From contig JBIQLO010000001.1 in the NCBI GenBank assembly GCA_044464175.1, positions 1 to 62,412 of the forward strand: a stretch of DNA of 62,412 bases. The letters run 5' to 3'. The notes beneath the pieces are model-generated. The model ran no database searches, had not been told where the DNA came from, and worked only from the letters and a program-made list of their open reading frames with translations. Source of the stretch: Planctomycetaceae bacterium (lineage in GTDB: Bacteria > Planctomycetota > Phycisphaerae > Tepidisphaerales > Tepidisphaeraceae). A program made the translations under genes and the position numbers. Positions 1 through 62,412 of the stretch are shown piece after piece (within the stretch, counting starts at the first letter, position 1; each line of letters begins with the position of its first letter).

Positions 1-1
1 G

Positions 2-871
2 GTCGGAGTGGGGCAGAGCATGTACGAGATCGCCCACTACACCAACGTCAACAATCTGGGGACGGCCATGCTGCTGGAGGCGTTGATCGACCATCCGGTG
101 GAGCGGCTGGTTGTGGCCTCGAGCATGAGCCTTTACGGGGAAGGCGCATACCGCGGGCCCGAGGGGCGCAACGCGACGCCGGTGGAACGCAACGTGGAGC
201 AACTCAAACGACGGGATTGGGAAGTGCGCGACGCCAAAGGGGCGGCGCTGACGCCGATGCCCACGCCGGAGACCAAGCCCCCTTCCCTGGCGTCGGTGTA
301 TGCCCTGTCGAAATATGACCAGGAGCGGATGTGCCTGATTGTGGGGCGGGCGTACGGCATCCCGACGACCGCGCTTCGGTTTTTTAACGTTTACGGGCCG
401 CGCCAGGCACTGTCCAATCCATATACGGGCGTGCTGGCCATTTTCGCCTCCCGTCTTCTCAACGGCCAGCCGCCGCTGATCTATGAAGATGGCGAGCAAA
501 AGCGTGACTTCGTGCATGTGACCGACATTGCCCGCGCCTGCCGGCTGGCGCTGGAATCGCCGCAAGCGCCGGGGCGGGCCTTCAACATCGGCTCGGGCCA
601 GGCATTCAGCGTGCGCGAGGTGGCGCAGCGCCTGGCGCGGACGCTGGACCGGCCGGAAATTGAGCCGCAAATCACCCATGAGTACCGCGTAGGCGACATC
701 CGGCACTGCTTTGCCGACATCCGCCTGGCGAGGCATCTGCTTGACTATGAACCTCAAACCGGCTTCGAGGAAGGCCTGGCGGATCTGGCGGCGTGGCTGG
801 AGCATCAGACGGCGGAGGATCACGTGCTTCAGGCGCGCCGGGAACTGGGAACCCGAGGATTGGCAATATGA
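2..871 (+). CDS. NAD-dependent epimerase/dehydratase (extended SDR), 5' end cut by window edge
   Basis: Frame is open to the window edge. Has the SDR YxxxK motif (YALSK) and an NVYGPRQ motif typical of sugar-nucleotide epimerases/dehydratases. Stop overlaps the next start (ATGA at 868-871). Confidence 0.8.
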   Translation, partial: VGVGQSMYEIAHYTNVNNLGTAMLLEALIDHPVERLVVASSMSLYGEGAYRGPEGRNATPVERNVEQLKRRDWEVRDAKGAALTPMPTPETKPPSLASVYALSKYDQERMCLIVGRAYGIPTTALRFFNVYGPRQALSNPYTGVLAIFASRLLNGQPPLIYEDGEQKRDFVHVTDIARACRLALESPQAPGRAFNIGSGQAFSVREVAQRLARTLDRPEIEPQITHEYRVGDIRHCFADIRLARHLLDYEPQTGFEEGLADLAAWLEHQTAEDHVLQARRELGTRGLAI

Positions 872-3000
872 AACATACTTCCACAGCGACAGACCGGACC
901 GCCCGTGATGGGGCCTGTCCCCCGGATCAGCAGCGGATCGGGCTGATGGAATGGTTCCGACCCGGCGAGCATCAGCGTGTCGAGGCGGTGCTGGCCGATC
1001 TTCAACGGCTGAACATCACGCACCTGCGGACGGGCATCTCGTGGGCCGAGTGGTACACCCCCGCCGGACAGGCCTGGTATGAGTGGCTCTTTCCGCGCCT
1101 GGCCCGGCAGGTGAACGTGCTGCCCTGCTTTGTCTACACACCGCCGAGTTGGTCGGTGGCCGCCAAGACCTCCGCCCCGCCGCATGACCTGCGCAGCTAC
1201 GGCGATTATCTGGACACGATGATCACCCGCTTCGGGGATTATTTCCAATGGGTGGAACTGTGGAATGAGCCCAACAACCAGCAGGAATGGGATTTCACGC
1301 TCGACCCGTACTGGCTGAAGTTCGCCGAAATGATCGGCGGCGCGGCCTACTGGGCGCGCCAGCGTGGCAAAAAGACGGTGCTGGGGGGGATGAGCCCGAT
1401 CGATCCCAACTGGCTGCGGATGATGTGCCAGCGAAATGTCATCGACCACATCGATGCGGTGGCCATTCACGCCTTTCCCAATCGCTGCCAGTTCGAATGG
1501 CAGGGCTGGGAAAAGCTCATTGGGCGCGTCCGGGATGTGCTGGACCAGCACAAGCTGAATCCGGAAATCTGGATCACGGAAACGGGTTACTCCACCTGGC
1601 GGCACGATGAACGGCGGCAGTTGACCAGCCTGGTCGATGCGCTGGATGCCCCGGCGGCCCGGGTTTACTGGTATGCCATGCAGGACCTGGACCCGGCGGT
1701 GGCGACTGTGGGCGGTTTTCACTATGACGAGCGGGATTATCATTTCGGCCTGAAGCGCTCGGACGGATCGGAAAAGCTGCTGTTTCGCCTGTGGGCCGAA
1801 GGAGGCCTCCAGACGGTGCGGCAGGCGTACTGGCTGGGGCGCGGGCTGCGAACGCAGGGATCGGACCGCCCGGCCCTCATCACCGGCGGCTGCGGCTTTA
1901 TCGGCATCAATGTGGCGCACCGGCTTTTGAGCCAGGAGCGTCCGGTGCTGCTGCTGGACAATCTCTCCCGGCCGGGAGCCGAGCGCAATCTCCAATGGCT
2001 CAAGCAGACGCACAAGGGGCGTCTGCGCATCGAGGCGGCGGACGTGCGGGATGCCCATGCGCTGCGGAACGCGGTTCACGGGGCGGCGCAGGTCTTTCAC
2101 CATGCAGCGCAGGTGGCGGTGACCACGAGCCTGGTCAACGCCATTCACGATTTTGAGGTGAACGCCCGCGGCACGGTCAACCTGCTTGAGGCGATCCGGG
2201 CGCAGGATGATCCGCCCCCCCTGCTGTTCACTTCCACCAACAAGGTGTATGGCGGGCTGCCGGATTTAAAACTGCGGGCCCGGCACGGACGCTATGAGCC
2301 GGAGGATGCCGCCACGCGCGAGTCCGGGGTGGATGAAGCGCGTCCGCTCGATTTCCACAGCCCCTACGGCTGCTCCAAGGGAGCGGCGGACCAATACGTT
2401 CTTGACTATGCCCGCACGTTTGGGCTGCCGGCGGTGGTCTTCCGCATGAGCTGCATCTACGGCCCGCACCAGTATGGGAATGAGGATCAGGGGTGGGTTG
2501 CGCATTTCCTGATTCGGGCGATGCAGAACCAGCCGATCACCATCTATGGGGATGGAATGCAGGTGCGCGACATTCTGTTCATCGACGACCTGGTGGATGC
2601 CTTCCTGGCCGCGCACGCGAACATGTCCACGCTCAGCGGGCAGGCCTTCAACATCGGCGGCGGCCCAGCCAACACGATCAGTCTTATCGAGTTGCTGGAT
2701 TTGATCGAGACATTCCAGGGACGGCGTCCGGCGCTCCGCCACAGCGCCTGGCGGCCGGGCGATCAGCGCTATTACGTCTCCAACACCAGCCGCTTCCAGA
2801 CCGCCACGGGCTGGAAGCCGCGGGTGGGCGTTCGCCAGGGCGTGCGGCGGCTGCAGGAATGGCTGGCGAAGCAGGAATTTTCCGAGTCGACGGCGGCGCG
2901 TCCGGTGAAACGGCCGCGGTCAAAGAACCCAGCGCATCGGCAGTCCCCTAAAATTGAGCAAAACACCCATGTCCTCCACCATGCTCGCCGCGGTCGTTGA
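868..3000 (+). CDS. Two-domain protein: N-terminal TIM-barrel glycosidase-like domain fused to a C-terminal SDR epimerase/dehydratase
   Basis: The N-terminal half has WVELWNEPNN and ITETGYS motifs, typical of clan GH-A acid/base and nucleophile regions. The C-terminal half has a Rossmann ITGGCGFIG motif and YGCSK (YxxxK). The ATG at 868 is coupled to the upstream stop; the ORF track start at 793 lies inside the upstream gene. Confidence 0.75.
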   Translation: MKHTSTATDRTARDGACPPDQQRIGLMEWFRPGEHQRVEAVLADLQRLNITHLRTGISWAEWYTPAGQAWYEWLFPRLARQVNVLPCFVYTPPSWSVAAKTSAPPHDLRSYGDYLDTMITRFGDYFQWVELWNEPNNQQEWDFTLDPYWLKFAEMIGGAAYWARQRGKKTVLGGMSPIDPNWLRMMCQRNVIDHIDAVAIHAFPNRCQFEWQGWEKLIGRVRDVLDQHKLNPEIWITETGYSTWRHDERRQLTSLVDALDAPAARVYWYAMQDLDPAVATVGGFHYDERDYHFGLKRSDGSEKLLFRLWAEGGLQTVRQAYWLGRGLRTQGSDRPALITGGCGFIGINVAHRLLSQERPVLLLDNLSRPGAERNLQWLKQTHKGRLRIEAADVRDAHALRNAVHGAAQVFHHAAQVAVTTSLVNAIHDFEVNARGTVNLLEAIRAQDDPPPLLFTSTNKVYGGLPDLKLRARHGRYEPEDAATRESGVDEARPLDFHSPYGCSKGAADQYVLDYARTFGLPAVVFRMSCIYGPHQYGNEDQGWVAHFLIRAMQNQPITIYGDGMQVRDILFIDDLVDAFLAAHANMSTLSGQAFNIGGGPANTISLIELLDLIETFQGRRPALRHSAWRPGDQRYYVSNTSRFQTATGWKPRVGVRQGVRRLQEWLAKQEFSESTAARPVKRPRSKNPAHRQSPKIEQNTHVLHHARRGR

Positions 3001-3985
3001 AGCGCCCCGGCGTCTTAACATTCATGAGGTTCCCATTCCCCGGCCCGCGGCCGATCAGGTGCGCGTCGCACTGGAAGGATGCGGCGTCTGCGCTTCCAAC
3101 GTGCCGCCGTGGGAGGGGCGGGAATGGTTTGAATACCCGATGGCGCCGGGGCAACTCGGGCATGAAGGATGGGGCCGGATTGACGCCGTGGGAAGCGGCG
3201 TAAGCCAGTTCAAACCGGGCGATCGCGTCGCCATGCTCTCGGAGCACGCCTACGCCGAGTATGACCTGGCGGCGCAGAACGCCGTGGTGAAATTGCCGCC
3301 GGCGCTGGACGGCCAGCCGTTCCCGGCCGAGCCGCTGGCGTGCGCGATCAATATCTTCCGCCGCAGCGGCATCCAGCCGGGTCAGACGGTGGCGATCGTC
3401 GGGATCGGGTTCCTGGGCGCGCTGCTGACGCGGCTGGCCAGCGACGCCGGGGCGCGGGTGATTGCAATCAATCGCCGCCCGGCCGCGCTGGAGATGGCCG
3501 GGCGGATGGGGGCGGCGCACGCCCTGGCGATGGATGGACAGACGCTGGAGCAGGTCCAGCAGTTGACCGGCGAGGAACTGTGCCCCGTGGTGATCGAAGC
3601 GGCCGGCACGCAGGCCACGTTGGATCTGGCGGCGGCGCTGACGGGGATTCGCGGCCGGCTGGTCATCGCAGGATATCACCAGGACGGGCTGCGGCAGTGC
3701 AACCTGCAGTTGTGGAACTGGCGGGGATTGGATGTGATCAACGCCCACGAGCGCGATCCGGAAGTTTACCGCCGGGGCATGGAACTGGCGGTGGGGATGC
3801 GCATGGAGGGCCAGCTTGACGCCACACCGCTGTACACGCACCGGTTTCCATTGGAGGGATTGGGGGAGGCATTGGATCTGGCCATGCAACGGCCGGAGGG
3901 ATTTGTCAAAGCACTGGTTGAAATCGCCCCGGGGCGGGGCGGGCGGGAAGGCTCCCGGGACAATCAGCCAGCCATCGAAGGGTAA
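2969..3985 (+). CDS. Zinc-binding alcohol dehydrogenase family (MDR) protein
   Basis: GHEGWG and CGVC zinc-ligand region and a GIGFLG Rossmann motif. ATG at 2969 is preferred over the TTG at 2954. Overlaps the upstream gene tail by 32 nt. Confidence 0.8.
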   Translation: MSSTMLAAVVEAPRRLNIHEVPIPRPAADQVRVALEGCGVCASNVPPWEGREWFEYPMAPGQLGHEGWGRIDAVGSGVSQFKPGDRVAMLSEHAYAEYDLAAQNAVVKLPPALDGQPFPAEPLACAINIFRRSGIQPGQTVAIVGIGFLGALLTRLASDAGARVIAINRRPAALEMAGRMGAAHALAMDGQTLEQVQQLTGEELCPVVIEAAGTQATLDLAAALTGIRGRLVIAGYHQDGLRQCNLQLWNWRGLDVINAHERDPEVYRRGMELAVGMRMEGQLDATPLYTHRFPLEGLGEALDLAMQRPEGFVKALVEIAPGRGGREGSRDNQPAIEG

Positions 3986-3990
3986 GTGAC

Positions 3991-5181
3991 ATGAAGGTTT
4001 TGATGACAAGCGATGCGGTCGGCGGCGTGTGGACCTATGCCCTGGAACTGGCCGGGGCCCTGGCGGAGGATGGGGTGGAGGTCGTGCTGGCAACGATGGG
4101 GCCCCCTCCCAAGCAGCACCAGCGTCAGGAGGCCGCAGCGCTGGGGAATGTTCTGCTGGAATGCGGGGATTTCAAGCTGGAATGGATGGAGGATCCTTGG
4201 GAGGATGTCCGGCTGGCCGGACAATGGCTGCTGGAACTGGAGCAGGCGCATCACCCGAACCTGATTCATCTCAACGGATATGCGCATGGGACGCTGCCGT
4301 GGGCCGCGCCGGTGCTGATGGTGGCGCACTCCTGCGTGTTGTCCTGGTGGGAGGCGGTCAAGGGGGAGCCGATTCCGCCGCAATGGAGCCGGTATCGGCA
4401 TGTGGTGGCCAGCGGGCTGGCGTCGGCCGATTGTGTCGTCGCGCCGTCGGCCCAGATGCTGGAAATGGCCCAACGGCATTACGGGCCGCTGCCCCGGACG
4501 CTGGTGATTCATAACGCCCGGGATCCGGCCCGCTGTCCGGCAGGGAAAAAGGAGCCGCTGATTCTGACCGCCGGCCGCATGTGGGATGAGGCCAAGAACC
4601 TTGCTGCCCTGGCGGCCATCGCCCCGGAGCTCCATTGGCCGGTCTATGTGGCCGGGTCGTCGCAGGCGGATGCGAATTCCTCCGGACAGCTGCCCCAGAC
4701 GGGCGATGATGGCTCGCCGCGGGATGAACTCAGCGCCGGCCCGATCCGGTTTTTAGGCCCGCTTCCGGCCGCCGATTTGGCGGGATGGATGTCCCGGGCG
4801 GCGATCTACGCCCTGCCGGCGCGGTATGAGCCGTTTGGCCTCTCGATTTTGGAAGCAGCGCTGGCCGGCTGCGCGCTGGTGCTGGGAGACATTCCTTCGC
4901 TGCGTGAGATTTGGGGGGATGCGGCCCTGTTCATTGCGCCAGATGACCATGATGGCCTGCGGCAGGCGATCAACGCCCTGATTAACGACCCGGACCGGCA
5001 GGGAGCGCTGGCCGACCGCGCCCAGCAGCGGGCGATGGCGTATACGCCCCGGCGCATGGCCGATGCGTATCTGGCGCAGTACCGCCGCCTGCACGCCTTG
5101 ATGCACATCACCGATCCCATTCTTCCCGGCGTAAGCCCGTTTCTTGAGCAACCCCGAATCAGCGCGGCCGCCGTCAAATAG
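3991..5181 (+). CDS. Glycosyltransferase, GT-B fold (family 4-like)
   Basis: N-terminal SDAVGGVWTY and a C-terminal EPFGLSILEAALAGCALV (E-x7-E region), typical of GT4 enzymes. Confidence 0.8.
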   Translation: MKVLMTSDAVGGVWTYALELAGALAEDGVEVVLATMGPPPKQHQRQEAAALGNVLLECGDFKLEWMEDPWEDVRLAGQWLLELEQAHHPNLIHLNGYAHGTLPWAAPVLMVAHSCVLSWWEAVKGEPIPPQWSRYRHVVASGLASADCVVAPSAQMLEMAQRHYGPLPRTLVIHNARDPARCPAGKKEPLILTAGRMWDEAKNLAALAAIAPELHWPVYVAGSSQADANSSGQLPQTGDDGSPRDELSAGPIRFLGPLPAADLAGWMSRAAIYALPARYEPFGLSILEAALAGCALVLGDIPSLREIWGDAALFIAPDDHDGLRQAINALINDPDRQGALADRAQQRAMAYTPRRMADAYLAQYRRLHALMHITDPILPGVSPFLEQPRISAAAVK

Positions 5182-5190
5182 GAGTTGTCC

Positions 5191-6357
5191 ATGCGCATTG
5201 TCCTGTTTTACCATTCCCTGATTTCCGACTGGAACCACGGCAATGCCCATTTCCTGCGCGGGATCGCCTCGGAACTGCTGCACCGGGGCCATGACGTGCG
5301 TCTATTCGAACCGCGCAACGGCTGGAGCGCGGTCAACCAGCGGGCCGAAGCCAACGGAACAGCCCTCAAGGGATTTCGGGCGGCATATCCGAATTTGAAA
5401 AGCACTTCCTATCACCTGCCCACGCTCGATCCGGACCTGGCGTTGCAGGAGGCGGACCTGGTGATCGTGCATGAGTGGAATGAGCCGGAACTGGTGCGGC
5501 GAATCGGGGAGCACCGCGCGACCCGAGGGGGGTATCGTCTGCTGTTTCACGACACCCACCATCGCGCGGTCACCGATCCATCGGCCATGGGCGGGTACGA
5601 CCTGCGGCACTATGACGGCGTGCTGGCCTTTGGGGGGGTGCTGCGGGAGATTTATCTCAGGAACGGCTGGACACGCCGGGCGTGGGTGTGGCACGAGGCG
5701 GCCGACACGCGGGTGTTTCGCCCCATTGTCGATCAGCCGACTGAAGGGGACCTGGTCTGGATCGGCAACTGGGGGGATGGGGAACGGTCGGAGGAATTGA
5801 TGCGGTTTCTGCTGCGCCCCATCGCAGCGCTGAAGCTCGGGGCGCGGATTCATGGCGTGCGCTATCCGGCCGAGGCGCGGGCGGCGCTGGCCGAGGCGGG
5901 GGTGGAATATGGCGGCTGGCTGCCCAACTACCGGGCCCCGGAGGTGTTTGCCCGGTTCAAGTTCACGGTGCATGTGCCGCGCCGACCGTATGCACGCGCG
6001 CTGCCGGGGATTCCCACTATCCGCGTCTTTGAGGCGCTCGCCTGCGGCACGCCGCTGGTCTGCGCGCCGTGGGAGGATGCCGAGCACCTGTTCACGCCGG
6101 GAGAGGATTACCTGGTGGCGCGGGATGGTGCGGAGATGAAGGCGCATATGCGCCTGTTGCTCAAGGACCGCGCCTTCAGCCGACAGCTGGCCGCGCATGG
6201 CCACCATACGATCCTGTCGCGTCATACCTGCGCGCATCGGGTGGATGAATTGATGAACGTGGTCGATGAGCTGCGACAGGCCAAACCGGCCCCCGGGCGA
6301 CGGGCCGGGAAGCGCGGGACTCCGTCGCGAGCCGCCGTCAACGGGAGATCAAGATGA
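5191..6357 (+). CDS. CgeB-family glycosyltransferase-like protein (module 1)
   Basis: Clear similarity to both halves of the next ORF: N-terminal IVLFYHSLISDWNHGNAHFLRG and C-terminal RVFEALACGTPLV...SRHTCAHR. ATG at 5191 is preferred over the TTG at 5185. Confidence 0.7.
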   Translation: MRIVLFYHSLISDWNHGNAHFLRGIASELLHRGHDVRLFEPRNGWSAVNQRAEANGTALKGFRAAYPNLKSTSYHLPTLDPDLALQEADLVIVHEWNEPELVRRIGEHRATRGGYRLLFHDTHHRAVTDPSAMGGYDLRHYDGVLAFGGVLREIYLRNGWTRRAWVWHEAADTRVFRPIVDQPTEGDLVWIGNWGDGERSEELMRFLLRPIAALKLGARIHGVRYPAEARAALAEAGVEYGGWLPNYRAPEVFARFKFTVHVPRRPYARALPGIPTIRVFEALACGTPLVCAPWEDAEHLFTPGEDYLVARDGAEMKAHMRLLLKDRAFSRQLAAHGHHTILSRHTCAHRVDELMNVVDELRQAKPAPGRRAGKRGTPSRAAVNGRSR

Positions 6358-8576
6358 ACCACAAACCCACCATTGCCTTCTTCGGCTCCAGCCTTGTCTC
6401 GGCCTACTGGAACGGGGCGGCCACTTACTACCGGGGCCTGGTTCGCGCGCTGCACGCCCGCGGCTATCGCGTCACGTTCTATGAGCCTGATGCCTACGAA
6501 CGGCAACAGCATCGGGACATGCCCGACCCGCCCTGGGCGCGGGTGGTGGTCTATTCAGCCCAGGGCACCGATGCGCTTGAGGCGTGCCTTCAGGAAGCCG
6601 CCGGTGCCGATCTGATCGTCAAGGCCAGTGGCGTGGGGGTTTTTGACGAGCTGCTTGAAGCGCGGGTTCCGGCCCTGCGGCGATCGGGCAATTTGGTGGC
6701 CTTCTGGGATGTGGATGCCCCGGCCACGCTGGAACGGCTTCGGCGGAACCCGCAGGACCCGTTTCATCCCCTGATTCCGCGGTATGACCTGATTTTCACA
6801 TATGGCGGCGGGCAGCCGGTGATCTCGGCGTACGAACAACTGGGGGCGCGGCGATGCGTGCCGATTTACAACGCCCTGGACCCGCAAACGCATCATCCGG
6901 TCCCGCCCGAGCCGCGCTTTGAGGCGGACCTGGGATTTCTGGGCAACCGCCTGCCGGACCGGGAGGCGCGGGTGGAGGCGTTCTTCATTCAGGCCGCGGC
7001 GATGCTGCCCCAGCGGCAGTTTCTGCTGGGGGGAAGCGGATGGGAGGACAAGCCGCTGCCGCCCAACATCCGCCGCCTGGGGCACGTGCCGACGGCCGAC
7101 CACAACGCCTTTAACTGCACGCCCAGGGCGGTGCTGAACATCAGCCGCCAAAGCATGGCCGATTTTGGCTTCTCGCCGGCCACGCGCGTCTTTGAGGCCG
7201 CCGGCGCGGCCGCCTGCCTCATTACCGATGATTTTCCGGGCATTGACGAATTCTTTGAACCGGAGACGGAGATTCTCGTGGCGCGGGATGGGGCGGATGT
7301 CGCACGGCAGCTTGAGGCGCTGACGCCTGCAAAAGCGACCGCCATCGGGCAGGCCGCGTGCCGGCGGGTTCTGGCTGATCATACCTATGCCCAGCGGGCG
7401 GTGCGATTTGAGGAGGCAATCGGGGCCGATCCCGGAAGTGGGATTTCGGGTGCCGGGATTCGGGATTCTCACTCCAATCCGAATCCCGGCACCCAAAACC
7501 CGAAATCCGAGTCCCTCAACATCGTCATTCTCGGCCTGTCCATCACCTCTTCATGGGGAAACGGACACGCTACGACCTATCGGGGCCTGGTGCGCGAGCT
7601 GAGCCGCCGGGGACATCAGGTTTTGTTTCTTGAGCGGGATAAGCCCTGGTATGCGAACAACCGCGATCTACCCCACCCCCCTTTTGGGCGCACGGCATTG
7701 TATAAGACGGTGGAGGACCTGAAGCGGCGATTTGCGGCCGAGGTCCGGCAGGCGGACCTGGTGATCGTCGGCTCGTATGTGCCCCAGGGCGTGGCCGTTG
7801 GGCAATGGGTGATCCAGACCGCGCGGGGGCTGCCGGCATTTTATGACATCGACACGCCGGTCACGCTGGCGAAGCTGGAGCGGGGCGATGAGGAATACCT
7901 GTCGCGGGCCCTGGTGCCGCGCTACCGGCTGTACCTCTCCTTCACCGGCGGGCCGACGCTGGAGCGGCTGGAAAGGGAATTCGGGTCCCCCGCCGCCCGG
8001 GCGCTCTATTGCGCGGTGGACCCGGAATCGTATTACCCGCAGGAGTCGGCCAAAATCTGGGAACTGGGGTACCTGGGCACCTACAGCCCCGACAGGCAGC
8101 CCGCGCTGGAGCAGTTTTTGATGGGAACGGCGCGCCGGCGTCCCGCCGGGCGGTTTGTGGTGGCGGGCTCGCAGTATCCCTCGGAGATCGACTGGCCGCC
8201 CAACGTACAGCGCATCGAGCATCTGAACCCATCGGAACACCGGGCCTTCTACAACCAGCAGGATTTGACGCTCAACCTGACTCGCTCGGACATGCGTCGG
8301 GCCGGCTACTGCCCCAGCGTGCGCCTGTTTGAGGCGGCCGCCTGCGGGGTGCCGATCCTGACTGACCGGTGGGAGGGGCTGGATGAGTTCTTCACACCCA
8401 ATGAGGAAATCTGCGTCATCGGCAACACGGAGGAGGCGTTGCGGCTGATGGAGCAGCGCCAATCCAAGGCGATGCGCCTGCTGGGACAGGCCGCGCGGCA
8501 TCGGGTGCTGTCGCGGCACACGGCGGCCCATCGGGCGGCCGAATTGGAAACCATCGTACATGAGCTGAATCAATGA
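6354..8576 (+). CDS. Tandem di-domain CgeB-family glycosyltransferase-like protein (modules 2 and 3 fused)
   Basis: Residues 1 to ~360 and ~385 to 740 are paralogous: FFGSSLVSAYWNGAATYYRGL versus ILGLSITSSWGNGHATTYRGL, and RVFEAAGAAACLITD versus RLFEAAACGVPILTD. ATGA overlaps at both ends (6354 and 8573). Confidence 0.7.
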   Translation: MNHKPTIAFFGSSLVSAYWNGAATYYRGLVRALHARGYRVTFYEPDAYERQQHRDMPDPPWARVVVYSAQGTDALEACLQEAAGADLIVKASGVGVFDELLEARVPALRRSGNLVAFWDVDAPATLERLRRNPQDPFHPLIPRYDLIFTYGGGQPVISAYEQLGARRCVPIYNALDPQTHHPVPPEPRFEADLGFLGNRLPDREARVEAFFIQAAAMLPQRQFLLGGSGWEDKPLPPNIRRLGHVPTADHNAFNCTPRAVLNISRQSMADFGFSPATRVFEAAGAAACLITDDFPGIDEFFEPETEILVARDGADVARQLEALTPAKATAIGQAACRRVLADHTYAQRAVRFEEAIGADPGSGISGAGIRDSHSNPNPGTQNPKSESLNIVILGLSITSSWGNGHATTYRGLVRELSRRGHQVLFLERDKPWYANNRDLPHPPFGRTALYKTVEDLKRRFAAEVRQADLVIVGSYVPQGVAVGQWVIQTARGLPAFYDIDTPVTLAKLERGDEEYLSRALVPRYRLYLSFTGGPTLERLEREFGSPAARALYCAVDPESYYPQESAKIWELGYLGTYSPDRQPALEQFLMGTARRRPAGRFVVAGSQYPSEIDWPPNVQRIEHLNPSEHRAFYNQQDLTLNLTRSDMRRAGYCPSVRLFEAAACGVPILTDRWEGLDEFFTPNEEICVIGNTEEALRLMEQRQSKAMRLLGQAARHRVLSRHTAAHRAAELETIVHELNQ
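7441..7508. repeat. CGGGATT-heptamer hairpin lying inside the CDS at the junction of the two CgeB modules
   Basis: Arms are GGATTTCGGGTGCCGGGATTCGGGATT and AATCCGAATCCCGGCACCCAAAACCCGAAATCC. They pair as 10 bp plus 13 bp blocks with one bulge. The element is translated as GISGAGIRDSHSNPNPGTQNPKS. Confidence 0.85.
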
Positions 8577-9361
8577 CCTCCACGGACACACAGGATCGGC
8601 AAGGGACGGCCGAGCAGGTCGAGGCCCTCAAGCCCTGGTTTCACAATCTCCACTTGCCGGACGGCACGCAGACGGTGCCCGATCACTGGCTGGGGGATTT
8701 TCCCACGTTCAAGTGGCGACAAATCGGCCACCACCTGCCGGAGGACCTGCGTGGATGGCGGTGCCTGGACATCGGCTGCAACGCGGGGTTTTATTCGTTT
8801 GAGCTGGCGAAGCGCGGCGCTGAGGTGCTGGGGATCGATGTTGATGAGCACTACCTGAAGCAGGCGCGCTGGGCGGCAAGACAGTATGGACTTGAGGATC
8901 GGATACGCTTTTGCCGCATGCAGGTGTATGACCTGGCGCGGCTGGGCGAGACGTTCGACCTGGTCTGGTTCATGGGCGTGCTCTATCACCTGCGCTATCC
9001 GATGCTCGGCCTGACCCTGGTCTGCCGGAAAGTGGGCCGGCTGATGGTCTTCCAGACCCTCACGATGCCGGGGAGCGAGGTATTTGAGGCGACCGACAAC
9101 CGACTCTGGGAGGAGCGGGAGCTGATGGGGGAGCCGGGCTGGCCGAAAATGGCCTTTCTCGAACACGGATTCGCCGGCGATCCCACAAACTGGTGGGCGC
9201 CCAACCACGCCGCGGTCGAGGCGATGCTCCGCAGCTGCGGGATGGAAGTGACCCACCGTCCGGGACATGAAATCTACCTCTGCCGGCCGACGGGCACGAT
9301 CGAGGAGGATCCGGAACTGGATTCGATCCTGCACCTGTCGTCGCCGGCGGATCCCGAATGA
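8573..9361 (+). CDS. Class I SAM-dependent methyltransferase
   Basis: SAM motif I CLDIGCNAGFYSFELAKRGA..VLGIDVD. From memory, the N-terminal WFHNLHLPDG region resembles the methyltransferase family named after Rta_06860 and DUF1698-type enzymes. Confidence 0.75.
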   Translation: MTSTDTQDRQGTAEQVEALKPWFHNLHLPDGTQTVPDHWLGDFPTFKWRQIGHHLPEDLRGWRCLDIGCNAGFYSFELAKRGAEVLGIDVDEHYLKQARWAARQYGLEDRIRFCRMQVYDLARLGETFDLVWFMGVLYHLRYPMLGLTLVCRKVGRLMVFQTLTMPGSEVFEATDNRLWEERELMGEPGWPKMAFLEHGFAGDPTNWWAPNHAAVEAMLRSCGMEVTHRPGHEIYLCRPTGTIEEDPELDSILHLSSPADPE

Positions 9362-9384
9362 GACTGTCGCATCCAATCCGGCCA

Positions 9385-9413
9385 TTGACACTCCCCCACC
9401 GGTGGTCTAGCTT
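9385..9413 (+). promoter_or_regulatory. Candidate sigma-70 promoter TTGACA-N17-TAGCTT for psd
   Basis: TTGACA at 9385-9390 and TAGCTT at 9408-9413. The psd ATG at 9423 is only 9 nt past the -10, implying a nearly leaderless mRNA. Confidence 0.3.
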
Positions 9414-9422
9414 TCGGCGCAT

Positions 9423-10157
9423 ATGATTCGTCTGACGCGGCATGGATTTCGGGAGATGCTCATCGGGTCGCTGGTGCTGATTGCGGTGGGCGTGGTGGTG
9501 GGTTATGCGCTCTGGTGGCCGCTGTCGCTGCTGGTGATTCCGGTGCTGGTGTGGCTGTTCGCGTTCTTCCGCGATCCCGAGCGGCTGGTGCCGGCGGTGC
9601 AGCACGCGATGGTCAGTCCGGCCGACGGCGTGGTCTCGGACATCACGGACATTCCGCATGACGAGCTGTTGGGCGGCCCGGCGGTGCGGGTGGGGATTTT
9701 CCTGTCCGTCTTCAACGTCCATATCAACCGCAGCCCATGCGACGGGCGGGTGATCGCCACCAACTACAAGCCGGGGAAGTTCATCAATGCGATGAAGCAC
9801 GACCAGGCGTCCAGCGAGAATGAGTCGAACACGGTGGTGCTGGCCGAACCGCACGGCGAGCGTCCCATCGCGGTGGTGAAGCAGATTGTCGGGCTGATTG
9901 CCCGGCGGATCGTCTGCACGGTAAGCAACGGCGATATCGTGGAGCGGGGGCAGCGGATCGGCATGATCAAATTCGGCAGCCGGACGGAACTGAGCATTCC
10001 GAAGTGGATGGGGCCAAAAATTCAGGTGAAGATCGGGCAGCCGGTGCGCGGGGCGGCGGACATCATCGCCCTGCTGGAGCAGGGTGTGCACACGGAGACG
10101 CCGGCCGCCGGGACGGATGAATTTGAGCCGATCGTAGGACGGGAAAGCCCGGCGTGA
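9423..10157 (+). CDS. psd: Phosphatidylserine decarboxylase (short form)
   Basis: FNVHINRSPCDGRV core and an FGSRTE self-cleavage (G-S) region. N-terminal membrane helices. Confidence 0.9.
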   Translation: MIRLTRHGFREMLIGSLVLIAVGVVVGYALWWPLSLLVIPVLVWLFAFFRDPERLVPAVQHAMVSPADGVVSDITDIPHDELLGGPAVRVGIFLSVFNVHINRSPCDGRVIATNYKPGKFINAMKHDQASSENESNTVVLAEPHGERPIAVVKQIVGLIARRIVCTVSNGDIVERGQRIGMIKFGSRTELSIPKWMGPKIQVKIGQPVRGAADIIALLEQGVHTETPAAGTDEFEPIVGRESPA

Positions 10158-10165
10158 ACATGGAC

Positions 10166-10194
10166 AATGGAAAATGGAAAATGAAAAATGGAAA
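10166..10194. repeat. Left arm of a perfect 29-bp inverted repeat (GGAAAAT heptamers)
   Basis: AATGGAAAATGGAAAATGAAAAATGGAAA is the exact reverse complement of 10583-10611. Confidence 0.95.
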
Positions 10195-10560
10195 TCAGGC
10201 GCGGCGGCGAGCGGTGACAATGGCTCGTCCGAGCATGCGGGCGATTTCCGAGGTTTCCCGGCGGACATCGGCGATGCGGGGTTCCTGAACCAACCTGGTT
10301 TCCACAATCAGCCGCAACCAATAAAGGGTTTCTCTCGCTTCCTTCAATGCGATGAGGTATTTGGCGACGAAATCAGCTTTGCTCTGAGCGGCCTGCCCTT
10401 CCTCGATATTTGCGCCGATGGAAGTTCCGGCGCGCAGCAACTGACTGGCGAGGGTGCGCGGCGTTCCAGGCTGGCGGTCCAAAAAGCGACAAAGATGAAC
10501 AATCCGGACCGCCAATCCGAAAGACCGGTCGGGAATGCTGGAAGATGTGGGAGTAATCAT
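10195..10560 (-). CDS. Four-helix-bundle protein (23S rRNA intervening-sequence protein family)
   Basis: 122 aa counted from the ATG at 10560. The motif LLRAGTSIGANIEEGQAAQSKADFVAKYLIALKEARETLYWLRL is characteristic of this family. The longer ORF-track start runs into the repeat arm. Confidence 0.85.
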   Translation of the reverse strand: MITPTSSSIPDRSFGLAVRIVHLCRFLDRQPGTPRTLASQLLRAGTSIGANIEEGQAAQSKADFVAKYLIALKEARETLYWLRLIVETRLVQEPRIADVRRETSEIARMLGRAIVTARRRA

Positions 10561-10582
10561 TCCTTCATCATGGCCCTTCCAT

Positions 10583-10611
10583 TTTCCATTTTTCATTTTC
10601 CATTTTCCATT
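10583..10611. repeat. Right arm of the perfect 29-bp inverted repeat
   Basis: TTTCCATTTTTCATTTTCCATTTTCCATT. Ends 4 nt before the pssA ATG. Confidence 0.95.
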
Positions 10612-10615
10612 TGAC

Positions 10616-11518
10616 ATGCCTCCCCTTCCCTCCAACTCCGTCCATCATCTGCATCGCCGCCAGCGGCGGCGGTGGCGCCGGCGGCGGGCGTATATCCGCT
10701 CGGTCTACTTTCTGCCCAGCCTGGCGACCCTGGGCAATGCGATCTGCGGGTTCGCGGCCATTTATGTGGCAGCATTGGATCCGTCGCTGCCCAGCGCCGA
10801 CTGGCTGACGGCGCGCTTCGCCGAGCACCGATTCACGGTGGCGGCCTATCTGATCTTCTTCGCCATGGTCTTTGACGCCCTGGACGGGCGGCTGGCGCGG
10901 TTTGCCCGGCATACGACCGATTTCGGCGGGCAGCTGGACAGCTTGGCGGATGTGCTGAGCTTTGGGGCGGCGCCGGCGTTTCTGGCGCTGCAGGCGTTTA
11001 AGGCGGGGTACCCGGATGTGCCGACGATCCTGTCGCGGCTGATCTGGGCGGTCGGGGCGCTGTTCATGAGCTGTGCGGCCATGCGCCTGGCGCGGTTCAA
11101 TGTCAGCAATGAGCATGGGGAACAGCACCACTTCAGCTTCCTGGGGCTGCCCAGCCCCGGGGCGGGGGCGGCCGTGGCATCGCTGGTGCTACTGGAACAA
11201 TATCTGCAGAACCACGGCCTGGCGTGGCTGTCGGCAATGTGCCTGTGGCTGCTGCCGCCGGTGGTGCTGGGAGCGGGGCTGCTGATGGTCAGCGCGGTGC
11301 GGTATCCGCACATGGTGAACCGGTATCTTCGGGGCAAGCGCTCAATCGCGCGGCTGGTGGCCGTGCTGGTGATCGCGCTGCTGTTCGTGGTGGCGCATCA
11401 GGTGACGCTGGCGATCGGCGCGCTGGGGTATGCGGCGTACGGGCCTGCATTGTGGCTGCTGGCGCGATGGCGCAAGAGCGGGGCGGGCGAGATGCCACAC
11501 ACCCAGCCGAATTCCTAG
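10616..11518 (+). CDS. pssA: CDP-diacylglycerol--serine O-phosphatidyltransferase
   Basis: CDP-alcohol phosphatidyltransferase motif DGRLAR...G...DSLAD. Multiple TM helices. ATG at 10616; the upstream ORF-track extension is repeat-encoded. Confidence 0.9.
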   Translation: MPPLPSNSVHHLHRRQRRRWRRRRAYIRSVYFLPSLATLGNAICGFAAIYVAALDPSLPSADWLTARFAEHRFTVAAYLIFFAMVFDALDGRLARFARHTTDFGGQLDSLADVLSFGAAPAFLALQAFKAGYPDVPTILSRLIWAVGALFMSCAAMRLARFNVSNEHGEQHHFSFLGLPSPGAGAAVASLVLLEQYLQNHGLAWLSAMCLWLLPPVVLGAGLLMVSAVRYPHMVNRYLRGKRSIARLVAVLVIALLFVVAHQVTLAIGALGYAAYGPALWLLARWRKSGAGEMPHTQPNS

Positions 11519-11659
11519 ATTGCAGATGAATCTCCAGGCGCCACGAGGCAGCGGACGGGCTGATTCCGGCAGTGGCATGCCGTGGGCTATGCGTCCTGGC
11601 ATGCCAGAACTCGCAACCCCCCTCTCCACCCTTGCACTGCGCCACCACGCCTAAACAAC

Positions 11660-11698
11660 AAAGGCATGATGGATTGCTCCATCATGCCTTTGGATTTT
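11660..11698. terminator. Bidirectional intrinsic terminator between pssA and fusA
   Basis: AAAGGCATGATGG / CCATCATGCCTTT 13-bp stem with a 6-nt loop. A-rich on the left and T-rich (GGATTTT) on the right. Confidence 0.6.
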
Positions 11699-11723
11699 AG
11701 GTTCCGGCCCGTTCAGGCACGGC

Positions 11724-13829
11724 TTAGCCGACTTCTTCCAGGATCTGGTTCTTCACCTGGGCGGGCACCGGCGCGTACTTGCTGGGCTCCATGACGGAGC
11801 TGGCGCGGCCCTGGCTCATGGAGCGAAGTTCGGTGGTGTAGCCGAACATCTCGCTCAGGGGCACCTCGGCCTCGATGACGCGGGTGTTGCCGCGCTGTTC
11901 CATGTTGACAATGGAACCGCGCCGCTTGCTCAGGTCGCCCGTGACGGAGCCGACAAAGTCCTCGGGGGTCGTGATGACCAGCTTCATGATCGGTTCCAGG
12001 AGCGTGAGGCCGGCCTTCTGGCAGGCCTCCTTGAAGGCCAGCGAGCCGGCCTGCTCGAAGGCGACCTGCGAACTGTCAACGGGGTGATAAGAACCATCCA
12101 GCAACGTGCATTTGACGTTGATGAGGGGGAAGTTGGCCAGCACGCCGCTCTTGGCGGTCATGCGGGCACCATATTCCACCGAGGGGATGTATTCCTTGGG
12201 GATCGCACCGCCGAAGACCTTGTTCTCGAAGGCGAAGTTGTCGGTGAACTTGAGTTCGGCCTCCTTGGCCTCCTCCTCGGTGAAGGGCTCGACGGAGACG
12301 GTGGCATCGCCGAACTGGCCGCGACCGCCGGTCTGCTTGACGAACTTGCCGCGGGCCTCGGCCTTCTTGGTGATGGTCTCCTTGTAGGCGACCTTCGGCT
12401 TTCCGACCAGCACATCCACCTTCATGTCGCGCGTCAGCTTGTTGCGGAGAATCTCCAGGTGAAGCTCGCCCATGCCGGCGATGATGGTCTGGCCGGTCTG
12501 CTCGTCGTAGTTGGCCTGGAAGGTGGGGTCCTCGCGCTTGAGGGTGGTGAGGGCCTCACCCAGCTTCTGCTTGTCGCCGGCGGTCTTGGGCTCGATGGAC
12601 ATGCTGATGACCGGCTCTGGGAAGCTGGGCTTCTCCAGCAGGATCGGGTTGTCCATATCGCACAGGGTATCGCCGGTGAGGGCCTCCTTGATGCCGATGC
12701 AGGCGACGATGTCGCCGGGCTCGGCCACATCCAGCGGATTGCGGTCGGAGGCGTGCATCTGGAACATGCGGCTGATGTTTTCCTTCTTGTTGCGGCTGGC
12801 GTTGAGGACGCGGGTCCCCTTTTCCAGCTTGCCGCTGTAAACACGAACATAGGTCAGGTCGCCGTGCTGGTCATTGACTATCTTGAATGCCAGGCCGCAG
12901 AAGGGCTCATTGGGATCGGGATGACGCTCGATGATCTTGGCTTCATCCTTGAGATCATGCCCCTTGATGGGCGGCAGATCGAGCGGGCTGGGCAGGTAAT
13001 CGAGGACGCCGTCGAGCAGGCGCTGGACGCCGACGTACTTCAAGGCCGACCCGCAGAAAACGGGGTGAGCCAGGAAGTTGATGGTCGCCTTGCGCAGGGC
13101 GGCCTTCAGCTCCGGTTCGGAGATTTCCTCGCCGCTGAGGTATTTTTCGGTCAAGGCGTCGTCGGTCTCGGCCACCCGCTCGATCAGCTCATGGCGCCAC
13201 TTCTCGTAGCGCTCCTGCTCGTCGGCGGGGATGGGCTTCTCCTCCCACTTGGAGCCCTTGTCGTTCACATCCATGGAGTAGTAGATGGCCACGCCGCGGA
13301 GCAGATCGATCATGCCTTGGAAGGTGGAACCCTGGCCAATGGGAATCTGGACCGCCACGGCCGGAGCGCCCAGGCGCTCGCGGATGGAGTTGAAGCTGAA
13401 GTCGAAATCGGCGCCCAGTTTGTCCATCTTGTTGATGAAGCAGAGGCGGGGGACGTTGTACTTGGTGGCCTGACGCCAGACGGTTTCGGACTGGGCCTCG
13501 ACGCCCTCCTTGCCGTCGAAAACGGCAACCGCGCCGTCGAGGACGCGGAGGGAGCGTTCGACCTCAACCGTGAAGTCCACGTGTCCGGGGGTGTCGATCA
13601 GGTTGATGATGTGGTCCTTCCAGGGGCAGGTGGTGGCGGCCGACTGGATGGTGATGCCGCGTTTCTGCTCTTCCTCCAGGAAGTCCATGACGGCGGTTCC
13701 CTCGTGGACCTCGCCCATCTTGTAGGTTTTGCCGGTGTAGTAGAGGATGCGCTCGCTACAGGTGGTTTTGCCCGCGTCGATGTGCGCGGCGATGCCGATG
13801 TTGCGGATTTTGGTGAGGTCGCGTGCCAT
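11724..13829 (-). CDS. fusA: Elongation factor G
   Basis: [23 protein letters not shown] (G1), DTPGH (G3), NKMD (G4), and full five-domain length. ATG at 13829. Confidence 0.95.
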
Positions 13830-14211
13830 AGAAGTTCCTTTGCCAACCCCGGCTGTGGCGGGGTAAAACACCGGCCGCCCATGCGGCCGGACAGTATCCA
13901 TACGTCATTTCTGGTCGCAGGTTTGCTCGAAAGCGAGCGGCCGGCGGTGAGGGGGAGTACTGTAGCGATCTGGGGAGGTTCGTCAAGGGTTGGGATTCGG
14001 GATTTGGGGGAAATGGGTTCGTTTGAGAGGCGGGCCCGGAGGTGGAGTCAGGAGTCGGGAGGCACATGGCGGAGTGGAAGGCCGCTTGCATTCGGGGGGG
14101 GATTGGACTATCGTTTGGCCCATTGGTTCGGCCGCGTGGGCGGCCGGTTTTGTTAGGGACCGACCCTTGGCCGGAGGACGGCTGGGAGTTTGGTGGCTGG
14201 AGTAGTGGATT

Positions 14212-14481
14212 ATGGCGATCGCAGGCGAAGCGAAACAGGCGGTGGTTTCGGAGTACAAGGTTCACGAGAAGGACACGGGTTCTCCCGAGGTGCAGATCGC
14301 GTTGCTGACAACGCGGATTAATGAGCTGACTGAGCACCTGAAGACCCACAAGAAAGACCATTCCTCCCGTCGGGGATTGCTGAAGATGGTCGGAAAGCGC
14401 AACAGTCTGCTGAAGTATCTGACGCGCACGGACCGGACCCGCTATCTTCAGATCATCGCGCGTCTGGGACTGCGTAAGTAA
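14212..14481 (+). CDS. rpsO: 30S ribosomal protein S15
   Basis: 89 aa with the canonical [35 protein letters not shown] sequence. Confidence 0.95.
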
Positions 14482-14485
14482 CGGC

Positions 14486-14515
14486 ATGGCGTCCATCGGG
14501 GACGCCATTTTTATT
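14486..14515 (+). terminator. Intrinsic terminator/attenuator just after rpsO
   Basis: ATGGCGTCC / GGACGCCAT 9-bp stem with a 5-nt loop, followed by TTTTATT. Confidence 0.55.
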
Positions 14516-14594
14516 CATGGCCGGCCCGCGGCGCGCCTCTTTCGGCCTCGTGGCGGACGCCTCAGAAGAAAGCCGGCCTCGGCCCATTACCAAA

Positions 14595-14675
14595 GTTGCC
14601 AGTTTCCAGTTCGTAGGGTGGGCTTTAGCCCACCACCGCTGACTGGTGGTAAAGCCCACCCTACGAACTGGCAAC
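14595..14675. repeat. Long composite hairpin in the rpsO-pnp leader (CCAGTT outer arms plus GTAGGGTGGGCTTTA core)
   Basis: AGTTCGTAGGGTGGGCTTTA pairs perfectly (20 bp) with TAAAGCCCACCCTACGAACT. An inner CCACCA/TGGTGG stem and outer GTTGCCAG/CTGGCAAC also pair. Confidence 0.9.
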
Positions 14676-14730
14676 TGACAACTCCCTGTCGGGCCGATTC
14701 CCCCCTTGAGGCTGCTGAAGGATATTGTCT

Positions 14731-17028
14731 ATGCAAGCCATTCGAGTCGAACGCCAGATCGGCGGTCGTACGTTGCCTATCGAGACCGGCAGCTTTGCCC
14801 GCCAGGCCGATGGGTCGGTGACGGTTCAGTATGGTGAATCGATTGTTTTCGGCGCGGTGGTCCGCGCCAAGCCGCGCGAGGGGATCGATTTCTTCCCGCT
14901 TCAGGTCGATTACCGCGAGCGGCGGGCGGCGGCCGGGAAGTTCCCCGGCGGGTTCATGAAGCGCGAGGGGCGCCCCACCACCAAGGAAATCCTGACGGCC
15001 CGGCTGATTGACCGGCCGCTGCGTCCCTTGTTCCCCAAGGGGTTCATGGACGAGGTGCAGATTCACCTGAACGTGCTGACCTTTGACGGGCAGAACGACA
15101 CGGACATCTTTGCCGGCATCGCGGCCAGCGCGTCGGTGGCGATCAGCGATATTCCGTTTCTCACGCCCACGGCCCACGTGCGCGTGGGGCGGATCGATGG
15201 GGAATTCGTCCTGAACCCCACCGTTGAGCAGTTGGAATACAGCGAGTTTGACCTGGTGGTGGCCGGGACGAAGCATTTTGTGAACATGATCGAGATCGGG
15301 GCCCGCGAGGTGCCCGAGGACACGGTGGCCGACGCAATTGAGTTCGGGCACAAGGCGGTCATCGAGATCGTCGGCATGATTGAGGAGTTGCAGGGCAAGG
15401 CCGGCAAGGAGAAGGTGGGCGACATCAAGCATCCCGACGCCGGGTTTGTGGATGCGATCCGGGCGAAGGTGGCCGACCAGATCCGCGAGGTGAAGGGGAA
15501 GCCGGGCAAGCAGGACCGGGCCGAGGCCGTGGCGAACATCCTGGATAGCCTGCTGGAAGAGATGGCTCCGCCGGTGACGGATCCGAATGCGCCCTACCTG
15601 GCGATCGCCGCGCAGAAGGAAAAGGCGAAGCAGGTTCGAAGCATCTTCGCCGAAATCGAGGAAGAGGCGACGCGGCAGGCGATTCTGGACGGCGTCCGTC
15701 CCGACGGGCGCGGCTTCAACGACATTCGCCCGATCAGCTGCCAGGTGGGTCTGCTGCCCCGCGTGCACGGGTCGGCCGTCTTTACCCGCGGCGAGACGCA
15801 GGCGATGGTCACCGCCACCCTGGGCACCAGCAGCGATGAGCAGCTGGTGGACGGGCTGACGGAGGAATACAGCCAGAAGTTCATGCTGCACTACTACTTC
15901 CCCAGCTATAGCGTGGGCGAGGTGCGGCCGATTCGCGGGCCCGGCCGGCGCGAGATCGGGCACGGGGCGCTGGCCGAGCGCAGCCTGATCGCAGTGCTGC
16001 CGAGCGTGGAGGAATTCCCTTACACCGTGCGGCTGATCAGCGACATCCTGGAGTCCAACGGCAGCTCGTCGATGGCCAGCTCCTGCGGCGGCTGTCTGGC
16101 ACTCATGGATGCGGGCGTGCCGATCAAGAAGATGGTGGCGGGAATTTCCGTGGGCTTGGTGAAGGAGGGGGACAAACAGGTCCTGCTGACCGACATCCTG
16201 GGCGAAGAAGATCACTTCGGCGACATGGACTTCAAGGTGTGCGGCACGCGGGATGGGATCACGGCGATCCAGCTCGACATCAAGATCGAGGGGCTGGATT
16301 ACGGGATCATCCGCAAGACGCTCCACCGGGCCAAGGAGGCGCGACTGGTGATTCTGGACAAGATGAGCCAGACGCTCGACGCGCCGCGGCCTCAAATCAG
16401 CGAGTACGCCCCGCGTCTGCTGACGATCAAGATTGACCCGGAGAAGATCGGCAAGCTCATCGGCCCGGGCGGCAAGACGATCAAGAAGATCCAGGAGGAG
16501 ACCGGCGCCAACATCGACATCGAAGACGACGGCACGGTCTACATCAGCGCGGTGGACGGCGCGGCGGCCGAGAAGTGCCGCGACATCGTCGAGGCGATGA
16601 CGGCGGAGGTGAAGGTCGGGCGCATCTACACCGGCAAGGTGGTGAGCATCAAGGATTTCGGTGCGTTTGTCGAAATCGCCCCGGACACCGACGGCCTGTG
16701 CCACGTGTCGGAATTATCCAGCCACTATGTGGAGCAGGTGACCAATTTCGTGCACATGGGCGACGAAATCCCGGTGAAGGTGATCCTGATCGACGATCAG
16801 GGGCGCATCAAGCTCAGCCGCAAGGAAGCCCTGAAGGAACTGGGCCAGGAAGACCCGGAACCGGTGCAGAGCGAGCGGCCAGAGGGCGACGATGACGCCG
16901 GCAACCGGAGCGAGCGGCATGATCGGGGCGGCGACCGCGGTGGACGCGGCGGCGATCGGGGCGGTCGCGGCGGACGGGGTGGACGCGGCGGGCGCGGTGG
17001 CGACCGCGGTGGACGCCGGGACGATTAA
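14731..17028 (+). CDS. pnp: Polyribonucleotide nucleotidyltransferase (PNPase) with a C-terminal Arg/Gly-rich tail
   Basis: Two RNase PH domains, a KH domain ([15 protein letters not shown]), an S1 domain ([15 protein letters not shown]), then the tail [34 protein letters not shown] at 14731. Confidence 0.95.
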
Positions 17029-17047
17029 GTTCAGCCCCTCAAAACCC

Positions 17048-17086
17048 AAACGCCGTGAAGAGGTTTCTCTTCACGGCGTTTTTTTT
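17048..17086 (+). terminator. Intrinsic terminator of pnp
   Basis: AAACGCCGTGAAGAG / CTCTTCACGGCGTTT 15-bp stem followed by a T run. Confidence 0.75.
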
Positions 17087-17210
17087 GACCGGTGCGGCGC
17101 CTCCGTCGAGCCCCGGGAAAAAGCCCGGCATGGCAATGGTCTTCTGGAGCAGGGATGGAGCCGTAGAACAAGCGCTGTCGCGCGGGGAGGCGGCGGCTAT
17201 GCTTTGATCC

Positions 17211-18143
17211 ATGAACCAGGAACAGGTTCCATGGCCGCCATTGCCGCTGGAGGCATGGAAGGAGACGGCGCAGACGCTCCATCTCTGGATGCAGATCGTG
17301 GGAAAAATCCGGCTCACGCAGACGCCATGGATCAACCATTCGTGGCACGTGCCGCTTTACGTCACCGCGCGGGGAATGACGACCTCACCGATGCCGCATG
17401 GGCGGCGGCTGTTTCAGATTGATTTTGATTTCATCGATCACCGGCTGCTGATTGAAGCGAACGATGGGATGATTCGCCACATGACGCTGCGGGCGCGTTC
17501 GGTGGCCGATTTTTATCTGGAACTGACCACGCTTTTGGCCGGCATGGGGCTGGGGGTGCGGCTTGACACAACGCCCAATGAAATCGCTGATGCCATTCCC
17601 TTTGAGAAGGACCAGACCCACGCCTCTTACGATCCGGAGTACGCTAACCGATTCTGGCGTGCCACGGCCCAGGCGGATCGGGTTTTCCAGCAGTTTCGCG
17701 CGAGGTTCGTGGGCAAATGCAGCCCTGTGCATTTTTTCTGGGGGAGTTTCGACCTGGCGGTGACGCGCTTTTCCGGGCGGAGGGCGCCGGAGCATGCCGG
17801 CGGCGTCCCGCATCTGCCGGATTGGGTGGTGCGGGAGGCTTATTCGCAGGAGGTGTGTAGCTGCGGCTTTTGGCCGGGGGGAGAGCCGACGCCGTTTCCG
17901 CTCTTTTACTCATACGCCTATCCCGAGCCGCCGGGGTATGCCGCGGCGACGGTGCGCCCGCAAGGGGCGGAATACCATCCCGGACTGCGCGAGTTCATTC
18001 TGCCCTACGAAGCCGTGCGGCAGGCGGCATCGCCGGATGCGGTGCTGTTGGAATTTCTGCAAAGCACGTACGACGCGGCGGCCAATCTGGGAAAATGGGA
18101 CCGAGCCGGCCTGGAATGGGATGGGCCGCCGAAATTGAAGTAG
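17211..18143 (+). CDS. DUF5996-family protein (uncharacterized)
   Basis: The N-terminus WPPLPLEAWKETAQTLHLWMQIVGKIRL...NHSWHVPLYVTARGMTT matches my recollection of this family. No HMM was run. Confidence 0.55.
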   Translation: MNQEQVPWPPLPLEAWKETAQTLHLWMQIVGKIRLTQTPWINHSWHVPLYVTARGMTTSPMPHGRRLFQIDFDFIDHRLLIEANDGMIRHMTLRARSVADFYLELTTLLAGMGLGVRLDTTPNEIADAIPFEKDQTHASYDPEYANRFWRATAQADRVFQQFRARFVGKCSPVHFFWGSFDLAVTRFSGRRAPEHAGGVPHLPDWVVREAYSQEVCSCGFWPGGEPTPFPLFYSYAYPEPPGYAAATVRPQGAEYHPGLREFILPYEAVRQAASPDAVLLEFLQSTYDAAANLGKWDRAGLEWDGPPKLK

Positions 18144-18174
18144 AAGATATCGAAGGTTCCAATGCGCCGGGCCA

Positions 18175-20550
18175 TTATTCATCGGGCACACCGGTGCGGT
18201 CGACGGCCTGTTTGCCGGTGCGGAGGAGGACGCCGTTGGCATCGGCCTGGGCGCTGACGTGCGCACGGCGGGAGGCATAGACCGAGAACGGCGCGGAGCG
18301 ACCCTGGAGATGGATCACGCCATCCTGGAGCGTCGCTTTGGCCACGGCGGCGTTGGGGATCGACAGTTCCCAGGTCACCTGTGGGGGCGGACGTAGGCCA
18401 TTGGGCTGGGCATAGAAGTAATAGGCGGTCTGGGCCTTGGCGTTGAAGGTGATCGTCAGGCCGTCGTACAGGATTCCGGTCTGCATCTGTCGCGTGGATT
18501 GATCCGTTACCTCATCGATCACATACATCAGGAACGAGGGGCCGGGATGAACATTGTGGGCCTGAAGCTGAACCGGCCCATCCTGGGTGCTATACAGCAG
18601 GACACGGCCTTCGTTGGGCATCCGCGTCGGCTTGGCCGGGGCGGCGGCGGCCGGAGCAGCTCCGAATTGCACCTTCACCGGCGTCAGGGCCGGCGACCAG
18701 CGGGGGCTGAGGATATTCCAGAAATGGTCGAAATCCTTCTCCTTTTTCAGCATCATCTCCACGACCTGGCGATCGGTGCGCTGAAGGGAGGAGGTGAAAT
18801 CGGACGGCAGCATGCCGGCGTTGCGCAAGCGCCACTGGAGCACGATCATGTTCTGCTCGATCAAGGTCAGCCGCCGCTGCTGGGCGGGGGTCATGGGCTG
18901 CTGCCGGGCCTTGAGGAACAGGCTCTCCATTTCCGGGTAGTGCGTCCCGAACAAGGCCTTGAACATCGCCTCATCGGGCATGTAGCGGGCCGAGGGGTGC
19001 GTGCGGTAGTAGTCGCCAAACCAGGTTTCCAGCTTCTGGTAAAGCTCGCCCATGACGGCCGCGGCGTGCGGGCCGTAGGCGCGATCCAGCCACTCGGCCT
19101 GCAAGGCGGCGGCATCCAATTTCGGGTTCCACAGAAGCTTGGCGGAGATGTAATTGACCAGCGCCCCCTGGCTCCAGGCGCCCACCCCATAGAACTTGGC
19201 ACCCTTGATATGGTACTTCACCAGCCGGGGGAAGACGAAGTTGAGGATGTCGATGCCCGGCGGCGTGATCATGCCGCTGTTGAGCGTGAACTGGTTGGGC
19301 AGGTCGTAATAGAACCAGGTGGGCGGGGCGACCTTGGCCCAGCCGCCCATCACCTCGTCGAACAGCTGCCGGGTCCGGGGGCGGTAGAGGGTGTAGCCGT
19401 AGTCAAAGGAAGGGGCGATGACGGGGGTGAAGTTGTCCGGCAGGGTCATGCTCCCCTTGGTGGGCGGGAAGAGGTAGTCGGAATAGATGAAGCCGGCCAG
19501 TTTGCCCTTGGGATATTTTTTGGCCACGACGGCCGAGACATCGTGATACCACTTGAGGATCAGCGGGGTGATGGAGGGATATTCGGCGCCCGGGGGGACG
19601 GGATCGTAGAGCGCCTTGCTCTCTTTGCTCTGGCTCCACCCCCGGCTGTCGCTGGGGGAGAGAGAGTAGGTGTTCATCTGCGGGTCGGCCTTGAGGGCGG
19701 CGATCGCCTGGTCGGCGAAGTAGTTGACCAGCTGGGGATTGGTCGTCTCCAGCTTGTACCGCCCCACCGGCGAAACGCGCTTGCCGTCGATCATGGCGAA
19801 CCAGTCGGGATGGGTTTTGAATTCCTCGGCCGGGACGGTCTGGGTCCAGCTGTGGCCGTCATTGAGGCGGAAGGAGAAGCCAAGTTTCTGATGATCCCCC
19901 CACTGCTGGACGGAGGTGGTGGTCTGGACGTAGGGGAGCGTGCGATAGATGAACAGGGGCGATTCGGTGCGGTCGATCTCGTCAATGGTGAAGGTGGCCT
20001 TGGCCGGCACATCGCGGCCCAGGTCGCCGGGCAGCAGCCAGCGCACGCCCAGATAGTCTTCCAAAAAGGTGTAGACGCCATTGGCGGTGCCGTTGCTGAA
20101 ACCGCCGTTTTCGGTGAACTGCGGGCCGGGGATGTCCGGCTGCGGGGTGTAATTGTTGTAAGGCCGGCCGTTGCTGGTGGTGGTGATCAGGGCGGCGGTG
20201 TCCAGCCCAAGGATGTAGAGGTCCTGCCCCCTGGTGACGATACGGTAGCCCTCGGGTGGAATGTTCTGAATGGACAGCCCGGCGGCTTTGGCCTGCGCGG
20301 TCGAGCCGAGGCTGATGAGCGGGCCGGTTTTAGCCTGATTTTCCTTCTGGATCGGGAGTTTGGCGCCGGTCGCCTCGGCGATGTCGCGCTGCAGCTCCAA
20401 AGCGGCCGCCTGCACGGAATCCGGGGCCTTGGCGGGGATGACAATGGAATAGTCACTTTTTCCCTGATCCGCAATCGTGATCGCGCCAAATGCGCTGCCG
20501 GCCAGGGGAAGAATCAACACAAGCATTCCAGCGCGACAAAATTTCATCAT
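18175..20550 (-). CDS. Secreted DUF4838-type glycoside-hydrolase-like protein (paralog 1)
   Basis: Signal peptide MMKFCRAGMLVLILPLAGSAFG. GTANGVYTFLEDYLGVRWLLPG motif. Collinear similarity to 42802-45684. Confidence 0.75.
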   Translation of the reverse strand: MMKFCRAGMLVLILPLAGSAFGAITIADQGKSDYSIVIPAKAPDSVQAAALELQRDIAEATGAKLPIQKENQAKTGPLISLGSTAQAKAAGLSIQNIPPEGYRIVTRGQDLYILGLDTAALITTTSNGRPYNNYTPQPDIPGPQFTENGGFSNGTANGVYTFLEDYLGVRWLLPGDLGRDVPAKATFTIDEIDRTESPLFIYRTLPYVQTTTSVQQWGDHQKLGFSFRLNDGHSWTQTVPAEEFKTHPDWFAMIDGKRVSPVGRYKLETTNPQLVNYFADQAIAALKADPQMNTYSLSPSDSRGWSQSKESKALYDPVPPGAEYPSITPLILKWYHDVSAVVAKKYPKGKLAGFIYSDYLFPPTKGSMTLPDNFTPVIAPSFDYGYTLYRPRTRQLFDEVMGGWAKVAPPTWFYYDLPNQFTLNSGMITPPGIDILNFVFPRLVKYHIKGAKFYGVGAWSQGALVNYISAKLLWNPKLDAAALQAEWLDRAYGPHAAAVMGELYQKLETWFGDYYRTHPSARYMPDEAMFKALFGTHYPEMESLFLKARQQPMTPAQQRRLTLIEQNMIVLQWRLRNAGMLPSDFTSSLQRTDRQVVEMMLKKEKDFDHFWNILSPRWSPALTPVKVQFGAAPAAAAPAKPTRMPNEGRVLLYSTQDGPVQLQAHNVHPGPSFLMYVIDEVTDQSTRQMQTGILYDGLTITFNAKAQTAYYFYAQPNGLRPPPQVTWELSIPNAAVAKATLQDGVIHLQGRSAPFSVYASRRAHVSAQADANGVLLRTGKQAVDRTGVPDE

Positions 20551-20598
20551 GATTCTGAAGTCCTGTTTCATGCAGTCATTGATCACCGGCGGCTTGCC

Positions 20599-21339
20599 TT
20601 ACGGATTGGGTTTGGCGGGCCAATCGTAGGCACGGGTGGACTCAACCACCTGTGTTGCGGGCGGGGGATACGCCGCCAGGTCCCGCTTGGAATAGACCAC
20701 ATACATGCTGCCCACCTTGCTGTTGGAAAAGAGCATGAAAGAACCCCAATCCTTGGGCTCGAATTTGACGCTTCCATCGGCAAACAGCACGTTGCCGCCC
20801 CGGGGGTGGCCCGGCTTCATCCAGTTCGGCGCACTGGTGCCGAAGGAGACATACATGAAATCCTGCGCCAGCGCCTGCTCGTTCTTGATGTCGGGCATTC
20901 GGGGGCCGTAGGCCCGCCGTTCGGCGGGATTGGTGCTCCAGTTGTTGAGCATGAGGTAGCCGACGTATCGGTTCGTGCGAACCCAATCGACCGGGAACTG
21001 GTCCTGCTCCGGACAGACGAACACCGCAGCGTTCTTGAGGTACGGCATATACGGATTGAGGGTGGATTCATCCGCAATGGTCGTGGAACCGTCGGGGAGG
21101 GCGTAATTGTTGAAGACGTAAGGGTTGTTGAGCATCGCCGCCCGCCCCAGCCACTGGCGATTGTCCTGGGTGTACATGCGCATGGCAAGGCCGATCTGGC
21201 GAAGCTGGGAGCCGCAGGAGACGACCTTGGCCGCCTCGCGGGCGCGGTTCAAGGCGGGCAGGAGCATCGCGATCAGGATCGCTATGATGCCGATGACGAC
21301 TAGCAGTTCCACCAGGGTAAAGGCGTGTTTTCGAGGCAT
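20599..21339 (-). CDS. DUF1559-type protein with a prepilin N-terminal cleavage/methylation domain (paralog 1)
   Basis: [37 protein letters not shown]... and a C-terminal [11 protein letters not shown] motif. AGGAG RBS precedes the ATG at 21339. Confidence 0.85.
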
Positions 21340-21381
21340 GGATGCTCCTATTTTGCTCAGGCTGAACCGATTCGCGCTCAT

Positions 21382-22536
21382 TTAAGTTGCTTTCTCCAGA
21401 ACGACATCGAACGTAGCCAGCCGCGGTTCGCCGCCGGGCGCACGCGGGATTTCCAGCGCCCCATCCATGGACGGATCGCTGGAGCGCCGCACCACCAGGT
21501 GCGGCGGCAATTCGATACGCCGGTATCCCTTGGCGGTTCGCACCGCCTCCAGGCCCCCCTCCAACTGTTCCAGTAGCAGATCAAAGGCCGTCCGTCCTAC
21601 CTCATCGCGCGGCTGATGGACACTCGAGAGCCCCACCGGCAGGTAAGGGGCGAACAGATCATCGTCGAAACCAACCAGGGCCACATCGCCCGGCACGGCC
21701 CGCCCGGCCGCCCGCAGGGCGTGCAATACGCCCATCGCCACCGTATCGGAGGCGACAGCCAGGGCGTCGATGTCCGGATGTTCTGCCAGCAGCCGCCGCC
21801 CCAGTTCCACCCCCATGGCCGGGGCGTCAAATCCCAGCGGCTGCCCGTAGGTGATCGTCGGCACGTGCCGGGCATCCAGCCCCGCCTCTTGCAGTGCCCG
21901 GGCCATGCCGCGCAGTTTGGCGCGGCCCTGGGGGCTTTCATGGGAAGTCAGAACGAAGGCCGGTCGCCGCCGCCCGATCTCCAGCAGATGACGCACCTGC
22001 AAATAGCCCCCCTTCTGGCGGTCGATGCTCACATCGGGCGTCGCCAGCGGCAGGTGGGAATCGAGCGTGACCAGCGGCTTGTCCATCGCCAGAACCTGCT
22101 CGACGATTCGACCCTCACATTGCGCGGAGGGGCGCATGATCAGCCCGTCCACGCGCTCGTCCAGAAAGGTGCGGAGGTATTCCTCTTCCCGGTCCGGATC
22201 GCCGCGATGGAGCCCCAGCAGCAGGTGGTATCCCTTTTCCGCCGCGCGGGCCTCGATGGCGTTAAGGCGCCGGGCGGCAATGCCATCCCCCTGCGAGCCC
22301 AGCACCAGCCCGATTTTGCGGGTGGCCGCGCCGCGCATGCCGCGGGCCAACGGGTTGGGGCGATAGCTCATGCGCTGTGCAGTTTCGCGGACGCGCTGGC
22401 GGACGGCCTCGGAGGCGTAACAATCTGCCCGCCCCCCCAGCACGGCCGAAACGGTGCTGATGGAAACCTTCGCCTCTCGGGCCACATCCTTCAGCCGAGG
22501 GGTGCGAGGGGCGGTTTGAGGCCCGGATCGTTCCAT
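21382..22536 (-). CDS. LacI-family transcriptional regulator (paralog 1)
   Basis: HTH LKDVAREAKVSISTVSAVL plus a periplasmic-binding-protein-like sugar-binding core. ATG at 22536 was chosen because earlier in-frame ATGs fall inside the candidate promoter. Confidence 0.85.
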   Translation of the reverse strand: MERSGPQTAPRTPRLKDVAREAKVSISTVSAVLGGRADCYASEAVRQRVRETAQRMSYRPNPLARGMRGAATRKIGLVLGSQGDGIAARRLNAIEARAAEKGYHLLLGLHRGDPDREEEYLRTFLDERVDGLIMRPSAQCEGRIVEQVLAMDKPLVTLDSHLPLATPDVSIDRQKGGYLQVRHLLEIGRRRPAFVLTSHESPQGRAKLRGMARALQEAGLDARHVPTITYGQPLGFDAPAMGVELGRRLLAEHPDIDALAVASDTVAMGVLHALRAAGRAVPGDVALVGFDDDLFAPYLPVGLSSVHQPRDEVGRTAFDLLLEQLEGGLEAVRTAKGYRRIELPPHLVVRRSSDPSMDGALEIPRAPGGEPRLATFDVVLEKAT

Positions 22537-22545
22537 ATGGATCAT

Positions 22546-22573
22546 TCTATACATCGGGCCGAAAAGGTGTCAA
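22546..22573 (-). promoter_or_regulatory. Candidate promoter TTGACA-N16-TATAGA for the LacI/DUF1559/DUF4838 operon
   Basis: Read on the minus strand: TTGACA at 22573-22568 and TATAGA at 22551-22546. The ATG at 22536 lies 9 nt downstream, implying a leaderless-type mRNA. Confidence 0.35.
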
Positions 22574-22642
22574 TCAACAGCAGAGCGGCTCTGTGCCGGG
22601 AAACCAAGGCCGGGGCGGGATCGACGAAAAGTGTCTAAAGAA

Positions 22643-23827
22643 TTACTCCAGTTCGGCCACGGGAACGACCTGGCCTTGGGCGGCCGACTGGTCGATGGCG
22701 CAGGCCACGGCGACCACGTTGAATCCATCTTCCAAATCCGGCTTGACCTGGCGGTTTTCGCGGATGCCGTCGGTGAAAATCTTGGCCAGACGGTCATCCC
22801 CCCCGCCGTGGCCCCCTTCGCTGGGGATGTTCCAGTGTTCCTGGCGGGTGGACCCGATCCAGCTGACTTCGATTCGCTGGAAGGGATTGCCGTTGAAGAC
22901 CTGAATGCTCAGCCGCCCCCGGTCGCCGATGATGGTGTGCTCCACCTTGTAGTCGGGCGTGAAAAAGCACTCAATATAGCTGCCGCGCGCCCCGCTGGCG
23001 TAGTTGAGCGTCACAATCTGGTTGTCGTGCAGGTCCACATCCTCACCGTAAACGCACAGGTGGTTCTTGGTGGACTTGGGATTGGGCAGCCCGTTGATCC
23101 GCACTTTGTCAGCCGAATACATGCACTCGGCCGCGATGTCGCATTCCTCGCAGGTCAGGCCGGCGGGCTTGTCGCCGCCGAAGTGGTCCTGCCCCGCCGA
23201 GGCGAAGACGCTCAGGGGGCGGCTGTTCATCAGGTACATCTGGATGTCCAGCTGATGCACCGCCTTCTGCAGGGTCAGGGTGTTGCCGGGGGGCTTGTGG
23301 CTGTTGTGCCACTCCCGTCGCCGCCAAAAGCTGCCCATCCGCCCGCAGGAATCGACCGTCATCGCCAGGCGCGGCGTGCCGATGAGGCCGTCCTCGATTT
23401 TCTGCTTGGCCTCGATGATTGCCTGGGCGTAGCGGAATTCGTGTCCCACCACCCCCACCTTCCCCGAGCGCCGCCAGCGCCGCACCAGGTCGCGGGCGTC
23501 GGATATGGAGGTGGTCATCGGCTTTTCGACAAAACAGTGAAAGCCGCGATCCAGGACGCTGGAGGCGATTTTGTGATGGGTGGCGTCGCTAGTGGCGATG
23601 AGGGCGGCATCGAACTCGCCCCATTTGAGCAGCGCTTCGACGTCGGTGAAGACGGGGACGGGGGGCTGATCCTTCGGAAATTCGGCCGCCCGCTGGCGGG
23701 CCAGCGGTTCGTTCAGGTCACAAATGGCGGCCGGGCGGGCCAGTCCCTGCGGCTGCCAGATCGACTGCACCAGCGAGACGCCACGGGTGGCGCCAATCAT
23801 GGCGACGCGGGGGGAGCTGACATTCAT
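22643..23827 (-). CDS. Gfo/Idh/MocA-family oxidoreductase
   Basis: N-terminal Rossmann fold (VAMIGATRG...) and an EKP motif (CFVEKPM) typical of the family. Confidence 0.85.
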   Translation of the reverse strand: MNVSSPRVAMIGATRGVSLVQSIWQPQGLARPAAICDLNEPLARQRAAEFPKDQPPVPVFTDVEALLKWGEFDAALIATSDATHHKIASSVLDRGFHCFVEKPMTTSISDARDLVRRWRRSGKVGVVGHEFRYAQAIIEAKQKIEDGLIGTPRLAMTVDSCGRMGSFWRRREWHNSHKPPGNTLTLQKAVHQLDIQMYLMNSRPLSVFASAGQDHFGGDKPAGLTCEECDIAAECMYSADKVRINGLPNPKSTKNHLCVYGEDVDLHDNQIVTLNYASGARGSYIECFFTPDYKVEHTIIGDRGRLSIQVFNGNPFQRIEVSWIGSTRQEHWNIPSEGGHGGGDDRLAKIFTDGIRENRQVKPDLEDGFNVVAVACAIDQSAAQGQVVPVAELE

Positions 23828-23961
23828 GCGCGTGTCCTTTTTAGGGCGGGAGCCTTCCAGGCCGCGGCTGAAATGACGGTCTGGAAGGGCGTACAACGTT
23901 CCATGGGTTCATCTTACGGACTGGGCCGAGGGGGTGTCAATTTGAGCCAGTGCCGGATATC

Positions 23962-23998
23962 CCAACAAAAAGGCCGACGGAATGATCCCGTCGGCCTT
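23962..23998 (-). terminator. Intrinsic terminator of the nuo operon
   Basis: AAGGCCGACGG / CCGTCGGCCTT stem. On the minus strand it is followed by TTTTGTTGG. Lies 22 nt after the nuoN stop. Confidence 0.65.
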
Positions 23999-24019
23999 CG
24001 ATGGATTGGCAAACCCCAA

Positions 24020-25654
24020 TCACCGCACCAGGGCGGTCTTTTCCAGCGAGGGCTGGGCGGGCACGGCGGCCGAGTCCATGTGGGCGGCGGACTGGGCACG
24101 GTTGGTCAGACCATTGGTGGCCGGCAGGACGATGCCGAACCAGAGGGTGCCGGCAGCCGACAGCAGCACGCAGGCGGCGATGGGGGCTGAACGGGGGCGC
24201 TCGCCGGGGGCAAAGGGGACATCGCGCAGGTGGGCCGGTTCAGGCCGCAGGAACATTGCAGCGATGATCCGCAGGTAGTAGCCGGCCGAGACGGCGGCAT
24301 TCAGCACCAGCAGCACGACGAGCCAGGTCATGAAGGTCTTGACGGAGGGATCGGCATGAGCGGCGGCCAAGGCCGGTTTAATGAGATAGACCTTGCCGAA
24401 GAAGCCGATGGTGAACGGCAGCCCGGTGAGGCTGAAGCAGACGATGATCATCGCCAGCCCCAGAGCCAGGTGATGCCGCCCCTGCCCGGCCAGATCGTCG
24501 AGGGTTTCAGCGCTGGTCGCCGGTCCGCCGCGGCGGCTGGGCAGCAGCGTCAGGACGGCGAACGCGCCGGTGTTCATGATGCCGTAGGCCGCCAGGTAAA
24601 ACAGCACGCCCCGCATCGCCATGTCCTGAACCTGATTCGACTGGGTCATGACCATGGCGGTGATGCCGACGAGCATGTAGCCGCTGTGGGCGATGGAACT
24701 GTACGCCAGCATCCGTTTCACGTTCGTCTGCCACAGCGCCACCACATTGCCGACGCACATGGTGAATACGGCGATGATCCAGAGGAGCTTGGCCAGCGTG
24801 TGCGGCAGGAAATACGCCCCGCCGCCGAAGACGAACAGAATCTTCATCAGGGCGACAAAGCCGCTGATTTTCGGCACGAAGGCCAGAAAGGCGGTCACGG
24901 GGGTGGCCGCCCCCTGATACACATCCCCGGCATAAAAATGGAGGGGGACCGCCGCCATTTTGAAGGCGAACCCCGCGATTAACACAACCACCGCCAGCAT
25001 CTGCCAGACATCCAACCCGCCGGCCGCCCCCTGGATCGAGTGGCGGAAGGCTTCGGAGATGCCGCTGAGGCTGGTCAGTCCGGTTGTGCCGTAGAGGTAG
25101 GTGAAGCCCAGCAGCATGAGGGCCGCGGCCAGGGCCCCGAGGAAAAAGTATTTGACGCCCGCCTCCTGCGCCACCGGCAGCGGGCGGGAGATCGCCACCA
25201 TGATGTAGGTGGGGATGCTGGAGAGTTCGATCCCCAGAAACAGGAGCATGATATCGTTGGCGCCGGCGATGATGAAGACGCCGGCGATGGACAGGAGCAT
25301 CAGGCCGTAAAACTCCCCGGCATCGCGCCCGAAATTCAGCGCGGCGTTACCGGTGGCGTCATCGTTGCTGGGCCAGGCGACCAGTACCAGCAGGACGCCC
25401 ACGCCGGCGGTCAGGAGCTTGATGTACCAAGTGAAGTTGAAGAGGCGCACGGTGTCCCCCGCCCCGCTGTAGAGGGAGGTGGTGGGGTTCAGGCTCCATT
25501 CAATGATGAAGATGGCGATCAGCGTCACCAGCGCCACGATCGGCGCCAGGCGGCGCGAGGCCCGCTTGGAGCTGGTCCCCAGGAGGATCAGGAACGCGCC
25601 CACGATCCCGAGGACGAATTCCGGCCACATGACTTGTAATAGAGACGAATGCAT
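24020..25654 (-). CDS. nuoN: NADH-quinone oxidoreductase subunit N
   Basis: Polytopic antiporter-like subunit. Last gene of the J-K-L-M-N order. Confidence 0.9.
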   Translation of the reverse strand: MHSSLLQVMWPEFVLGIVGAFLILLGTSSKRASRRLAPIVALVTLIAIFIIEWSLNPTTSLYSGAGDTVRLFNFTWYIKLLTAGVGVLLVLVAWPSNDDATGNAALNFGRDAGEFYGLMLLSIAGVFIIAGANDIMLLFLGIELSSIPTYIMVAISRPLPVAQEAGVKYFFLGALAAALMLLGFTYLYGTTGLTSLSGISEAFRHSIQGAAGGLDVWQMLAVVVLIAGFAFKMAAVPLHFYAGDVYQGAATPVTAFLAFVPKISGFVALMKILFVFGGGAYFLPHTLAKLLWIIAVFTMCVGNVVALWQTNVKRMLAYSSIAHSGYMLVGITAMVMTQSNQVQDMAMRGVLFYLAAYGIMNTGAFAVLTLLPSRRGGPATSAETLDDLAGQGRHHLALGLAMIIVCFSLTGLPFTIGFFGKVYLIKPALAAAHADPSVKTFMTWLVVLLVLNAAVSAGYYLRIIAAMFLRPEPAHLRDVPFAPGERPRSAPIAACVLLSAAGTLWFGIVLPATNGLTNRAQSAAHMDSAAVPAQPSLEKTALVR

Positions 25655-25661
25655 TAGTGCG

Positions 25662-25690
25662 GTTACCAGTTATCAGTTGCCAGTTGCCAG
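25662..25690. repeat. CCAGTTG tandem heptamers spanning the nuoN/nuoM junction
   Basis: GTTACCAGTTATCAGTTGCCAGTTGCCAG. Covers the 18-nt spacer and the last nuoM codons (..LATGN stop). Confidence 0.8.
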
Positions 25691-27319
25691 AGTGATCGCG
25701 GTCGAAGGATGCACCTCCAAGGCCGCCACCCGAATCCCGGAACCCGAATCCCGGCTGTCGACCACCGACTGCTGAATCGGGCGCAGGATATCCTGCACCG
25801 GCTTGAGGATCGGCGAGAGGACGCCGTTGGGCAGCACGCCCAGCAGCACTACCGCCAACGCCAGCGGCACCAGAATCGCCACTTCGCGCCCGTTCAGGTC
25901 GGGTTTGGGCCCGGCGTGGTGGGCATGGCCCGGCTCGCCGTGATCGGCGGTCGGGTGCTTCAGCGGGCCGAAGATCACCCGGGCGACCATGTGCAGCATG
26001 TAGAGCGCGCCCAGGATCACGCCCAGCGCCCCCAGCACGCCAAAGCCGATGCCCAGGTGGGGCGAGGTGAACGCCCCCAGGAGCGTCAGAAATTCGCTGA
26101 CAAACCCGTTCAATCCCGGCAGGCCGATGCTGGAGAGGGCAAACAGTACGAAGAAGAAGGCCAGCTTGGGCATGACCCGCGCCAGGCCGGAAAGCTCATG
26201 GATGTCGCGGGTGTGGTAGCGCTCGTAGATCATCCCGATCACAAGGAACATCGCCCCGGTGCTCAGGCCGTGGTTGATCATGTAGAGGACCGATCCCTGC
26301 TGTCCGATTTCGTTCAGGGCGAACAGCCCCAGCACGCAAAAGCCCAGGTGGGAAACCGAGGAGTAGGCGACCAGCTTCTTGATGTCCTGTTGCACCCACG
26401 CCACCAGGGCAGCGTAGATGATCCCGATGACGCACACGATGCCGATCCACTTGACCAGCAGCGGGAAGGAGACGCCCGTGGCGGTGATCAGGCCGATGGG
26501 AATCGCCAGGCGGAACAGCCCGTAGGTCCCCAGCTTCAGCAACACGCCGGCCAGGATCACGCTGCCGGCGGTCGGGGCCTCGGTGTGCGCCAGTGGCAGC
26601 CAGGTATGGACCGGGAACAGCGGCACCTTCACGGCGAAACCGGACAGGAAGCCGAGAATCACCCACCAGCGCTCGCTGTGGGTGAGGGCAGGGATGCCGG
26701 GGAGGCCGTGCTGCGCCCCGGCCACGATGGTGGCGATGTCGAAGGTGTTGTACTTCAGGCCCAGGTAGATCGCCGTGGCCAGCGTCAGCATGGAGCCGGT
26801 AAAGGTGAAAATGAAGAACTTGATCGCCGCGTAATTCCGCTCCGGACCGCCCCAGACGCCGATCAGGAAGAACATCGGGATCAGGGTCAGCTCGAAGAAG
26901 ATGTAGAACATCAGCAGGTCGGCGGCCACGAAAACGCCGAGCATGGTGAACGCCATGCCCAGCATCCAGGCGTAATACTCCTGCTGGCGCTGCTGGATGT
27001 AGCTGAAGCTGCCGGCCACGGAGATCGGCATCAGCACGACCGTGAGCATCATCAGCCACATGCTCACCGCGTCGGCCGACAGATGGAAGCTGAATCCGAT
27101 GCCCGGCACCTGCAGCGAGGAGAGGCTCCAGTCAAGGGTCGCCCCGGGCGTGAGCCAGGGGAACTGAAGCACCATCGCCAGCCCGACCAGCGCCGTCAGC
27201 AGACTGACAAACAGGGACCAGGTCTGGGCGGCCCTGGTCTGGCGGATGAACGCCGCCACGATCGTCCCCACCAGAGGGACGGCCAGAAGAAGCGGAAGCC
27301 AGATGCTGTGTACGATCAT
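25673..27319 (-). CDS. nuoM: NADH-quinone oxidoreductase subunit M, with a repeat-encoded C-terminal tail
   Basis: Antiporter-like subunit. The final ~30 aa (VVDSRDSGSGIRVAALEVHPSTAITLATGN) are encoded by heptamer repeats. Confidence 0.9.
   Translation of the reverse strand: MIVHSIWLPLLLAVPLVGTIVAAFIRQTRAAQTWSLFVSLLTALVGLAMVLQFPWLTPGATLDWSLSSLQVPGIGFSFHLSADAVSMWLMMLTVVLMPISVAGSFSYIQQRQQEYYAWMLGMAFTMLGVFVAADLLMFYIFFELTLIPMFFLIGVWGGPERNYAAIKFFIFTFTGSMLTLATAIYLGLKYNTFDIATIVAGAQHGLPGIPALTHSERWWVILGFLSGFAVKVPLFPVHTWLPLAHTEAPTAGSVILAGVLLKLGTYGLFRLAIPIGLITATGVSFPLLVKWIGIVCVIGIIYAALVAWVQQDIKKLVAYSSVSHLGFCVLGLFALNEIGQQGSVLYMINHGLSTGAMFLVIGMIYERYHTRDIHELSGLARVMPKLAFFFVLFALSSIGLPGLNGFVSEFLTLLGAFTSPHLGIGFGVLGALGVILGALYMLHMVARVIFGPLKHPTADHGEPGHAHHAGPKPDLNGREVAILVPLALAVVLLGVLPNGVLSPILKPVQDILRPIQQSVVDSRDSGSGIRVAALEVHPSTAITLATGN
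25729..25754. repeat. CCCGAAT/CCCGGAA tandem heptamers inside the nuoM 3' end
   Basis: CCCGAATCCCGGAACCCGAATCCCGG. Same unit (complement of CGGGATT) as 7441-7508 and 40818-40836. Confidence 0.8.
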
Positions 27320-27321
27320 GT

Positions 27322-27405
27322 TATTTGTTATGTGTTATTGGCAATTCGTTATTGGCCATTTGCGAAGGACAAACCAACCAGTAACAAACAACCAGCAACA
27401 AAAAT
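27322..27405. repeat. AT-richer imperfect hairpin with ~7-nt periodic arms in the nuoM/nuoL spacer
   Basis: The left arm GTTATTGGCAATTCGTTATTGG opposes the right arm CCAACCAGTAACAAACAACCAGCAAC. Fills the 92-nt spacer. Confidence 0.55.
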
Positions 27406-27411
27406 CAGTTC

Positions 27412-29622
27412 TTACAGAAAAATCAACAACAAAATCACCGCGATGCCGAACAGCATGGTCACCGCATATCCCTGCAGGTAGCCGCGTTGGGTGGTGCGGC
27501 GGAGAATCAGGCCCGAGCCCTTGGGGATGAGCGTCACCAGGGCGACCAGGCCGTCGATGACCAGGCGGTCGAACAGGTAAAACGCTCGGCCCAACGACCG
27601 CAGCGGCTCGACGATCCCCTGCTGGTAAATCTCATCCACCCAGTACTTGTGATCCAGCACGCTGGCCGCGCCCCGGAAGGCGCCCAGCAGCCGGTCGGCC
27701 ATCTTGCGGTCGGCCAGATGCAACCACCACGCCACCAGGATGCCGGCAATGGCGATCAAGCCGCTGATGATCATGGGGGTCAGGTGGATGACATGCTCCC
27801 CTTCCTGCCCAAAGCGGGTCGCCTCGGCGGCCACGCCCACTGCCTGAGCGTGCAGGAAGCCCAGCCCGAAGGAGGGGCTTTGCCCCAGGAAATCGGCCAA
27901 CCACTCGCCGGGGAAGTTGATGTAGCCGACAAAGATCGCGCCCAGGGCCAGAATGACCAGCGGGAAGATCATCAAAAACGGCTCATGGCTGTGATGGCCG
28001 TGGTCGCCATGATCATCGTGCCCGCCATGGTGCGCCGGCGCGTGATGGGCCTGGCCCACATCGACCCCCGAGGCCGGGGCCGTATGCGTGTCAATCGCCG
28101 ACTCGCTGGCGGATGCGTGTTCCAGCGGCTCGTGCCCATGCCCGTGGGCCGGGGCCGGGGCGGCGGGAATCACTTCCGGCCCTTCAAAGACGCGGAAATA
28201 AAGCCGGAAGGTGTAGTAGGCGGTCAGAAAGGCCGTGAACAGAATCGCGATGCCCAGGATCAGGCTCCGGTGCAGGGACGCCACCACGATTTCATCCTTG
28301 GACCAGTAGCCGCTGAAGAACGGGAAGCCGGCCAGCGCCAGACACCCGGCCAGGATCAGCCAGCGCGTCCAGGGGAGGACGCGCTTGAGACCCGACATCT
28401 TCCGCAAATCCAGCTCCCCCGCCATCGCGTGCATCACCACGCCGCAGCACAGGAACAGCAGCGCCTTGAAAAAGGCGTGCGTGATCAGGTGGAACACCCC
28501 GGCGACGGGCGCCAGGCAACCGACCGCCGTGAACATGAACCCGAGCTGGCTGATGGTCGAATAAGCGAAAATTTTCTTCAGGTCGAACTGCCGCATGGCG
28601 ATGGTTGCCGCGAACAGGGCCGTGAAGCAGCCGATGATGGCGACCACCAGCATGGCCGCCTCATTGCCCACGAAGAGGGTGGAGCAGCGCACGATCATGT
28701 AAACGCCCGCCGTCACCATCGTGGCGGCGTGAATCAGGGCGCTGACCGGCGTGGGGCCTTCCATCGCGTCGGGCAACCAGACATACAGTGGAAACTGGGC
28801 GCTTTTGCCGAAGGCGCCCACCATCAGGAGGAACGGAATCCACCCCATCGCCACTTCCTGAAAGTGGGTCAGGTTGCCGCCGGCGGCTTGAATCAGCGCA
28901 CCCGGATGCGAGGCATCGCCGAAGTAGCTGACCGTCCCGAAGGCCAGGAAAATCAGCATGATGCCGATGCCGAAGCAGAAATCGCCGACGCGGTTGACCA
29001 GAAACGCCTTCTTGGCCGCCTCACGGGCGCTGGGTTTGTCGTAGTAGTAGCCAATGAGCAGGTAGGAACAAACGCCCACCCCTTCCCACCCCAGGTAGAG
29101 CATCACGAAGTTGTTGGCCAGCACCAGGCAGGTCATCGAGAAGATGAACAGCCCCAGGTAGGCGAAGAACCGGAAATACCCCTCCTCTCCGGCCATGTAC
29201 CCGGCCGAGAAGATCATGATGAAAAACCCGACGAACGTCACCACCGTCAGCATGATCGCCGTCAGCGGGTCGATCCAGGAGCCGGCCTCAGCGCCGAAAT
29301 GCCCGGCCGTGATCCAGTGCCACCAGGTCGTGGAGTACGAGAGCGGATACTGCCCCTTCACCGCAGTCAGCCCCCCCGCCGCCAGCGCCTCGGCCGACAC
29401 ATGCTCGGTCCCGGCCGCCTCGGCGTGGTGCCGGTGCTCGGCCGCCCGCGAGATCATCCCCACCAGAAGCACGATCGCCAGCGCAGCGCTGGCCCCCACG
29501 CCGATCCAGATCGGCCAGTGCGACTGCTGCTTGAGCCACTTGGCGCCCAAAAACCCCGCCATCAGCGCCCCCACCAGCGGCAGCAGCGGAATCAGCCAGG
29601 AATAGTGAATGACAAAATCCAT
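27412..29622 (-). CDS. nuoL: NADH-quinone oxidoreductase subunit L, with a His-rich insertion
   Basis: Antiporter-like subunit. ATG at 29622 (MDFVIHYSWLIPLLPL); the upstream ORF-track extension is hairpin-encoded. The insertion is HGHGHEPLEH...HHAPAHHGGHDDHGDHGHHSHE. Confidence 0.9.
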   Translation of the reverse strand: MDFVIHYSWLIPLLPLVGALMAGFLGAKWLKQQSHWPIWIGVGASAALAIVLLVGMISRAAEHRHHAEAAGTEHVSAEALAAGGLTAVKGQYPLSYSTTWWHWITAGHFGAEAGSWIDPLTAIMLTVVTFVGFFIMIFSAGYMAGEEGYFRFFAYLGLFIFSMTCLVLANNFVMLYLGWEGVGVCSYLLIGYYYDKPSAREAAKKAFLVNRVGDFCFGIGIMLIFLAFGTVSYFGDASHPGALIQAAGGNLTHFQEVAMGWIPFLLMVGAFGKSAQFPLYVWLPDAMEGPTPVSALIHAATMVTAGVYMIVRCSTLFVGNEAAMLVVAIIGCFTALFAATIAMRQFDLKKIFAYSTISQLGFMFTAVGCLAPVAGVFHLITHAFFKALLFLCCGVVMHAMAGELDLRKMSGLKRVLPWTRWLILAGCLALAGFPFFSGYWSKDEIVVASLHRSLILGIAILFTAFLTAYYTFRLYFRVFEGPEVIPAAPAPAHGHGHEPLEHASASESAIDTHTAPASGVDVGQAHHAPAHHGGHDDHGDHGHHSHEPFLMIFPLVILALGAIFVGYINFPGEWLADFLGQSPSFGLGFLHAQAVGVAAEATRFGQEGEHVIHLTPMIISGLIAIAGILVAWWLHLADRKMADRLLGAFRGAASVLDHKYWVDEIYQQGIVEPLRSLGRAFYLFDRLVIDGLVALVTLIPKGSGLILRRTTQRGYLQGYAVTMLFGIAVILLLIFL

Positions 29623-29625
29623 GCG

Positions 29626-29700
29626 TCGTTGTCCGTTGTCCGTTGTCCGCTGCCCGGTGTCCGATTTGCTTCCTCGGACCACGGTCCACAGACAACGATC
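29626..29700. repeat. CGTTGTC/GTCCGTG-family hairpin in the nuoL/nuoK spacer
   Basis: Three tandem CGTTGTC units at 29627-29647 are opposed by TCGGACCACGGTCCACAGACAACGA. The outer 8 bp TCGTTGTC/GACAACGA pair perfectly. Confidence 0.8.
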
Positions 29701-29701
29701 C

Positions 29702-30019
29702 TTACCCTTTCAAATCCCGCCACGCGTCGGCGTCCAGCGTGTGCCGCTGCCGGAACAGGAGCACCACCAGGCCCAGGGCCAGCGAGGCCTCGGCCGCCGC
29801 GATCACCAGCACGAAGATCGTGAACGCCTGCCCGGCGAAGTTGTTGTGGTAGCGTGAAAAAGCCACCAGAGACAGCGCCACGCCCTGGAACATCAGCTCC
29901 GTGCACAGAAACAGCACGATCATGTTCCGACGCGTCATGAAGCCGATCAGCCCGATCACAAACAGGATCGCGCCCACCGCCAGATAATGCTGCAATGCCA
30001 AAAGGCTCAGTTGGTTCAT
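29702..30019 (-). CDS. nuoK: NADH-quinone oxidoreductase subunit K
   Basis: About 105 aa with three TM helices. MNQLSLLALQHYLAVGAILFVIGLIGF. ATG at 30019. Confidence 0.9.
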   Translation of the reverse strand: MNQLSLLALQHYLAVGAILFVIGLIGFMTRRNMIVLFLCTELMFQGVALSLVAFSRYHNNFAGQAFTIFVLVIAAAEASLALGLVVLLFRQRHTLDADAWRDLKG

Positions 30020-30027
30020 TCGTCCAT

Positions 30028-30098
30028 CGTGGTTCGTGGTCCGTGGTCCGTGGTCCGAAAGAGTGAATCGGACCACGGACAACGGACGACGGACCACG
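30028..30098. repeat. GTCCGTG-heptamer hairpin in the nuoK/nuoJ spacer
   Basis: CGTGGTTCGTGGTCCGTGGTCCGTGGTCCGA, then a 9-nt loop, then TCGGACCACGGACAACGGACGACGGACCACG. The arms are 31 nt with about 4 mismatches. Confidence 0.9.
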
Positions 30099-30101
30099 TC
30101 C

Positions 30102-30956
30102 TCAAGTCTCCGGATACTCCTTTTGCCGCGGGTTGTCCGTCCCGTAGACCGGAATGCTGTGCGGGTTGTCGTTGATCGGCGTGGCCGGGCCCAACACCGT
30201 CTCCGGCTCCAGCGCCTCGACCATCTCCCCGTCGCCGACGATCTGCCGCCGGGCGATCAGGATCGCCCCGACCATGCTGATGGTCAGGATCACCCCTGCC
30301 AGTTCCAGATTGATCAGTTGATGGTTGAACAGGTAATGCCCCAGCATCTGGGTCGAAAAGGCGGAGTAGGCGACCGATGCCTCGGCCGTGTGTTTGGCCA
30401 GAGCGGTCGGAGCCTTGTCGAAAATCACCAGCAGCAGCACCCCCATCAGGGCGAAGCCCACCGCGCTGGCCACGATCGGCTCGCGGCTGGTGCGGTCATA
30501 CTCCGCCAGCGCCGCCCGCGTGCCGGTCTCCCCGCCGGCCGAGGCCGACGAGGCGAGCATGATGACGAACACATAGGTGATCAGGATCGCCCCGGCGTAG
30601 ATCAGCACCAGCGCCGCGGCCAGAAACTCCGCCCACAGCAGGACAAACAGCCCCGCACTGGAGAGGACCGCCAGCACGAAATAAAGGGCCGAATAGACCG
30701 GCACCGGGTGCGTGATGACCCGCACCGCCGCCACCAGCGTCAGAATCGTGAAGATCCAGAAGTAAACCCCCATCTGCCCCCCGGCGGTGTGGGCCGCGTA
30801 GCGCACCAGGACCGCAAAGAGAATCAGCCCGCTGATCAGCAGCAGCACGCCGCCGAGCTTGGCCACCGCCCCTTCCCGGCGCGACGGCAGCGCCAACACT
30901 GTCCCAATCCCGGCCGCCACGCACAGCACGAGAATCAGCACCGGATATACAATCAC
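30102..30956 (-). CDS. nuoJ: NADH-quinone oxidoreductase subunit J (long form)
   Basis: N-terminal TM region typical of NuoJ, in the position 5' of nuoK. Has a C-terminal extension. Confidence 0.85.
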   Translation of the reverse strand: MIVYPVLILVLCVAAGIGTVLALPSRREGAVAKLGGVLLLISGLILFAVLVRYAAHTAGGQMGVYFWIFTILTLVAAVRVITHPVPVYSALYFVLAVLSSAGLFVLLWAEFLAAALVLIYAGAILITYVFVIMLASSASAGGETGTRAALAEYDRTSREPIVASAVGFALMGVLLLVIFDKAPTALAKHTAEASVAYSAFSTQMLGHYLFNHQLINLELAGVILTISMVGAILIARRQIVGDGEMVEALEPETVLGPATPINDNPHSIPVYGTDNPRQKEYPET

Positions 30957-31188
30957 CTGCTACCTCGTTTCCCATGCCCCGCCGGGCGAATCCCACGATC
31001 CGCGCGGCCGGGTTCGCTAATGAAAGGGCAGAGTCTATGAGTCCATGCCATTGATTGCAAGCCGGGGCGGGCGGGGAATCAGGGTTTTGGAAGTGGAATG
31101 AGGGGTCAGGGCTCGGGGATTTGCGATTTGGAATGAGGGATTGGGACAATCCCGGCCTCCGGTTCGCTCCGGGCCGCGCCAGCGCCGC

Positions 31189-31587
31189 TCAATCCTCCGC
31201 TGGGACGCCCTGATCCGATGGGGCCGCCGGAAGCCGGAACCTCAGGCCCAGGTACTCCACATGCACCGCCTGAATGTCGGCCAAGTCCACGTGTTCGACT
31301 CTGGCGCTAAAAAACCGCTTGTAGGATATTTGGCTCAAATACGCCGCTGATACCCCCGGAACGTCGCGTAATTCAGGCTCTGTCCCAAGTTCCAGCCTGA
31401 TGCGGGCCATTTTGAGGTTTTTTGGGGGAATGAATCGGGATCCGAGGGAAAAATCCGATGGCGCTGTGGCTTGAAAGCGGATCATCTCGAGGTCCACGAT
31501 CACCTCACTGGCCTTCTTCTGCATGATGGACCCCGTGCCCCTCCACCCGTTGACCTCCACGGACACCAATTCTCGAGTCGGGGTCAT
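31189..31587 (-). CDS. Hypothetical protein
   Basis: ORF in an apparently lower-G+C islet. Start is uncertain (ATG at 31587 or 31662). No recognizable motif. Confidence 0.35.
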   Translation of the reverse strand: MTPTRELVSVEVNGWRGTGSIMQKKASEVIVDLEMIRFQATAPSDFSLGSRFIPPKNLKMARIRLELGTEPELRDVPGVSAAYLSQISYKRFFSARVEHVDLADIQAVHVEYLGLRFRLPAAPSDQGVPAED

Positions 31588-31651
31588 GGTCGCTCCATCT
31601 TTGCAGGTGATCGGTGGGCCAATCCTCCCCACCCTACCGACTGGGCAGAAT

Positions 31652-32098
31652 TTACGTGTCATAGTCACCGCTGTCCCACGGCTCAAAAAACGCCATGTAA
31701 TTGCCAGGCTGCATTTCCACGGCCCATACGTCCTCTTCATCCTCCGGCTCACGAACAACTAAGCCAAACTCTATGCCGAAATATTTCACGGAGAACGGAG
31801 CAACTTCCACACGCTCGTAGCTGATGTCACCAAGCTCCGCCAGCCATCGATCACGCAGGTGGACCGCGCCCTCCTCGTCTAATGTCGCTCGCGGGCCCAG
31901 GTTCTCGATCTTCGCCTCAAGTAATTGACCTTCGCTGTCAAACAGATAGAGGGCCAGGAACTCCGCACCAGGTCCATCTATTGCCAAGTCGAAGGGAGTG
32001 GTGAGGATGAATTGGCGGCCATCCTTAATGCGCCCAATATATTGCGCCGCGTCATCGTCATGCTCAATCGCGATCCGACTGGGGGGATTCTCACTCAT
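31652..32098 (-). CDS. Hypothetical acidic cytoplasmic protein
   Basis: 148-aa ORF with balanced, non-repetitive composition, ending ...FFEPWDSGDYDT. No family recognized. Confidence 0.5.
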   Translation of the reverse strand: MSENPPSRIAIEHDDDAAQYIGRIKDGRQFILTTPFDLAIDGPGAEFLALYLFDSEGQLLEAKIENLGPRATLDEEGAVHLRDRWLAELGDISYERVEVAPFSVKYFGIEFGLVVREPEDEEDVWAVEMQPGNYMAFFEPWDSGDYDT

Positions 32099-32146
32099 GA
32101 TATCTCTTTCCTTTTTTCAGTTTCGCAAGGCGCGCAATAGCGTGTC

Positions 32147-32944
32147 CTACGTCACCCGCCACACCCACGGGGCGTGCTGCATCAGATACGTCTCATACCG
32201 CTGGGCCAAGCTGGGGTTGATCGCCGGATCGGATGCAAATTGCGCCGCCAGCCGGCAGTACGTCCATCGCATGTATATGGCATAGGTGCTTTGCGGAAAC
32301 CGCTTCACATACGATTCGATCCCCCGCAATGACTCGGCCAGGTTCTTCGACGACTTCAATTCCGGCAGCAGGTCCATCAGCGGATCGACCCGCGCGGTGT
32401 GACTGACCGAGCTCAGCGCCGCCATCGCCGCCCGCTCGGCCGGATCGTCCACGCAGGCGATGGTCACCGTATTGGAATAGACCACCCCGCTCTGCTGCAG
32501 TTTCAGACGCACTTCGTACCGCTGGCTGGCCTGAAACAGCGGCTGCTGCTGCCGGTTAAAGGTGAACAGTTTGAGAACCATTCCCAGCGAAGACTGGGGC
32601 GGCAACTGGACATACCCCAGCAGCGGCAGAATCGTCCACCAAGTGGGGATATCGCGCCATGCGCCGCCCTTTGCCGGCCGATATTGAACCGTCGCACCGA
32701 CCTCCCGGATACTTACCTGCCCGGCCGTGTTGGGATTCTTCACGGTTGTCGCGAGGAATAATGGCTCAAACGGCAGCAATTGCTTGCGCACCGGTTGAAG
32801 GGTGACCGCCAGCGGCGCCACCGGCCCGGCCGGGCGCCCGTCGCACGCCACGCACAGGCTGCACGCCAGAAGCGTCAGGAGCAGAAAACGGCCGATCTGG
32901 GACCATTCTGATTTCATTCCACGGGTGAATGGCTCCCATCCCAT
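32147..32944 (-). CDS. Hypothetical lipoprotein
   Basis: Candidate lipobox LLTLLAC after a charged N-terminus. Start is ATG 32944 or 32917; the longer track start is unlikely. Confidence 0.5.
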   Translation of the reverse strand: MGWEPFTRGMKSEWSQIGRFLLLTLLACSLCVACDGRPAGPVAPLAVTLQPVRKQLLPFEPLFLATTVKNPNTAGQVSIREVGATVQYRPAKGGAWRDIPTWWTILPLLGYVQLPPQSSLGMVLKLFTFNRQQQPLFQASQRYEVRLKLQQSGVVYSNTVTIACVDDPAERAAMAALSSVSHTARVDPLMDLLPELKSSKNLAESLRGIESYVKRFPQSTYAIYMRWTYCRLAAQFASDPAINPSLAQRYETYLMQHAPWVWRVT

Positions 32945-33091
32945 CGCGGCTCCTCCAGATATGTCCAGAACGGCGGGACCGGAGCGCGAGTTTACCGGGA
33001 TGACTCGGATGGGACAATCAAAAAATGATGCGTACCTGCTGTTCTGTAGACCACAGCGCGACAACGGATGCATGGCCGGCCAAGGCCCCTG

Positions 33092-33775
33092 CTACCCCAT
33101 CATCTCCCCCACCACCCGGTCCAGCTGGCTGTTCAGGTCCGCATCGATTTCCCCGTGGTGGGTGGCCAGGCGGCAGCCGCCGGGGGCGATCGATTCATCG
33201 GCCACCAGCTCGACGTGCTTCAGATTCGGCCATTGGAGCTTCAGATGCGGCAGCTCGCGCTCCAGAATCGCCTTCTGCTCCGGATGCACGGCAATCCGCA
33301 CATCCGAGGCGTGGATCACCAGCGCCATCGCCTCGGTGAGATTGGCGATCAGCACCTGCGGGTCCACCGCCGCCTGACGCTTGAGGATGCGCCGGGCCAG
33401 GGCGATGGCCAGTTCCGCCACCTCGGCCACGGCCGATGCCTCCAACTCCCGCCGCGAGGCGTCGATTTCCGCGGCCGTCGCCGACAGCGTCTGGATCAAC
33501 CCCGCCAGTTCCTGGCGGCACTCGCCCAAAGCGGCGTCGTGCCCGCTGCGCTGGCCCTGAGCCAAGCCGGCGGCCATCCCCTCCTGATGCCCCTGCGTCC
33601 GTCCTTCCTCCACCGCCTCGGCCCGCATCTGCTCCGCCTGGGCCTGCGCCTCGGCCAGCAACTGCTCCGCCTGCGACCGGGCGCGCAGCAAAATCCGCCG
33701 CGCCGCCGCCTCGATGTCGGCAAACGAAAACGGCGTCGCGGCCGCCGGGGCGAGGTTGGATTTGATCAGGCCCAT
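33092..33775 (-). CDS. fliH: Flagellar assembly protein FliH
   Basis: Coiled-coil AEQLLAEAQAQAEQMRAEA region and a C-terminal GGCRLATHHGEIDADLNSQL motif. Positioned after fliG. Confidence 0.8.
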   Translation of the reverse strand: MGLIKSNLAPAAATPFSFADIEAAARRILLRARSQAEQLLAEAQAQAEQMRAEAVEEGRTQGHQEGMAAGLAQGQRSGHDAALGECRQELAGLIQTLSATAAEIDASRRELEASAVAEVAELAIALARRILKRQAAVDPQVLIANLTEAMALVIHASDVRIAVHPEQKAILERELPHLKLQWPNLKHVELVADESIAPGGCRLATHHGEIDADLNSQLDRVVGEMMG

Positions 33776-33799
33776 GATGGAATGGATGCGGATCGACCG

Positions 33800-33865
33800 A
33801 AACGTGAAACATGAAGCGGTTGGGCTGTTTTTTTCATGTCTTCCTGTTTCACGTCTTCACGTCCG
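33800..33865. repeat. Hairpin with GT(T/C)TCAC heptamers in the fliG/fliH spacer
   Basis: CGTGAAACA pairs with TGTTTCACG, and CATGAA pairs with TTCATG, giving alternative registers. Tandem GTTTCAC GTCTTCA units are present. Confidence 0.55.
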
Positions 33866-33866
33866 C

Positions 33867-34883
33867 CTAAACGACCATCTCCTTCTCTCCGCCGCGCCCG
33901 GCAATGATGATTTCGCCGGCATCCTCCAGGCGGCGGACAATGTCCACGATCTTCTGCTGGGCCGCCTCCACATCGCTGACGCGCACGGGGCCCATGTACT
34001 GCATGTCCTCGCCGATCAGCTGGGCGGCGCGTTCGGACATATTCTTGAAAATCTTGTCCTTCAGCTCCTGGCTGGCCGTCTTGAGGGCCAGCGCCAGTTC
34101 CTCGTTGTCCACTTCCTTCAGCACCGACTGAATCCCCTTGTCGTTGACCAGCAGGATGTCCTCGAAGACGAACATGAGCCGGCGAATCTGCTCCACCAGG
34201 TCCGGGTCCTCCGCCTCCAGCCCCTCCATGATCCCCTTCTCCGTCGAGCGGTCGGCCAGGTTGAGAATCTCGGCCACCGTGTCCACGCCCCCGGCCTTCT
34301 CGAAGGTCTGGCTCACGATGTCGCTCAAACGATGCTCCAGCCCGCGCTCCACCTCCTTGATGACCTCCGGGTTGGTCTGCTCCATGTTGGCCACGCGCTT
34401 GACTACCTCCACCTGCTTGGCGCTGGGCAGGCCGACGAGGATTTCCGAGGCCTTCTGGCTGGGCAGGTGCGCCAAAATCAGCGCGATCGTCTGCGGATGC
34501 TCATCCTGAATGAACGTCAGCAGGTTCTCGCTCTCGGCCTTCTGCAAAAACGAGAACGGCGTGGTCTGCACCTGCTGGGTCACCTGCTTGATGACCCGTT
34601 CGGCATCCTGCTCGCTCAGCGACTTTTTTAAGAGGCTCTTGGCGTGCTCCAGCCCCCCCTCGCTCAGGTAGGAGTTGGCCAGGGCCAGGTTGTAAAACTC
34701 CCCAAAGACCTCCTTGCGCGTCGCCAGGGAGATCTCCCCCAGCGAGGCGATCTCGCGCGACACCTCCTCCACCGCCTCGGCCGGAAGGCGCTTGAGCACC
34801 TCCGCCGCCTGGTCCTGCTCCAGCGACAGAAGCAGAATCGCCGCCTTGCGAACGCCCGACATATCCAGTGTGCTCTTGGCCAT
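33867..34883 (-). CDS. fliG: Flagellar motor switch protein FliG
   Basis: 338 aa. VRKAAILLLSLEQDQAAEVLKRL N-terminus and typical C-terminal torque-helix region. Confidence 0.9.
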   Translation of the reverse strand: MAKSTLDMSGVRKAAILLLSLEQDQAAEVLKRLPAEAVEEVSREIASLGEISLATRKEVFGEFYNLALANSYLSEGGLEHAKSLLKKSLSEQDAERVIKQVTQQVQTTPFSFLQKAESENLLTFIQDEHPQTIALILAHLPSQKASEILVGLPSAKQVEVVKRVANMEQTNPEVIKEVERGLEHRLSDIVSQTFEKAGGVDTVAEILNLADRSTEKGIMEGLEAEDPDLVEQIRRLMFVFEDILLVNDKGIQSVLKEVDNEELALALKTASQELKDKIFKNMSERAAQLIGEDMQYMGPVRVSDVEAAQQKIVDIVRRLEDAGEIIIAGRGGEKEMVV

Positions 34884-34914
34884 GAATTAGTTGCCGGTTG
34901 TCGGCATGTAGCAT

Positions 34915-34968
34915 GTAGGGTGGGCTTTAGCCCACCAGGAACGGCCGGTGGGCTAAAGCCCACCCTAC
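34915..34968. repeat. Perfect 22-bp hairpin GTAGGGTGGGCTTTAGCCCACC in the fliF/fliG spacer
   Basis: Arms at 34915-34936 and 34947-34968 are exact reverse complements. Same core as 14611-14668. Confidence 0.95.
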
Positions 34969-34984
34969 GACCGCCTACTCGGCC

Positions 34985-36631
34985 TCACCGATGCAGCCAC
35001 CGCTGCACCAGGTTGGCCGCCGCGTCCGGATTGTCCTTCACCATCGTCTCCACTTGGGTCAGCATCTGCTGCGCCCGCACGGCATCCTCATCCAGTTCCA
35101 TTCCGTCCAGCATTCCCTCCCCGCCGCCAACCTCGGCCGCCAGTTCCTCCCCGCCGATCAGCGGCGGGGGCTCCTTCGGCTCGCTGGTCCGGATCGCGGC
35201 CACCACCGGCTGCGGCCCGCTCTTGCGCACCATCATCATCACCATCAGCAGGCTGAAGACCGCCAGCACCCCCACCGCGATCTCCTTCAGGTGCGATGAA
35301 AAAGCCATCGTCAGCGGCGCGGAGGCGGCCGACGCCACGGCCGCCGGCATGCGCGGGGCCAGGTCCGGATAGGTCTCCACCGTCACGGCGTTGGGGTCCT
35401 TCAGCGCGGTGCATCCCATCACCACCTGGCGGATGTTGGACAGTTCCGCATCGATGATCGGCTTGAGCACCGCCTCATCCGGGTCGTTCTGCGCGTTGGG
35501 ATTGCGGCTCTTGAACAGCTTGATGAAGAAGCTGCGCGGCACGCGCACGGCCGCCGCCACCGGCGTGGCCGTCCCGGCCGGCATCTTGCTGGTGGTGACG
35601 GTCTTGCTTACCTCCACCATGTACTTGGTCTGGTTCTTCTCGCTGGTGGTGCTGGAGGTGTCCCCCGCCGGCGCCGAGCCGTCGATGGACATGCCCGTGT
35701 TGGTGGCGACCCCCGGCTCCCCGCCGGCCGGGGAGGTGGAATGGGATTCATCCGTGCTGTTGGTCTCCTCGATCGGCTTGGAGACCACCTTCTTGGGGTC
35801 CACCTCCGTCGCCTGCTGCTGGCGGGAGACCGTGTCCAGGTCCACCGTCACGCTGACCAGCGCGCCGGGGATGAACGAAAGCATCCCCTGGATTTTGTCC
35901 ACATACCGCCGCTCGTTGGCCTGCACCAGTTGGAGGATGTCGTCGGGAATGAATCCATCCTCATCCTTGGCGGCCACCGGGTAGGACACCCCGTCCACGA
36001 TGACGGCCACGCGATTGCGCGGCATCCCCGCCTGCGAGCCGGTCACCACGTCGGCGGCCGCGTAGACGAGCTTTTTGTTCGGCTTCTGCCCGTCGCGCAT
36101 GGTGATGTAGACCGTCGCCGAGGGGAGCACGTTGCCCCCGATGACGCGCTGCTGGGTGGGGTCGATCACCACCTGGGCCGACTGGACGTTGGGAAAGCGC
36201 GAGATGATCTGGCTGAGGGTGATCTCCTTGGCCCGGTTGAACCGCTCCTTTTCCATGGTGGGCGATTCCCAGAGGCTCATCTGCTTGATCATCTCATCAA
36301 AGCCGCTGGTGGTGTCACGCGGGAGCATGCGCTGGTAGCCCAGGTCCGCCAGCACCTCCATTTTCCGGTCGGTGGGCACCAGCACCCGGTCCCCCGAAAC
36401 CTTGTATTCAATGCCGCGCGAGGCGATGGCGGCGGTGACGCGCGCGATGTCATCGGCCGCGAACGGCTGGTCCAGCAAGGGGGTCAGTTCCGGATTGCCC
36501 GCGTATTTCCCCCAGTAGAGCAGCGTCATGATCATGATCGCCACCAGCGCGCCGGTGAGCATCTTCTGCGTGGCGCTCAGCTGGGCCAGTTGCTGCTGGA
36601 TACGATCAAACTGCGATTTGAGAAAGTCCAT
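34985..36631 (-). CDS. fliF: Flagellar M-ring protein FliF
   Basis: 548 aa. An N-terminal TM helix, YscJ/FliF ring-building domains and a C-terminal TM helix plus a FliG-binding tail. Confidence 0.9.
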   Translation of the reverse strand: MDFLKSQFDRIQQQLAQLSATQKMLTGALVAIMIMTLLYWGKYAGNPELTPLLDQPFAADDIARVTAAIASRGIEYKVSGDRVLVPTDRKMEVLADLGYQRMLPRDTTSGFDEMIKQMSLWESPTMEKERFNRAKEITLSQIISRFPNVQSAQVVIDPTQQRVIGGNVLPSATVYITMRDGQKPNKKLVYAAADVVTGSQAGMPRNRVAVIVDGVSYPVAAKDEDGFIPDDILQLVQANERRYVDKIQGMLSFIPGALVSVTVDLDTVSRQQQATEVDPKKVVSKPIEETNSTDESHSTSPAGGEPGVATNTGMSIDGSAPAGDTSSTTSEKNQTKYMVEVSKTVTTSKMPAGTATPVAAAVRVPRSFFIKLFKSRNPNAQNDPDEAVLKPIIDAELSNIRQVVMGCTALKDPNAVTVETYPDLAPRMPAAVASAASAPLTMAFSSHLKEIAVGVLAVFSLLMVMMMVRKSGPQPVVAAIRTSEPKEPPPLIGGEELAAEVGGGEGMLDGMELDEDAVRAQQMLTQVETMVKDNPDAAANLVQRWLHR

Positions 36632-36740
36632 GGCTCAAAGCCTTCCTTGGCTTGACCACAATCGTTCAGGCGCGAAGACGGCTCCTCCTGAGCCATCACA
36701 AAATCAGAGTAAATCACGAATCGGGAAAATGCAAATGGAA

Positions 36741-36808
36741 ATCGTTGTCCGTGGTCCGTTGTCCGAGCAGAAACCACGGACCACGGACAACGGACAACGG
36801 ACAACGAT
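36741..36808. repeat. CGTTGTC/GTCCGTG-family hairpin in the fliE/fliF spacer
   Basis: ATCGTTGTCCGTGGTCCGTTGTCCG is opposed by CGGACCACGGACAACGGACAACGGACAACGAT. The register can slip by whole heptamers. Confidence 0.85.
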
Positions 36809-37113
36809 CAAATCGGCATATTCTTAATCTCCTCGTACGCATCCATCAGCTTGGAGCGGATCGCCAGGAGGGTCTTGAAGGCCAGGTCCGACTTCTCCAC
36901 CGCCGTCATCACCCCGGTCACGTTCTCCGTCTTGCCCGCCACCAGGTCCTCCACGGCCGCCGAGGCATCCTGCTGCATCTTCGACACCTCGTCGATGCTC
37001 TTTTTCAGCGCATCGGCAAAGCTCGCCCCCCCGCCGCCGGCCGCCCCCCCCGCCGCCGGCATCGACCCGCCGATCTTCCCGATCCCGAGATTGTTGGTGG
37101 AAATTGGATTCAT
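36808..37113 (-). CDS. fliE: Flagellar hook-basal body complex protein FliE
   Basis: 101 aa from the ATG at 37113. The FADALKKSIDEVSKMQQDA...AVEKSDLAFKTLLAIRSKLMDAYEEI sequence is typical of FliE. Confidence 0.85.
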   Translation of the reverse strand: MNPISTNNLGIGKIGGSMPAAGGAAGGGGASFADALKKSIDEVSKMQQDASAAVEDLVAGKTENVTGVMTAVEKSDLAFKTLLAIRSKLMDAYEEIKNMPI

Positions 37114-37115
37114 GT

Positions 37116-37190
37116 TCGTTGTCCGGGGTCCATCGGCCGTGGTCCATGATGATCCCTCTGGGACCATGGACAACGGATCACGGACCACGA
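37116..37190. repeat. Degenerate GTCCGTG-family hairpin in the flgC/fliE spacer
   Basis: TCGTTGTCCGGGGTCCATCGGCCGTGGTCC versus GGACCATGGACAACGGATCACGGACCACGA. About 22 of 30 positions are complementary. Confidence 0.65.
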
Positions 37191-37192
37191 TT

Positions 37193-37588
37193 TCATGCGA
37201 TCAACCTCAGCGCCGAGTTCAGCATCGCCTTGCTCGTCTCCATCATCGTCACATTCGCCTCATACGCCCGGGACGCCTCCATGGCGTTGACATATTCGGT
37301 CGGCAGATTGATGTTGGGATAGCGCACATATCCGTTCTTGTCCGCATCCGGATTCCCCGGCTCATACCGTTTCTGGAAAGGCGAATGGTCGATCTTCACC
37401 TCGGCCCGCACGCCCGCCTTGCCGTTGGCCTGCCCCGCCGCAAAAACCGTGAACCGGCGCCGATAGGGGATTTTTTCCCCTTTGGCGTTCCGCGTCGTGT
37501 TCAGGTTCATGATATTGGCCGCGATCGTGTCCATCCGCGCCCGCTGGGCCTCCAGCCCGCTGGCGCCCATATCCAGTATGTCAAACAT
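37193..37588 (-). CDS. flgC: Flagellar basal-body rod protein FlgC
   Basis: MFDILDMGASGLEAQRARMDTIAANIMNLNTTR and a C-terminal SNVTMMETSKAMLNSALRL-type rod motif. ATG at 37588. Confidence 0.9.
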   Translation of the reverse strand: MFDILDMGASGLEAQRARMDTIAANIMNLNTTRNAKGEKIPYRRRFTVFAAGQANGKAGVRAEVKIDHSPFQKRYEPGNPDADKNGYVRYPNINLPTEYVNAMEASRAYEANVTMMETSKAMLNSALRLIA

Positions 37589-37608
37589 CAGACCTCCATG
37601 TCTTTCAT

Positions 37609-37670
37609 CGTAGTCCGTGGTCCGTGGTCCGATTCCCCTTCGGATCACGGACCACGGACTACGGACCACG
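37609..37670. repeat. GTCCGTG-heptamer hairpin in the flgB/flgC spacer
   Basis: CGTAGTCCGTGGTCCGTG pairs perfectly (18 bp) with CACGGACCACGGACTACG. There is also an inner TCCGA/TCGGA stem. Confidence 0.9.
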
Positions 37671-37673
37671 GGT

Positions 37674-38075
37674 TTACCCCACCCGCTCCTTCAACGCCAT
37701 CTCCATCGTCTGAAACTGCTTGCGCAGCAACTCCACCGCCACGTTGTGCATCAGGGCGTTTTTCGCCTGGCTCGTCATGAGCTGCTCAATGGAGCGGTTG
37801 TTCCCATCGTGGAACAGAATCCCCCGCTGGGGATGCTCCACCGCCTGGCGCAGTCCGGAAAAATTCCCCACCGCCGGGCCCCCGGACCGCCGCGCCTCCA
37901 GCTCCTCGCGCATCATCGCCTGGAACTCGTCCAGCGACAGGTCCTTCTGCCGGTATCCCGGCGTGTCCACGTTGACGATGTTCTCCGCCAGCAGCCGCTG
38001 CCGCGCGGAAGTGAATTGCAGCGTCGCCTCCAGCGCCGGCGCTGATCCCGAATTGAGCAACCGATCGATGAACAT
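37674..38075 (-). CDS. flgB: Flagellar basal-body rod protein FlgB
   Basis: 133 aa. LLAENIVNVDTPGYRQKD rod N-terminal motif. First gene of the operon. Confidence 0.85.
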   Translation of the reverse strand: MFIDRLLNSGSAPALEATLQFTSARQRLLAENIVNVDTPGYRQKDLSLDEFQAMMREELEARRSGGPAVGNFSGLRQAVEHPQRGILFHDGNNRSIEQLMTSQAKNALMHNVAVELLRKQFQTMEMALKERVG

Positions 38076-38310
38076 TCAATTCCTCCGAGAATCAAATTCC
38101 ATGCCAGTCTCATCTTCTTCCATTTTCCCACGAACGCAATCCCTCCCCCGCCGCCCCCGGCGCAATCCCTGCGCCCCGCCGCGCATTTTTTGCCCGCCGC
38201 CGGCCCAACCCCCTGAACCCTGCCCCGGCCCCGGGGAACTAGGATAAATCCGCCCCGTGCTTTATAAATAGCCCGGACAACCACTGTTTTAGAAACCGAG
38301 GCATCGTGCA

Positions 38311-40353
38311 ATGGCGTTGATTACCCTTCCCGACAACAGCACCAAGGAAATTCCCGACGGTTCCACCGTCGCCGATCTGGCCCAGTCCATCGGCAAGCGG
38401 CTGGCCCAGGCGGCCATCGTCGGCAAACTCGACGACCGCCTGGTCGATCTGGCCCACCCCCTCACCGGCGCTCACCGCCTGGCCATCATCACCGACCGGG
38501 ACCCCGAAGGCCTCTATGTCCTGCGCCACAGCACCGCCCACGTCCTGGCCCAGGCGCTGCGCCATCTCTTCGGCGCCAAGCTCCAGTACACCATCGGCCC
38601 GGTCATCGAAAACGGTTTTTTCTACGATTTCGAGTTCCCCGAAGGCGCCAACTTCTCCGCCGAGGACTTGCCCAGGGTGGAGGCCGAGATGCGCAAGATC
38701 ATCGAGGCCGACGAATCCTTCAGCCGCCAGGAGGTCCCTCCGCCCCAGGCGAAGGAAATCCTCCACCAGCAGAGCCAGCGCTTTAAGGATGAGATCATCG
38801 ACGAACTGGCCGCCGCCGGGGAAAAAACCGTCTCCATCTACCGCCAGGGCGATTTCACTGACCTGTGCCGCGGCCCCCACATCCCCGCCACCGGCCGAAT
38901 CAAGGCCTTCAAGCTCCTCTCCGTCGCCGGCGCGTATTGGCGCGGCGACAGCAACCGCCAGCAACTCACCCGCATCTACGGAACCGCCTTCTTCAGCCAG
39001 AAGGAACTGGACCAGCACCTGGCCATGCTCGAAGAGGCGAAGAAGCGCGACCACCGCATCCTCGGACCGCAACTGGGCCTGTTCACCATCGATGAAACCG
39101 TCGGCCAGGGACTGGTCCTCTGGAAGCCCAAAGGCGCCACCGTGCGCGACGAGCTGCAGAAATTCATCATGGAACACCTGCGCCAGCAGGGCTACAGCCA
39201 GGTCTTCACCCCCCACATTGGCCGCCTGGATCTCTACCGCACCAGCGGCCACTATCCCTACTACAGCCAAAGCCAGTTCCCCCCCCTCACCGACCGCGAA
39301 CAGATCGACAAGCTTGCCAAGGAAAACGTCAGTTGCGCCGAACTGGCGTCCCGCATGGAAAAGGGCGAAATCGACGGCTATCTCCTCAAGCCGATGAATT
39401 GCCCCATGCACATCAAAATTTACGAATCCGAGCCGCGCAGCTACCGCGACCTGCCCATCCGCCTGGCCGAGTTCGGAACCGTCTATCGCTGGGAAAAAAG
39501 CGGCGAGTTGGGCGGCCTCACCCGCGTCCGCGGCTTTACCCAGGACGACGCCCACCTCTTTTGCACCGAGGAGCAACTTCCCGCCGAACTGCTCGGCTGC
39601 CTTGAACTGGTCAAGATCGTCTTTTCCACCCTCGCCATGCACGACTACCGCGTCCGAGTCGGCCTGCGCGATCCGGACAGCGCCAAGTATGTCGGCTCCG
39701 CCGAGCAGTGGGACGCCGCCGAAGCCGCCTGCCGCCACGCCGCCGAATCGCTGGGTGTCCCCTTCGTCGCCGAACCCGGCGAGGCCGCCTTCTATGGCCC
39801 CAAAATCGACTTCGTGGTCAAAGACGTCATCGGCCGCGAGTGGCAATTGGGCACCGTCCAGGTCGATTATCAGCTTCCCCGCCGCTTCGAGCTCTCCTAC
39901 ACCGGCGCTGACAACCGCCCCCACTACCCCGTCATGATCCACCGCGCCCCCTTTGGCTCGATGGAACGCTTCATCGGCGTCCTGATCGAGCATTTCAACG
40001 GCGCATTCCCCTTGTGGCTCGCCCCCGTGCAGGCGGCCATCCTGAGCGTCAGCGAGAAATCCAACGACTACGCCCGCGCCGTCGCCGCCGAACTGGCCAC
40101 CGCCGGCCTGCGCGTCCAAAGCCAACTCGGCCCGGAAAAGATCGGCGCTAAAATCCGCGACGCCTCCCTCCAGAAAATTCCCTATATGCTCATCCTCGGC
40201 GAAAAGGAACAGCAGGCCAACCTCGTCGCCGTCCGCCACCGCACCGACGGCGACAAAGGCCAGATGCCGGTTGAAGAATTCATCCAGCGATGCCTCCAGG
40301 AAATCGCCACCCGCGGCGCCGCTCACGCCACGGCCGACAAACACGCAAAATAA
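38311..40353 (+). CDS. thrS: Threonine--tRNA ligase
   Basis: TGS domain at the N-terminus, an editing domain, a class II core (HRAPFGSMERFIGVLIEH) and an anticodon-binding domain. Confidence 0.95.
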   Translation: MALITLPDNSTKEIPDGSTVADLAQSIGKRLAQAAIVGKLDDRLVDLAHPLTGAHRLAIITDRDPEGLYVLRHSTAHVLAQALRHLFGAKLQYTIGPVIENGFFYDFEFPEGANFSAEDLPRVEAEMRKIIEADESFSRQEVPPPQAKEILHQQSQRFKDEIIDELAAAGEKTVSIYRQGDFTDLCRGPHIPATGRIKAFKLLSVAGAYWRGDSNRQQLTRIYGTAFFSQKELDQHLAMLEEAKKRDHRILGPQLGLFTIDETVGQGLVLWKPKGATVRDELQKFIMEHLRQQGYSQVFTPHIGRLDLYRTSGHYPYYSQSQFPPLTDREQIDKLAKENVSCAELASRMEKGEIDGYLLKPMNCPMHIKIYESEPRSYRDLPIRLAEFGTVYRWEKSGELGGLTRVRGFTQDDAHLFCTEEQLPAELLGCLELVKIVFSTLAMHDYRVRVGLRDPDSAKYVGSAEQWDAAEAACRHAAESLGVPFVAEPGEAAFYGPKIDFVVKDVIGREWQLGTVQVDYQLPRRFELSYTGADNRPHYPVMIHRAPFGSMERFIGVLIEHFNGAFPLWLAPVQAAILSVSEKSNDYARAVAAELATAGLRVQSQLGPEKIGAKIRDASLQKIPYMLILGEKEQQANLVAVRHRTDGDKGQMPVEEFIQRCLQEIATRGAAHATADKHAK

Positions 40354-40465
40354 AAAAAACCGTCAGTAAACTTCCCCTCCTGCCGGATGCCACAACCTCA
40401 GCGTCCTCGCTGCCTCGTACCCAAGAGGGCTGCCTAAGCGAACTGTAGGCGGGGTCGCTGACCCC

Positions 40466-40501
40466 GCGCGCTGCGCCCTTTGTCGCCAAAACGCGCAGCG
40501 C
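40466..40501. repeat. Copy 1 of a ~36-nt hairpin repeat (GCGCTGCGC...GCGCAGCGC)
   Basis: GCGCGCTGCGCCCTTTGTCGCCAAAACGCGCAGCGC. 9-bp stem. Near-identical copy at 40574-40610. Confidence 0.75.
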
Positions 40502-40573
40502 AAAAAGAGGCGAAAAACTTCGTGAAAAAAAGAATTATCGCCCCTCCCGCCCTGAAAACCGCGATTTGACAAA

Positions 40574-40610
40574 TCGCGCTGCGCGCTTTGTCGCCAAATA
40601 GCGCAGCGCC
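40574..40610. repeat. Copy 2 of the ~36-nt hairpin repeat
   Basis: TCGCGCTGCGCGCTTTGTCGCCAAATAGCGCAGCGCC. Confidence 0.75.
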
Positions 40611-40852
40611 CCCCGTAAAGGTAGAGGAGCTAAACCGATGAACCCGACCCGATTCTGCCCACCGCCTACTCCCTTCGTCGCTTCGTCGCTTCGCCGCGCC
40701 CGCCAACCAACGAACCCAAACAAACCAAACCCAAATCCCCCCTGCCGCTACAAAACCAAGGATTTTCCCCCCGAACCCAACATGCCGTATTTCCCAACGA
40801 ACCCAACCCATCCAACTCCCGAATCCCGGAACCCGGCCCAAAAAAATTTTCC

Positions 40853-40881
40853 TTGACACCCTGGTAAACATTGTCTAGTTT
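40853..40881 (+). promoter_or_regulatory. Candidate promoter TTGACA-N17-TAGTTT for the second LacI/DUF1559/DUF4838 operon
   Basis: TTGACA at 40853-40858 and TAGTTT at 40876-40881. Same architecture as the sites at 9385 and 22573. Confidence 0.3.
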
Positions 40882-40925
40882 TTGATTATCACTTGAATCC
40901 CCCATCCCTTTCACTCGGGACGGCC

Positions 40926-41993
40926 ATGAGCGCAAGTCTGAGACATATAGCCAGGGAAGCCGGCGTCTCCCCCGCCGTCGTTTCGCGCCTCTTTCGCGGC
41001 GATCCGAACCTGCGCATCAGCGACCAGCGCCGGGCCGCCGTCTTCCAGGCCCGCGACCGCCTCGGCGGCGTCAAGGTCCGCCCCAGCCGCCTCAGCCATG
41101 TCATCGTCGCCCCCATCGGTGTCGCCCGCCCCCAGGCCTACATCAACCGCAATATCCTGGAAGACCGCACCTACAGCACCTGCCAGCAGGAACTGAAAAA
41201 GCGCGGCTACGACCTCCGCTTCGAGCACCTGCCCGAAGCCGACGTCTGCAACCATCTCAAGCAATGGATCGCCGCCCCCCGCGCCCCCGACGGGATGCTG
41301 ATCCTCTGGAACTACTGCACGCCCGACCTGGCCGAGATGCTGCGGACCTACGCCTTCCCCCACGTCTCCAACGACTTCACACGCGAACACCTGGGCATCA
41401 ACACGGTCTGCCAGCACGCCACCGCCGGCATGCGCCAAGCCGTCGAGCACCTGGTCGAGCTAGGTCACCGCCGCATCGCCTTCATGGGCCAGCGCCACTT
41501 TTTCCGCTACCCGATGATGGTCAGCACCATGGCCGCCCTGGACCTGCCGCTGAACCCCGCCGACCACTGCTGGCTGGAGCCGGTCCAGTATCCCGAAAAC
41601 ATCGATCAGCTCCGCGACCATGCCCGTGCTGCCTTCGATGCCTGGTTCGATGCCCATCCCGGCGTGACGGCGCTGGTCTGCTCGCGCGACCACGCCGCCC
41701 TGGGCGTGGTCGATGCGATGCGCCGACGCGGCCTGGTCCCCGGGCGCGACCTGTCGGTCATCGGCTACGACAACATCGAGGTCCACAACCCCCGCCCCGG
41801 GGAGAAGCCGGTCCTGACAACTATTGATCTTCCCTTCGAGCGGATCGGCCGGCGCATGGCCGAGCTGCTCTTGAATCAGATTCTGCACGGCCAGACCCAG
41901 ATCATTCACGAGCGTGTGCCCGTGTCGCTGGTGGTGCGGGAAACGACCGGGCCGTGCCCCAAGCGTCCCGGTCTAAAAGGAGGTTCGCCATGA
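40926..41993 (+). CDS. LacI-family transcriptional regulator (paralog 2)
   Basis: [22 protein letters not shown] plus a sugar-binding core. ATG at 40926 (the track start at 40893 is TTG). Stop overlaps the next start (ATGA at 41990-41993). Confidence 0.85.
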
Positions 41994-42742
41994 AGCCGTC
42001 CCATCCTCTTCGCAACGGATTCACACTGGTGGAACTGCTGGTGGTCATTGGGATCATCAGCATCCTGATCGCAATGCTCCTGCCGGCCCTGAACAAGGCA
42101 CGCCGGGCGGCCAAGCAGATTTCCTGCGCCTCCAACCTCCGCCAGATCGGAAGCCTCATCGCCATGTACGAGTCGGACAACAAGGGATATCTCCCCTTCT
42201 CCTATCAGGTGGGCGGGGGCAATTTCGGCGGCTACGCCACGCAACTGGGTCCCGCCTGGGAAATCTGCCTGGCGCCTTACATCGGCTACGAGATCCGGGA
42301 CTTTTATGAATTCGCCAGTACCATCTATGTGGAAAGGACGATCTTCTTCTGTCCCGCCGCCGATCCCCTGGCCCACTACCCCTACAACAACAATTTCAGC
42401 TACGCCCCGAATTTGAGGACCGCCAGCAGCGCCCCCTCGGCCGGCGACGGCCGGCTGCTGCGCGGCAAGATCAATCAGGTGATCAACCCGATGGACAAAG
42501 TCTGTCTGGCCGACGCCACACTGGGCACCTTCGTCATCAACGACGGGCAGATTCGCCCCGGCGGCAACAGCGAAGCCGGATTTCTGCGTCACGGCTCCGG
42601 CTCCGAGCGAAGCAACCTGGGCGGCAACGTCCTCTTTTTCGACGGCCATGCACGGTACATGCCTTATACGGAGGCCGAGCGGCCAGCAGGCTCCTCCTCG
42701 CCATTGGTAATGTTCCTGCCATGGCGTGAGGTGTCGTGGTAA
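41990..42742 (+). CDS. DUF1559-type protein with a prepilin N-terminal cleavage/methylation domain (paralog 2)
   Basis: [41 protein letters not shown] and a C-terminal [11 protein letters not shown] motif. AAAGGAGG RBS at 41975-41982. Confidence 0.85.
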
Positions 42743-42801
42743 TGCCCCGGTCGGCCATTGAGCGGCGACGGAGCGAATGAAACCAGCACTGGAGATGATG
42801 G

Positions 42802-45684
42802 ATGAATCGACCTATCCGCCTGCTCTCTATCTGCGCGGCACTGATTGGCCTGCTGGTCCTGGCCTGGCCCGTGACCGCCGCCCCCCTCATAGTCGTCGAT
42901 GGCGGCCGGAGTGACTACACCATCGTGCGCCCCGAAAGGGCGCCCCAATCCATTCTGGACGCGGCGGAGGAATTGCAGCGGGACATCGCCCTGGCCACCG
43001 GAGCTAAACTCCCCATCACCCGGGAGGGGAGCCTGCTCACCGGCCCGTTCATCAGCCTGGGCGACACACCCCAGGCGCGCGCCGCCGGCTTCAGCGCCCA
43101 GGGCATGCCCGATGAGTCCTTCCGCATCGTCACCAAAGACGCCAATCTCTATATCTTTGGTCCCGACACGCCCGACGGCGGATGGACGAAGAACAACGGC
43201 GTCAGCCACGGCACCGCCAACGGCGTCTACACGTTTCTGGAAGACCAACTGGGGGTGCGCTGGCTGATGCCGGGCGAGCTGGGGCGGGATGTGCCGGCCC
43301 GATCCTCGGTTTCCATCGACATCATCGACCATACACAATCCCCCCGTTTCATCTGGCGGCGCCCGACCCACGTGTTTGATTACGCCGATGGCCCCCAGAC
43401 CCGAACCATTCTCCAGTGGCAGACGCATCAGCGCGTGGGTGAATACAACTGTTCCACGCGCTTTGGCTATGACCACAACTGGATTCAAACCGTTCCCCCG
43501 GAGCTGTACAAGACCCACCCCGACTGGTTCGCCATGGATGCCGCCGGAAAGCGCCCCGCTCCTTCCGGAAGACGATACAAGCTGGAAACGACCAACCCGG
43601 AACTGGTGCGCTACTTTGCCGATCAGGCCATCGCGCGACTGAAAAGTTCGCAGCGCCCCGGCACCTTTTCCCTCTCCCCCAGCGATGGCGGCGGCTGGAG
43701 CCAGAGCCCCCTGAGCAAAGCGCTCTACGATCCCAGCCCTTCGACCATTTTCGATCCCGAATCCCCGCCCGGCCGGCCGGGCGTCTCCTCGCTGGTGCTC
43801 AAGTGGTATCACGACGTGGCGCAGATCGTCGCCAAGGAATACCCCCAGGGCCGACTGGCCGGATACATCTACGCCGATTACCTCTACCCCCCGACCAAGC
43901 TCCAGATGAAGCTGCCGGACAACTTCACCCCGGTCATCGCTCCCAGCTTCGACTATGGCTATGGCCTTTACCGCCAACAGACGCAGGAGCGGTTCAAATA
44001 TGTCATGGATGCCTGGGCCAAAGTCGCGCCTCAAGACTGGTTCTATTACGACCTGCCCAACCAGTTGAACAAGCAGTATGACCCGGAGATCGGAGCGGGG
44101 AATTTCCCCGGCGCCACCGGCATCGTCACCCCGGCCGCCCCGGACATTCTCAATCTTGTCTTTTCCACGCTCGTCCGCGATCGCATCAAAGGAGCGATGA
44201 TCTACGGCGTCCCCTCCTGGAGCAGCGGGGCCATGTCCAATTACATCCTCGCCCAGATGATGTGGGACCCCTCCCGGGATGCCCATGCCGTGCAGCGGGA
44301 CTGGCTGGAGCGAGCCTACGGCCCGGAGGCCGGGGCGGTCATGGCGGATTTTTATCACAATCTCAACGGCTGGTTCAAGGCGTACTACCAGGAGCACCCG
44401 GATGTGAGCTACTTCCTGACCCGCGGCATGCTCAAGGACATCTACGCGGCCCATTACCCGGAGATGGAGAGGCGCTTCCTGCAAGCCCGGAACCGGCCGA
44501 TGACCGAGATTCAGCAACAGCGGTTGCAACTGATCGGGGACAACCTGATCGTCCTGCAATGGCGGCTGCGCAACGCCGGACTCCTGGTGCCCGAATTCAC
44601 CTCCACCCTCACCCGAAGCAATGAGCAGGTGATCGCCCTGATCGCCCGCCCTAACAAGGATTTTCCCCTCTTTCCCGGCTATATCCCTTCCGGGACCATC
44701 CCCGGGCCCAAACCCCCGCGATGGAAGGTGCATGCCGCCGCGGGAACGCCGCCACAATCTACCGGAGACCTGTCGGCACTGAACTCCAACACCTTTGTGA
44801 TCTTTGCGGCCCAGGAGACGCAGGTGCGCATTGTGCCGCGTCGAATCAGCCACGGGGCCTACTTTGCCGGATATGAAATCAAAGATGCGGCCGGCAAGGT
44901 GATTCGCAGCGGAATTTTCAACACCGGCACGCCGATTGTCTTTCCGGCCAAGGCAGGCACGGCCTATTACCTTTCCATCCCCCCGCGTAAGCCCGTCCAC
45001 TATGAGTTATCGATTGACAATGCCGCCATGGCCGAGGGTCGGCTGCGGGAGGATATCCTGACCCTGTATGCACCCCCCGCGCCGATTCTGGTCTTTAATG
45101 CGCCGGGGCATGCGCCAATCGGCGTCTTCGACAGGGAGGGCGCAGTTGTCCTCCAGAAGCCCTTCAGCGGAGCCGCCGGGCGGGCGGACATGTTGCGGGG
45201 CGGAGCCTACAAGGATGTGAAGGTGATCGGCAGCTTCGACCAGGGTTGGCGTTTCAGCCCCGACCCGAAGGACGAGTTGCTGAATCGCGGCGTCACGACC
45301 CCGGAGTTTGACGACAGCGGCTGGGCCACCCTCAGCGCCCTGGACTGGTGGCAAATGCAGGGATTCGAGGCATATCACGGCCCGGCATGGTACCGGATGA
45401 AGTTCACCGCGCCGCCGTTGGAAAAGGGGCGTTCGGTACGCCTCTATTTCGGCGGTGTGGACGGCAACGCCGAGGTCTACCTCAACGGCCGGAAAGTGGT
45501 CGTCCACACGCTGGGAAAGAACTACGAAGGGTGGGACCGCCCCTTCTCCAAGAGTGTGGCCGGCGCCCTCAAGGCCGGGGAGAACATCCTGGCGGTGAAG
45601 GTCACCAGCAAGAACAGCACCACCGCCAGCGGCATCTTCCGCGGTGTCAGCCTGCTGACGATGGTTCCCACCGGGAAAAAGTGA
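42802..45684 (+). CDS. Secreted DUF4838-type glycoside-hydrolase-like protein with a C-terminal GH2-type sugar-binding jelly-roll (paralog 2)
   Basis: Signal peptide MNRPIRLLSICAALIGLLVLAWPVTA. GTANGVYTFLEDQLGVRWLMPG motif. The C-terminal WYRMKFTAPP..VRLYFGGVDGNAEVYLNGRKV region resembles the GH2 N-terminal domain. Confidence 0.75.
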   Translation: MNRPIRLLSICAALIGLLVLAWPVTAAPLIVVDGGRSDYTIVRPERAPQSILDAAEELQRDIALATGAKLPITREGSLLTGPFISLGDTPQARAAGFSAQGMPDESFRIVTKDANLYIFGPDTPDGGWTKNNGVSHGTANGVYTFLEDQLGVRWLMPGELGRDVPARSSVSIDIIDHTQSPRFIWRRPTHVFDYADGPQTRTILQWQTHQRVGEYNCSTRFGYDHNWIQTVPPELYKTHPDWFAMDAAGKRPAPSGRRYKLETTNPELVRYFADQAIARLKSSQRPGTFSLSPSDGGGWSQSPLSKALYDPSPSTIFDPESPPGRPGVSSLVLKWYHDVAQIVAKEYPQGRLAGYIYADYLYPPTKLQMKLPDNFTPVIAPSFDYGYGLYRQQTQERFKYVMDAWAKVAPQDWFYYDLPNQLNKQYDPEIGAGNFPGATGIVTPAAPDILNLVFSTLVRDRIKGAMIYGVPSWSSGAMSNYILAQMMWDPSRDAHAVQRDWLERAYGPEAGAVMADFYHNLNGWFKAYYQEHPDVSYFLTRGMLKDIYAAHYPEMERRFLQARNRPMTEIQQQRLQLIGDNLIVLQWRLRNAGLLVPEFTSTLTRSNEQVIALIARPNKDFPLFPGYIPSGTIPGPKPPRWKVHAAAGTPPQSTGDLSALNSNTFVIFAAQETQVRIVPRRISHGAYFAGYEIKDAAGKVIRSGIFNTGTPIVFPAKAGTAYYLSIPPRKPVHYELSIDNAAMAEGRLREDILTLYAPPAPILVFNAPGHAPIGVFDREGAVVLQKPFSGAAGRADMLRGGAYKDVKVIGSFDQGWRFSPDPKDELLNRGVTTPEFDDSGWATLSALDWWQMQGFEAYHGPAWYRMKFTAPPLEKGRSVRLYFGGVDGNAEVYLNGRKVVVHTLGKNYEGWDRPFSKSVAGALKAGENILAVKVTSKNSTTASGIFRGVSLLTMVPTGKK

Positions 45685-45687
45685 TAC

Positions 45688-46911
45688 TCAGTGCGCCACC
45701 ACGCGGCTGATGGTGAAGATCGGCAGCAGCAGCGCCAGTGAGACACCGCCGATGATTGCCCCCATCACCACGATCATGATCGGCTCGATATACCGCGTGA
45801 GCTGGGCGATCCGTTCTTTCAGCTCCGTCTCGGCGTGCAGGGAGATTTGCTCCAGCACGAACGAGAGTTTGCCGCTCTTTTCGCCGCTGTGGATCATCTG
45901 CGCCACCGAACGCGGCACCAGCGGGCTGTCGAACAGCGGTTCGGAAAGCTGGCGTCCGGCCTCCAGCTTCCTGCCGCAATCGGTCCACAGGTCGCTGAAA
46001 TGGGAGTTGGGCGTGAGCTGCCCGGCCGTCTGAACGCACTCCATCAGGTTGACCCCCGCACCGGCCATCGTGCCGAGCATGCGCAGGCTTCGGGCCAGGT
46101 TCACATCCCGGAAGACCGGCCCTAGTATCGGCACCCGAAGCTGGACGGTGTGCCAGAAGCGCCGCCCCCCCGGAGTCTTGAGCCAAAACCACGCTGCAAA
46201 GACCACCCCCGCCACCCCCAGGGGTAGCACAATATAATGATGGACCAGGAACTGGCTGAACAACATGAGCACCTTCGTCGGAACCGGTAAGGCCGCCTTC
46301 TTCTGGGCATAGATAGCGGTGAACCGCGGCAGCACGAACGCCAGCAGGAAGATCGTCGTGCTGACGGCGAAGGCGAACATGATGGCCGGATAGGTCAGCG
46401 CGCCGCGGACCCGGCGGACAATCTCCTGTTCGTCGCGCAGGTAGGCCGCCGCGCGGGTCAGGAGCTTGCTCATCATGCCGGAGCGTTCGGAGGCGGTGAT
46501 CAAGGCGATGAACAGTTTCGGGAAGCTGCGCGGGTGGCGGGCCAGGGCACTGCTGAAATCGCTGCCGCTCTGCACCTGCTGGCAAAGATCTTCGACCAGT
46601 TGCTTGGTCTTGGGCTTATGCGCCTGGGTCGCGATGCACTCCAGCCCCTCCGAGAGCGTGACCCCGGTTTCCAACATGATCGACAATTGGGTGGCGATCT
46701 GGATGACCTCAGCGCGGGGGATGCGAATACCGCCGGCGCCGGCCGCATCGGCAGCCGACGCGGCCTGCCCCGCCGCTGCCGGGCGGATCGAGACGGGGTA
46801 CTTTCCATCCCCGCGCAGCATGCGGGCGACTTCCTGCGCGGACTCCCCCACCAGCACGCCGCTGGCCAGCAGGCCGGTGCCGTCCCGGGCGGTATAGGTA
46901 AATGCGGGCAT
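45688..46911 (-). CDS. Type II secretion / type IV pilus platform protein (GspF/PilC family)
   Basis: 407 aa with two T2SS-F repeats and three TM segments. Confidence 0.9.
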   Translation of the reverse strand: MPAFTYTARDGTGLLASGVLVGESAQEVARMLRGDGKYPVSIRPAAAGQAASAADAAGAGGIRIPRAEVIQIATQLSIMLETGVTLSEGLECIATQAHKPKTKQLVEDLCQQVQSGSDFSSALARHPRSFPKLFIALITASERSGMMSKLLTRAAAYLRDEQEIVRRVRGALTYPAIMFAFAVSTTIFLLAFVLPRFTAIYAQKKAALPVPTKVLMLFSQFLVHHYIVLPLGVAGVVFAAWFWLKTPGGRRFWHTVQLRVPILGPVFRDVNLARSLRMLGTMAGAGVNLMECVQTAGQLTPNSHFSDLWTDCGRKLEAGRQLSEPLFDSPLVPRSVAQMIHSGEKSGKLSFVLEQISLHAETELKERIAQLTRYIEPIMIVVMGAIIGGVSLALLLPIFTISRVVAH

Positions 46912-46936
46912 CTTCCTTCCCTTCCACGGCGGCGGA

Positions 46937-48640
46937 TCACGCCGTCACGCGGTAAACTTCCTCCATCGTCGTCACACCCTGGCCGACCTTCTCCAGCCCG
47001 TCACGGCGCAACGGATTCATGCCGATCTGCTCGGCCAGTTGCCGCAGCTCATTGAGCGGCGCCCCAGCACTGATCCGCTCGATCATGGCATCGTCCGGAA
47101 CAAGCAGCTCATACAGGCCCACCCGCCCGGAATAGCCCAGGTTGCGGCAACGCGGGCACCCCTTGGGATGGTAGATCGGCTCGACGGGCAGCCTGAACTT
47201 CTCGAACGTATGCTTCTCCTGGGGCGTGGGATCGGCCGACTTCTTGCAGGCCGGGCAGAGCTTGCGCACCAGCCGCTGGGCCAGCACGCCGCAGAGCGTC
47301 GCCCCGACCAGATAGGGCTCGATTCCGATGTTGAACAGCCGGGTCACAGCGCTGACTGCGTCATTGGTGTGCATGGTGGCGAACACCAGATGCCCGGTCA
47401 GGGCGGCCTGCGTGGCGATCCGGGCGGTTTCGCTGTCGCGGATCTCCCCGATCATCAGAACATCCGGGTCCTGCCGCAGGATGGAGCGGAGGGCATTGGC
47501 AAAGGTGAAGCCCACCTTCTCATTGACCTGAAACTGATTCACGCCGGTCAGCGCGTATTCAACCGGGTCCTCGACGGTGCAGATGTTGACATCGTCCCGG
47601 TTCAGCTCCTGAAGGACGGAGTAGAGCGTGGTGCTCTTGCCGCTGCCGGTGGGACCGGTCACCAGGACGATGCCATTGGGCTTGACGATGAGCTTTCGGA
47701 AGAGCTTGAGCGTGGCGTAGCCAAAGCCCAGTTTTTCCAGGTTCACGCTGGCCCGCTCATTGTCGATGATGCGGATCACGACCTTCTCGCCATGCTTGGC
47801 GGGCATCGTGCTGACTCGCAGGTCGATCGGCCGCTTGTCCATCATCACATGGATGCCGCCATCCTGGGGGAGCCGGCGCTCGGCTATGTCCAGGCCCGCC
47901 ATGATTTTGATGCGCGAGGCGACCGCCGCGTGCATGTGGTGCGGGGGCCGCAGCTTCTCGGCCAGACGCCCGTCGATTCGGCAGCGGACCCGCAGCACCT
48001 TGTCGCCCGGCTCGATGTGGATATCGCTAGCGCCATCCTTGACGGCGGTGTAGATGATGTAGTTGACCAGCTTGATGACCGGCGAATCTCCGGCGGCCTG
48101 CTCCAGCGAGGCGATGTCCTGCACCTGCTGCTGGATGAGGGTGAATTCCTCCGGCTTGACCTCCTCGATGATGTCGTCGATGACGAACACCTGGTCGTTG
48201 GGGAGGTACGCCTGGAGCGTGGCCTTGATGTCGCGACTGGTGGCGGCGACGACCTGGACGGTCTGACCCGAAAGCCTCTCAATCTCCTCGACCAGGAAGA
48301 CGTTGGCCGGCTCCGACACCGCGACGGTCAGGGTCTGCTCCACCCGGAACAGGGGCAGGACTTGGTGCTTTTCAAGAAACTCCTTGGGAAGAAGAGAGAT
48401 CGCCTTGGGATCGGCGATCCGCGGGCTGACGCGGGCATAGGGGACGCCATACGCCTGGGCCAGCACTTCGGTGATCTGATCCTCGGAGCAGAAGCGCATC
48501 TCAACCAGCACCTCGCCCAGAAGCTTCTGGTGGTTGCCGCGGCGCTGCTCCTCCAGCGCTTGGTCGAGCTGCTCCTGCTGGAGCAGCCCGCGGCTGATGA
48601 GCAGTTGGCCAAGAGGTTGTCGTTGAAGCGTGGCGGTCAT
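46937..48640 (-). CDS. GspE/PilB-family assembly ATPase with an MshEN-like N-terminal domain
   Basis: Walker A GPTGSGKST. Walker B region DVLMIGEIRD. Tetracysteine CPAC...CPRC. N-terminal LGQLLISRGLLQQEQLDQALEEQ. Confidence 0.9.
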   Translation of the reverse strand: MTATLQRQPLGQLLISRGLLQQEQLDQALEEQRRGNHQKLLGEVLVEMRFCSEDQITEVLAQAYGVPYARVSPRIADPKAISLLPKEFLEKHQVLPLFRVEQTLTVAVSEPANVFLVEEIERLSGQTVQVVAATSRDIKATLQAYLPNDQVFVIDDIIEEVKPEEFTLIQQQVQDIASLEQAAGDSPVIKLVNYIIYTAVKDGASDIHIEPGDKVLRVRCRIDGRLAEKLRPPHHMHAAVASRIKIMAGLDIAERRLPQDGGIHVMMDKRPIDLRVSTMPAKHGEKVVIRIIDNERASVNLEKLGFGYATLKLFRKLIVKPNGIVLVTGPTGSGKSTTLYSVLQELNRDDVNICTVEDPVEYALTGVNQFQVNEKVGFTFANALRSILRQDPDVLMIGEIRDSETARIATQAALTGHLVFATMHTNDAVSAVTRLFNIGIEPYLVGATLCGVLAQRLVRKLCPACKKSADPTPQEKHTFEKFRLPVEPIYHPKGCPRCRNLGYSGRVGLYELLVPDDAMIERISAGAPLNELRQLAEQIGMNPLRRDGLEKVGQGVTTMEEVYRVTA

Positions 48641-48746
48641 TCTCTTTGAGAAGACAGGAGGCGGCAGACAGAAGCCGGAACAGGCCTCGGGGATGCTCCC
48701 CTGCTCATTCCGTGTTCGATCCGCCGCATACCGGCTTCCTCTCCCT

Positions 48747-49085
48747 TTACCTCATTGTCTTCAGCGCCGACTCCAGGGTGTCGTGGCATTCGAACCGGTG
48801 GGCCAGGCGCGTGATTTCCAAAATCTTTTTGCAGTTCTCATCCAAGCCGCACAGTTTCAGCTGGCCAAACAGGTCCTCGGCCCGCCGTTTGACCCAAAGG
48901 AGCGTCTCCAGCCCTTCGGAATCAATAAAGGGACATTTTTCCAGGTCAACGACGAAATCGACAACATGTCGCTGGTCGATGCGCTCCTCCGCCGTCTGGC
49001 GCAGCAGCGGCGAGGCATCGGAAGACAGATCGCCTTCGATCGACGCCACGCAAATCTCGTTATAATCCTCGCATTTCACGCTCAT
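48747..49085 (-). CDS. STAS-domain protein (anti-sigma-factor-antagonist fold)
   Basis: 112 aa. VVDLEKCPFIDSEGLETLL motif typical of SpoIIAA/RsbV-like STAS proteins. Confidence 0.8.
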   Translation of the reverse strand: MSVKCEDYNEICVASIEGDLSSDASPLLRQTAEERIDQRHVVDFVVDLEKCPFIDSEGLETLLWVKRRAEDLFGQLKLCGLDENCKKILEITRLAHRFECHDTLESALKTMR

Positions 49086-49097
49086 GTCAGACTCGCT

Positions 49098-50774
49098 TCA
49101 GGCGGCGTTCATGGACCGGCGCTCCAGCAGCGGACGGCACTGGCGATGGTGGTCCTGCAACAGTGACCGCAATTGATCGACCGGGATCGACAGGAACACC
49201 TCCGCCAGGCGGGGATCGAACTGCGTGCCGGCGCAGCGGCGGATCTCGGTCAGGGCAGCCTCCACGGGCATCGCCTTGCGATAGGTCCGGCTGGAGGTCA
49301 TCGCGTCGAAGCAGTCGGCCAGGCAGATGATCCGCCCCATCAGGGGAATGTCCTCGCCGCCCAGACCGGCGGGATAACCCCGTCCGTCATAGCGCTCGTG
49401 ATGATGGAGAACCCCGGGGAGCAGATCGGCCACCTGTTTAACATCTTCCAAAATCCGAGCCCCGATAGCAGGATGTTTCTTGATCTGCTCAAACTCCTCG
49501 TCGGTTAGCTTGCCCGCCTTCTGGAGTACGGCCTCGGGAACGCCAATCTTGCCGACATCGTGCAGCAGCCCGGCCATATAGATGCGTTCGACCTGCTGCT
49601 CGCCCAGCCCGGCGGCAATGGCCAGCGTACGGCTGAGCAGCGCCACACGCTCGCTATGGCCGCAGGTGTAGGCATCCTTGGCGTCCACCGCACTGGTGAG
49701 GCTGTGGAGCAATCCCATCATCAGCCCATGCACATCCTCGAACAGGCGGGCATTTTCCAGATAGACCGCCGATTCATTGGCGATGGAGGTGAGCAGCTTG
49801 ACATCCGTGGAGTCAAAGTCGCCCTCCTGCTTGTCCAGGGCGAAGAGGCATCCCAGATGCTGCTCCTGGCGCTGCAGGGGCACCGCCAGCAGTTGGTTGG
49901 CGTACTCACCCAGCCAGGCAAAGTCCCGGTCGGCCGAAAGATTGTTGACCAGCAACGGATTGTTTCGCCGCGGCAGCATTTCCAAAAGCTGGGCGTCCAG
50001 TCTGGAGAGCGCCGCCGGGGGCAGGTTCAACGTTCCATGGAGCACGGGACCGCACTGGCAGAAGATCGAGCTGTCCAGGGCGACACTCATGCCGCCGACG
50101 CCCAGAACCTCCAGCACCTCGTTGCAGACCTGTTTGAAAAATTCACAGGCGCTGCGGTTGACCTTCATACCACTGGAAATCTGGTAGATGAGGGTCAGTT
50201 CCTCATAGGCGGAGGCGAGCTGCGTGGAAAGGCCATCCAACTCATGCTCGGATGTGCTCAGGCGAAGCTGGTCGTGGAGCATCTCCATCAGAAGCCGGCC
50301 CTGATGGCGCAGCGTCGGCTCGCCGAACGAGGGCAGCTTGTCCGCCTGCTGCTGGAGCCAGACGCCGTCGATCCCAAGTCGCGAGCAGAGGCGCACCACA
50401 TCCTCACCCAAACGGAAATCCTCGCCGACCGCCGCCAAAGCCAGCGTTCCGCAGCGCCGGGTCCGCTCATTCCAGGGGCAGGACGCCACGAGCATTCCCG
50501 GGACCATCCGGTGAATCGTGATGGACCCGTCGAGCGTCGCGGAGCCCGTCGAATTCAACTCGAGGCCTTCGACCTCGTTGTCCCGCAGCATTGGCAGGAC
50601 ATACTGCCGGAAGAGCGGCGCGGCCTCCCGATCATGCCAGGCCAGAATGCCTTCGGGGTTGAATAGCATCAGCAGGAGCCCGGCCGAGCGAAAGCGCTCC
50701 GCAAGGTTCATGAGAATCTCCACCGGAACACTCTGCTGAGCGGCGGCCTCGGTATTAAACATCGTACAAATCAT
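49098..50774 (-). CDS. GAF-domain / HD-GYP-domain protein (putative c-di-GMP phosphodiesterase)
   Basis: HSERVALLS...LLHDVGKIGVP...HHERYDGRGYP matches the HD-GYP signature. A GAF-like region and a long unassigned N-terminal domain lie upstream. Confidence 0.85.
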   Translation of the reverse strand: MICTMFNTEAAAQQSVPVEILMNLAERFRSAGLLLMLFNPEGILAWHDREAAPLFRQYVLPMLRDNEVEGLELNSTGSATLDGSITIHRMVPGMLVASCPWNERTRRCGTLALAAVGEDFRLGEDVVRLCSRLGIDGVWLQQQADKLPSFGEPTLRHQGRLLMEMLHDQLRLSTSEHELDGLSTQLASAYEELTLIYQISSGMKVNRSACEFFKQVCNEVLEVLGVGGMSVALDSSIFCQCGPVLHGTLNLPPAALSRLDAQLLEMLPRRNNPLLVNNLSADRDFAWLGEYANQLLAVPLQRQEQHLGCLFALDKQEGDFDSTDVKLLTSIANESAVYLENARLFEDVHGLMMGLLHSLTSAVDAKDAYTCGHSERVALLSRTLAIAAGLGEQQVERIYMAGLLHDVGKIGVPEAVLQKAGKLTDEEFEQIKKHPAIGARILEDVKQVADLLPGVLHHHERYDGRGYPAGLGGEDIPLMGRIICLADCFDAMTSSRTYRKAMPVEAALTEIRRCAGTQFDPRLAEVFLSIPVDQLRSLLQDHHRQCRPLLERRSMNAA

Positions 50775-50838
50775 GTGTCGTACCCACTTTTGTCACAAAA
50801 CGCGGCCAAACACCGCCGCGCCGGCGTTTCCGAGTCGC

Positions 50839-51225
50839 TCAGGCGACGGCGGCACCGTCCAGAATTTCGTTGACGGTCGCCAGCAGTTGCCGTGGGCTGA
50901 ACGGTTTGGAGATCATGCGGAGGATTCCGCTCTCCTCGGTGTCCCGCTCATCCAGGTGATAGCCGCGCGCCGTGAGCATGATGGCCGGCAACGACGCGGT
51001 GGACGGGTCGCTGCGCAACCGATGGCACAATTCCAAGCCCGACAGCAGGGGCATGTGGTAATCAGTGATAAGCAGGTCAGGATGCTCAGCAACCGCCAGA
51101 TTCAGCGCTTCCTGGCCGTCATGGGCAGTCAGGACATTGAAGCCGGCATTGCGCAGCTTCAATGAAACGACGTTCAGAATGTGGGATTCATCATCAGCTA
51201 CAAGAATGGTCTTCGATCCGCTCAT
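50839..51225 (-). CDS. Stand-alone response regulator receiver protein
   Basis: ILVADDES...LLITDYHMP...SKPF receiver signature. No output domain. Confidence 0.9.
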   Translation of the reverse strand: MSGSKTILVADDESHILNVVSLKLRNAGFNVLTAHDGQEALNLAVAEHPDLLITDYHMPLLSGLELCHRLRSDPSTASLPAIMLTARGYHLDERDTEESGILRMISKPFSPRQLLATVNEILDGAAVA

Positions 51226-51304
51226 TTTTCCTCTCCGTAAATTCGGTTCTCCTCACGCCGCCTCGAACGCAGGCCAGCAGGCCAGGGGCGGCGATCCGCC
51301 GGTC

Positions 51305-52720
51305 TCAAGTCATCTCCAGTTCAAACCCGAATGTGCTTCCCCGGCCCGGTTCGCTTTCCACGAACATGCGGCCATGGTGCACGTTTTCGACAATGTGCCG
51401 CACCAGTGACAATCCCAGGCCGGTTCCCTTGGCCATATGGTTGTTGGCGCTGACTCTATAGAACTTATCGAACACAAAGGGGAGGTCCTTGTGTGAAATC
51501 CCGACCCCCGTGTCGGAAATCCGGATAATGATCTTCTTTCCGGCCTCGTCCACGCTGGCCTCGGCGGTGACGGTTCCTCCTTCGGGCGTGTACTTGATGG
51601 CGTTGGACAGGAGGTTGAGGACCGCCTGGTAGAGCATGTCCTTGTCGGCCAGCGTCTGATAAAAGACGGCCGTCAGCTTCTGCTCAAGATGGATGTTCTT
51701 GGCCTTGGCCTGTGGGACCATCACCTCCAGGGCCTCGGTGATGACCACGGCGGGGCTGAGCGGAGCTTTGTTGATCTTGACCAGCCCCGACTCGATGCGG
51801 GAGATATTCAGGATGTTGTCGATGAGGCGCCCCAGCCGATTGGCCTCATTCTGGATGATATCGTAGAATTCACGGCGGGTCTGCTCATCGGCGGCCTCGC
51901 CGTCCACCAGCATCTCCACATAGGCCTTAATGCTGGCCAGGGGCGTGCGGAGCTCGTGGGAGACATTGGAGACGAAGTCGGTCTTCATCTGAGCGACTTC
52001 CTTCTCGCGGGTCATGTCGTGCAGCACGGCGACAACGCCGGCGGGCTGGTCGGCGGCATCGGCGACTGCCGACAGGGTGAGTTTGAACGTCCTGCCCCCC
52101 CGCTCTGCGCCGACGGTATGCTCCACGACCCGGCGGGTGTTGGCGCTGCCGCTTTGACGCACCTCCCGGATCAGCTCAATCATTGTCTCGTCGCGCAATA
52201 CCTGATCGATGGGCCGCCGCTGCGCGGCCGAGAGATTGAAATCCCACACCCGGGCGGCGGCATCGTTAGCCAGCACCAGCTCATCAAAGGAATTGGTCAC
52301 CAGCACGGCGTCGGAGATGCTGTACAGGATGGCCCGGGCATGCTGCCGCTCGGCCGTGGCGACCTTGTACTGAATCTCCATCTCCCGCGCCTGGATTTTG
52401 GATTTCTCGGCGTTCTGCTGCAGCAGCTCGGTCAGACGATTGATGCCCTCGGTCAGAGGTCGCCAATCCGCGCTCTCGGCGGAGAGGCTGCCTGGCTGAT
52501 CCGCCTCCGCCAATTCGTTGATCTGCCGGACGAAACGCCGATGCTCGATCGTCCCGTCCACAGCGCCGATCAGGCCGATTCCGCCTACCAGGAACAGCAG
52601 CAGAATGCCGGGAAGCCAATGGCCCGGCAGATTACCGGACCAGAGGTCCGGCCCCAGATGAACCGCTGCAGCGGCCATGAATCCGGCGATCAGAATCGAT
52701 ATGACCCATCCACGGCGCAT
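51305..52720 (-). CDS. Sensor histidine kinase (2 TM, PAS, HisKA, HATPase_c)
   Basis: H-box HELRTPLASIKAY and G-box GTGLGLSLV. Two N-terminal TM helices. Confidence 0.9.
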   Translation of the reverse strand: MRRGWVISILIAGFMAAAAVHLGPDLWSGNLPGHWLPGILLLFLVGGIGLIGAVDGTIEHRRFVRQINELAEADQPGSLSAESADWRPLTEGINRLTELLQQNAEKSKIQAREMEIQYKVATAERQHARAILYSISDAVLVTNSFDELVLANDAAARVWDFNLSAAQRRPIDQVLRDETMIELIREVRQSGSANTRRVVEHTVGAERGGRTFKLTLSAVADAADQPAGVVAVLHDMTREKEVAQMKTDFVSNVSHELRTPLASIKAYVEMLVDGEAADEQTRREFYDIIQNEANRLGRLIDNILNISRIESGLVKINKAPLSPAVVITEALEVMVPQAKAKNIHLEQKLTAVFYQTLADKDMLYQAVLNLLSNAIKYTPEGGTVTAEASVDEAGKKIIIRISDTGVGISHKDLPFVFDKFYRVSANNHMAKGTGLGLSLVRHIVENVHHGRMFVESEPGRGSTFGFELEMT

Positions 52721-52789
52721 TCATTCTCCTTCAGCTTTCCAGCCCACGGTCTTATGGGATCTTCAGTTCAGCGACGCCCGCCGGCCCTT

Positions 52790-53977
52790 CTATTCCACGC
52801 TGGCCAACAGGCGAGTCGTCAGCTCATCGCCCGGCCGCAGCTTCAGGGCGGCGTCGTACCACTGGCGGGCCTTCTGGGGGTGGCCCATCTTCTGCAGGAC
52901 GTAGCCGACCATGCACAGGCTGGTTGAATCCTTGGGATCAGCACGACAGGCGCTCTGGAAAGAGGTCAGGGCCTTGGGCAGATTCTGCTCTCGCAAACAG
53001 AGATAACCCATCAGCAAGTTGGCCTGCCCGGACTGGGGCGCCAAGCTCAGGGCACGCTCCAGCGAGAGCCGAGCCCGAGCCAAGTCCTTCAATTCCAGCG
53101 CGGCCTGTGCAAGGCCGGTCCATCCATTGGCATTGCCTGGCTCCAGACGAACGGCCGTTTGAAAGTGATCACGGGCATCGTGCGCCCGGCCGGCGCGCAA
53201 AAGGCATTCACCCAGCGCCAACTGCAGGTCCGGCCGCTTTTGCCGGGTCTCATCGTTCATCAGCCGATCGAAAACCGGGAGGGCCTGTCGATACTGCTTG
53301 TCGAAGTAGAGCGCCAGGGCCAGGTGTTCGCGAATGTTCTGATCGTCGTCGGCGAAAATGCTCGCCTGGCGCAAGATGGTCGCCGCCTCGGCATAGCGGC
53401 CCTGGCTCATGAGAATGGCGCCCACCGCGTCGCGCAGGGCGGCGCTGTGCTCAAAATACGCGAGTTTGGATTGCAGCAGTGCCAGCGCCTCACCCGACCG
53501 GTCCATCGCCACCAGCATCTCCGCCCGTGCCAGGACGTAGGCCGGCTCCGTGGGCGCCTTTTCCGAAGCGCTGGCGTAGCACTGCAGGGCCTCCTGTGGC
53601 TTTTGCCATCGCTGGTAAACGACGCCGCTGTAGTAGTCGGCCTCGGGATTTTTCGGGTCCAGCTTTCCGGCTTCGGCCAATTCGCTCTGGGCCAGCTCCA
53701 ACTGCCCCTCCTCCAGCGCCAGCCGCGCCGAGAGAATACGCAGGGGAGCGCTGGCCGGGGTCAGGGTTATGGCCTGATCCAGCGTCTTGCGGGCCTGTCC
53801 GAATTCACCGCTGCGGTATTGGCGCTCCGCCAGGCTCGCCAGCACTGAGGAGCGGGTCTGGTTCCATCGCTTGACCGCTTCCTCCTTGGGCTTCTGTCGG
53901 TTGGACTGGCAGGCGCTGAGGCAGAGGCCAATCACGGCCAGGGCGGCGGTCCATCGGAATTGATGCATAAATCGCAT
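52790..53977 (-). CDS. TPR-repeat lipoprotein, PilF/PilW-like secretin pilotin candidate
   Basis: Lipobox LCLSAC, followed by repeated TPR units throughout. Immediately downstream of the secretin gene. Start is 53977 or 54001. Confidence 0.7.
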   Translation of the reverse strand: MRFMHQFRWTAALAVIGLCLSACQSNRQKPKEEAVKRWNQTRSSVLASLAERQYRSGEFGQARKTLDQAITLTPASAPLRILSARLALEEGQLELAQSELAEAGKLDPKNPEADYYSGVVYQRWQKPQEALQCYASASEKAPTEPAYVLARAEMLVAMDRSGEALALLQSKLAYFEHSAALRDAVGAILMSQGRYAEAATILRQASIFADDDQNIREHLALALYFDKQYRQALPVFDRLMNDETRQKRPDLQLALGECLLRAGRAHDARDHFQTAVRLEPGNANGWTGLAQAALELKDLARARLSLERALSLAPQSGQANLLMGYLCLREQNLPKALTSFQSACRADPKDSTSLCMVGYVLQKMGHPQKARQWYDAALKLRPGDELTTRLLASVE

Positions 53978-54088
53978 GAGAACACTCGCTTTGCTTGTCA
54001 TCTGCCGCCGGCTCCCTGTGCTCCTGAATGGCTCAACATCCGGACGCATGCACAGGGAACCGGCGACCGGCCATCCGTCTAACCTGAC

Positions 54089-56077
54089 TTATTCACCCAT
54101 TGCCGTTTCCAGCGGCAATTCGGCCGGCGTCAGACCCAGTGTGGGGCGGGTCGTGGCCGGCGACTGATCCTGCAACACCTGATCCCGCACAAAATCGCGG
54201 ATGGCGCTGTTGTCCACATCCCGCATCTCGCGCCCGGTGAGCGACTGCTTCATATTGATCGCCTCCAGGAAGGTCGGATTCAGGTTCGTGGCACAGTTGA
54301 GATACCAGATCGCCTTTTTGCGGTCGGGATTGGGCTTGTTCATCTCCGCCACCGCCTTTTCGTAGACGGATTCGGCCAGCCGTTCACGGCCCCAAGGCAT
54401 CATGCCCTTGCGCACCCCGATGCGGAGCTGCTCGGCCTCGGCCATGACCTTCGCCGAGGCGGCGGCGTAGGCGTTTTCATCCTTAATGATGTGCGGCGTC
54501 AGGAGAATGATGATCTCCTGGCGCTGCGTGGCATCGGCCTGGCTGCGGAAGAGGGGGCCGACCAGCGGCAGATTGCCCAGGACCGGCACCTGGCTCTTGT
54601 TGATCGTGTTGCTGTCGCGGAAAAGGCCGCCAATGACGATCGTATGGCCGTTGCGCACCATGATGTTGGTCGTCACCTCGGTCGTGCGTTTGGACGGAAG
54701 GAGCGTCGTCTTGTCGAGGGTGCCGTCGGAATCCTCCGGATGCACCTCCATGCGAATCCAGCCGTCGTCACCGATGTAGGGGCGGAACACGAGGCGGATA
54801 CCGGTGCTGAGAAACTGCACCTGCTCGGTGCTGGCGGTCTCGGTCTGCGTGGTGGTCCCACGGTAACCGATGTCGTTGCCGACATGCACCTCGCCCCGCT
54901 GCTTGTTGAGGACCAGAACCTTGGGATTGGCCAGCACCGTGCTGTTGGTCACGCTCTCCAGGGCGTTAATGAACATTCCCACGTTGTTCTTGACAATGCC
55001 GATGTTCAGACCATTGCCGCCCATCTGTCCGGCGACAAATCCGGCATCATTGACCCCATTGGCCGCGGAGTTCTCAATGATGCCGCCGCTGAGCGCCTGG
55101 GATAGCCCCGAACCTGTGCCGGCGCTGCCGACATTGGCCAGCGAGGAGAAGTCCACGCCGCCCAGGATCGTGAAATTGACGCCAAGCTGGTTGTCCTCAT
55201 TCAGCGTGACCGCCAGCATGGTTGCCTCCACCAGCACCTGCTGCGGCCGCTGATCCACCTGCTTCAGGATGTCCCTCACCTTTTCCAGATTCTCGGGATA
55301 GTCGCTGACGACCAGCATGTCGCCGCCGGAATGGGTATCGCCGCCGGCATCGGTGGCGCCGCTGGTGATACCGCTCTGGGCCGGCGTGGTCAGCGACACC
55401 TGGGCCCCGCTGCTAAGGATGGGCTTGATGAGATTTTGGGCATTGGCAGCCGGCGTGTAGTAGAGGTGGAACACCTCCGTCTTCATCTTGTGCTCGGCCT
55501 TCTGCATCTCCTCGAGCTGCTTTTTCGTATAGACATAGATGAAGTTCCCCTTCTCCACATATCCATAGCCATTGGCGCTGAGAATGGCATCCAGCGCCTC
55601 GGAGACGGTGACGCCGTACAGGTTGGCTGTGACCGTGCCATTAACCTCCTTGGTGGCGATGATGTTTTTCTGCGACTGCATCGACAGCATTCGCAGCACT
55701 TCCACCAGCTTGGCGTCATTGACATGGATTTCCACAGTGCCGGCGGGCCCGACGTTCACCTGGCTGGAGGTCACCGAGGCGCCCTTCTCCCCGGCGGCCG
55801 GTGTGGAGGCCGGAATGGCCGAATCAGAAGCGACCGGCTCCGCCGAGGCGGCGGCCGGTGCTGAGGCAGCCATCGGGGCGGCCGCTATGCCGGCATCGGC
55901 GACGGTTTCATTCGCCGGAGCGTTCAGCAGGCGCACCGTGGAGGCGGAGTTGCTTTCCTCCCCTGCCGCGATTGCCACATTTGTGCCGAACCCCTCGATT
56001 GCCCCACCGGCATAAACGGCCGATGCGGCCAAAAAAAGAAGAGACGCTGTACGTTTCCATTGGCGCATAAGACGCAC
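54089..56077 (-). CDS. Secretin (PilQ/GspD family)
   Basis: Signal peptide, an Ala/Ser-rich linker, N domains and a C-terminal secretin domain (VPVLGNLPLVGPLFRS...IIILLTPHII). Confidence 0.85.
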   Translation of the reverse strand: MRLMRQWKRTASLLFLAASAVYAGGAIEGFGTNVAIAAGEESNSASTVRLLNAPANETVADAGIAAAPMAASAPAAASAEPVASDSAIPASTPAAGEKGASVTSSQVNVGPAGTVEIHVNDAKLVEVLRMLSMQSQKNIIATKEVNGTVTANLYGVTVSEALDAILSANGYGYVEKGNFIYVYTKKQLEEMQKAEHKMKTEVFHLYYTPAANAQNLIKPILSSGAQVSLTTPAQSGITSGATDAGGDTHSGGDMLVVSDYPENLEKVRDILKQVDQRPQQVLVEATMLAVTLNEDNQLGVNFTILGGVDFSSLANVGSAGTGSGLSQALSGGIIENSAANGVNDAGFVAGQMGGNGLNIGIVKNNVGMFINALESVTNSTVLANPKVLVLNKQRGEVHVGNDIGYRGTTTQTETASTEQVQFLSTGIRLVFRPYIGDDGWIRMEVHPEDSDGTLDKTTLLPSKRTTEVTTNIMVRNGHTIVIGGLFRDSNTINKSQVPVLGNLPLVGPLFRSQADATQRQEIIILLTPHIIKDENAYAAASAKVMAEAEQLRIGVRKGMMPWGRERLAESVYEKAVAEMNKPNPDRKKAIWYLNCATNLNPTFLEAINMKQSLTGREMRDVDNSAIRDFVRDQVLQDQSPATTRPTLGLTPAELPLETAMGE

Positions 56078-56164
56078 TCCTGGGATGCTGTTGCCGGTGG
56101 TCAGCCATGCCGACTAACAAGGCGGCCTTCGCTGAACCTGGGCACCATCGGTCGGGCATCGTCG

Positions 56165-56863
56165 CTAGTTCATCAGGATTTCGAGCTTGATGCCCTCACG
56201 CTCGACGATAATCCGCCGCGGCTCGATTTCGAGGACGCGGAACGACGCGACAACGTCTCCCTCTTTCACCAGCTCGCCGTTGACCATCGCGCGGGGTTGG
56301 CGCCCCATCAGCGTGGTCTGCAGTTTCAACTGAGCGGCCTGAAGTCGCAGATTCTCGATGAGAATCCGTCGCTCTTTGATCTGATCGGCCTTTGCGGCCA
56401 TGGACTTTGCAAGCTGATCCCAAAACCCATCCCCGCTGGGGGCGCGCAGGGTTTTGGCAATCCGACTTCCGTCCTGCGGGTAATAATCGAGCTTAATGGC
56501 GAACAGGTCCCGTTCCAGGGGGGCAATCGGCGAGGCCAGCCAGCTTCGCAGGGCTTCGGCGGCGGCATTGTGCTTCGCCGTCATGTCCATGGCCGAAGCA
56601 GCGGGCTTCGCCACCATGGCCGCGGAGGCGATTTTGGGCGCATCCGCCCCGTTGGACAGTACCCGTGCCCAGGCGACGCCCAGAATGATCAGCAGCACCC
56701 CCAGGAACAACGTCTTCCTGGGATCTGCGCGAATCATGGCGGCGACCCTGTTCCACCAGATGATGACATTGGAATCGTTCATGCTGTTCGCTCCGTGTCG
56801 CGGGCCGCAATCATCGGCGGACGCCGGGATTCCGGGCGGACCGGCATTCCGGCCACCACTCAC
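56165..56863 (-). CDS. Membrane-anchored PilP/GspC-like protein
   Basis: One TM helix (LFLGVLLIILGVAW) and a C-terminal beta-domain AMVNGELVKEGDVVASFRVLEIEPRRIIVE. The GTG at 56863 overlaps the pilO stop; the alternative ATG is at 56782. Confidence 0.5.
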   Translation of the reverse strand: MSGGRNAGPPGIPASADDCGPRHGANSMNDSNVIIWWNRVAAMIRADPRKTLFLGVLLIILGVAWARVLSNGADAPKIASAAMVAKPAASAMDMTAKHNAAAEALRSWLASPIAPLERDLFAIKLDYYPQDGSRIAKTLRAPSGDGFWDQLAKSMAAKADQIKERRILIENLRLQAAQLKLQTTLMGRQPRAMVNGELVKEGDVVASFRVLEIEPRRIIVEREGIKLEILMN

Positions 56864-57432
56864 CCGTCCGTGAAAAAGATGCTCAGTGCCACCTCCACGT
56901 CCACGGTTCCCAGTTTGGAGTCGAGGCTCTTGAGACGCACGCTGCGGACCCGCGTCAGGCGGGGCAGGGTTTCGATCTGGCGCAGAAACGACCAGACCTC
57001 CTGGAAATCCCCCTCAAAGCGCATGACGATCGGCTGCTCACTGAACAGTTCCATTCGCTGCGGCGCCTCCTGCCGCACGCTCATCTTCTGCAACGACGTC
57101 TGGCGGCTGATCTGATTCACGTTTCGCAGAAATTCCGCCAGCTCCGGCTGCCTGGGCAATCGGCGGTCGAAATGTTCCAGACTGACGCGCAATCGATCCA
57201 CTTCCAGGGCGACCGCCGGAAGCGTCGTGACGCGCGACTGATTGGCGTTCAACTCGCGCTGGTCCATGGCAATTCGGGCCTGCAACGCCTCAAGTCGACC
57301 GGTGCGGGGACGGTAGCTGAAGAGAACAAACGCGATGGCCATGACGGCAATGGCCGCCGCCAGTCCCCATTGGGCTTTGGTGCATCGGCCCAATTGCCGC
57401 TCGAGGTTGGTGTTCGCCTGCGGTTGGGTCAT
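56860..57432 (-). CDS. pilO: PilO-like pilus assembly protein
   Basis: N-terminal TM helix, a coiled coil, and a C-terminal ferredoxin-like region (VMRFEGDFQEVWSFLRQIETLPRLTRV). Confidence 0.7.
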   Translation of the reverse strand: MTQPQANTNLERQLGRCTKAQWGLAAAIAVMAIAFVLFSYRPRTGRLEALQARIAMDQRELNANQSRVTTLPAVALEVDRLRVSLEHFDRRLPRQPELAEFLRNVNQISRQTSLQKMSVRQEAPQRMELFSEQPIVMRFEGDFQEVWSFLRQIETLPRLTRVRSVRLKSLDSKLGTVDVEVALSIFFTDG

Positions 57433-58040
57433 TGGTCGTCCAATCGAATCGAAAATGTCACTTCGAACTGGCGCATCAGATGGCCACTGTCGCCCCGATC
57501 GCGCGCGTACATCATCGCCACTTCCTGCACGAAGGGCACATCGCTCAGCCTGGCCAGGAAATTCGCCACGTCGACATCGGTCGGGGCCACACCCAGAAGC
57601 CGCACGTCCATTCGTCGCTGAGGCGGTTGGTCCTCATTCTGGCCTGCGCGGCGATGGAGGTGTTCCTGGCCGAGGCGGGTCGTGTTCACGCTCGCTTCCA
57701 ACAGCGCCATCTCCGGCGGCATCAGGGTCTGGAGCCGGCTGAACAGCCGGGCCGTCTCCACATGCGAACCGAGTGTCTGCAGCATCTGGTACTGCCGCTG
57801 CCACTGCTTCTGCAATGCCAGAAGGTCATCAAGCTTACGCAACTGCTGGCGCGATTGCGTCAGTTCACTTCCAAGCATCTGAGCCGTTTTTTCCGCTGCA
57901 TGAATGTTCTGTCCGGCCAGCATGCTCCAGGTGCCCAAGCCTCCGGCCAGCAGTAACAGCATCCATGCCTGCATCGCCACCCACCGCTTTTGCCGCCGAA
58001 GCCGGGGATACCATGCCGGCAAAAATTCCAGTTCACGCAT
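57429..58040 (-). CDS. pilN: PilN-like pilus assembly protein
   Basis: An LEFLPAWY-type N-terminus that would bind PilM, one TM helix and a coiled coil. Overlaps pilM by 8 nt and pilO by 4 nt. Confidence 0.7.
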   Translation of the reverse strand: MRELEFLPAWYPRLRRQKRWVAMQAWMLLLLAGGLGTWSMLAGQNIHAAEKTAQMLGSELTQSRQQLRKLDDLLALQKQWQRQYQMLQTLGSHVETARLFSRLQTLMPPEMALLEASVNTTRLGQEHLHRRAGQNEDQPPQRRMDVRLLGVAPTDVDVANFLARLSDVPFVQEVAMMYARDRGDSGHLMRQFEVTFSIRLDDQ

Positions 58041-59298
58041 GGACCACCTCCCCTTTCCGCAGGGACTCGACAGCGGGTTCCGACACAGGTTCCGAGCCCT
58101 CCTCGCCAGGGGCGGCGCGGACAATCTGCTCAAAGTCGACCAGTTCGGTCCCGGGGGAAAGAAGATCGTCACGCGGACCGTTGGGATCGCGCGGCTTGCC
58201 GTCGCGAGGTCTGAACGTGCCGGTGGTCAGACGCAATGACAACCCCAGCGCCACCGCCCACTGGCTCATTGTCCCGCGCCGCTCGGCCGCCTCCATTCGA
58301 CTGGTGTCGATGCTGAACAGCGGCCTGCCGGTCTCCACCGGAATGGCGACGGTGCCGCTGAGCAGCCGCTGGAGCTGGATATCGCACGCCTCGCCTCCCA
58401 GCAGCCGCATCCGCTCGGGACGCTGGCCGCGGAATGTGACGCTGTAATAGCGCAGGCAGAGGGAAATTTCCCGGCCCAGCTCTTCCACGGGCGTCCGAAC
58501 CGCGTCATAGACCGCCTGACGCACTGGATCGGACCGCAATGGAGCATTGGGCGTCTCGGCCAGCCGCCGGCGAAGTGATGACGCCTCCTCCAGGGAGATG
58601 CCCAGTTTCGCCGCCACGGCGTCATTGAACTGCCTGCCACCCATGTCAATCTGCTTATAGAAGGTGATCTCTCGGCCCCGGGCGATGACGACGCAACTGC
58701 GCGATAGCCCAATATCCACCAGGACCTGGACCTCGTTTTGATCTTCCTTGCGTCGAATGAAGCGATCCACGCCTCGGAACAGGGCGCATGGTTCAAAATC
58801 AATGGACTCCACAATCAGGCCACAGCGGTGAATCTGCTCGACGTATTGATCCACCTGTGCGCTGCGCGCTGCCACGACGATCAGCTCCTGACGCGTCTCC
58901 CCCCCCTGCCGCACCTCCCCGGCGGGCAGATAATGCAGGCACATCCGCTCGGCATCACAGCCGAACAGATTCGGCGCCTCCAATCGCATCGCTGAGTCCA
59001 ATTCGCCGGCGGGCATCGGCGGAAGCCGCAGGTTTTTCACCTGGACAATCGTACGCGGGAGCATCGCCACCACGCGCCGTCCGCGGAAACGCCCTTGCCG
59101 CAGGAGACGCTGCAGCACGGGATGGAGCGCCCGGATGCGATCCTGCGGATCCGCCGGCGTCTCCGGCGGCACTGTCGCCGCGGCCGCCGAGGCCACCGAC
59201 AGTTCGCCGCCGACTTCCTCCAGTTGCAGCATCCGCACCTCGGCGCTGCCCAGGTCGAGGCCGATCGGCTGAAGATGGGTTCGATGCAGTCGAATCAT
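58033..59298 (-). CDS. pilM: PilM (actin-like ATPase fold) pilus assembly protein
   Basis: IGLDLGSAEVRMLQLE phosphate-1 motif. PilM-like length and order upstream of pilN and pilO. Confidence 0.85.
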   Translation of the reverse strand: MIRLHRTHLQPIGLDLGSAEVRMLQLEEVGGELSVASAAAATVPPETPADPQDRIRALHPVLQRLLRQGRFRGRRVVAMLPRTIVQVKNLRLPPMPAGELDSAMRLEAPNLFGCDAERMCLHYLPAGEVRQGGETRQELIVVAARSAQVDQYVEQIHRCGLIVESIDFEPCALFRGVDRFIRRKEDQNEVQVLVDIGLSRSCVVIARGREITFYKQIDMGGRQFNDAVAAKLGISLEEASSLRRRLAETPNAPLRSDPVRQAVYDAVRTPVEELGREISLCLRYYSVTFRGQRPERMRLLGGEACDIQLQRLLSGTVAIPVETGRPLFSIDTSRMEAAERRGTMSQWAVALGLSLRLTTGTFRPRDGKPRDPNGPRDDLLSPGTELVDFEQIVRAAPGEEGSEPVSEPAVESLRKGEVVHA

Positions 59299-59313
59299 GT
59301 CACCGCTCGCCTC

Positions 59314-59907
59314 CTAAGTGCCGCTAACGGAAAGGTTGCCGGTATATGGCTCCACCTTCACTGTCAGCGACATCTGTCCGCTCTTGACCACTACACTGCC
59401 GGCAACCAGCTCCTGCAGTTGCGATCCGGCCGGCCGGGTCGGGTCGTACGACCAAGGACACCCCATCTCGTCGAACACGATGGTTGACTTCCCGTCAAAA
59501 CTCACCGTCCCGATTTGGCAGCTGGCCAAACCCGAGGTGCCGCCGGAACCGAATTTGGTCGTGTAGTCTCCCTGGCTAACGGGGTGGCGAATCGGAGTGG
59601 TCAGCGGCGCTGCATCATAGATACCGTAGCTTTGCGATGAGGCGTCGAATTTGACATAGTGCGGTTTCTGCGTCGTGATCGCGAGATTTTGCGCATACAT
59701 CAAATCACTCATCACCACCCTGGCGGCCGCGGCGGCATTCAGGTCGTCCCGGGAGCTGATCTGTGGGAGCACCATCGCTGACACAATCCCGAGAATGACC
59801 ACCACCGTGAGGATTTCCACCAATGTAAAGCCACCACGGACGGAACCTCGGGCATTGCCTGGATCTGTTGAATCCAGGTGCGCGATTCGGGTTGTCTTTA
59901 GTTCCAT
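59314..59907 (-). CDS. Pseudopilin with a prepilin N-terminal cleavage/methylation domain
   Basis: GGFTLVEILTVVVILGIVSAMVLP. ATG at 59907 (the track GTG is at 59937). Confidence 0.8.
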   Translation of the reverse strand: MELKTTRIAHLDSTDPGNARGSVRGGFTLVEILTVVVILGIVSAMVLPQISSRDDLNAAAAARVVMSDLMYAQNLAITTQKPHYVKFDASSQSYGIYDAAPLTTPIRHPVSQGDYTTKFGSGGTSGLASCQIGTVSFDGKSTIVFDEMGCPWSYDPTRPAGSQLQELVAGSVVVKSGQMSLTVKVEPYTGNLSVSGT

Positions 59908-59940
59908 CACAACCTCCGGTCCACGGCGGGCGGACACTTA

Positions 59941-60186
59941 CTATTTCTTTTCATCGGGCTTCGCGACGCGGACCTGAAGGTTGCCTCCCTCTAAAATTCC
60001 GATCAATTTGTCCAGCTTCTGATTGGTCTCCTTCTGCTGATCCACCATCTGGACGATCCGGTCGCCGGTATCGCCGAAAGCCGCCTGGGCGGGCGCGGGA
60101 TAAAACGCACCGCTTGACCACTGCCCCAGCAGAATGAGCCCCTGCAGTACCAGCACAATCGTCAGAATCCTCATCTCCGATTTCAT
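59941..60186 (-). CDS. Small membrane-anchored or secreted protein, unknown function
   Basis: 81 aa. N-terminal hydrophobic helix MRILTIVLVLQGLILLG, then a charged helical tail. Packed tightly between pseudopilin genes. Confidence 0.45.
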   Translation of the reverse strand: MKSEMRILTIVLVLQGLILLGQWSSGAFYPAPAQAAFGDTGDRIVQMVDQQKETNQKLDKLIGILEGGNLQVRVAKPDEKK

Positions 60187-60217
60187 GGATGCTCCTTGTC
60201 AGTAGCCGTTGATTTTC

Positions 60218-61204
60218 TCAATTCCAGCTCAGGACCTTTACCAGAGGGCGGAATTTCAATGTTCCCTCGGAAGTCACGCCGCCGCTTCCGACCATGACGG
60301 GGCCGATAACCTTCATCACTGATCCCTCGCCGCCCCCCCCGCCGCCCAGCAGGCCTCCGAGCAGTCCCCCGAGGCCGCTGGGGGTATCGCCGATCTGGGT
60401 CTTTACCCAGAGCCCCCCCTCGACCGTCGCCTCCGAATCATCATCCGGCAGCAGCTTTCCCCCCACCACCACCGCCGCCGGCCAGTTTCCCGAGACGATC
60501 TGTTCGCGGGTTGCGGTGATCAGGGAGCCGGAGTTCTTAACCTTCAGGTCGCCGCACACGACAAGGATGCCGCGAATCACGGTGTTTCGGAGGGTGGCCG
60601 TGCCGTCGGTCCAGAAAATGCCGGTGGGAGAATCCGCCGGCCCGTAGACTTTGTCCTGGAGATCGCACGGCAGCTCCGTGGCGTGCGTTTTGAGCCAGGT
60701 GGGGTCGAGCATGGATGGACTGCTCAGCGCGATGGAATGGTTCCCAAGCAGGCCGTTGACGATCCCGCCCACGAGATTGAGCAGCCCGCCCAGCAGGCCC
60801 GAATCCGTGGCACTGGTGATCATAACAGGGTAATTCAGTTGCACCTGCGCTTCGACCGAGCGCTGAGCCCCGTCCACCGTGGCGGTAGAGGAGATCCGAT
60901 AGATGTCACTTCCCAGCGATTGGCAGGAGATGCTGATCGTCCCCGGGACCGAAGCGCCGAGCGAGATGCCGCTACGTCCCCCCCACTGCCCATTGGTTTG
61001 CTGGAGATGCCACATCGCCAGTTGCACACCCGAATCGGCCAGATATTCCGCCGAGGCGCTGCGCATGACATTGCCGCCGGCCTGAGCCTGCAGTTGCGTG
61101 GCCGCCAGCAGGGCATAACCCAGCACCGCCACCAAGCCCACCACACTTACCACCAGCACCAGCGCCATCCCACGTGGCGACTTAGTTCTGCGGTGTCGTA
61201 GCAT
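60218..61204 (-). CDS. PilX/GspK-like minor pseudopilin
   Basis: RGMALVLVVSVVGLVAVLGYALL N-terminus without the F-T-L-x-E motif (PilX_N-like). Gly-rich C-terminal stretch. Start is uncertain (61204, 61168 or 61225). Confidence 0.55.
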   Translation of the reverse strand: MLRHRRTKSPRGMALVLVVSVVGLVAVLGYALLAATQLQAQAGGNVMRSASAEYLADSGVQLAMWHLQQTNGQWGGRSGISLGASVPGTISISCQSLGSDIYRISSTATVDGAQRSVEAQVQLNYPVMITSATDSGLLGGLLNLVGGIVNGLLGNHSIALSSPSMLDPTWLKTHATELPCDLQDKVYGPADSPTGIFWTDGTATLRNTVIRGILVVCGDLKVKNSGSLITATREQIVSGNWPAAVVVGGKLLPDDDSEATVEGGLWVKTQIGDTPSGLGGLLGGLLGGGGGGEGSVMKVIGPVMVGSGGVTSEGTLKFRPLVKVLSWN

Positions 61205-61943
61205 TGCGAAGGGTTGCATTGCCATAGCTCACCTCCTTCTGCCCGTCCTGCTCAAGCACAATCGTGAATTCCACGCTGGGACGACCGTTGATGTCACTAG
61301 GATTTCGGGATGAAAACTTCGCGGCGGCCACATTGGTGGCGAGCATCTCACTGGTCAAAAAAGTCGCCCCTGAGACCTTCAAGTTTTGCGGCATGGTAGA
61401 TGTGTTAAACTGAGCAGAACTAACCGATATGCGGGCTCGAATTGATTGAATTGCCGAGAGCGTACCTATGGATCGATACAACTTGATTGTCAAACTCGAC
61501 GGATCGTATTCCAGCCATCCCAATTCTCCCAACTCCAATTTGTCATCTTGGAATTGAACATTTCCACCCACGTTCATTCCGTCCATCAGCCACAGCATCA
61601 CCCCCGCCGTCTGTGTGCTGGAGGTATCAAGCGACCCAGACGAGATCACGCCGACGCTCCGGGCATTTGAAATAATGTGTTGAATCCGATGGCTGATCAC
61701 CGTCTGTGTCACCGGGAGGGACTGCGGCGACTCGGCCCCCTGCCAGTTTTGGCCGGCGGCCGCCGTGAAGGCGGCCAAGGCTCCCGCCACCAAGCTCACC
61801 ACCACCATTCCCATTATCAATTCAAGGAGGGTAAAAGCGGCCCGACAGGATATCTGCAAGGGTGCCCCCCAGGTTTGAAGGAAATACACAAACCGTCCCC
61901 TCCGAGCATTACCCTTTTTTGCTTTTACATCGTGGTGGTTCAT
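61182..61943 (-). CDS. Pseudopilin with a prepilin-type N-terminus
   Basis: RAAFTLLELIMGMVVVSLVAGAL. The ATG at 61943 overlaps the upstream stop (ATGA). Confidence 0.7.
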   Translation of the reverse strand: MNHHDVKAKKGNARRGRFVYFLQTWGAPLQISCRAAFTLLELIMGMVVVSLVAGALAAFTAAAGQNWQGAESPQSLPVTQTVISHRIQHIISNARSVGVISSGSLDTSSTQTAGVMLWLMDGMNVGGNVQFQDDKLELGELGWLEYDPSSLTIKLYRSIGTLSAIQSIRARISVSSAQFNTSTMPQNLKVSGATFLTSEMLATNVAAAKFSSRNPSDINGRPSVEFTIVLEQDGQKEVSYGNATLRNATTPQN

Positions 61944-62412
61944 CGTCGCACCGCCCGCGTCGCCAGGCGCGACAACTGGACCGTTTTTCCGCTCGGCTCC
62001 GTTACCGTCACCGTGATCAGAGCGCAATCCGTTTTGGGTGGCGCCCCTGGATAGCCCAACGTCACATATTGCACATTTACCTTCCGGGCATATGTGCCGC
62101 CGGAAAGGGTGATGGACGCCCCCTGCTGGTCCTTCAGATTGGCCGTCGTGTCGGTGTAGCCGGCATAATCACTGATGTAGTCATAATTGGCCCGGATGTC
62201 CGTAGCGTCATGCCCCAGGAGCACACCATCGGTGTCGGGATATGCGAACGGCCGGGCCATGATCTCCTCCATCAGCTCCCGCGCCAGCCCCACGGCCGTC
62301 AGATCCTGCCGGGATGCGGAGGATTGCTGCTGATTGGCAAGCATTCCCCCCGCCATGGCCGCCGCCGCCAACGCCAGCACGACCGAGGCGATCAAGCCTT
62401 CGGCCAGAGTAA
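61940..62412 (-). CDS. Pseudopilin (GspI/J-like), 5' end cut by window edge
   Basis: Reading is open to the window edge. The translated edge gives TLAEGLIASVVLALAAAAMAG, a prepilin-type hydrophobic N-terminus. Confidence 0.7.
   Translation of the reverse strand, partial: TLAEGLIASVVLALAAAAMAGGMLANQQQSSASRQDLTAVGLARELMEEIMARPFAYPDTDGVLLGHDATDIRANYDYISDYAGYTDTTANLKDQQGASITLSGGTYARKVNVQYVTLGYPGAPPKTDCALITVTVTEPSGKTVQLSRLATRAVRR

Follow-up and report, generated by a model that had tools for sequence, protein, structure and literature searches.

A 62,412-nt stretch of a planctomycete genome, here called the window, is rich in tandem 7-base repeats that form hairpins in the spacers of operons, and the question it raises is whether these repeats belong to the design of the operons or were inserted into them. 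A preliminary description took them for STRR-like intergenic hairpins in several unit families, and proposed either insertion next to stop codons or selection for RNA processing and segmental mRNA stability in operons that need unequal subunit stoichiometry.

Heptamer arrays and hairpins of the window

The heptamer hairpins are genuine and greatly exceed the number that chance would produce. Tandem heptamers were found at every position listed in the preliminary description. The window contains 18 period-7 runs against 1.85 expected from dinucleotide shuffles, and apart from 6, 9 and 12, which are codon multiples, no other period is enriched. A reverse-complement partner lies within 100 nt of 14 arrays (shuffle mean 0.22, maximum 2 in 100 shuffles). 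Placement within the window is far from random, with 14 of the 18 runs intergenic where the intergenic share of the window is 8.3% (binomial P = 1.6e-12); together with the run counts this upholds the view of STRR-like repeats in several unit families (at least five) concentrated in operon spacers. Arms are mostly of 3-5 units (median 27 nt). Nine short hairpins, none of which contains an ORF, have stems of 23-37 bp and fold much better than shuffled sequence (z = -3.1 to -10).

Nearly all internal spacers of nuoJKLMN and flgB-fliH contain a hairpin, as had been claimed, and all of these elements lie on the minus strand. In the nuo operon, the nuoK-nuoL spacer hairpin (29623..29701; -34.1 kcal/mol, z = -3.9) is of the CGTTGTC/GTCCGTG family, the nuoJ-nuoK hairpin (30020..30101; -52.2 kcal/mol, z = -6.6) is of the GTCCGTG family with arms of 31 nt that are 90% complementary, and the nuoL-nuoM hairpin (27319..27405; z = -3.1) is AT-richer, with TGTTATT / AACAACC units. 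Two sites at 25662-25690 and 25729-25754, earlier counted among the hairpin-type elements, proved to be unrelated, unpaired single arms that form no hairpin (25662..25754; z = -0.6), the first of CAACTGG type and the second, from 25728, of CGGGATT type. They mostly encode the C-terminal tail of NuoM, and the nuoM stop codon TGA lies within a CAACTGA unit.

Among the flagellar spacers, three hairpins are of the GTCCGTG family: that of fliE-fliF (36738..36810; arms 25 nt, 96% complementary; z = -7.6), whose first base is overlapped by the fliE stop codon; the degenerate one of flgC-fliE (37114..37192; z = -3.2); and that of flgB-flgC (37606..37671; arms 24 nt, 96% complementary; z = -7.8), behind which lie the GGAGG Shine-Dalgarno sequence and ATG of flgC. 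The element placed earlier at 33800-33865 is indeed a hairpin in the fliG-fliH spacer (33786..33866; z = -3.8), with a periodicity that is not purely heptameric, its units being of 7 and 8 nt (GAAACGT / TTCACGTC). In the fliF-fliG spacer (34884..34984; z = -8.0), two copies of the GTAGGGTGGGCTTTAGCCCACC palindrome form an inverted pair, accompanied by two copies of GCATGTA and the relic of a GACAACC/GGCAACT arm. The five copies of the GTCCGTG family in the two operons are alike in their arms and in their termini, (A)TCGTKGTCC...GGACMACGA(T), and have unrelated loops; the exact family occurs in none of 163 fetched loci.

Outside these operons, the composite hairpin of the rpsO-pnp spacer (14594..14683, plus strand; -64.6 kcal/mol, z = -10) has AGTTGCC/GGCAACT outer arms that enclose a GTAGGGTGGGCTTTAGCCCACC palindrome; of the element described at 14595-14675, only the outer arms are heptameric. 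The CGGGATT/AATCCCG hairpin at 7433..7515 (plus strand; z = -4.9), called intergenic at 7441-7508, is coding: read in frame, it supplies the linker between the two domains of a conserved glycosyltransferase. Single arms, assigned to no strand, are present as reported at 13992-14005 (GGGATTC x2, in the fusA/rpsO divergent region 13992..14061, with GGAGTCA x2.5 at 14044-14061) and at 40818..40836 (CCCGAAT type, upstream of a LacI-type regulator gene). The statement that the pilus operon has no spacers was too strong: by our own ORF calls that cluster does have spacers, of 25-530 nt, all of them free of heptamer arrays. Alongside the heptamer hairpins the window contains a separate REP-like family (GTAGGGTGGGC...), and the GTAGGGTGGGCTTTAGCCCACC family, distinct from the heptamer hairpins, fits the REP motif with its conserved 5' GT(A/G)G.

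One possible reading of this arrangement, the second proposal of the preliminary description, is that the host keeps the hairpins as RNA elements, much like the REP elements of enterobacterial operons, for the processing or stability of parts of a polycistronic transcript or for translational coupling of adjacent genes. A Haemophilus 5'-UTR element targeted by RNase III interacts with a heptamer repeat tract (PMC12721329). Within two operons of the window, stable stems without a U tract cover the full distance from stop to start. Canonical stem-plus-U-tract terminators close the nuo and pnp units, 3' of nuoN and pnp, and no T run stands behind any heptamer hairpin, which excludes intrinsic terminators; the internal hairpins are thus a different kind of signal. 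In E. coli, RNase III is known to process the rpsO-pnp spacer, and the spacer carries a hairpin here. Selection on the RNA is disfavoured by the strands themselves, since G.U wobble pairs number 73 sense and 94 antisense and no extra hairpin stability was found on the mRNA strand, and by the copy within a protein linker and the arms within a coding tail. Unequal stoichiometry is a poor motive in the nuo operon, as the subunits of complex I are equimolar.

A PF05635 gene between inverted arrays

The best clue to the nature of the elements is a PF05635 gene, overlooked before, that is enclosed by one pair of arms. The GGAAAAT repeats at 10166-10194 and 10583-10611 had been read as a hairpin; their arms (36 nt, 92% complementary) are 388 nt apart and flank a gene, and hence form no short hairpin. 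The left arm (10159..10194, about five GGAAAAT-type units) begins 1 nt past the psd stop codon and adjoins the stop codon of a four-helix-bundle (4HB) gene of 121 aa (10195..10560, minus strand), which is antisense relative to psd-pssA. The right arm (10577..10618, ATTTTCC-type units; like the left, without assigned strand) contains at its outer end the ATG of a CDP-alcohol phosphatidyltransferase (pssA-like) gene. The protein belongs to the 23S rRNA IVS protein / Avd family, with matches to TIGR02436 (E = 2.1e-27), PDB 2rld (E = 2.4e-23) and PF05635 (precomputed), and we know of no catalytic activity for it. ACATG is found at both outer ends of the element (10157-10161 and 10614-10618), a single case. 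The GGAAAAT unit that flanks the only 4HB gene of the window recurs in none of the ORF-less hairpins there.

The association extends across phyla. We surveyed 80 PF05635 loci from cyanobacteria, Acidobacteriota, Planctomycetota, Verrucomicrobiota, Chloroflexota, Bacillota, Bacteroidota and others, in which the density of period-7 runs is 4.43 per kb up to 200 nt from the gene versus 0.22 per kb elsewhere, and no other period is enriched in the flanks. In 74 of the 80 loci, heptamer arrays surround the gene as two arms that are reverse complements; many Nostoc-type PF05635 genes are flanked in this way, and ORF-less heptamer hairpins accompany 4HB genes in other phyla in 17 cases. PF05635 genes wedged between the genes of a cas operon have been reported (PMC3936711), and we found no paper that draws a general link between heptamer arrays and PF05635.

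Arms that are conserved around loops that are not might also be recognised, seven nucleotides at a time, by a protein, either a pentameric 4HB protein or one of cold-shock/S1 type. Arms of 3-5 units would suit a pentamer with one unit per subunit, and protein binding has been proposed as a model for the TAACTGA repeats that closely precede start codons (PMC4679880). Several unrelated units within a single genome are hard to reconcile with one such reader, as is the existence of octamer arrays; the 4HB fold is not known to bind nucleic acids in a sequence-specific way, and Avd is a reverse-transcriptase cofactor (PMC10053308). We regard such binding as very improbable, and give as little credence to the idea that it competes with hairpin formation and so controls downstream translation.

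Orthologous junctions in relatives

We compared the nuo junctions of 80 relatives, of which 73 could be scored for nuoK-nuoL and 70 for nuoJ-nuoK. At nuoK-nuoL, 26 of 73 junctions are empty (0-6 nt), 24 have a heptamer hairpin, and 5 have a PF05635 gene enclosed by heptamer arms; nuoJ-nuoK is empty in 36 of 70. The junctions are therefore polymorphic among relatives, and the coexistence of empty, hairpin and PF05635 states at nuoK-nuoL indicates insertions, not a conserved operon design. Lengths at the nuoJ/K/L junctions are bimodal, either 0-6 nt or 44-190 nt of palindrome, which agrees with the earlier suggestion of insertion next to stop codons; in 10 of the 34 filled junctions the stop codon of the upstream gene is overlapped by a periodic run. 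The five PF05635 genes in the nuoK-nuoL spacer (L119, L120, L126, L134 and L152; three confirmed against Pfam, E = 1e-34 to 1e-37) have GTTGCTA-type arms, and the same unit family forms the ORF-less nuoK-nuoL hairpins of L084, L088, L108 and L110. Different unit families occupy loci whose nuoK is 89% identical. Hairpins with octamer arms occur at these junctions too, and therefore the period is not strictly 7. The nuoK-nuoL junctions show no evident target-site duplication.

These comparisons bear heavily on retention by host selection, for junctions that stand empty in between a third and a half of the relatives, and that are otherwise occupied interchangeably by unrelated palindromes, are not what RNA signals serving the operon would leave; we consider that reading unlikely. 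They bear also on the possibility that the palindromes are microsatellites grown in place through 7-nt slippage, local expansion and hairpin-templated repair, the short hairpins being immobile and functionally independent of the 4HB gene. Many bacterial genomes have heptamer repeats in excess, for which slippage has been put forward as the cause (work cited in PMC4692102), Coxiella strains differ in heptamer copy number (PMC4990558), and the two arms of an element can differ in unit variants and in register. Slippage does not explain why the order of unit variants in one arm of L126 is mirrored by the other, how one family came to five sites with common termini, the 20-fold enrichment beside one gene family across phyla, or the gain of 80-100 nt at junctions that measure 0-6 nt in relatives. 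It seems to us decidedly unlikely.

Known repeat classes and the nature of the elements

REP/BIME sequences are short palindromes dispersed in operon spacers, with the gene of a REP-associated tyrosine transposase (RAYT) flanked by inverted repeat copies, and the Correia/NEMIS elements of Neisseria are transcribed with their neighbours and then cleaved by RNase III. Our elements resemble the former in their dispersal in operon spacers and in the gene between inverted copies. They differ in having no tyrosine transposase (no RAYT gene is among the window's annotated ORFs), periodic arms instead of a single palindrome, and unrelated loops between copies; the heptamer hairpins also lack the conserved 5' GT(A/G)G of REP/BIME. 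Terminal inverted repeats are shared with MITEs; whole-length likeness is missing from the five GTCCGTG-family copies, and so is a transposase-encoding parent, the sole associated gene being that of the 4HB protein. CRISPR arrays are excluded by units that are contiguous 7-mers in inverted pairs and not 23-50-nt direct repeats with unique spacers of about their own size.

The elements are STRR in the broad sense, as head-to-tail 7-nt units (at least two) in several families, mostly intergenic. They are not STRR of heterocyst-forming cyanobacteria, which are defined as direct arrays with no hairpin form or gene association in the definition: the host is a Tepidisphaerales planctomycete, with EF-G 79-88% identical to its best named relatives, Tepidisphaeraceae and Fontivita (Planctomycetota). 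The title of a paper cited in PMC2858038 (ref. B108) places STRR also inside the RNase P RNA gene. The hairpin arrangement and the operon-spacer placement, thought to be new, have precedents in 70-75 convergent, stem-loop-capable pairs of inverted heptamers per Xanthomonas genome and an array between pecE and pecF of Anabaena (PMC4692102), and in paired arrays of Geobacter (PMC2700814). The Xanthomonas/Anabaena GGGAATC / GGGGAYT repeats are likewise intergenic (89-93%, mostly between co-directional genes), and the CGGGATT family of the window has nearly their unit; they were studied as G-quadruplex formers with no gene link noted (PMC4692102), whereas the planctomycete has several families that are not G-rich. 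The CAACTGG/TAACTGG/CAACTGA arm that supplies the nuoM stop codon is a near variant of the TAACTGA repeats of Beggiatoaceae, cyanobacteria and Bacteroidetes, which have stop codons in all frames and lie a few nucleotides from start codons, almost only as direct arrays (one inverted case), and for which a translational-regulator site was proposed (PMC4679880).

The closest likeness is to the protein-coding intervening sequences (IVS) of 23S rRNA in Coxiella and Leptospira, in which inverted repeats at the two ends pair into a long stem around an S23p ORF. The Coxiella IVS has a 28-bp terminal stem with tandem GACAGAT heptamers, whose copy number differs between strains and at the first of which RNase III cuts (PMC4990558). 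In the window, stems of at least 20 bp are general, and a PF05635/TIGR02436 protein is encoded by 10159-10618 only. Unlike IVS in rRNA helix 25 or 45, all copies here lie between or within protein-coding genes, in an mRNA operon spacer or on its antisense strand, and Rfam detects no rRNA in the window; also unlike protein-coding IVS, most copies have no ORF.

We therefore lean, with modest confidence, toward the hypothesis that the hairpins, ORF-less forms included, are IVS-type palindromic insertion elements tolerated at stop-start junctions. Their ends would be inverted arrays of 3-5 heptamers each, and the complete form, a PF05635 4HB gene between arrays, would have the architecture of a protein-coding 23S rRNA IVS; the stock of the window would then be one complete copy (10159-10618), about nine ORF-less forms and several eroded single arms. 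We infer that the ORF-less hairpins derive from the gene-bearing form or that the same process makes both. Internal deletion may have produced the ORF-less forms; a low-power test, which found no similarity between short-hairpin loops and 4HB-element interiors, speaks against it. The unrelated loops of five same-family copies, unlike ordinary MITE families, count against the hypothesis, as do an ACATG end repeat seen once and the want of a clear target-site duplication; no transposase or other mobility enzyme was found with the elements. Such elements would have entered where the stop and start codons of co-transcribed genes are 0-6 nt apart and, once, within a hypervariable protein linker, sites at which insertions may be tolerated, and would turn over more quickly than the flanking genes diverge. 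They would be nearly neutral to the host. In the transcript, each would form a 23-37-bp stem without a U tract, and RNase III, whose cutting has been shown for the Coxiella IVS only, probably cuts these stems, in which case, by analogy with IVS, the polycistronic RNA would be split at each element.

Heptamer arrays in the window

Tandem heptanucleotides had been reported at a series of sites in a preliminary description of this DNA, and at all of them period-7 arrays are both listed by Tandem Repeats Finder and visible in the sequence. Scanning by period gives 18 runs of period 7 in the window, against 1.85 when the sequence is shuffled with dinucleotides preserved; periods 4, 5, 8, 10, and 11 are at background level, and periods 6, 9, and 12 are modestly elevated, as coding periodicity predicts. 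The scan proposed at that stage, for tandem 7-mers whose reverse-complement partner lies no more than 100 nt away, recovers 14 arrays; 100 shuffled sequences average 0.22, and none exceeds 2. Based on a gene map built from Pfam and NCBIfam matches, 14 of the 18 period-7 runs are intergenic versus 8.3% of the window as a whole (P = 1.6e-12), and nine short hairpins have folding z-scores of -3.1 to -10. The same map agrees with the claim that hairpins lie in nearly every spacer of nuoJKLMN and flgB-fliH. The pilus operon had been said to have no spacers; ORF calls instead give spacers of 25-530 nt in the pilus/secretion gene cluster, none of which contains a heptamer array. At 33786-33866 the hairpin stands and the pure heptamer periodicity does not, as 7- and 8-nt units are mixed, and the outer arms at 14594-14683 are heptameric but enclose a different palindrome. 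The original observation is confirmed, and its interpretation is supported in part.

A second repeat family, GTAGGGTGGGCTTTAGCCCACC, forms inverted pairs at 14613-14665 and 34915-34968, occurs in three exact copies where none is expected, and begins with GTAG, which is typical of REP elements. Such a palindrome occupies the loop of a heptamer hairpin at 14594-14683 and in L149, one of the loci fetched from relatives, and analogous GTAG...CACGGGC...CTAC palindromes are found at relatives' nuo junctions (L083, L091, L093, L113, L123, L125, L137, L138, and L149). There is also a single array of tandem octamers, CTTCGTCG x3, at 40673-40697, and a 34-nt self-complementary motif (GCGCTGCGC..TTTGTCGCCAAA..GCGCAGCGC) has two copies at 40468-40501 and 40576-40609, 74 nt apart in the 539 nt that precede a LacI-type regulator gene. 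The nuo cluster of the window comprises nuoJKLMN only, directly beside flagellar genes; between nuoJ and fliH, three minus-strand ORFs (31189-33073) have no Pfam or NCBIfam match.

Some arrays are coding. The CGGGATT hairpin at 7433-7515, previously considered intergenic, sits within an ORF and encodes about 27 residues of a hypervariable linker (GSGISGAGIRDSHSNPNPGTQNPKSES) in a two-domain glycosyltransferase. A gene fusion caused by the hairpin is ruled out, since all homologs are two-domain proteins (709-843 aa) with a hypervariable linker, which ranges from about 8 to more than 100 residues. Two heptamer arrays, with the stretch that separates them, supply the codons for the last ~25 residues of NuoM (...DSRDSGSGIRVAALEVHPSTAITLATGN*) at 25673-25760, and the TGA that ends nuoM belongs to a CAACTGA unit. 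These arrays, at 25662-25690 and 25728-25754, lie largely in the C-terminal tail and are not complementary (z = -0.6). NuoM, a conserved membrane protein, has thus been lengthened by heptamer arrays.

The GGAAAAT arrays had been listed among the hairpin elements, and they prove to be 388 nt apart with a gene enclosed. Within this element (10159-10618), the minus strand encodes a four-helix-bundle (4HB) protein of 121 aa at 10195-10560, which matches TIGR02436 (E = 2.1e-27), has PF05635, "23S rRNA intervening sequence protein," as its precomputed Pfam domain, and finds its closest solved structure in PDB 2rld (E = 2.4e-23). The 4HB protein belongs to the family of S23p ORFs carried by 23S rRNA intervening sequences (IVSs), a family that includes Avd, the accessory protein of diversity-generating retroelements (PMC10053308). 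No 4HB protein matched the PADLOC defense-system library. Each outer end of the element carries ACATG (10157-10161 and 10614-10618), and this pair, a single case, may represent a target duplication of 5 bp, derived from an earlier TGA-AC-ATG junction of psd with the pssA-like gene downstream; gene order around fusA is not conserved in the three close relatives compared for an empty insertion site. Most close homologs of the 4HB protein are on contigs of ~0.5-2 kb, which fits breakage of assemblies at the repeat arrays on either side of the gene.

Gain and loss of elements at nuo junctions

The closest named relatives by EF-G are Tepidisphaeraceae and Fontivita pretiosa (Phycisphaerae, Planctomycetota), with 79-88% identity; the window spans its entire contig. 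A metagenome scan with NuoK yielded 80 syntenic loci, 73-84% identical at the amino-acid level. Junction lengths in these loci are bimodal: either 0-6 nt separate stop and ATG, at times with overlap, or a palindrome of 44-190 nt intervenes. The nuoK-nuoL junction is empty in 26 of the 80 loci and holds a heptamer hairpin in 24, a PF05635 gene in 5, another palindrome in 8, and other sequence in 10 (octamer hairpins 0; not scorable 7). At nuoJ-nuoK, 36 junctions are empty, and the remainder hold heptamer hairpins (8), octamer hairpins (4), other palindromes (11), or other sequence (11), with no PF05635 gene and 10 not scorable. The tandem octamer arms at nuoJ-nuoK, seen in L106, L107, L124, and L140 (GAGACGAA, GGTGACAA, GCGACGGA, and GGCACGAA), mean that the period is not strictly 7.

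The units at relatives' junctions are diverse (GTTGCTA, GTCACTG, TACTTGA, GTTAGTG, GCGTAAT, AATGATG, AGTGGGC, and others), and the GTTGTCC unit of the window, or relics of it, is present in L089, L112, L113, and L114. Two loci whose nuoK genes are 89% identical (L124 and L128) have different unit families. PF05635 genes at nuoK-nuoL lie on the nuo strand in L119, L120, L126, L134, and L152 by HMM, with Pfam confirmation for L120, L126, and L152 (E 1e-34 to 1e-37); these divergent genes were found through ORF inspection together with the HMM and were missed by tblastn with the first 4HB alignment. By nuoK, the five gene-bearing loci are not mutual nearest relatives. The arms around these genes are of GTTGCTA type, and the same unit family builds ORF-less nuoK-nuoL hairpins in L084, L088, L108, and L110. 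Hairpins and the gene-bearing element have a common architecture, common sites and, in relatives, common unit families. The nuo junctions are dispensable insertion sites and not conserved regulatory modules, with elements gained and lost over genus- to family-level divergence.

Of 34 filled junctions, 10 have a periodic run that overlaps the stop codon of the upstream gene. The nuoK stop lies in register within the first heptamer (e.g., TAGTTGT TAGTTGC) in L088, L108, L110, L120, L124, L126, L128, L147, and others, and many 5'-arm units have stop codons in two or three frames. A few heptamer arrays, most of them intergenic, are also present in 42 kb of unascertained DNA from three relatives. 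The unit of an intergenic AGACAGG/AGACAGA array in a Tepidisphaerales relative (L163, 1378-1407) is almost identical to the GACAGAT of the Coxiella IVS stem.

PF05635 genes and heptamer arrays across phyla

The link between gene and arrays across phyla is the result worth pursuing. We aligned 29 4HB homologs and fetched 80 loci that encode relatives, taken from one-genome-per-species contigs of Nostocales and other cyanobacteria, Acidobacteriota, Planctomycetota, Verrucomicrobiota, Chloroflexota, Bacillota, Bacteroidota, Nitrospirota, Desulfobacterota, and others. Within 200 nt of the PF05635 gene, the density of period-7 runs is 4.43/kb, versus 0.22/kb elsewhere in these loci, and 74 of the 80 are positive; periods 4-6 and 8-12 show no such enrichment. 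The association of PF05635 genes with heptamer arrays is 20-fold, period-specific, and cross-phylum. Upstream and downstream arrays are mutual reverse complements, at least 40 pairs having a common exact 9-mer in reverse complement, and the unit varies between loci. Arms are mostly of 3-5 units (median 27 nt), and the median distance from the stop codon to the downstream arm is 9 nt. The same loci contain 17 ORF-less heptamer hairpins, some of which adjoin the PF05635 gene and repeat its flanking unit.

A known system for comparison is the 23S rRNA IVS of Coxiella, in which an S23p ORF is enclosed by a 28-bp terminal stem with 2-3 GACAGAT heptamers, variable in number among strains; the stem is cut in vitro by recombinant Coxiella and Escherichia coli RNase III, and RACE ends fall within it (PMC4990558). 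Heptamer arrays as such have long been known. The STRRs of heterocystous cyanobacteria also lie inside the RNase P RNA gene, according to work cited in PMC2858038, and TAACTGA repeats are found in Beggiatoaceae, cyanobacteria, and Bacteroidetes (PMC4679880). In Xanthomonas, GGGAATC occurs at 186 sites, 89-93% of them intergenic and for the most part flanked by co-directional genes, and 70-75 convergent pairs are capable of forming stem-loops; Anabaena has GGGGAYT arrays, including one in the pecE-pecF spacer (PMC4692102). Geobacter metallireducens has GGACCGG arrays and paired MTYCTGA arrays (PMC2700814). Given these precedents, neither the hairpin arrangement nor its operon-spacer placement is new; the planctomycete host is a new lineage for heptamer arrays. 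In a literature search that covered few subscription journals, no report beyond the single Coxiella case names heptamer arrays as termini of PF05635 elements, and the novelty of the general link is provisional.

Origin, role, and significance

Selection in operons that need unequal subunit stoichiometry had been offered as one explanation for the hairpins. The subunits of complex I are equimolar, a third to a half of relatives lack any junction hairpin, and unrelated palindromes replace each other at junctions, all of which argue against it. Maintenance of pairing at the mRNA level should favor the survival of transition mismatches that read as G.U on the sense strand; over 37 hairpins there are 73 sense versus 94 antisense G.U pairs, so RNA-level selection is unsupported, and by folding energy the sense strand is the more stable in 19 and the antisense in 18. 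The heptamer hairpins are not terminators, because none is followed by a U tract and textbook terminators follow nuoN and pnp. A CRISPR-like reading is ruled out by anatomy, and no Rfam family scored above gathering thresholds in the window.

The elements are best filed as heptanucleotide-repeat palindromes of IVS type in mRNA operon junctions of a planctomycete. By analogy, the operon hairpins are probably cut by RNase III as the Coxiella stem is. Given such cleavage, an insertion would split the polycistronic RNA and both flanking coding regions would stay intact, which could be why operon sites and rRNA helices tolerate insertions. The five copies of the GTCCGTG family, in two operons, have common termini, (A)TCGTKGTCC...GGACMACGA(T), and mutually unrelated loops; that exact family is absent from all other fetched loci, and so is the window's GGACCACGGACMACGG motif from the 163 examined. 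In a comparison of low power, the loops show no similarity to 4HB interiors, which lends no support to the idea that they are leftovers of such an interior. No transposase was found associated with the elements. We speculate that a 7-nt unit is added repeatedly to the 3' side of both ends of a break, which are then joined, giving mirrored arms and an arbitrary middle. The arrays might, equally speculatively, originate in a 7-nt template being copied again and again at each end of the break, which would explain mirrored arms around unrelated loops. Homologs of Avd are reverse-transcriptase cofactors.

Heptamer hairpins should not be annotated as terminators; they can append coding tails or linkers to proteins and probably break metagenome assemblies, most PF05635 homologs being on contigs of ~1 kb. 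PF05635 genes have been found wedged between cas genes (PMC3936711) and have been scored as CRISPR-associated (PMC10910872). Their association with heptamer arrays explains their presence inside cas and other operons and may explain their scoring as array-associated in CRISPR screens.

PF05635, which has thousands of homologs, ranks with the most common "hypothetical" protein families of bacteria. STRRs were first described in 1990, and an excess of heptanucleotides was seen again in later surveys. To our knowledge, there is no accepted cause for the over-represented heptanucleotide repeats of many bacterial genomes, and we know of no role for PF05635 proteins outside diversity-generating retroelements. 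We tentatively raise the possibility, which we regard as somewhat doubtful, that inverted heptamer arrays and PF05635 4HB genes constitute a single class of small elements, intervening or mobile, that spans phyla and has so far gone unrecognized. If so, the 23S rRNA IVS would be just the best known of its niches, the STRRs, the Xanthomonas, Geobacter, and Beggiatoa repeats, and the planctomycete operon hairpins would be its footprints, and the 4HB protein, which is homologous to the reverse-transcriptase cofactor Avd, would be a factor belonging to the element itself. The heptamer excess and the role of PF05635 are decades-old puzzles that were previously unconnected, and the 20-fold association makes both testable.

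Follow-up and report, generated by a model that had tools for sequence, protein, structure and literature searches.

The window (the whole stretch of DNA that was analysed, 62,412 nt) contains an uninterrupted 740-aa ORF that overlaps both of its neighbours: the upstream paralog, through an ATGA at 6354-6357, and, at 8573-8576, the TIGR04290 methyltransferase gene that follows. The operon context is conserved and comprises an SDR epimerase/dehydratase, a Zn-ADH, a GT4, three CgeB-like modules and the TIGR04290 methyltransferase. Two stretches of the ORF matched PF13524 (E = 3e-78, 261 bits; the gathering score cut-off of this family is 25 bits), and the two modules, compared over residues 1-355 and 386-740, were 34% identical to each other (E = 2e-63). 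The stand-alone module 1 gene upstream, which scored 134 bits against PF13524, encodes a third paralog that is 25-26% identical to the other modules. The GC3 of the 740-aa ORF was 0.785, typical for the genes of the window. The coordinates of these and the other features are listed in the table.

Table. Features of the fused glycosyltransferase locus and of the heptamer-array hairpins in the window
Feature	Position	Strand	Details and evidence
Module 1, stand-alone paralog	5185-6357	+	390 aa; PF13524; begins MSMRIVLFYHSLISDWNHG
Fused ORF, two predicted CgeB-like (PF13524) GT-B glycosyltransferase modules	6354-8576	+	740 aa, uninterrupted
Module 2 (residues 1-355)	6354-7418	+	Ends ...HTYAQRAVRFEEAIGA; PF13524 match, self-alignment, AlphaFold2
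Codons of residues 360-383, predicted disordered linker	7431-7502	+	AlphaFold2 pLDDT < 50
Junction hairpin: 5' arm 7441-7467, a degenerate array of the CGGGATT heptamer; 3' arm 7476-7508, the array inverted	7441-7508	+	Translated in frame, residues about 363-385
Module 3 (residues 386-740)	7509-8573	+	Starts LNIVILGLSITSSWGNGH; alignment to module 2, start-codon scan
Inverted GGAAAAT heptamer arrays, about 35 nt each (10159-10195, 10576-10618)	10159-10618	.	Bracket the PF05635/TIGR02436 gene, between psd stop and pssA start
PF05635/TIGR02436 four-helix-bundle gene	10198-10635	-	Cargo of the 10159-10618 heptamer-array element
Second CGGGATT-family array	25729-25755	-	TTCGGGTTCCGGGATTCGGG; translated in the C-terminal tail (..SRDSGSGIRV..) of a NuoM-like ORF, 25673-27319
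Further heptamer hairpins of the class	29625-29700, 36741-36812, 37110-37190, 37608-37672		
(GGACCAC/GGACAAC)n heptamer hairpin	30026-30099	-	Reference example of the class; fills the nuoJ stop-nuoK start gap
Third site of the 20-mer core	40818-40837	-	Intergenic, upstream of gene 40893-41993

Based on the PF13524 (Glyco_trans_1_2) matches, modules 2 and 3 are predicted to be CgeB-like glycosyltransferases. The AlphaFold2 model of the 740-aa protein had a mean pLDDT of 92, with both modules above 90, and each module was modelled as a GT-B fold with two Rossmann-like halves. The best PDB matches in a structure search were the GT4/GT-B enzymes MshA, BshA and sucrose-phosphate synthase, with E-values of 1e-13 to 1e-10 and target-normalised TM scores of 0.6-0.74.

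The region joining the two modules was scanned for signals that could separate them. No stop codon is present in frame between modules 2 and 3. Between 7300 and 7750, in-frame ATG, GTG or TTG codons were found at 7401, 7590, 7623, 7698 and 7710 only, leaving none within 7402-7589, a stretch that runs from the end of module 2 past the conserved start of module 3 at 7509; the first start-like codon downstream of that start is the GTG at 7590. Beside the hairpin, no relic of a stop codon, a Shine-Dalgarno sequence or a start codon was visible.

The hairpin itself is built from a degenerate four-unit array containing 2.1 exact copies of CGGGATT, followed by an inverted array. The DNA arms at 7433-7463 and 7479-7509 show 84% complementarity. 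The folded RNA of 7441-7508 has 7 + 16 + 3 base pairs, an 8-nt loop and a 7-nt bulge, at a minimum free energy of -47.6 kcal/mol compared to -31.4 ± 3.5 kcal/mol for 200 dinucleotide shuffles (z = -4.6; 0/200 as good). Among the inverted repeats listed for the window it ranks third in length, and no other strong hairpin (≥84% complementary) lies within a well-supported coding region of the window. A role as a terminator was considered and not supported: the scan gave no intrinsic terminator at 7441-7520, and the sequence after the stem is no terminator tail but reads GAGTCCCTCAAC.

Translated in the frame used, the hairpin encodes GSGISGAGIRDSHSNPNPGTQNPKSES, which consists solely of Gly, Ser, Asn, Pro, Thr and charged residues plus two Ile. 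The sole segment of the AlphaFold2 model with pLDDT below 50, residues 360-383, nearly coincides with the hairpin-encoded residues 363-385. The linker has a GC3 of 0.61 compared to 0.79 in the remainder of the gene (binomial p = 0.02). Its length, 29 aa, falls within the 25-37 aa that the module 2 tail and the module 3 N-terminal extension together occupy in split Phycisphaerae. The junction hairpin thus combines a stable stem, membership of a multi-copy family and undisturbed folded domains on either side, as expected of an in-frame palindromic repeat. No homology to the named families (RPE, GTAG/CGTC REP, BOX, BRE) was found: the hairpin carries no GTAG/CGTC tag, and the Rfam search of the window, junction hairpin included, returned no matches.

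A preliminary description of this DNA had recognised the ORF as two paralogous modules, the CGGGATT-family hairpin as the coding sequence of their junction, the lack of an in-frame stop or a new start there, the separate beginning of the module 1 gene, and the repeat as dispersed. These points were all borne out by the above analyses and by the repeat counts below. Its account of the linker as a stop-free, flexible segment rich in Gly, Ser, Asn and Pro also held, with the addition of Thr, charged residues and the two Ile.

To place the hairpin in its genomic setting, related repeats were collected from the window. The 20-mer TTCGGGTKCCGGGATTCGGG, allowing up to two mismatches, occurs four times, against none expected: once in each arm of the junction hairpin, at 25729-25748 and at 40818-40837. 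The other seven clear heptamer hairpins of the window all lie in same-strand stop-to-start gaps (7/7), namely at nuoJ|K, nuoK|L, flgB|flgC, flgC|fliE, after fliE, psd|pssA and 14481|14725. Inverted-heptamer-array hairpins are thus a gene-boundary element in this genome. The sequence of the heptamer unit varies from locus to locus, and arrays of the junction-hairpin class contain no stop triplet in any of the six frames. Since the CGGGATT-family copy in the tail of the NuoM-like ORF is translated, ORFs of this genome do run into boundary arrays. A GTAG-tagged palindrome is also present in the window, at 34915-34968 and 14612-14665.

The 23S rRNA intervening sequences consist of an inverted-repeat stem that encloses a PF05635 ORF and is excised by RNase III. 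The element at 10159-10618 has the same architecture of a stem plus a PF05635 gene, and its stems are heptamer arrays like those of the linker hairpin; its location within the psd|pssA mRNA operon sets it apart from the intervening sequences of rRNA. The loop of the junction hairpin is only 8 nt long and holds no cargo gene, which distinguishes it from such stem-plus-ORF elements. The literature yielded no account of heptamer-array hairpins or of a link between them and PF05635 genes, and a class of intercistronic inverted-heptamer-array hairpins in a planctomycete is apparently undescribed.

The state of modules 2 and 3 in relatives was then examined. They are adjacent yet separate genes at about 100 loci, including about 60 of 61 species-representative loci and 30 of 30 metagenome loci. 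The window groups within Phycisphaerae by EF-G comparison, and the four Phycisphaerae references (L006, L008, L009 and L080) are all split, with ATGA-type overlaps. On the contigs of the two relatives with the best EF-G match (87-88% identical), the operon does not lie beside fusA, and these contigs were uninformative about the junction. In a blastp search with module 3 over all retrieved proteins, the 35 best non-self matches were all stand-alone proteins of 353-406 aa, and the best fused orthologs ranked 37th and 43rd; the difference in identity is small, 70-71% for the best split relatives and 67.6% for the best fused one. The closest relative found was about 70% identical, and the more distant relatives that lack the hairpin have split genes. 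Since both the nearest relatives and the majority of loci are split, the fusion in this lineage appears to be derived and lineage-specific. The preliminary description had asked whether the modules are separate genes in related genomes; in the nearest relatives and at most loci they are.

Fused orthologs are nevertheless numerous: at least 120 were retrieved in the first protein search. An ancient fusion, the first reading of that result, was rejected when the locus scans and the search with module 3 alone revealed the split majority and the split nearest relatives. Two of the fused orthologs, L081 and L082, are no nearer to the window than many split forms. A neighbour-joining tree placed the window weakly with the split L008, L009 and L087, with bootstrap values of 42 or lower, and its use for counting fusion events was dropped as the support was too weak. 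Across 120 fused orthologs, the linker is hypervariable in sequence and in length, the latter ranging from about 8 aa to over 100 aa. Unrelated linkers that lack a repeat or hairpin occur in more than 100 fused orthologs, many of which retain the old start Met; fusion of modules 2 and 3 therefore needs no hairpin, stop loss or a frameshift being enough by itself.

Hairpins at the equivalent junction were sought in both split and fused loci. Among the split loci, the spacer between modules 2 and 3 of L010 contains a heptamer hairpin, and L009 and L036 have the stop/start overlap placed in a hairpin loop. The nearest split relatives, L171, L008 and L087, have no hairpin at the junction, so the question whether the spacer of split relatives holds one has a positive answer in L010 and a negative one in these three. 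Comparison of 70 split loci showed no excess of structure at the junction over the flanking coding sequence (median rank 0.52), and a conserved junction hairpin across split loci was rejected on this basis; nine of the 70 ranked at 0.05 or below, under a test biased towards low ranks.

Among the fused orthologs, the linker of L081 forms a hairpin with perfect 41-nt arms (-103.5 kcal/mol, z = -14.5) and that of L082 one with z = -4.0, while L083 is marginal. In L081 and L082 the hairpin spans the whole linker and is the strongest inverted repeat in the 22 kb of each locus. Two to three other fused orthologs, apparently fused independently, thus have strong linker hairpins unrelated to that of the window, and the linker-spanning hairpins of L081 and L082 point to a process tied to the junction. 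The window linker hairpin showed no homology to that of L081, and its similarity to those of L082 (z = 1.9) and L083 (z = 2.1, p about 0.05) was marginal; no dispersed copies of the L081, L082 and L083 hairpins were found within their own loci. As the linker hairpins are not alignable, no covariation analysis was possible. The idea that every long linker holds a hairpin was rejected, half of the long linkers examined (L165, L166, L169 and L170) having none.

Taken as a whole, the linker is best explained as a boundary hairpin repeat that was read through, a reading in which we have moderate confidence. The junction hairpin would be one copy of a genome-specific palindrome class, each a short tandem array of 7-nt units followed by an inverted array, that would normally fill stop-to-start gaps inside operons. 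In the nearest relatives, and in the majority of bacteria with this operon, the two paralogous GT-B genes are separate and translationally coupled, typically via an ATGA overlap. With the stop and start of the boundary lost in this lineage, ribosomes would pass from module 2 across the hairpin DNA and on into module 3, producing a single chain. As the arrays are stop-free and their residue make-up in the frame used is suited to it, the hairpin would thereby have become a disordered tether of about 25 residues. We infer that the hairpin was present at the boundary, or was created there, at the time of fusion and was not inserted later. At the protein level it would probably be a neutral flexible linker enforcing a 1:1 stoichiometry of the two paralogs, and at the RNA level a strong stem to be unwound by the ribosome, presumably with no separate function of its own.

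This modifies the proposal of the preliminary description that an intergenic hairpin repeat replaced the stop and start and so fused the genes. The split relatives, the boundary location of the class and the spacer hairpin of L010 agree with that proposal, while the more than 100 repeat-free fusions and the hairpin-free junctions of the nearest split relatives do not. Fused orthologs with an unrelated, non-repeat linker had been named in advance as evidence against it; such orthologs do exist, and four of their long linkers are hairpin-free, which weakens the repeat as a general cause of fusion.

The reading that competes most directly reverses the order of events: the modules were fused by stop loss or a frameshift, as in the many orthologs with the old Met, and a palindromic repeat was then inserted in frame into a short, unconstrained linker, much as Rickettsia palindromic elements (RPE) or REPs lie within ORFs, where the copy survived because the linker is one of the few permissive sites in coding DNA. 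In-frame palindromic repeats in ORFs are well documented (PMC3184786; PMC3733652), and the linker, being hypervariable among the 120 fused orthologs and predicted disordered, tolerates insertions. The membership of the hairpin in a dispersed family and the lack of a hairpin at the junction of the nearest split relatives fit this order, and a later insertion into a permissive coding site would look identical to capture at fusion. However, removal of the hairpin leaves only about six linker residues (DPGS..ES), below any fused ortholog seen (nine or more), and the paired segment is 68 nt, not a multiple of three. The closest relatives by sequence are split, not fused, and the other members of the class all lie at true gene boundaries. 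In L081 and L082, moreover, the linker hairpin is the sole strong inverted repeat in 22 kb, while a repeat spreading at random would more probably have landed in intergenic DNA, of which there is roughly 10-fold more. Insertion after fusion is therefore credible but rather unlikely.

Selection on the mRNA could also have kept the hairpin, either by slowing the ribosome so that module 2 folds first or as a processing site (e.g. for RNase III, as in the stems of the 23S rRNA intervening sequences) tuning the amounts of the two halves, with the peptide as a by-product. Strong unrelated hairpins do recur in the same linker (window, L081, L082 and marginally L083), the base of the stem coincides with both domain boundaries in each case, the stop/start overlap of the split L009 and L036 sits in a hairpin loop, and stems of the class bracket the PF05635 gene in the window. 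We nevertheless judge such a function improbable, as the hairpin is missing from the four long linkers named above, from the short-linker fusions and from most split junctions, and neither sequence conservation, covariation nor an Rfam family supports it. Cleavage within the ORF would also be costly, yielding a 5' fragment without a stop and a 3' fragment without a start. An assembly or sequencing artefact, in which two real genes were merged by an erroneous indel within the repeat-rich hairpin, is very hard to sustain. Indel errors do arise readily in heptamer repeats and strong hairpins, but the error would have to delete both a stop and a start when 7402-7589 offers no in-frame start, and in the alternative frames a nearby stop is either absent or falls at 7602, deep within the conserved module 3. 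In-frame hairpin linkers were also found in independent assemblies from different samples (L081, L082, L083 and L084), and fused orthologs number more than 120.

Permissive sites in coding DNA are known targets of palindromic repeats, and RPE, REP, BOX/RUP/SPRITE and BRE copies occur in frame in ORFs (PMC3184786; REP-encoded residues, PMC3733652). Like the RPE, REP, BOX and BRE cases, the junction hairpin is a dispersed, normally intergenic hairpin repeat read in frame, its extra residues lie in a surface or unstructured segment and the domains remain intact; copies of RPE/REP-type repeats are also found lengthening ORFs at their 3' ends, much as the array in the NuoM-like tail does. It differs in consisting of inverted tandem heptamers whose unit varies by locus, where those families have one conserved consensus of 100-150 bp, and in lying at what is a gene boundary in relatives, where it makes up the whole fusion linker and is not an insertion within one domain. 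The conversion of repeat DNA into a protein linker is thus a clear but not unprecedented case.

The REP/BIME hairpins found between cistrons in proteobacterial operons, GTAG-tagged REPs among them (PMC3733652), are similarly stable stems, present in many copies, some overlapping ORF ends. Neither the GTAG/CGTC tag nor a family-wide consensus is present in the heptamer hairpins, which have arms made of tandem arrays and, in one case, a gene in the loop. Intergenic heptamer repeats of the cyanobacterial STRR type, and the TAACTGA repeats of Beggiatoaceae (PMC4679880), share the 7-nt tandem units, the intergenic position near gene starts and the occasional spread over ORF ends. Those repeats are direct, with one inverted case reported (PMC4679880), whereas here an array and its inverted copy form a hairpin; TAACTGA also carries stop codons in the forward orientation (PMC4679880), in contrast to the arrays described here. 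The tandem repeats of Borg proteins (PMC9879509) are likewise fast-evolving repeat DNA translated into new disordered segments, but they are direct, have units divisible by three in genes and arise within ORFs, in contrast to the inverted 7-nt units at a former gene boundary. Fusion of adjacent coupled paralogs by stop loss or frameshift offers the remaining parallel, as split and fused forms coexist and many of the latter keep the internal ancestral Met (..RAMSIVFLG..); unlike simple stop-loss fusions, the linkers of the window, L081 and L082 are strong palindromes and not an old tail plus leader.

A bolder extension, to which we give little credence, is that inverted-heptamer hairpins are a distinct, actively generated boundary element of Phycisphaerae, perhaps of the wider PVC group, of templated or mobile origin and akin to the stems that bracket PF05635 (Avd/IVS-protein-like) genes. 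Such an element might weld neighbouring cistrons repeatedly, because its arrays are stop-free and each 7-nt unit gained or lost shifts the frame by one. The recurrence of linker hairpins would then reflect either the mechanism or a retained RNA function, through RNase III processing or a co-translational pause giving fused and separate products.

Annotation of such genomes routinely extends ORFs too far, into these stop-free arrays, as seen here for nuoK, nuoL, fliE, flgC and pssA. The heptamer-array hairpins, one of them associated with a four-helix-bundle gene, form a class whose origin and RNA-level role are open to experiment. The locus illustrates a probable route from non-coding repeat DNA at an operon boundary to the disordered linker of a multidomain enzyme, in which the split, intermediate and fused states can all be observed, the L010 arrangement being the putative intermediate. 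The case is thereby informative about the origin of gene fusions and of new linkers.

The 740-aa ORF runs without interruption as a member of a tightly packed operon (table). The encoded protein gave two PF13524 matches, and its two halves (modules 2 and 3) were 34% identical to each other (E 2e-63) and each 25-26% identical to the upstream paralog, the stand-alone CgeB-like protein. With 60 orthologs as input, the AlphaFold2 model reached a mean pLDDT of 92 and predicted two GT-B modules, for which the top PDB matches were GT4 enzymes. The sole low-confidence segment, residues 360-383, was encoded by the hairpin at 7441-7508. The operon, comprising the SDR epimerase, a Zn-ADH or B12-radical-SAM protein, a GT4, three CgeB-like modules and the TIGR04290 methyltransferase, was found in at least ten phyla among the compared loci L001-L172. 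In some orthologs, the methyltransferase was also fused (P0092, 963 aa; P0099, 971 aa). The SDR protein carried an N-terminal extra region of ~350 aa, which matched no Pfam family and included a ..WVELWNEPN.. motif recalling glycoside hydrolases; orthologs of similar length were present in L083 (723 aa) and L171 (718 aa).

The linker hairpin consists of a degenerate four-unit CGGGATT array and its inverted copy, with DNA arms that are 84% complementary. As RNA, its folding energy was -47.6 kcal/mol compared to -31.4 +/- 3.5 in dinucleotide shuffles (z -4.6). It ranked third in length among the inverted repeats listed in the 62-kb window and was the only strong one within well-supported coding regions. 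Its 20-nt core gave four matches in the window where none were expected, the other sites being 25729-25748 and 40818-40837. No in-frame stop was present at the junction, and ATG, GTG and TTG were absent from 7402 to 7589; module 3, which starts at 7509 with LNIVILGLSITSSWGNGH, can therefore be obtained only within the long protein. The direct observations of the preliminary description (continuous ORF, paralogous modules, hairpin-encoded junction, absent stop and start) were all correct.

Operon members and heptamer hairpins in the window
Feature	Position	Strand	Context
SDR epimerase/dehydratase with extra N-terminal domain	793-3000		operon member
Zn-dependent dehydrogenase	2954-3985		operon member
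GT4 glycosyltransferase	3991-5181		operon member
Stand-alone CgeB-like gene	5185-6357		operon member
740-aa ORF	6354-8576	+	operon member
TIGR04290 methyltransferase	8573-9361		operon member
Inverted GGAAAAT arrays, ~35 nt, each with CATG end	10159-10618		around PF05635/TIGR02436 gene
AGTTGCC heptamer arms	14594-14683		loop cargo is GTAG-tagged REP-like palindrome
GGACCAC/GGACAAC hairpin	29625-29700	operon on -	exactly fills nuoK/nuoL gap
GGACCAC/GGACAAC hairpin	30026-30099	operon on -	exactly fills nuoJ/nuoK gap
GGACCAC/GGACAAC hairpin	36741-36812	operon on -	downstream of fliE
GGACCAC/GGACAAC hairpin	37110-37190	operon on -	exactly fills flgC/fliE gap
GGACCAC/GGACAAC hairpin	37608-37672	operon on -	exactly fills flgB/flgC gap

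Period-7 tandem arrays were abundant in the window and occurred as inverted pairs. The GGACCAC/GGACAAC family gave 16 matches where 0 were expected; gaps were assigned after the surrounding start codons had been set by protein homology. Mechanical ORF calls pass through these hairpins, leaving nuoK, nuoL, fliE and flgC over-extended at the N-terminus. In the window, the class had seven clear members, and every one lay at a same-strand gene boundary. Read directly, the heptamer units lacked a stop triplet in all six frames, so ORFs are free to run through the arrays. The 25729 copy of the CGGGATT-family core is also translated, in the C-terminal tail (..SRDSGSGIRV..) of a NuoM-like ORF (25673-27319). 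The last ~30 residues of this ORF (..VDSRDSGSGIRVAALEVHPSTAITLATGN, then the stop) come from CGGGATT-family and GGTAACT arrays at 25662-25760 (- strand), with the stop codon falling within the GGTAACT array. This tail is a second case of an ORF absorbing boundary heptamer DNA.

The GTAG-tagged REP-like palindrome GTAGGGTGGGCTTTAGCCCACC was found with 22-nt perfect arms at 34915-34968 and again nested within the AGTTGCC arms; classical REPs and heptamer hairpins thus coexist and combine in this genome. The GGAAAAT element is flanked by the stop codon of psd (10157) and the likely start codon of pssA (ATG, ~10617), and its gene (10198-10635, - strand) encodes a four-helix-bundle protein (23S rRNA intervening-sequence protein, Avd-like). 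Its layout, a stem together with an ORF, is that of rRNA intervening sequences, but it is inside an mRNA operon and its gene is antisense to that operon. In L167, a locus whose genome has an EF-G 87% identical to that of the window, the same kind of hairpin was built from other units. The heptamer hairpin class is a lineage feature with fast-changing unit sequences.

At 14940-15125 of L167, nested heptamer hairpins (GAATGAT within GGCACGGA-type arms) separate an S41 peptidase gene from tsaD. In the window, a C/A-rich low-complexity intergenic stretch (40650-40840) holds tandem arrays of CTTCGTCG (x3) and AACCAAACA (x3) and the CGGGATT-family core, directly upstream of a TTGACA-containing region and the gene at 40893-41993. 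The hairpin at 11650-11701 between convergent pssA and fusA (24-nt arms, 88% complementary, 4-nt loop) looks like a bidirectional terminator; it is not related to the heptamer class.

A full-protein search returned >120 fused orthologs (709-971 aa, 56-66% identity), named Myxococcales and Kofleriaceae among them, with hypervariable linkers of ~8 to >100 residues and a Met often kept at the old start-codon position. On its face, this is the pattern of fused orthologs with unrelated linkers that the preliminary description had named as contrary to its proposal; however, a full-length query puts fused proteins on top by construction. Modules 2 and 3 were adjacent, separate genes in about 60 of the 61 informative loci from species-representative genomes and were separate in 30/30 metagenome contigs, usually with an ATGA-type stop/start overlap. 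Based on EF-G, the window falls in Phycisphaerae, near Tepidisphaeraceae and Fontivita, and the Phycisphaerae reference loci (L006, L008, L009 and L080) were split in all four cases.

When module 3 alone was searched and every retrieved protein re-ranked with blastp, the first 35 places after exclusion of the self-match (67-71% identity) all went to stand-alone proteins 353-406 aa long. Fused orthologs first appeared at ranks 37 and 43 (67.6%); the other fused orthologs with a hairpin were 64% identical. In a neighbour-joining tree, the window clustered with split Phycisphaerales loci, with a bootstrap of only 42. From these comparisons, the fusion in the window is likely derived and lineage-specific, the gene pair having probably been fused several times; given the small identity margins, the derived state is likely rather than proven.

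Linker DNA was taken from eight fused orthologs with long linkers. In L081 (GCA_030447685.1), 11061-11201 formed a hairpin with 41-nt arms, 100% complementary, and a 59-nt loop (-103.5 kcal/mol, z -14.5); such perfect arms suggest that an inverted duplication or templated homogenisation took place very recently. In L082, the hairpin at 11061-11233 was built from the octamer arrays AACGCCTG/AACACCTC (z -4.0), that of L083 was marginal (z -2.4), and none was found in L165, L166, L169 or L170. In both L081 and L082, no other inverted repeat in 22 kb was as strong as the linker hairpin, whose base coincided with the two domain boundaries, as in the window. Beyond marginal similarity to L083 (z 2.1) and L082 (z 1.9), the window hairpin shared no sequence with these. 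Among split loci, the spacer of L010 held a hairpin of CTCAAAA heptamers; the junctions of the nearest split relatives, L171, L008 and L087, held none. In split loci L009 and L036, the stop/start overlap sat in a hairpin loop; across 70 split loci, the junction was not more structured than flanking coding sequence. Junction hairpins are recurrent and placed far too well for chance, and are neither universal nor needed for fusion.

The best-supported reading, to which we give roughly even chances, is that the module 2/3 boundary gained one of this genome's boundary hairpins while still intercistronic, or that the hairpin arose in the gene-fusing event itself; stop and start would then have been lost, and read-through of the stop-free hairpin would have provided the entire linker. 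It is favoured because the class is strictly located at boundaries, because the NuoM-like tail contains a translated array and because L010 shows an intermediate state. The linker itself points the same way, since its 29 aa match the combined length of tail and leader in split Phycisphaerae (25-37 aa), its GC3 is lower (0.61 vs 0.79, p = 0.02) and removal of the hairpin would leave only ~6 aa. The main rival, rather unlikely in our estimate, is that the hairpin was inserted later, in frame, into a permissive linker. Copies of the RPE, REP, BOX and BRE palindromic repeats are known inside ORFs by this route (PMC3184786, PMC3733652). The closest relatives compared were ~70% identical, which leaves later insertion some probability.

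That the stem functions on the mRNA, for example as a pause or processing site, is improbable. A terminator tail was not found at the hairpin, and no Rfam family matched it. An assembly artefact merging two genes is very unlikely: both a stop and a start would have to be lost, and orthologs from independent assemblies have in-frame hairpin linkers. The earlier proposal of fusion mediated by a dispersed repeat finds support only in part: the boundary class, the L010 intermediate and the unrelated hairpins of other fusions are in its favour, but the hairpin is not required for fusion.

Translated palindromic repeats in genes are already known, and split/fused variation of adjacent paralogs is ordinary. 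Less ordinary is the repeat itself, which is made of inverted tandem heptamers with a unit that differs by locus, a type of which no description was found in the literature available. Also less ordinary are that the hairpin forms the whole linker where the nearest relatives have a gene boundary, and that two or three further fusions, which appear to be independent, have unrelated strong hairpins at this very position.

Follow-up and report, generated by a model that had tools for sequence, protein, structure and literature searches.

In the window, by which we mean the whole stretch of 62,412 nt that was analysed, the genes psd and pssA are separated by an interval in which a gene of the opposite strand stands between two inverted arrays of heptamers (Table 1).

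Table 1. Features of the psd-pssA junction, in coordinates of the window
Feature	Position	Strand	Description
psd (phosphatidylserine decarboxylase)	9423..10157	+	Upstream host gene; 244 aa; PF02666, E 1.9e-39; stop codon 10155-10157
Whole psd-pssA interval, evidently inserted	10158..10615	.	458 nt; foreign composition; in relatives the two genes overlap by 4 nt or leave a gap of 9 or 39 nt
Left arm	10159..10194	.	~5 heptamers, ATGGACA ATGGAAA ATGGAAA ATGAAAA ATGGAAA; perfect core 10166-10194; purine-rich
Four-helix-bundle protein gene (S23p / 23S_rRNA_IVP / TIGR02436)	10195..10560	-	121 aa + stop; matches to PF05635 and TIGR02436
Leader between right arm and ORF start	10561..10582	-	Short; one extra unpaired inner heptamer, 10576-10582; in-frame ATGs run on into the arm
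Right arm	10583..10618	.	Reverse complement of the left arm; perfect core 10583-10611; pyrimidine-rich; the pssA start codon makes up its outer 3 nt
pssA (CDP-diacylglycerol-serine O-phosphatidyltransferase)	10616..11518	+	Downstream host gene; 300 aa; PF01066; ATG 10616-10618

Over 29 nt the arms are exact reverse complements of each other (10166-10194, AATGGAAAATGGAAAATGAAAAATGGAAA, against 10583-10611), as had been claimed in an earlier note on this DNA, which described them as made of heptamers of the GGAAAAT type; the units are of the ATGGAAA type, and TRF assigns a period of 7 to the left and the right arm alike. The imperfect complementarity reported further outward is also there, giving extended arms of 36 nt (10159-10194 and 10583-10618) that are 92% complementary. 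The distances to the host genes were correctly given: the perfect core begins at the 9th nucleotide past the psd stop and ends 4 nt short of the pssA ATG, and the extended arms begin 1 nt past this stop and take in this ATG. When loops of up to 600 nt are considered, no longer perfect inverted repeat is present in the window, and in 30 first-order Markov simulations of the window the longest ones reached only 12-16 nt. The nine occurrences of ATGGAAAATGGAAA in the window (at most two mismatches) all fall within the two arms, where 0.35 were expected in the window as a whole. The GC content of the arms is 24%. In the orientation of the enclosed gene the purine fraction is 0.81 in the 5′ arm and 0.22 in the 3′ arm, with the same unit, AAAATGG, on both sides (distance 0), 0 nt between the stop codon and the 3′ arm, and a span of 462 nt.

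Apart from the minus-strand ORF the arms enclose nothing substantial, and the earlier note, which counted 122 aa for it, was right on this point. Its stop codon (10195-10197) directly adjoins the left arm and its start is likely to be the ATG at 10558-10560; the public gene call, of 133 aa, starts 12 codons further upstream, within the right arm, and this arm-encoded N-terminal extension is predicted to be disordered in the AlphaFold2 model. The product matches PF05635 (E 5.8e-23, 81.6 bits for a cut-off of 33.8) and TIGR02436 (E 2.1e-27, 95.5 bits for a cut-off of 24) and nothing else in Pfam and NCBIfam. AlphaFold2 folds the monomer into a four-helix bundle (pLDDT 89.5), for which Foldseek retrieves 2RLD (TM 0.94), 2GSC (TM 0.83) and Avd (4DWL, TM 0.82), all structures of five chains; 2GSC is reported as a homopentamer and Avd as pentameric (for Avd, bioRxiv 10.1101/2023.10.23.563531). 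This is the only four-helix-bundle gene of the window, with a GC3 of 0.64 against 0.845 in psd and pssA. With the closest homologue at just 64% protein identity, and ATGGAAA arms known from this one copy, nothing points directly to recent mobility. Being antisense to the host operon, the ORF cannot be expressed by host transcription; a scan for promoters and terminators found nothing convincing on the ORF's own (minus) strand, and a single sigma-70-like site, in the left arm, directed inward on the plus strand and no commoner than chance. No Rfam family was detected anywhere in the window, PADLOC returned no defence model, and a phage search gave only two weak matches.

How the interval came to be there can be read from the relatives. 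In the one whose PssA is 89% identical, the psd-pssA-fusA synteny is kept, the psd and pssA ORFs have equal lengths and the gap is 9 nt; in a relative at 78% the gap is 39 nt, without heptamers, and in those at 73-74%, as in most of some 70 further relatives, psd and pssA overlap by the sequence ATGA. Because the two genes overlap or stand only 9-39 nt apart in these genomes, the 458-nt interval is, on comparative grounds, an insertion into a junction that was ancestrally overlapping or nearly so. The net gain with respect to the 89% relative is 449 nt, and the span from perfect arm to perfect arm is 446 nt; we infer the exact boundaries of the insertion from the sequence. Four other loci have a heptamer hairpin without a gene at this junction (L099, L113, L136 and L145), and another (L150) has a HicAB-like module, which suggests a site that tolerates landings and not a regulated node. 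Empty, hairpin-only and loaded states, for which it had been proposed to search, all exist. A single metagenome scan recovered only relatives of 71% identity or less.

It had been suggested, too, that the cassette is the gene-loaded version of the gene-less heptamer hairpins found elsewhere in the window. These hairpins have different units and an arm polarity opposite to that of the cassette, and the ATGGAAA unit is absent from the rest of the window; the cassette is therefore not simply a loaded copy of them. A broader prediction, that four-helix-bundle genes in general are surrounded by inverted heptamer repeats, was borne out in a sample of 80 homologous loci from many phyla: taking as threshold the 99th percentile of controls for a bracketing inverted repeat, 53 exceeded it. 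Of the flanks, 56-63% show a signal at lag 7, a figure that falls to 0-2% at other lags and in control regions; the periodicity of the arrays is strictly 7. The arrays are inverted, have a matched unit, and form a purine-rich 5′ arm and a pyrimidine-rich 3′ arm over a span of ~410-580 nt (median 477 nt), the median arm being 33-35 nt long (~5 units, with a range from 3 to more than 9) and the median distance from stop codon to arm 3 nt. Arms were seen in finished Nostoc plasmid sequence as well; roughly one family member in three or four lacks clear ones. Judged from this survey, the heptamer-armed architecture belongs to the protein family as a whole. We define the heptamer-armed four-helix-bundle cassette as a class in the present analysis, and it is with high confidence that we place the window copy in it, as an inserted member.

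Paralogous cassettes are homologous as far as their arms and no further, and by these alignments the unit duplicated between genomic contexts is the ensemble arm-ORF-arm. Among orthologous cassettes, the heptamer has changed in concert in both arms and its copy number differs. The dN/dS of the ORF is ~0.05-0.14, values at which the cassette protein is evidently under purifying selection. The unit is common to proteins that are at least 70% identical; below this level unit and protein are uncorrelated. When gene-less arrays are found nearby, 55% carry the unit of the cassette, against 7.5% expected. Most cassettes are in sense orientation, in intercistronic gaps between co-oriented genes, in operons that encode ABC transporters, lepA, the mod-res pair of a restriction-modification system, hemY-hemB, asd or dnaE. 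The window copy, antisense to both its neighbours, belongs to a minority of about 4 in 44, in a count that was made with start trimming and is crude, high-GC loci including the window being partly mis-called. The idea of a mobile or templated class without transposase, put forward in the earlier note, fits both the end of homology at the arms and the neighbourhood of the window cassette, where neither its ORF nor the adjoining genes encode a transposase or recombinase. Target-site duplication was not found in 49 cassettes (the longest shared direct word outside the arms was 3.67, against 3.68 in a mismatched-pair control), and the order of variant units was not significantly mirrored between arms in a permutation test that was underpowered (combined p 0.18). 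The identical gene copies present on three plasmids of Nostoc flagelliforme, considered as possible delimiters of the element, were rejected: they sit inside a larger duplicated backbone and therefore do not delimit it. Full-text searches, in a collection with few subscription journals, turned up no account of the general cassette, and an earlier description is possible.

We can then understand the locus, in what we hold to be the probable account, as the insertion of a cassette of the type found in rRNA intervening sequences (IVSs) into the operon junction of an mRNA, where it would be resolved by looping-out and RNase III. The psd-pssA interval is an inserted copy of a widespread type of cassette, in which a TIGR02436/PF05635 gene is held tightly between inverted arrays of about five heptamers, built as is the ORF-bearing IVS of Coxiella 23S rRNA but placed at an operon junction. 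In a transcript crossing both arms, and we assume that psd and pssA are cotranscribed across the insert, the arms would pair over 29-36 bp, loop out the insert and bring the psd stop close to the pssA start. This duplex would be a substrate for RNase III, as are those of the 23S IVSs; the enzyme needs a duplex of roughly 20 bp and that of the arms is longer. By analogy, we infer cleavage of the cotranscript, which would leave psd and pssA on separate mRNAs and thereby make the insertion tolerable. For the step of looping-out and RNase III cleavage taken by itself we would put the chances a little short of even. The long-range stem is present in the predicted minimum free energy (MFE) structure and in the centroid of the plus strand, the arm duplex amounting to ~-43 kcal/mol; in this MFE the psd stop and the pssA ATG are paired. 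The minus-strand MFE does not contain the stem. The earlier claim that a psd-pssA cotranscript would fold into a stem at the gene junction agrees with the plus-strand MFE, but the ensemble probability of the stem is only ~0.3 and there is no wobble signature: across the cassettes, mismatches between arms are of the G:T type in 35 cases and of the A:C type in 32, so that there is no sign of selection for an RNA stem, whichever the orientation. In this account we take the cassette for a selfish passenger, and not for a regulator of lipid synthesis.

The arms might instead act at the level of DNA, the ends of the cassette being recognised by recombination or by replication-linked copying, either in the form of single-stranded hairpins or cruciforms or in that of repeated binding sites, with the RNA stem as an incidental consequence. 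This is compatible with the same history of insertion and differs only in the purpose of the arms. That paralogous homology stops at the arms would be expected in this case, as would the presence of cassettes in both orientations and the absence of a wobble bias, which makes the two strands equivalent; the copy number of the units varies among orthologues, like that of slippage-prone DNA, and the RNA stem is predicted with only modest probability. The concerted change of the arms is what template switching in quasipalindromes predicts, and template switching of this kind is an established mechanism. Yet there is no recombinase or transposase in or adjoining the cassette, the search for target-site duplications was negative, and the strong sense bias together with the placement at operon junctions points to dependence on host transcription; moreover, in the sole case studied the stem is a site of RNA processing (PMC4990558). 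On balance we see a role of the arms in DNA as possible but unlikely.

A somewhat more doubtful proposal is that the arrays, or the stem formed from arm to arm, are putative binding sites for the cassette's own pentameric ring, for the sake of autoregulation, mRNA protection or assembly of a ribonucleoprotein in the manner of Avd. The numbers are suggestive, with five chains in each of 2RLD, 2GSC and Avd, a median arm of about five units, and an Avd pentamer that grips an RNA stem-loop with five protomers (bioRxiv 10.1101/2023.10.23.563531); the strong purifying selection on the ORF, the unit common to proteins at least 70% identical and the excess of matching gene-less arrays nearby go in the same direction. 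Against this, unit and protein are uncorrelated below 70% identity and common descent explains the units that are shared, the arms vary from 3 to more than 9 units, and no protein seems to be produced from the Coxiella ORF (PMC4990558).

In an adaptive reading, which takes up the suggestion of the earlier note that cutting would uncouple psd and pssA mRNA or stabilise them differentially, the element would have been selected for this effect, as a regulator of phosphatidylethanolamine synthesis. An insert placed exactly where stop and start meet, leaving both ORFs intact, would suit such a regulator, as would the sequestration of the pssA ATG by the stem in the MFE and the other heptamer hairpins that relatives carry at the same place. 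However, the insert is absent from the closest relatives, where the genes are adjacent or overlapping, and the same type of cassette resides in unrelated operons, which makes a function peculiar to phosphatidylethanolamine synthesis unlikely; the HicAB-like module of L150 speaks against it too, and we regard this role as very improbable. Hardly credible, finally, is the view that the arms have no function, as by-products of heptamer slippage and quasipalindrome correction associated with the gene by accident: it would agree with the known general excess of heptameric repeats (PMC4692102), the variable copy number, the lack of wobble bias and the non-significant mirrored order, but about two thirds of the genes of one family, in many phyla, have matched inverted arrays on both sides, with consistent polarity and a 3′ array that adjoins the stop codon, when control regions of the same loci show 0-2%.

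Returning to the preferred account of a passenger cassette shed by its host transcript, its interest goes beyond one operon. The four-helix-bundle (S23p/IVS) family is large (one search returned over 7,000 database clusters) and its function is unassigned, a mechanistic role within the fold being known only for the distant relative Avd; the question of the origin of rRNA IVSs is more than 30 years old. The locus and the survey tie together this protein family, the heptameric repeats and the origin of IVSs, the IVS becoming one instance of a broader type of cassette, for which mRNA operon junctions are landing sites too. As a conjecture that we think improbable in its entirety, TIGR02436/S23p pentamers might be the partners of bacterial heptanucleotide repeats, armed cassettes and gene-less hairpins or arrays making up one system without transposase, RAYT/REP-like or endowed with an Avd-like grip on RNA, that colonises operon junctions and rRNA helices because the host transcript, thanks to the closing stem, can rid itself of the insert. 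If true, this would account for the origin of ORF-bearing rRNA IVSs, for the function of a very large protein family and for the excess of heptameric repeats. There is also a practical side, as the arms make gene callers begin ORFs inside repeats and can fuse neighbouring cistrons.

Several known systems resemble the cassette in part. Integron gene cassettes, too, are compact and apparently promoter-less single genes, usually co-oriented and directly 3′ of another gene; the armed cassettes differ in having two inverted arms in place of one recombination site, in lacking integrase, attI and attC, and in being scattered singly in ordinary operons. REP/RAYT elements (REPtrons), like MITEs and their parent elements, place a small gene between inverted copies of a short repeat that is also dispersed without the gene, and provide hairpin-forming extragenic elements in operon spacers. 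The cassette protein, however, is a helical bundle of 120 aa without nuclease or transposase motifs; its arms are tandem heptamers and not GTAG/CGTC-tagged palindromes, no Y1 (HUH) transposase goes with them, and in contrast to IS/MITE elements the cassette has no transposase and its target-site-duplication statistic equals that of the control in 49 cassettes. A period of 7, as in the arms, is found in the bacterial heptanucleotide repeats with which we compared them, namely the cyanobacterial STRR, GGGAATC of Xanthomonas, GGGGATT of Nostoc, TAACTGA of Beggiatoaceae, and GGACCGG with the paired MTYCTGA of Geobacter. Such repeats have 2-6 or more units, are mostly intergenic and often between operon genes, frequently occur as convergent hairpin-capable pairs, and vary in length among close relatives (PMC4692102, PMC4679880, PMC2700814). 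These three papers link them to no gene family, whereas the arms of the cassette bracket one gene with a matched unit; bacterial genomes have more heptameric tandem repeats than expected, an excess said to have no explanation (PMC4692102).

Avd, of the diversity-generating retroelements (DGRs), is a pentameric relative with the same fold (TM ~0.8) that binds structured RNA, and in those elements, as here, pairing of flanks encloses a segment: all five protomers of the pentamer touch an RNA stem-loop and a long-range flank duplex encloses the DGR template (bioRxiv 10.1101/2023.10.23.563531). The window gene is nevertheless only ~14% identical to Avd, has psd and pssA as neighbours, and its heptamer arms correspond to no described DGR feature. 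No reverse transcriptase stands beside it, the genes within ~3 kb being psd, pssA, a glycosyltransferase gene, a 262-aa ORF and fusA, and no template/variable repeat pair appeared in scans for inverted and tandem repeats or, for dispersed direct repeats, within 9900-10900.

The closest likeness is with the ORF-bearing IVSs of 23S rRNA, known from Leptospira, Coxiella burnetii, Xanthomonas and Brucella. The Coxiella IVS, of 428 nt, contains an S23p ORF and is closed by a terminal stem of 28 bp; RNase III cuts within this stem, where the tandem heptamers lie (PMC4990558). The S23p/PF05635 family of the protein, the size class (428 nt against the 462 nt of the window cassette) and the terminal inverted repeats (a stem of ~28 bp, against 29 nt perfect and 36 nt at 92%) are common to both, as are the stem of tandem heptamers, with a copy number that varies among strains, and a GC content below that of the host (PMC4990558). 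Sporadic presence is a further likeness, the junction of the window being empty in the closest relatives. The differences lie in the host, since the window cassette stands between the protein-coding genes psd and pssA, outside any rRNA gene; in excision by RNase III, known for the IVSs and putative here; and in the orientation of the ORF, which is sense to the host rRNA in Coxiella and antisense to the host transcript here. The earlier view of the element as an mRNA counterpart of the rRNA IVS thus stands as regards size, stem, ORF family and heptamers, all as in Coxiella, but not as regards orientation. What was known is an IVS-type ORF element in rRNA; what is new, as far as our literature searches reach, is the same type of cassette outside rRNA.

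The psd-pssA interval carries a perfect inverted repeat of 29 nt (10166-10194 versus 10583-10611), and complementarity between the arms extends, with three mismatches, over 36 nt (10159-10194 and 10583-10618, 92%). Each arm is a period-7 array of ATGGAAA-type units, and the nine matches to the arm motif in the 62 kb, where 0.35 would be expected, all fall inside the arms; the longest perfect inverted repeat in 30 Markov simulations of the window was 12-16 nt, against the 29 nt observed. Given the positions of the psd stop and of the pssA ATG (Table), the arms occupy the whole interval, edge to edge. This confirms the anatomy proposed in the earlier note, exact arms around a minus-strand ORF. 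The ORF matches PF05635 (E 5.8e-23) and TIGR02436 (E 2.1e-27), the profiles of the four-helix-bundle family, and its predicted structure is a four-helix bundle (pLDDT 89.5), the model superposing on 2RLD (TM 0.94), 2GSC (0.83) and Avd (0.82). A public gene call is of 133 aa, with its start within the right arm, and its extra residues are disordered in the model. The composition of the insert is foreign: the arms have a GC content of 24%, and the GC3 of the ORF is 0.64, where psd and pssA have 0.845.

Coordinates of the features at the psd-pssA junction, of the gene-less heptamer hairpins in the window, and of inserts at the junction in relatives (L-numbers denote loci of relatives)
Feature	Position	Strand	Remarks
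psd stop	10155-10157	+	gene 5' of cassette
Four-helix-bundle ORF, 121 aa	10195-10560	-	single ORF between arms; stop adjoins left arm
pssA ATG	10616-10618	+	gene 3' of cassette
Gene-less heptamer hairpin	27319-27402		nuoM/L spacer, minus-strand nuo operon
Gene-less heptamer hairpin	29627-29699		nuoL/K spacer, minus-strand nuo operon
Gene-less heptamer hairpin	30026-30098		nuoK/J spacer, minus-strand nuo operon
Gene-less heptamer hairpin	36741-36808		fliF/fliE spacer, minus-strand flagellar operon
Gene-less heptamer hairpin	37113-37190		fliE/flgC spacer, minus-strand flagellar operon
Gene-less heptamer hairpin	37609-37671		flgC/next gene spacer, minus-strand flagellar operon
L099 and L113, hairpin	psd-pssA gap		(GGATGAA)n-loop-(TTCATCC)n
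L136, hairpin	psd-pssA gap		GAATCGA-type units
L145, hairpin	psd-pssA gap		degenerate
L141, solo T-rich heptamer array	1340-1375, psd-pssA gap		TTTTGAC ATTTGAC TTTTGAC
L150, insert of ~870 nt	542-1413, psd-pssA gap		HicA/HicB-like toxin-antitoxin pair

The arms are no peculiarity of this junction. Among 80 loci of reference genomes, fetched via alignment of homologues (Cyanobacteria, Acidobacteriota, Planctomycetota, Verrucomicrobiota, Bacillota, Bacteroidota, Chloroflexota, Nitrospirota and others), inverted repeats flanking the ORF reached a mean best score of 17.7; a control in which this geometry was moved to other positions of these loci gave 7.9. As the earlier note had supposed, heptamer inverted repeats do surround other genes of the family, 53 of the 80 loci, in many phyla, exceeding the 99th percentile of that control. 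Autocorrelation at lag 7 was present in 56-63% of flanks; the figure was 0-2% for the other lags from 3 to 12 and for control regions. Where the arrays are clear on either side of the ORF (49 cassettes), the unit is identical in the two arms of a cassette and varies between cassettes; the medians are arms of 33-35 nt (about five units), a 3' arm starting 3 nt past the stop and a span of 477 nt. Purines predominate in the 5' arm (52 of 61 cases), pyrimidines in the 3' arm (50 of 64). The window cassette is typical, with an AAAATGG unit on both sides, a stop-to-arm distance of 0 and a span of 462 nt. The arrangement is also present in finished Nostoc plasmids and is therefore not an assembly artefact; as judged from these sequences, the heptamer-armed architecture is a property of the whole protein family.

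Arms and gene behave as a unit. In Nostoc cassettes whose proteins are 80-90% identical, found in unrelated contexts, homology is limited to arm-ORF-arm; the heptamer unit is common to proteins at least 70% identical, with no relation below 70%. Unit copy number varies between orthologous cassettes, and an orthologous pair at hemY-hemB displays the same unit change in both arms. The dN/dS of the ORF, about 0.05-0.14, indicates that the protein is functional. Gene-less heptamer arrays are frequent in cassette flanks (31 in about 154 kb), and 55% of them use the unit of the local cassette, versus 7.5% expected; no target-site duplication was detectable at cassettes. Two Nostoc loci, L032 and L036, have ORFs that are 97.5% identical, whereas identity is only 78.5% over the roughly 1.1 kb that align in all (upstream flank and cassette); the contrast suggests that the cassette was recently exchanged or homogenised.

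With ORF starts trimmed, 29 of 44 cassettes are flanked by two genes of one direction and are sense to both; co-orientation is 37:10 with the upstream and 35:9 with the downstream neighbour (p about 1e-4 each). The gaps from arm to neighbour are short (medians 3 and 6.5 nt) and the hosts vary widely: ABC transporter pairs, lepA-radical SAM, a type III mod-res pair, hemY-hemB, asd and a junction upstream of dnaE. We can therefore understand the typical cassette as a promoter-less-looking passenger of intercistronic gaps. That of the window also sits in such a gap, yet it is antisense, the minority orientation, and a promoter scan found no convincing promoter of its own for the ORF. A sigma-70-like match in the left arm (10161-10189, plus strand; TGGACA, 17-nt spacer, AAAAAT), directed inward, toward pssA, does not exceed chance expectation in this region; a genuine promoter here would yield a pssA transcript without the left arm. 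Between the convergent pssA and fusA, a hairpin of 15 bp (11659-11692), with runs of T on either strand, looks like a bidirectional terminator, at which a psd-pssA transcript would therefore end.

Judged by its PssA homologues, the organism falls among Phycisphaerae/Tepidisphaeraceae-like Planctomycetota, and it is with relatives that the history of the junction can be read. The closest (PssA identity 89%) conserves the order psd-pssA-fusA and ORFs of 244 and 300 aa, as in the window, with a gap of 9 nt; a relative at 78% has a gap of 39 nt without heptamers, and at 73-74% the two genes overlap as ATGA (stop/start), as they do in most of about 70 further loci (59-71% identity). In four of the latter the gap contains a heptamer hairpin without a gene. 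Empty, hairpin-only and loaded states, which had been anticipated, thus all exist at psd-pssA. Relative to the 9-nt state the net gain is 449 nt, the perfect arms covering 446 nt from first to last base, and the interval is very probably an inserted member of the cassette class. The solo array of L141 has a unit that matches the imperfect heptamer at the outer end of the right arm in the window (CATTTGACATG). Since the L150 junction harbours a HicA/HicB-like pair, the site seems a permissive landing place for different selfish elements.

The nuo and flagellar hairpins of the window, like the cassette, are period-7 inverted arrays in intercistronic gaps; they are very stable and occupy the entire spacers. 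For five of them (nuoL/K to flgC) the predicted RNA folding energies are -28 to -57 kcal/mol, whichever strand is folded. Their units are different (CGTGGTC/CGTTGTC paired with GGACCAC/GGACAAC) and their arm polarity is reversed, whereas the hairpin-only elements at psd-pssA of relatives have the polarity of the cassette. The proposal that the cassette is a gene-loaded version of the window's hairpins therefore fits the class, not those copies. The small genes nuoK, fliE and flgC (101-131 aa; 29627-30098, 36741-37671) share with the four-helix-bundle gene a purine-rich arm ahead and a pyrimidine-rich one behind, and 29627-29699 is 73% complementary to 30026-30098 over 73 nt. Such arms would pair either locally, as hairpins, or across the gene, as stems. 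In ORF 6354-8576 (740 aa), two Glyco_trans_1_2 modules are separated by an in-frame GGGATTC/GAATCCC hairpin (7433-7515), its unit of the GGGAATC type known from Xanthomonas; the ORF looks as if two paralogous cistrons had been fused via the hairpin. The hairpins 14594-14683, flanked by AGTTGCC-type heptamers, and 34915-34968 have in common a non-heptamer, REP-type-like palindromic core, GTAGGGTGGGCTTTAGCCCACC.

How might such an insertion be tolerated? In a plus-strand transcript running from psd into pssA the arms would pair as a duplex, predicted at -43 kcal/mol (arms alone) and present in both the MFE and centroid structures, the former pairing the psd stop region with the pssA ATG. A perfect 29-bp duplex is long enough for RNase III. 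The equivalent stem of rRNA intervening sequences (IVSs) is cut by this enzyme (PMC4990558). Looping out of the insert and cutting of the duplex would render insertion harmless, in an rRNA helix as in an operon junction, and would account for the sites where cassettes occur. Against this, the long stem has a predicted ensemble probability of only about 0.3 and is absent from the minus-strand MFE, arm mismatches have no G:U bias, and the ORF in the window cannot be expressed by host transcription. It is because of these doubts that, while we hold the insertion with high confidence, resolution of a psd-pssA cotranscript by RNase III, argued from rRNA, is put forward tentatively, as somewhat short of an even chance. 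Alternatively, the arms may be binding arrays for a pentameric four-helix-bundle protein, as suggested by their about five units and by the Avd pentamer, all five protomers of which contact an RNA stem-loop (bioRxiv 10.1101/2023.10.23.563531), or they may be DNA-level ends. It is unlikely that the element serves phosphatidylethanolamine synthesis in particular.

Several elements of this picture were already known: ORF-bearing rRNA IVSs and the heptamers of the Coxiella IVS (PMC4990558), the Avd homology (PMC10053308), and heptamer repeat families, left without explanation, in Xanthomonas, Nostoc, Beggiatoaceae and Geobacter (PMC4692102, PMC4679880, PMC2700814). In the searchable literature, incompletely covered, no description was found of the family-wide armed cassette, of its residence in mRNA operon junctions or of the empty, hairpin-only and loaded polymorphism. 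The 'class 3 global regulator binding sites' of Geobacter metallireducens, five tandem MTYCTGA heptamers (PMC2700814, supplementary Figure S5, Table S4), occur between genes of an operon, for example moaA-mosC, as pairs on opposite strands some 100 nt from each other, and look like the gene-less hairpin type. The Coxiella 23S IVS, which has a terminal stem of 28 bp, contains an S23p ORF and carries the heptamer GACAGAT two or three times where RNase III cuts (PMC4990558), is evidently the same construction as the cassette, spanning 428 nt versus 462 nt in the window.
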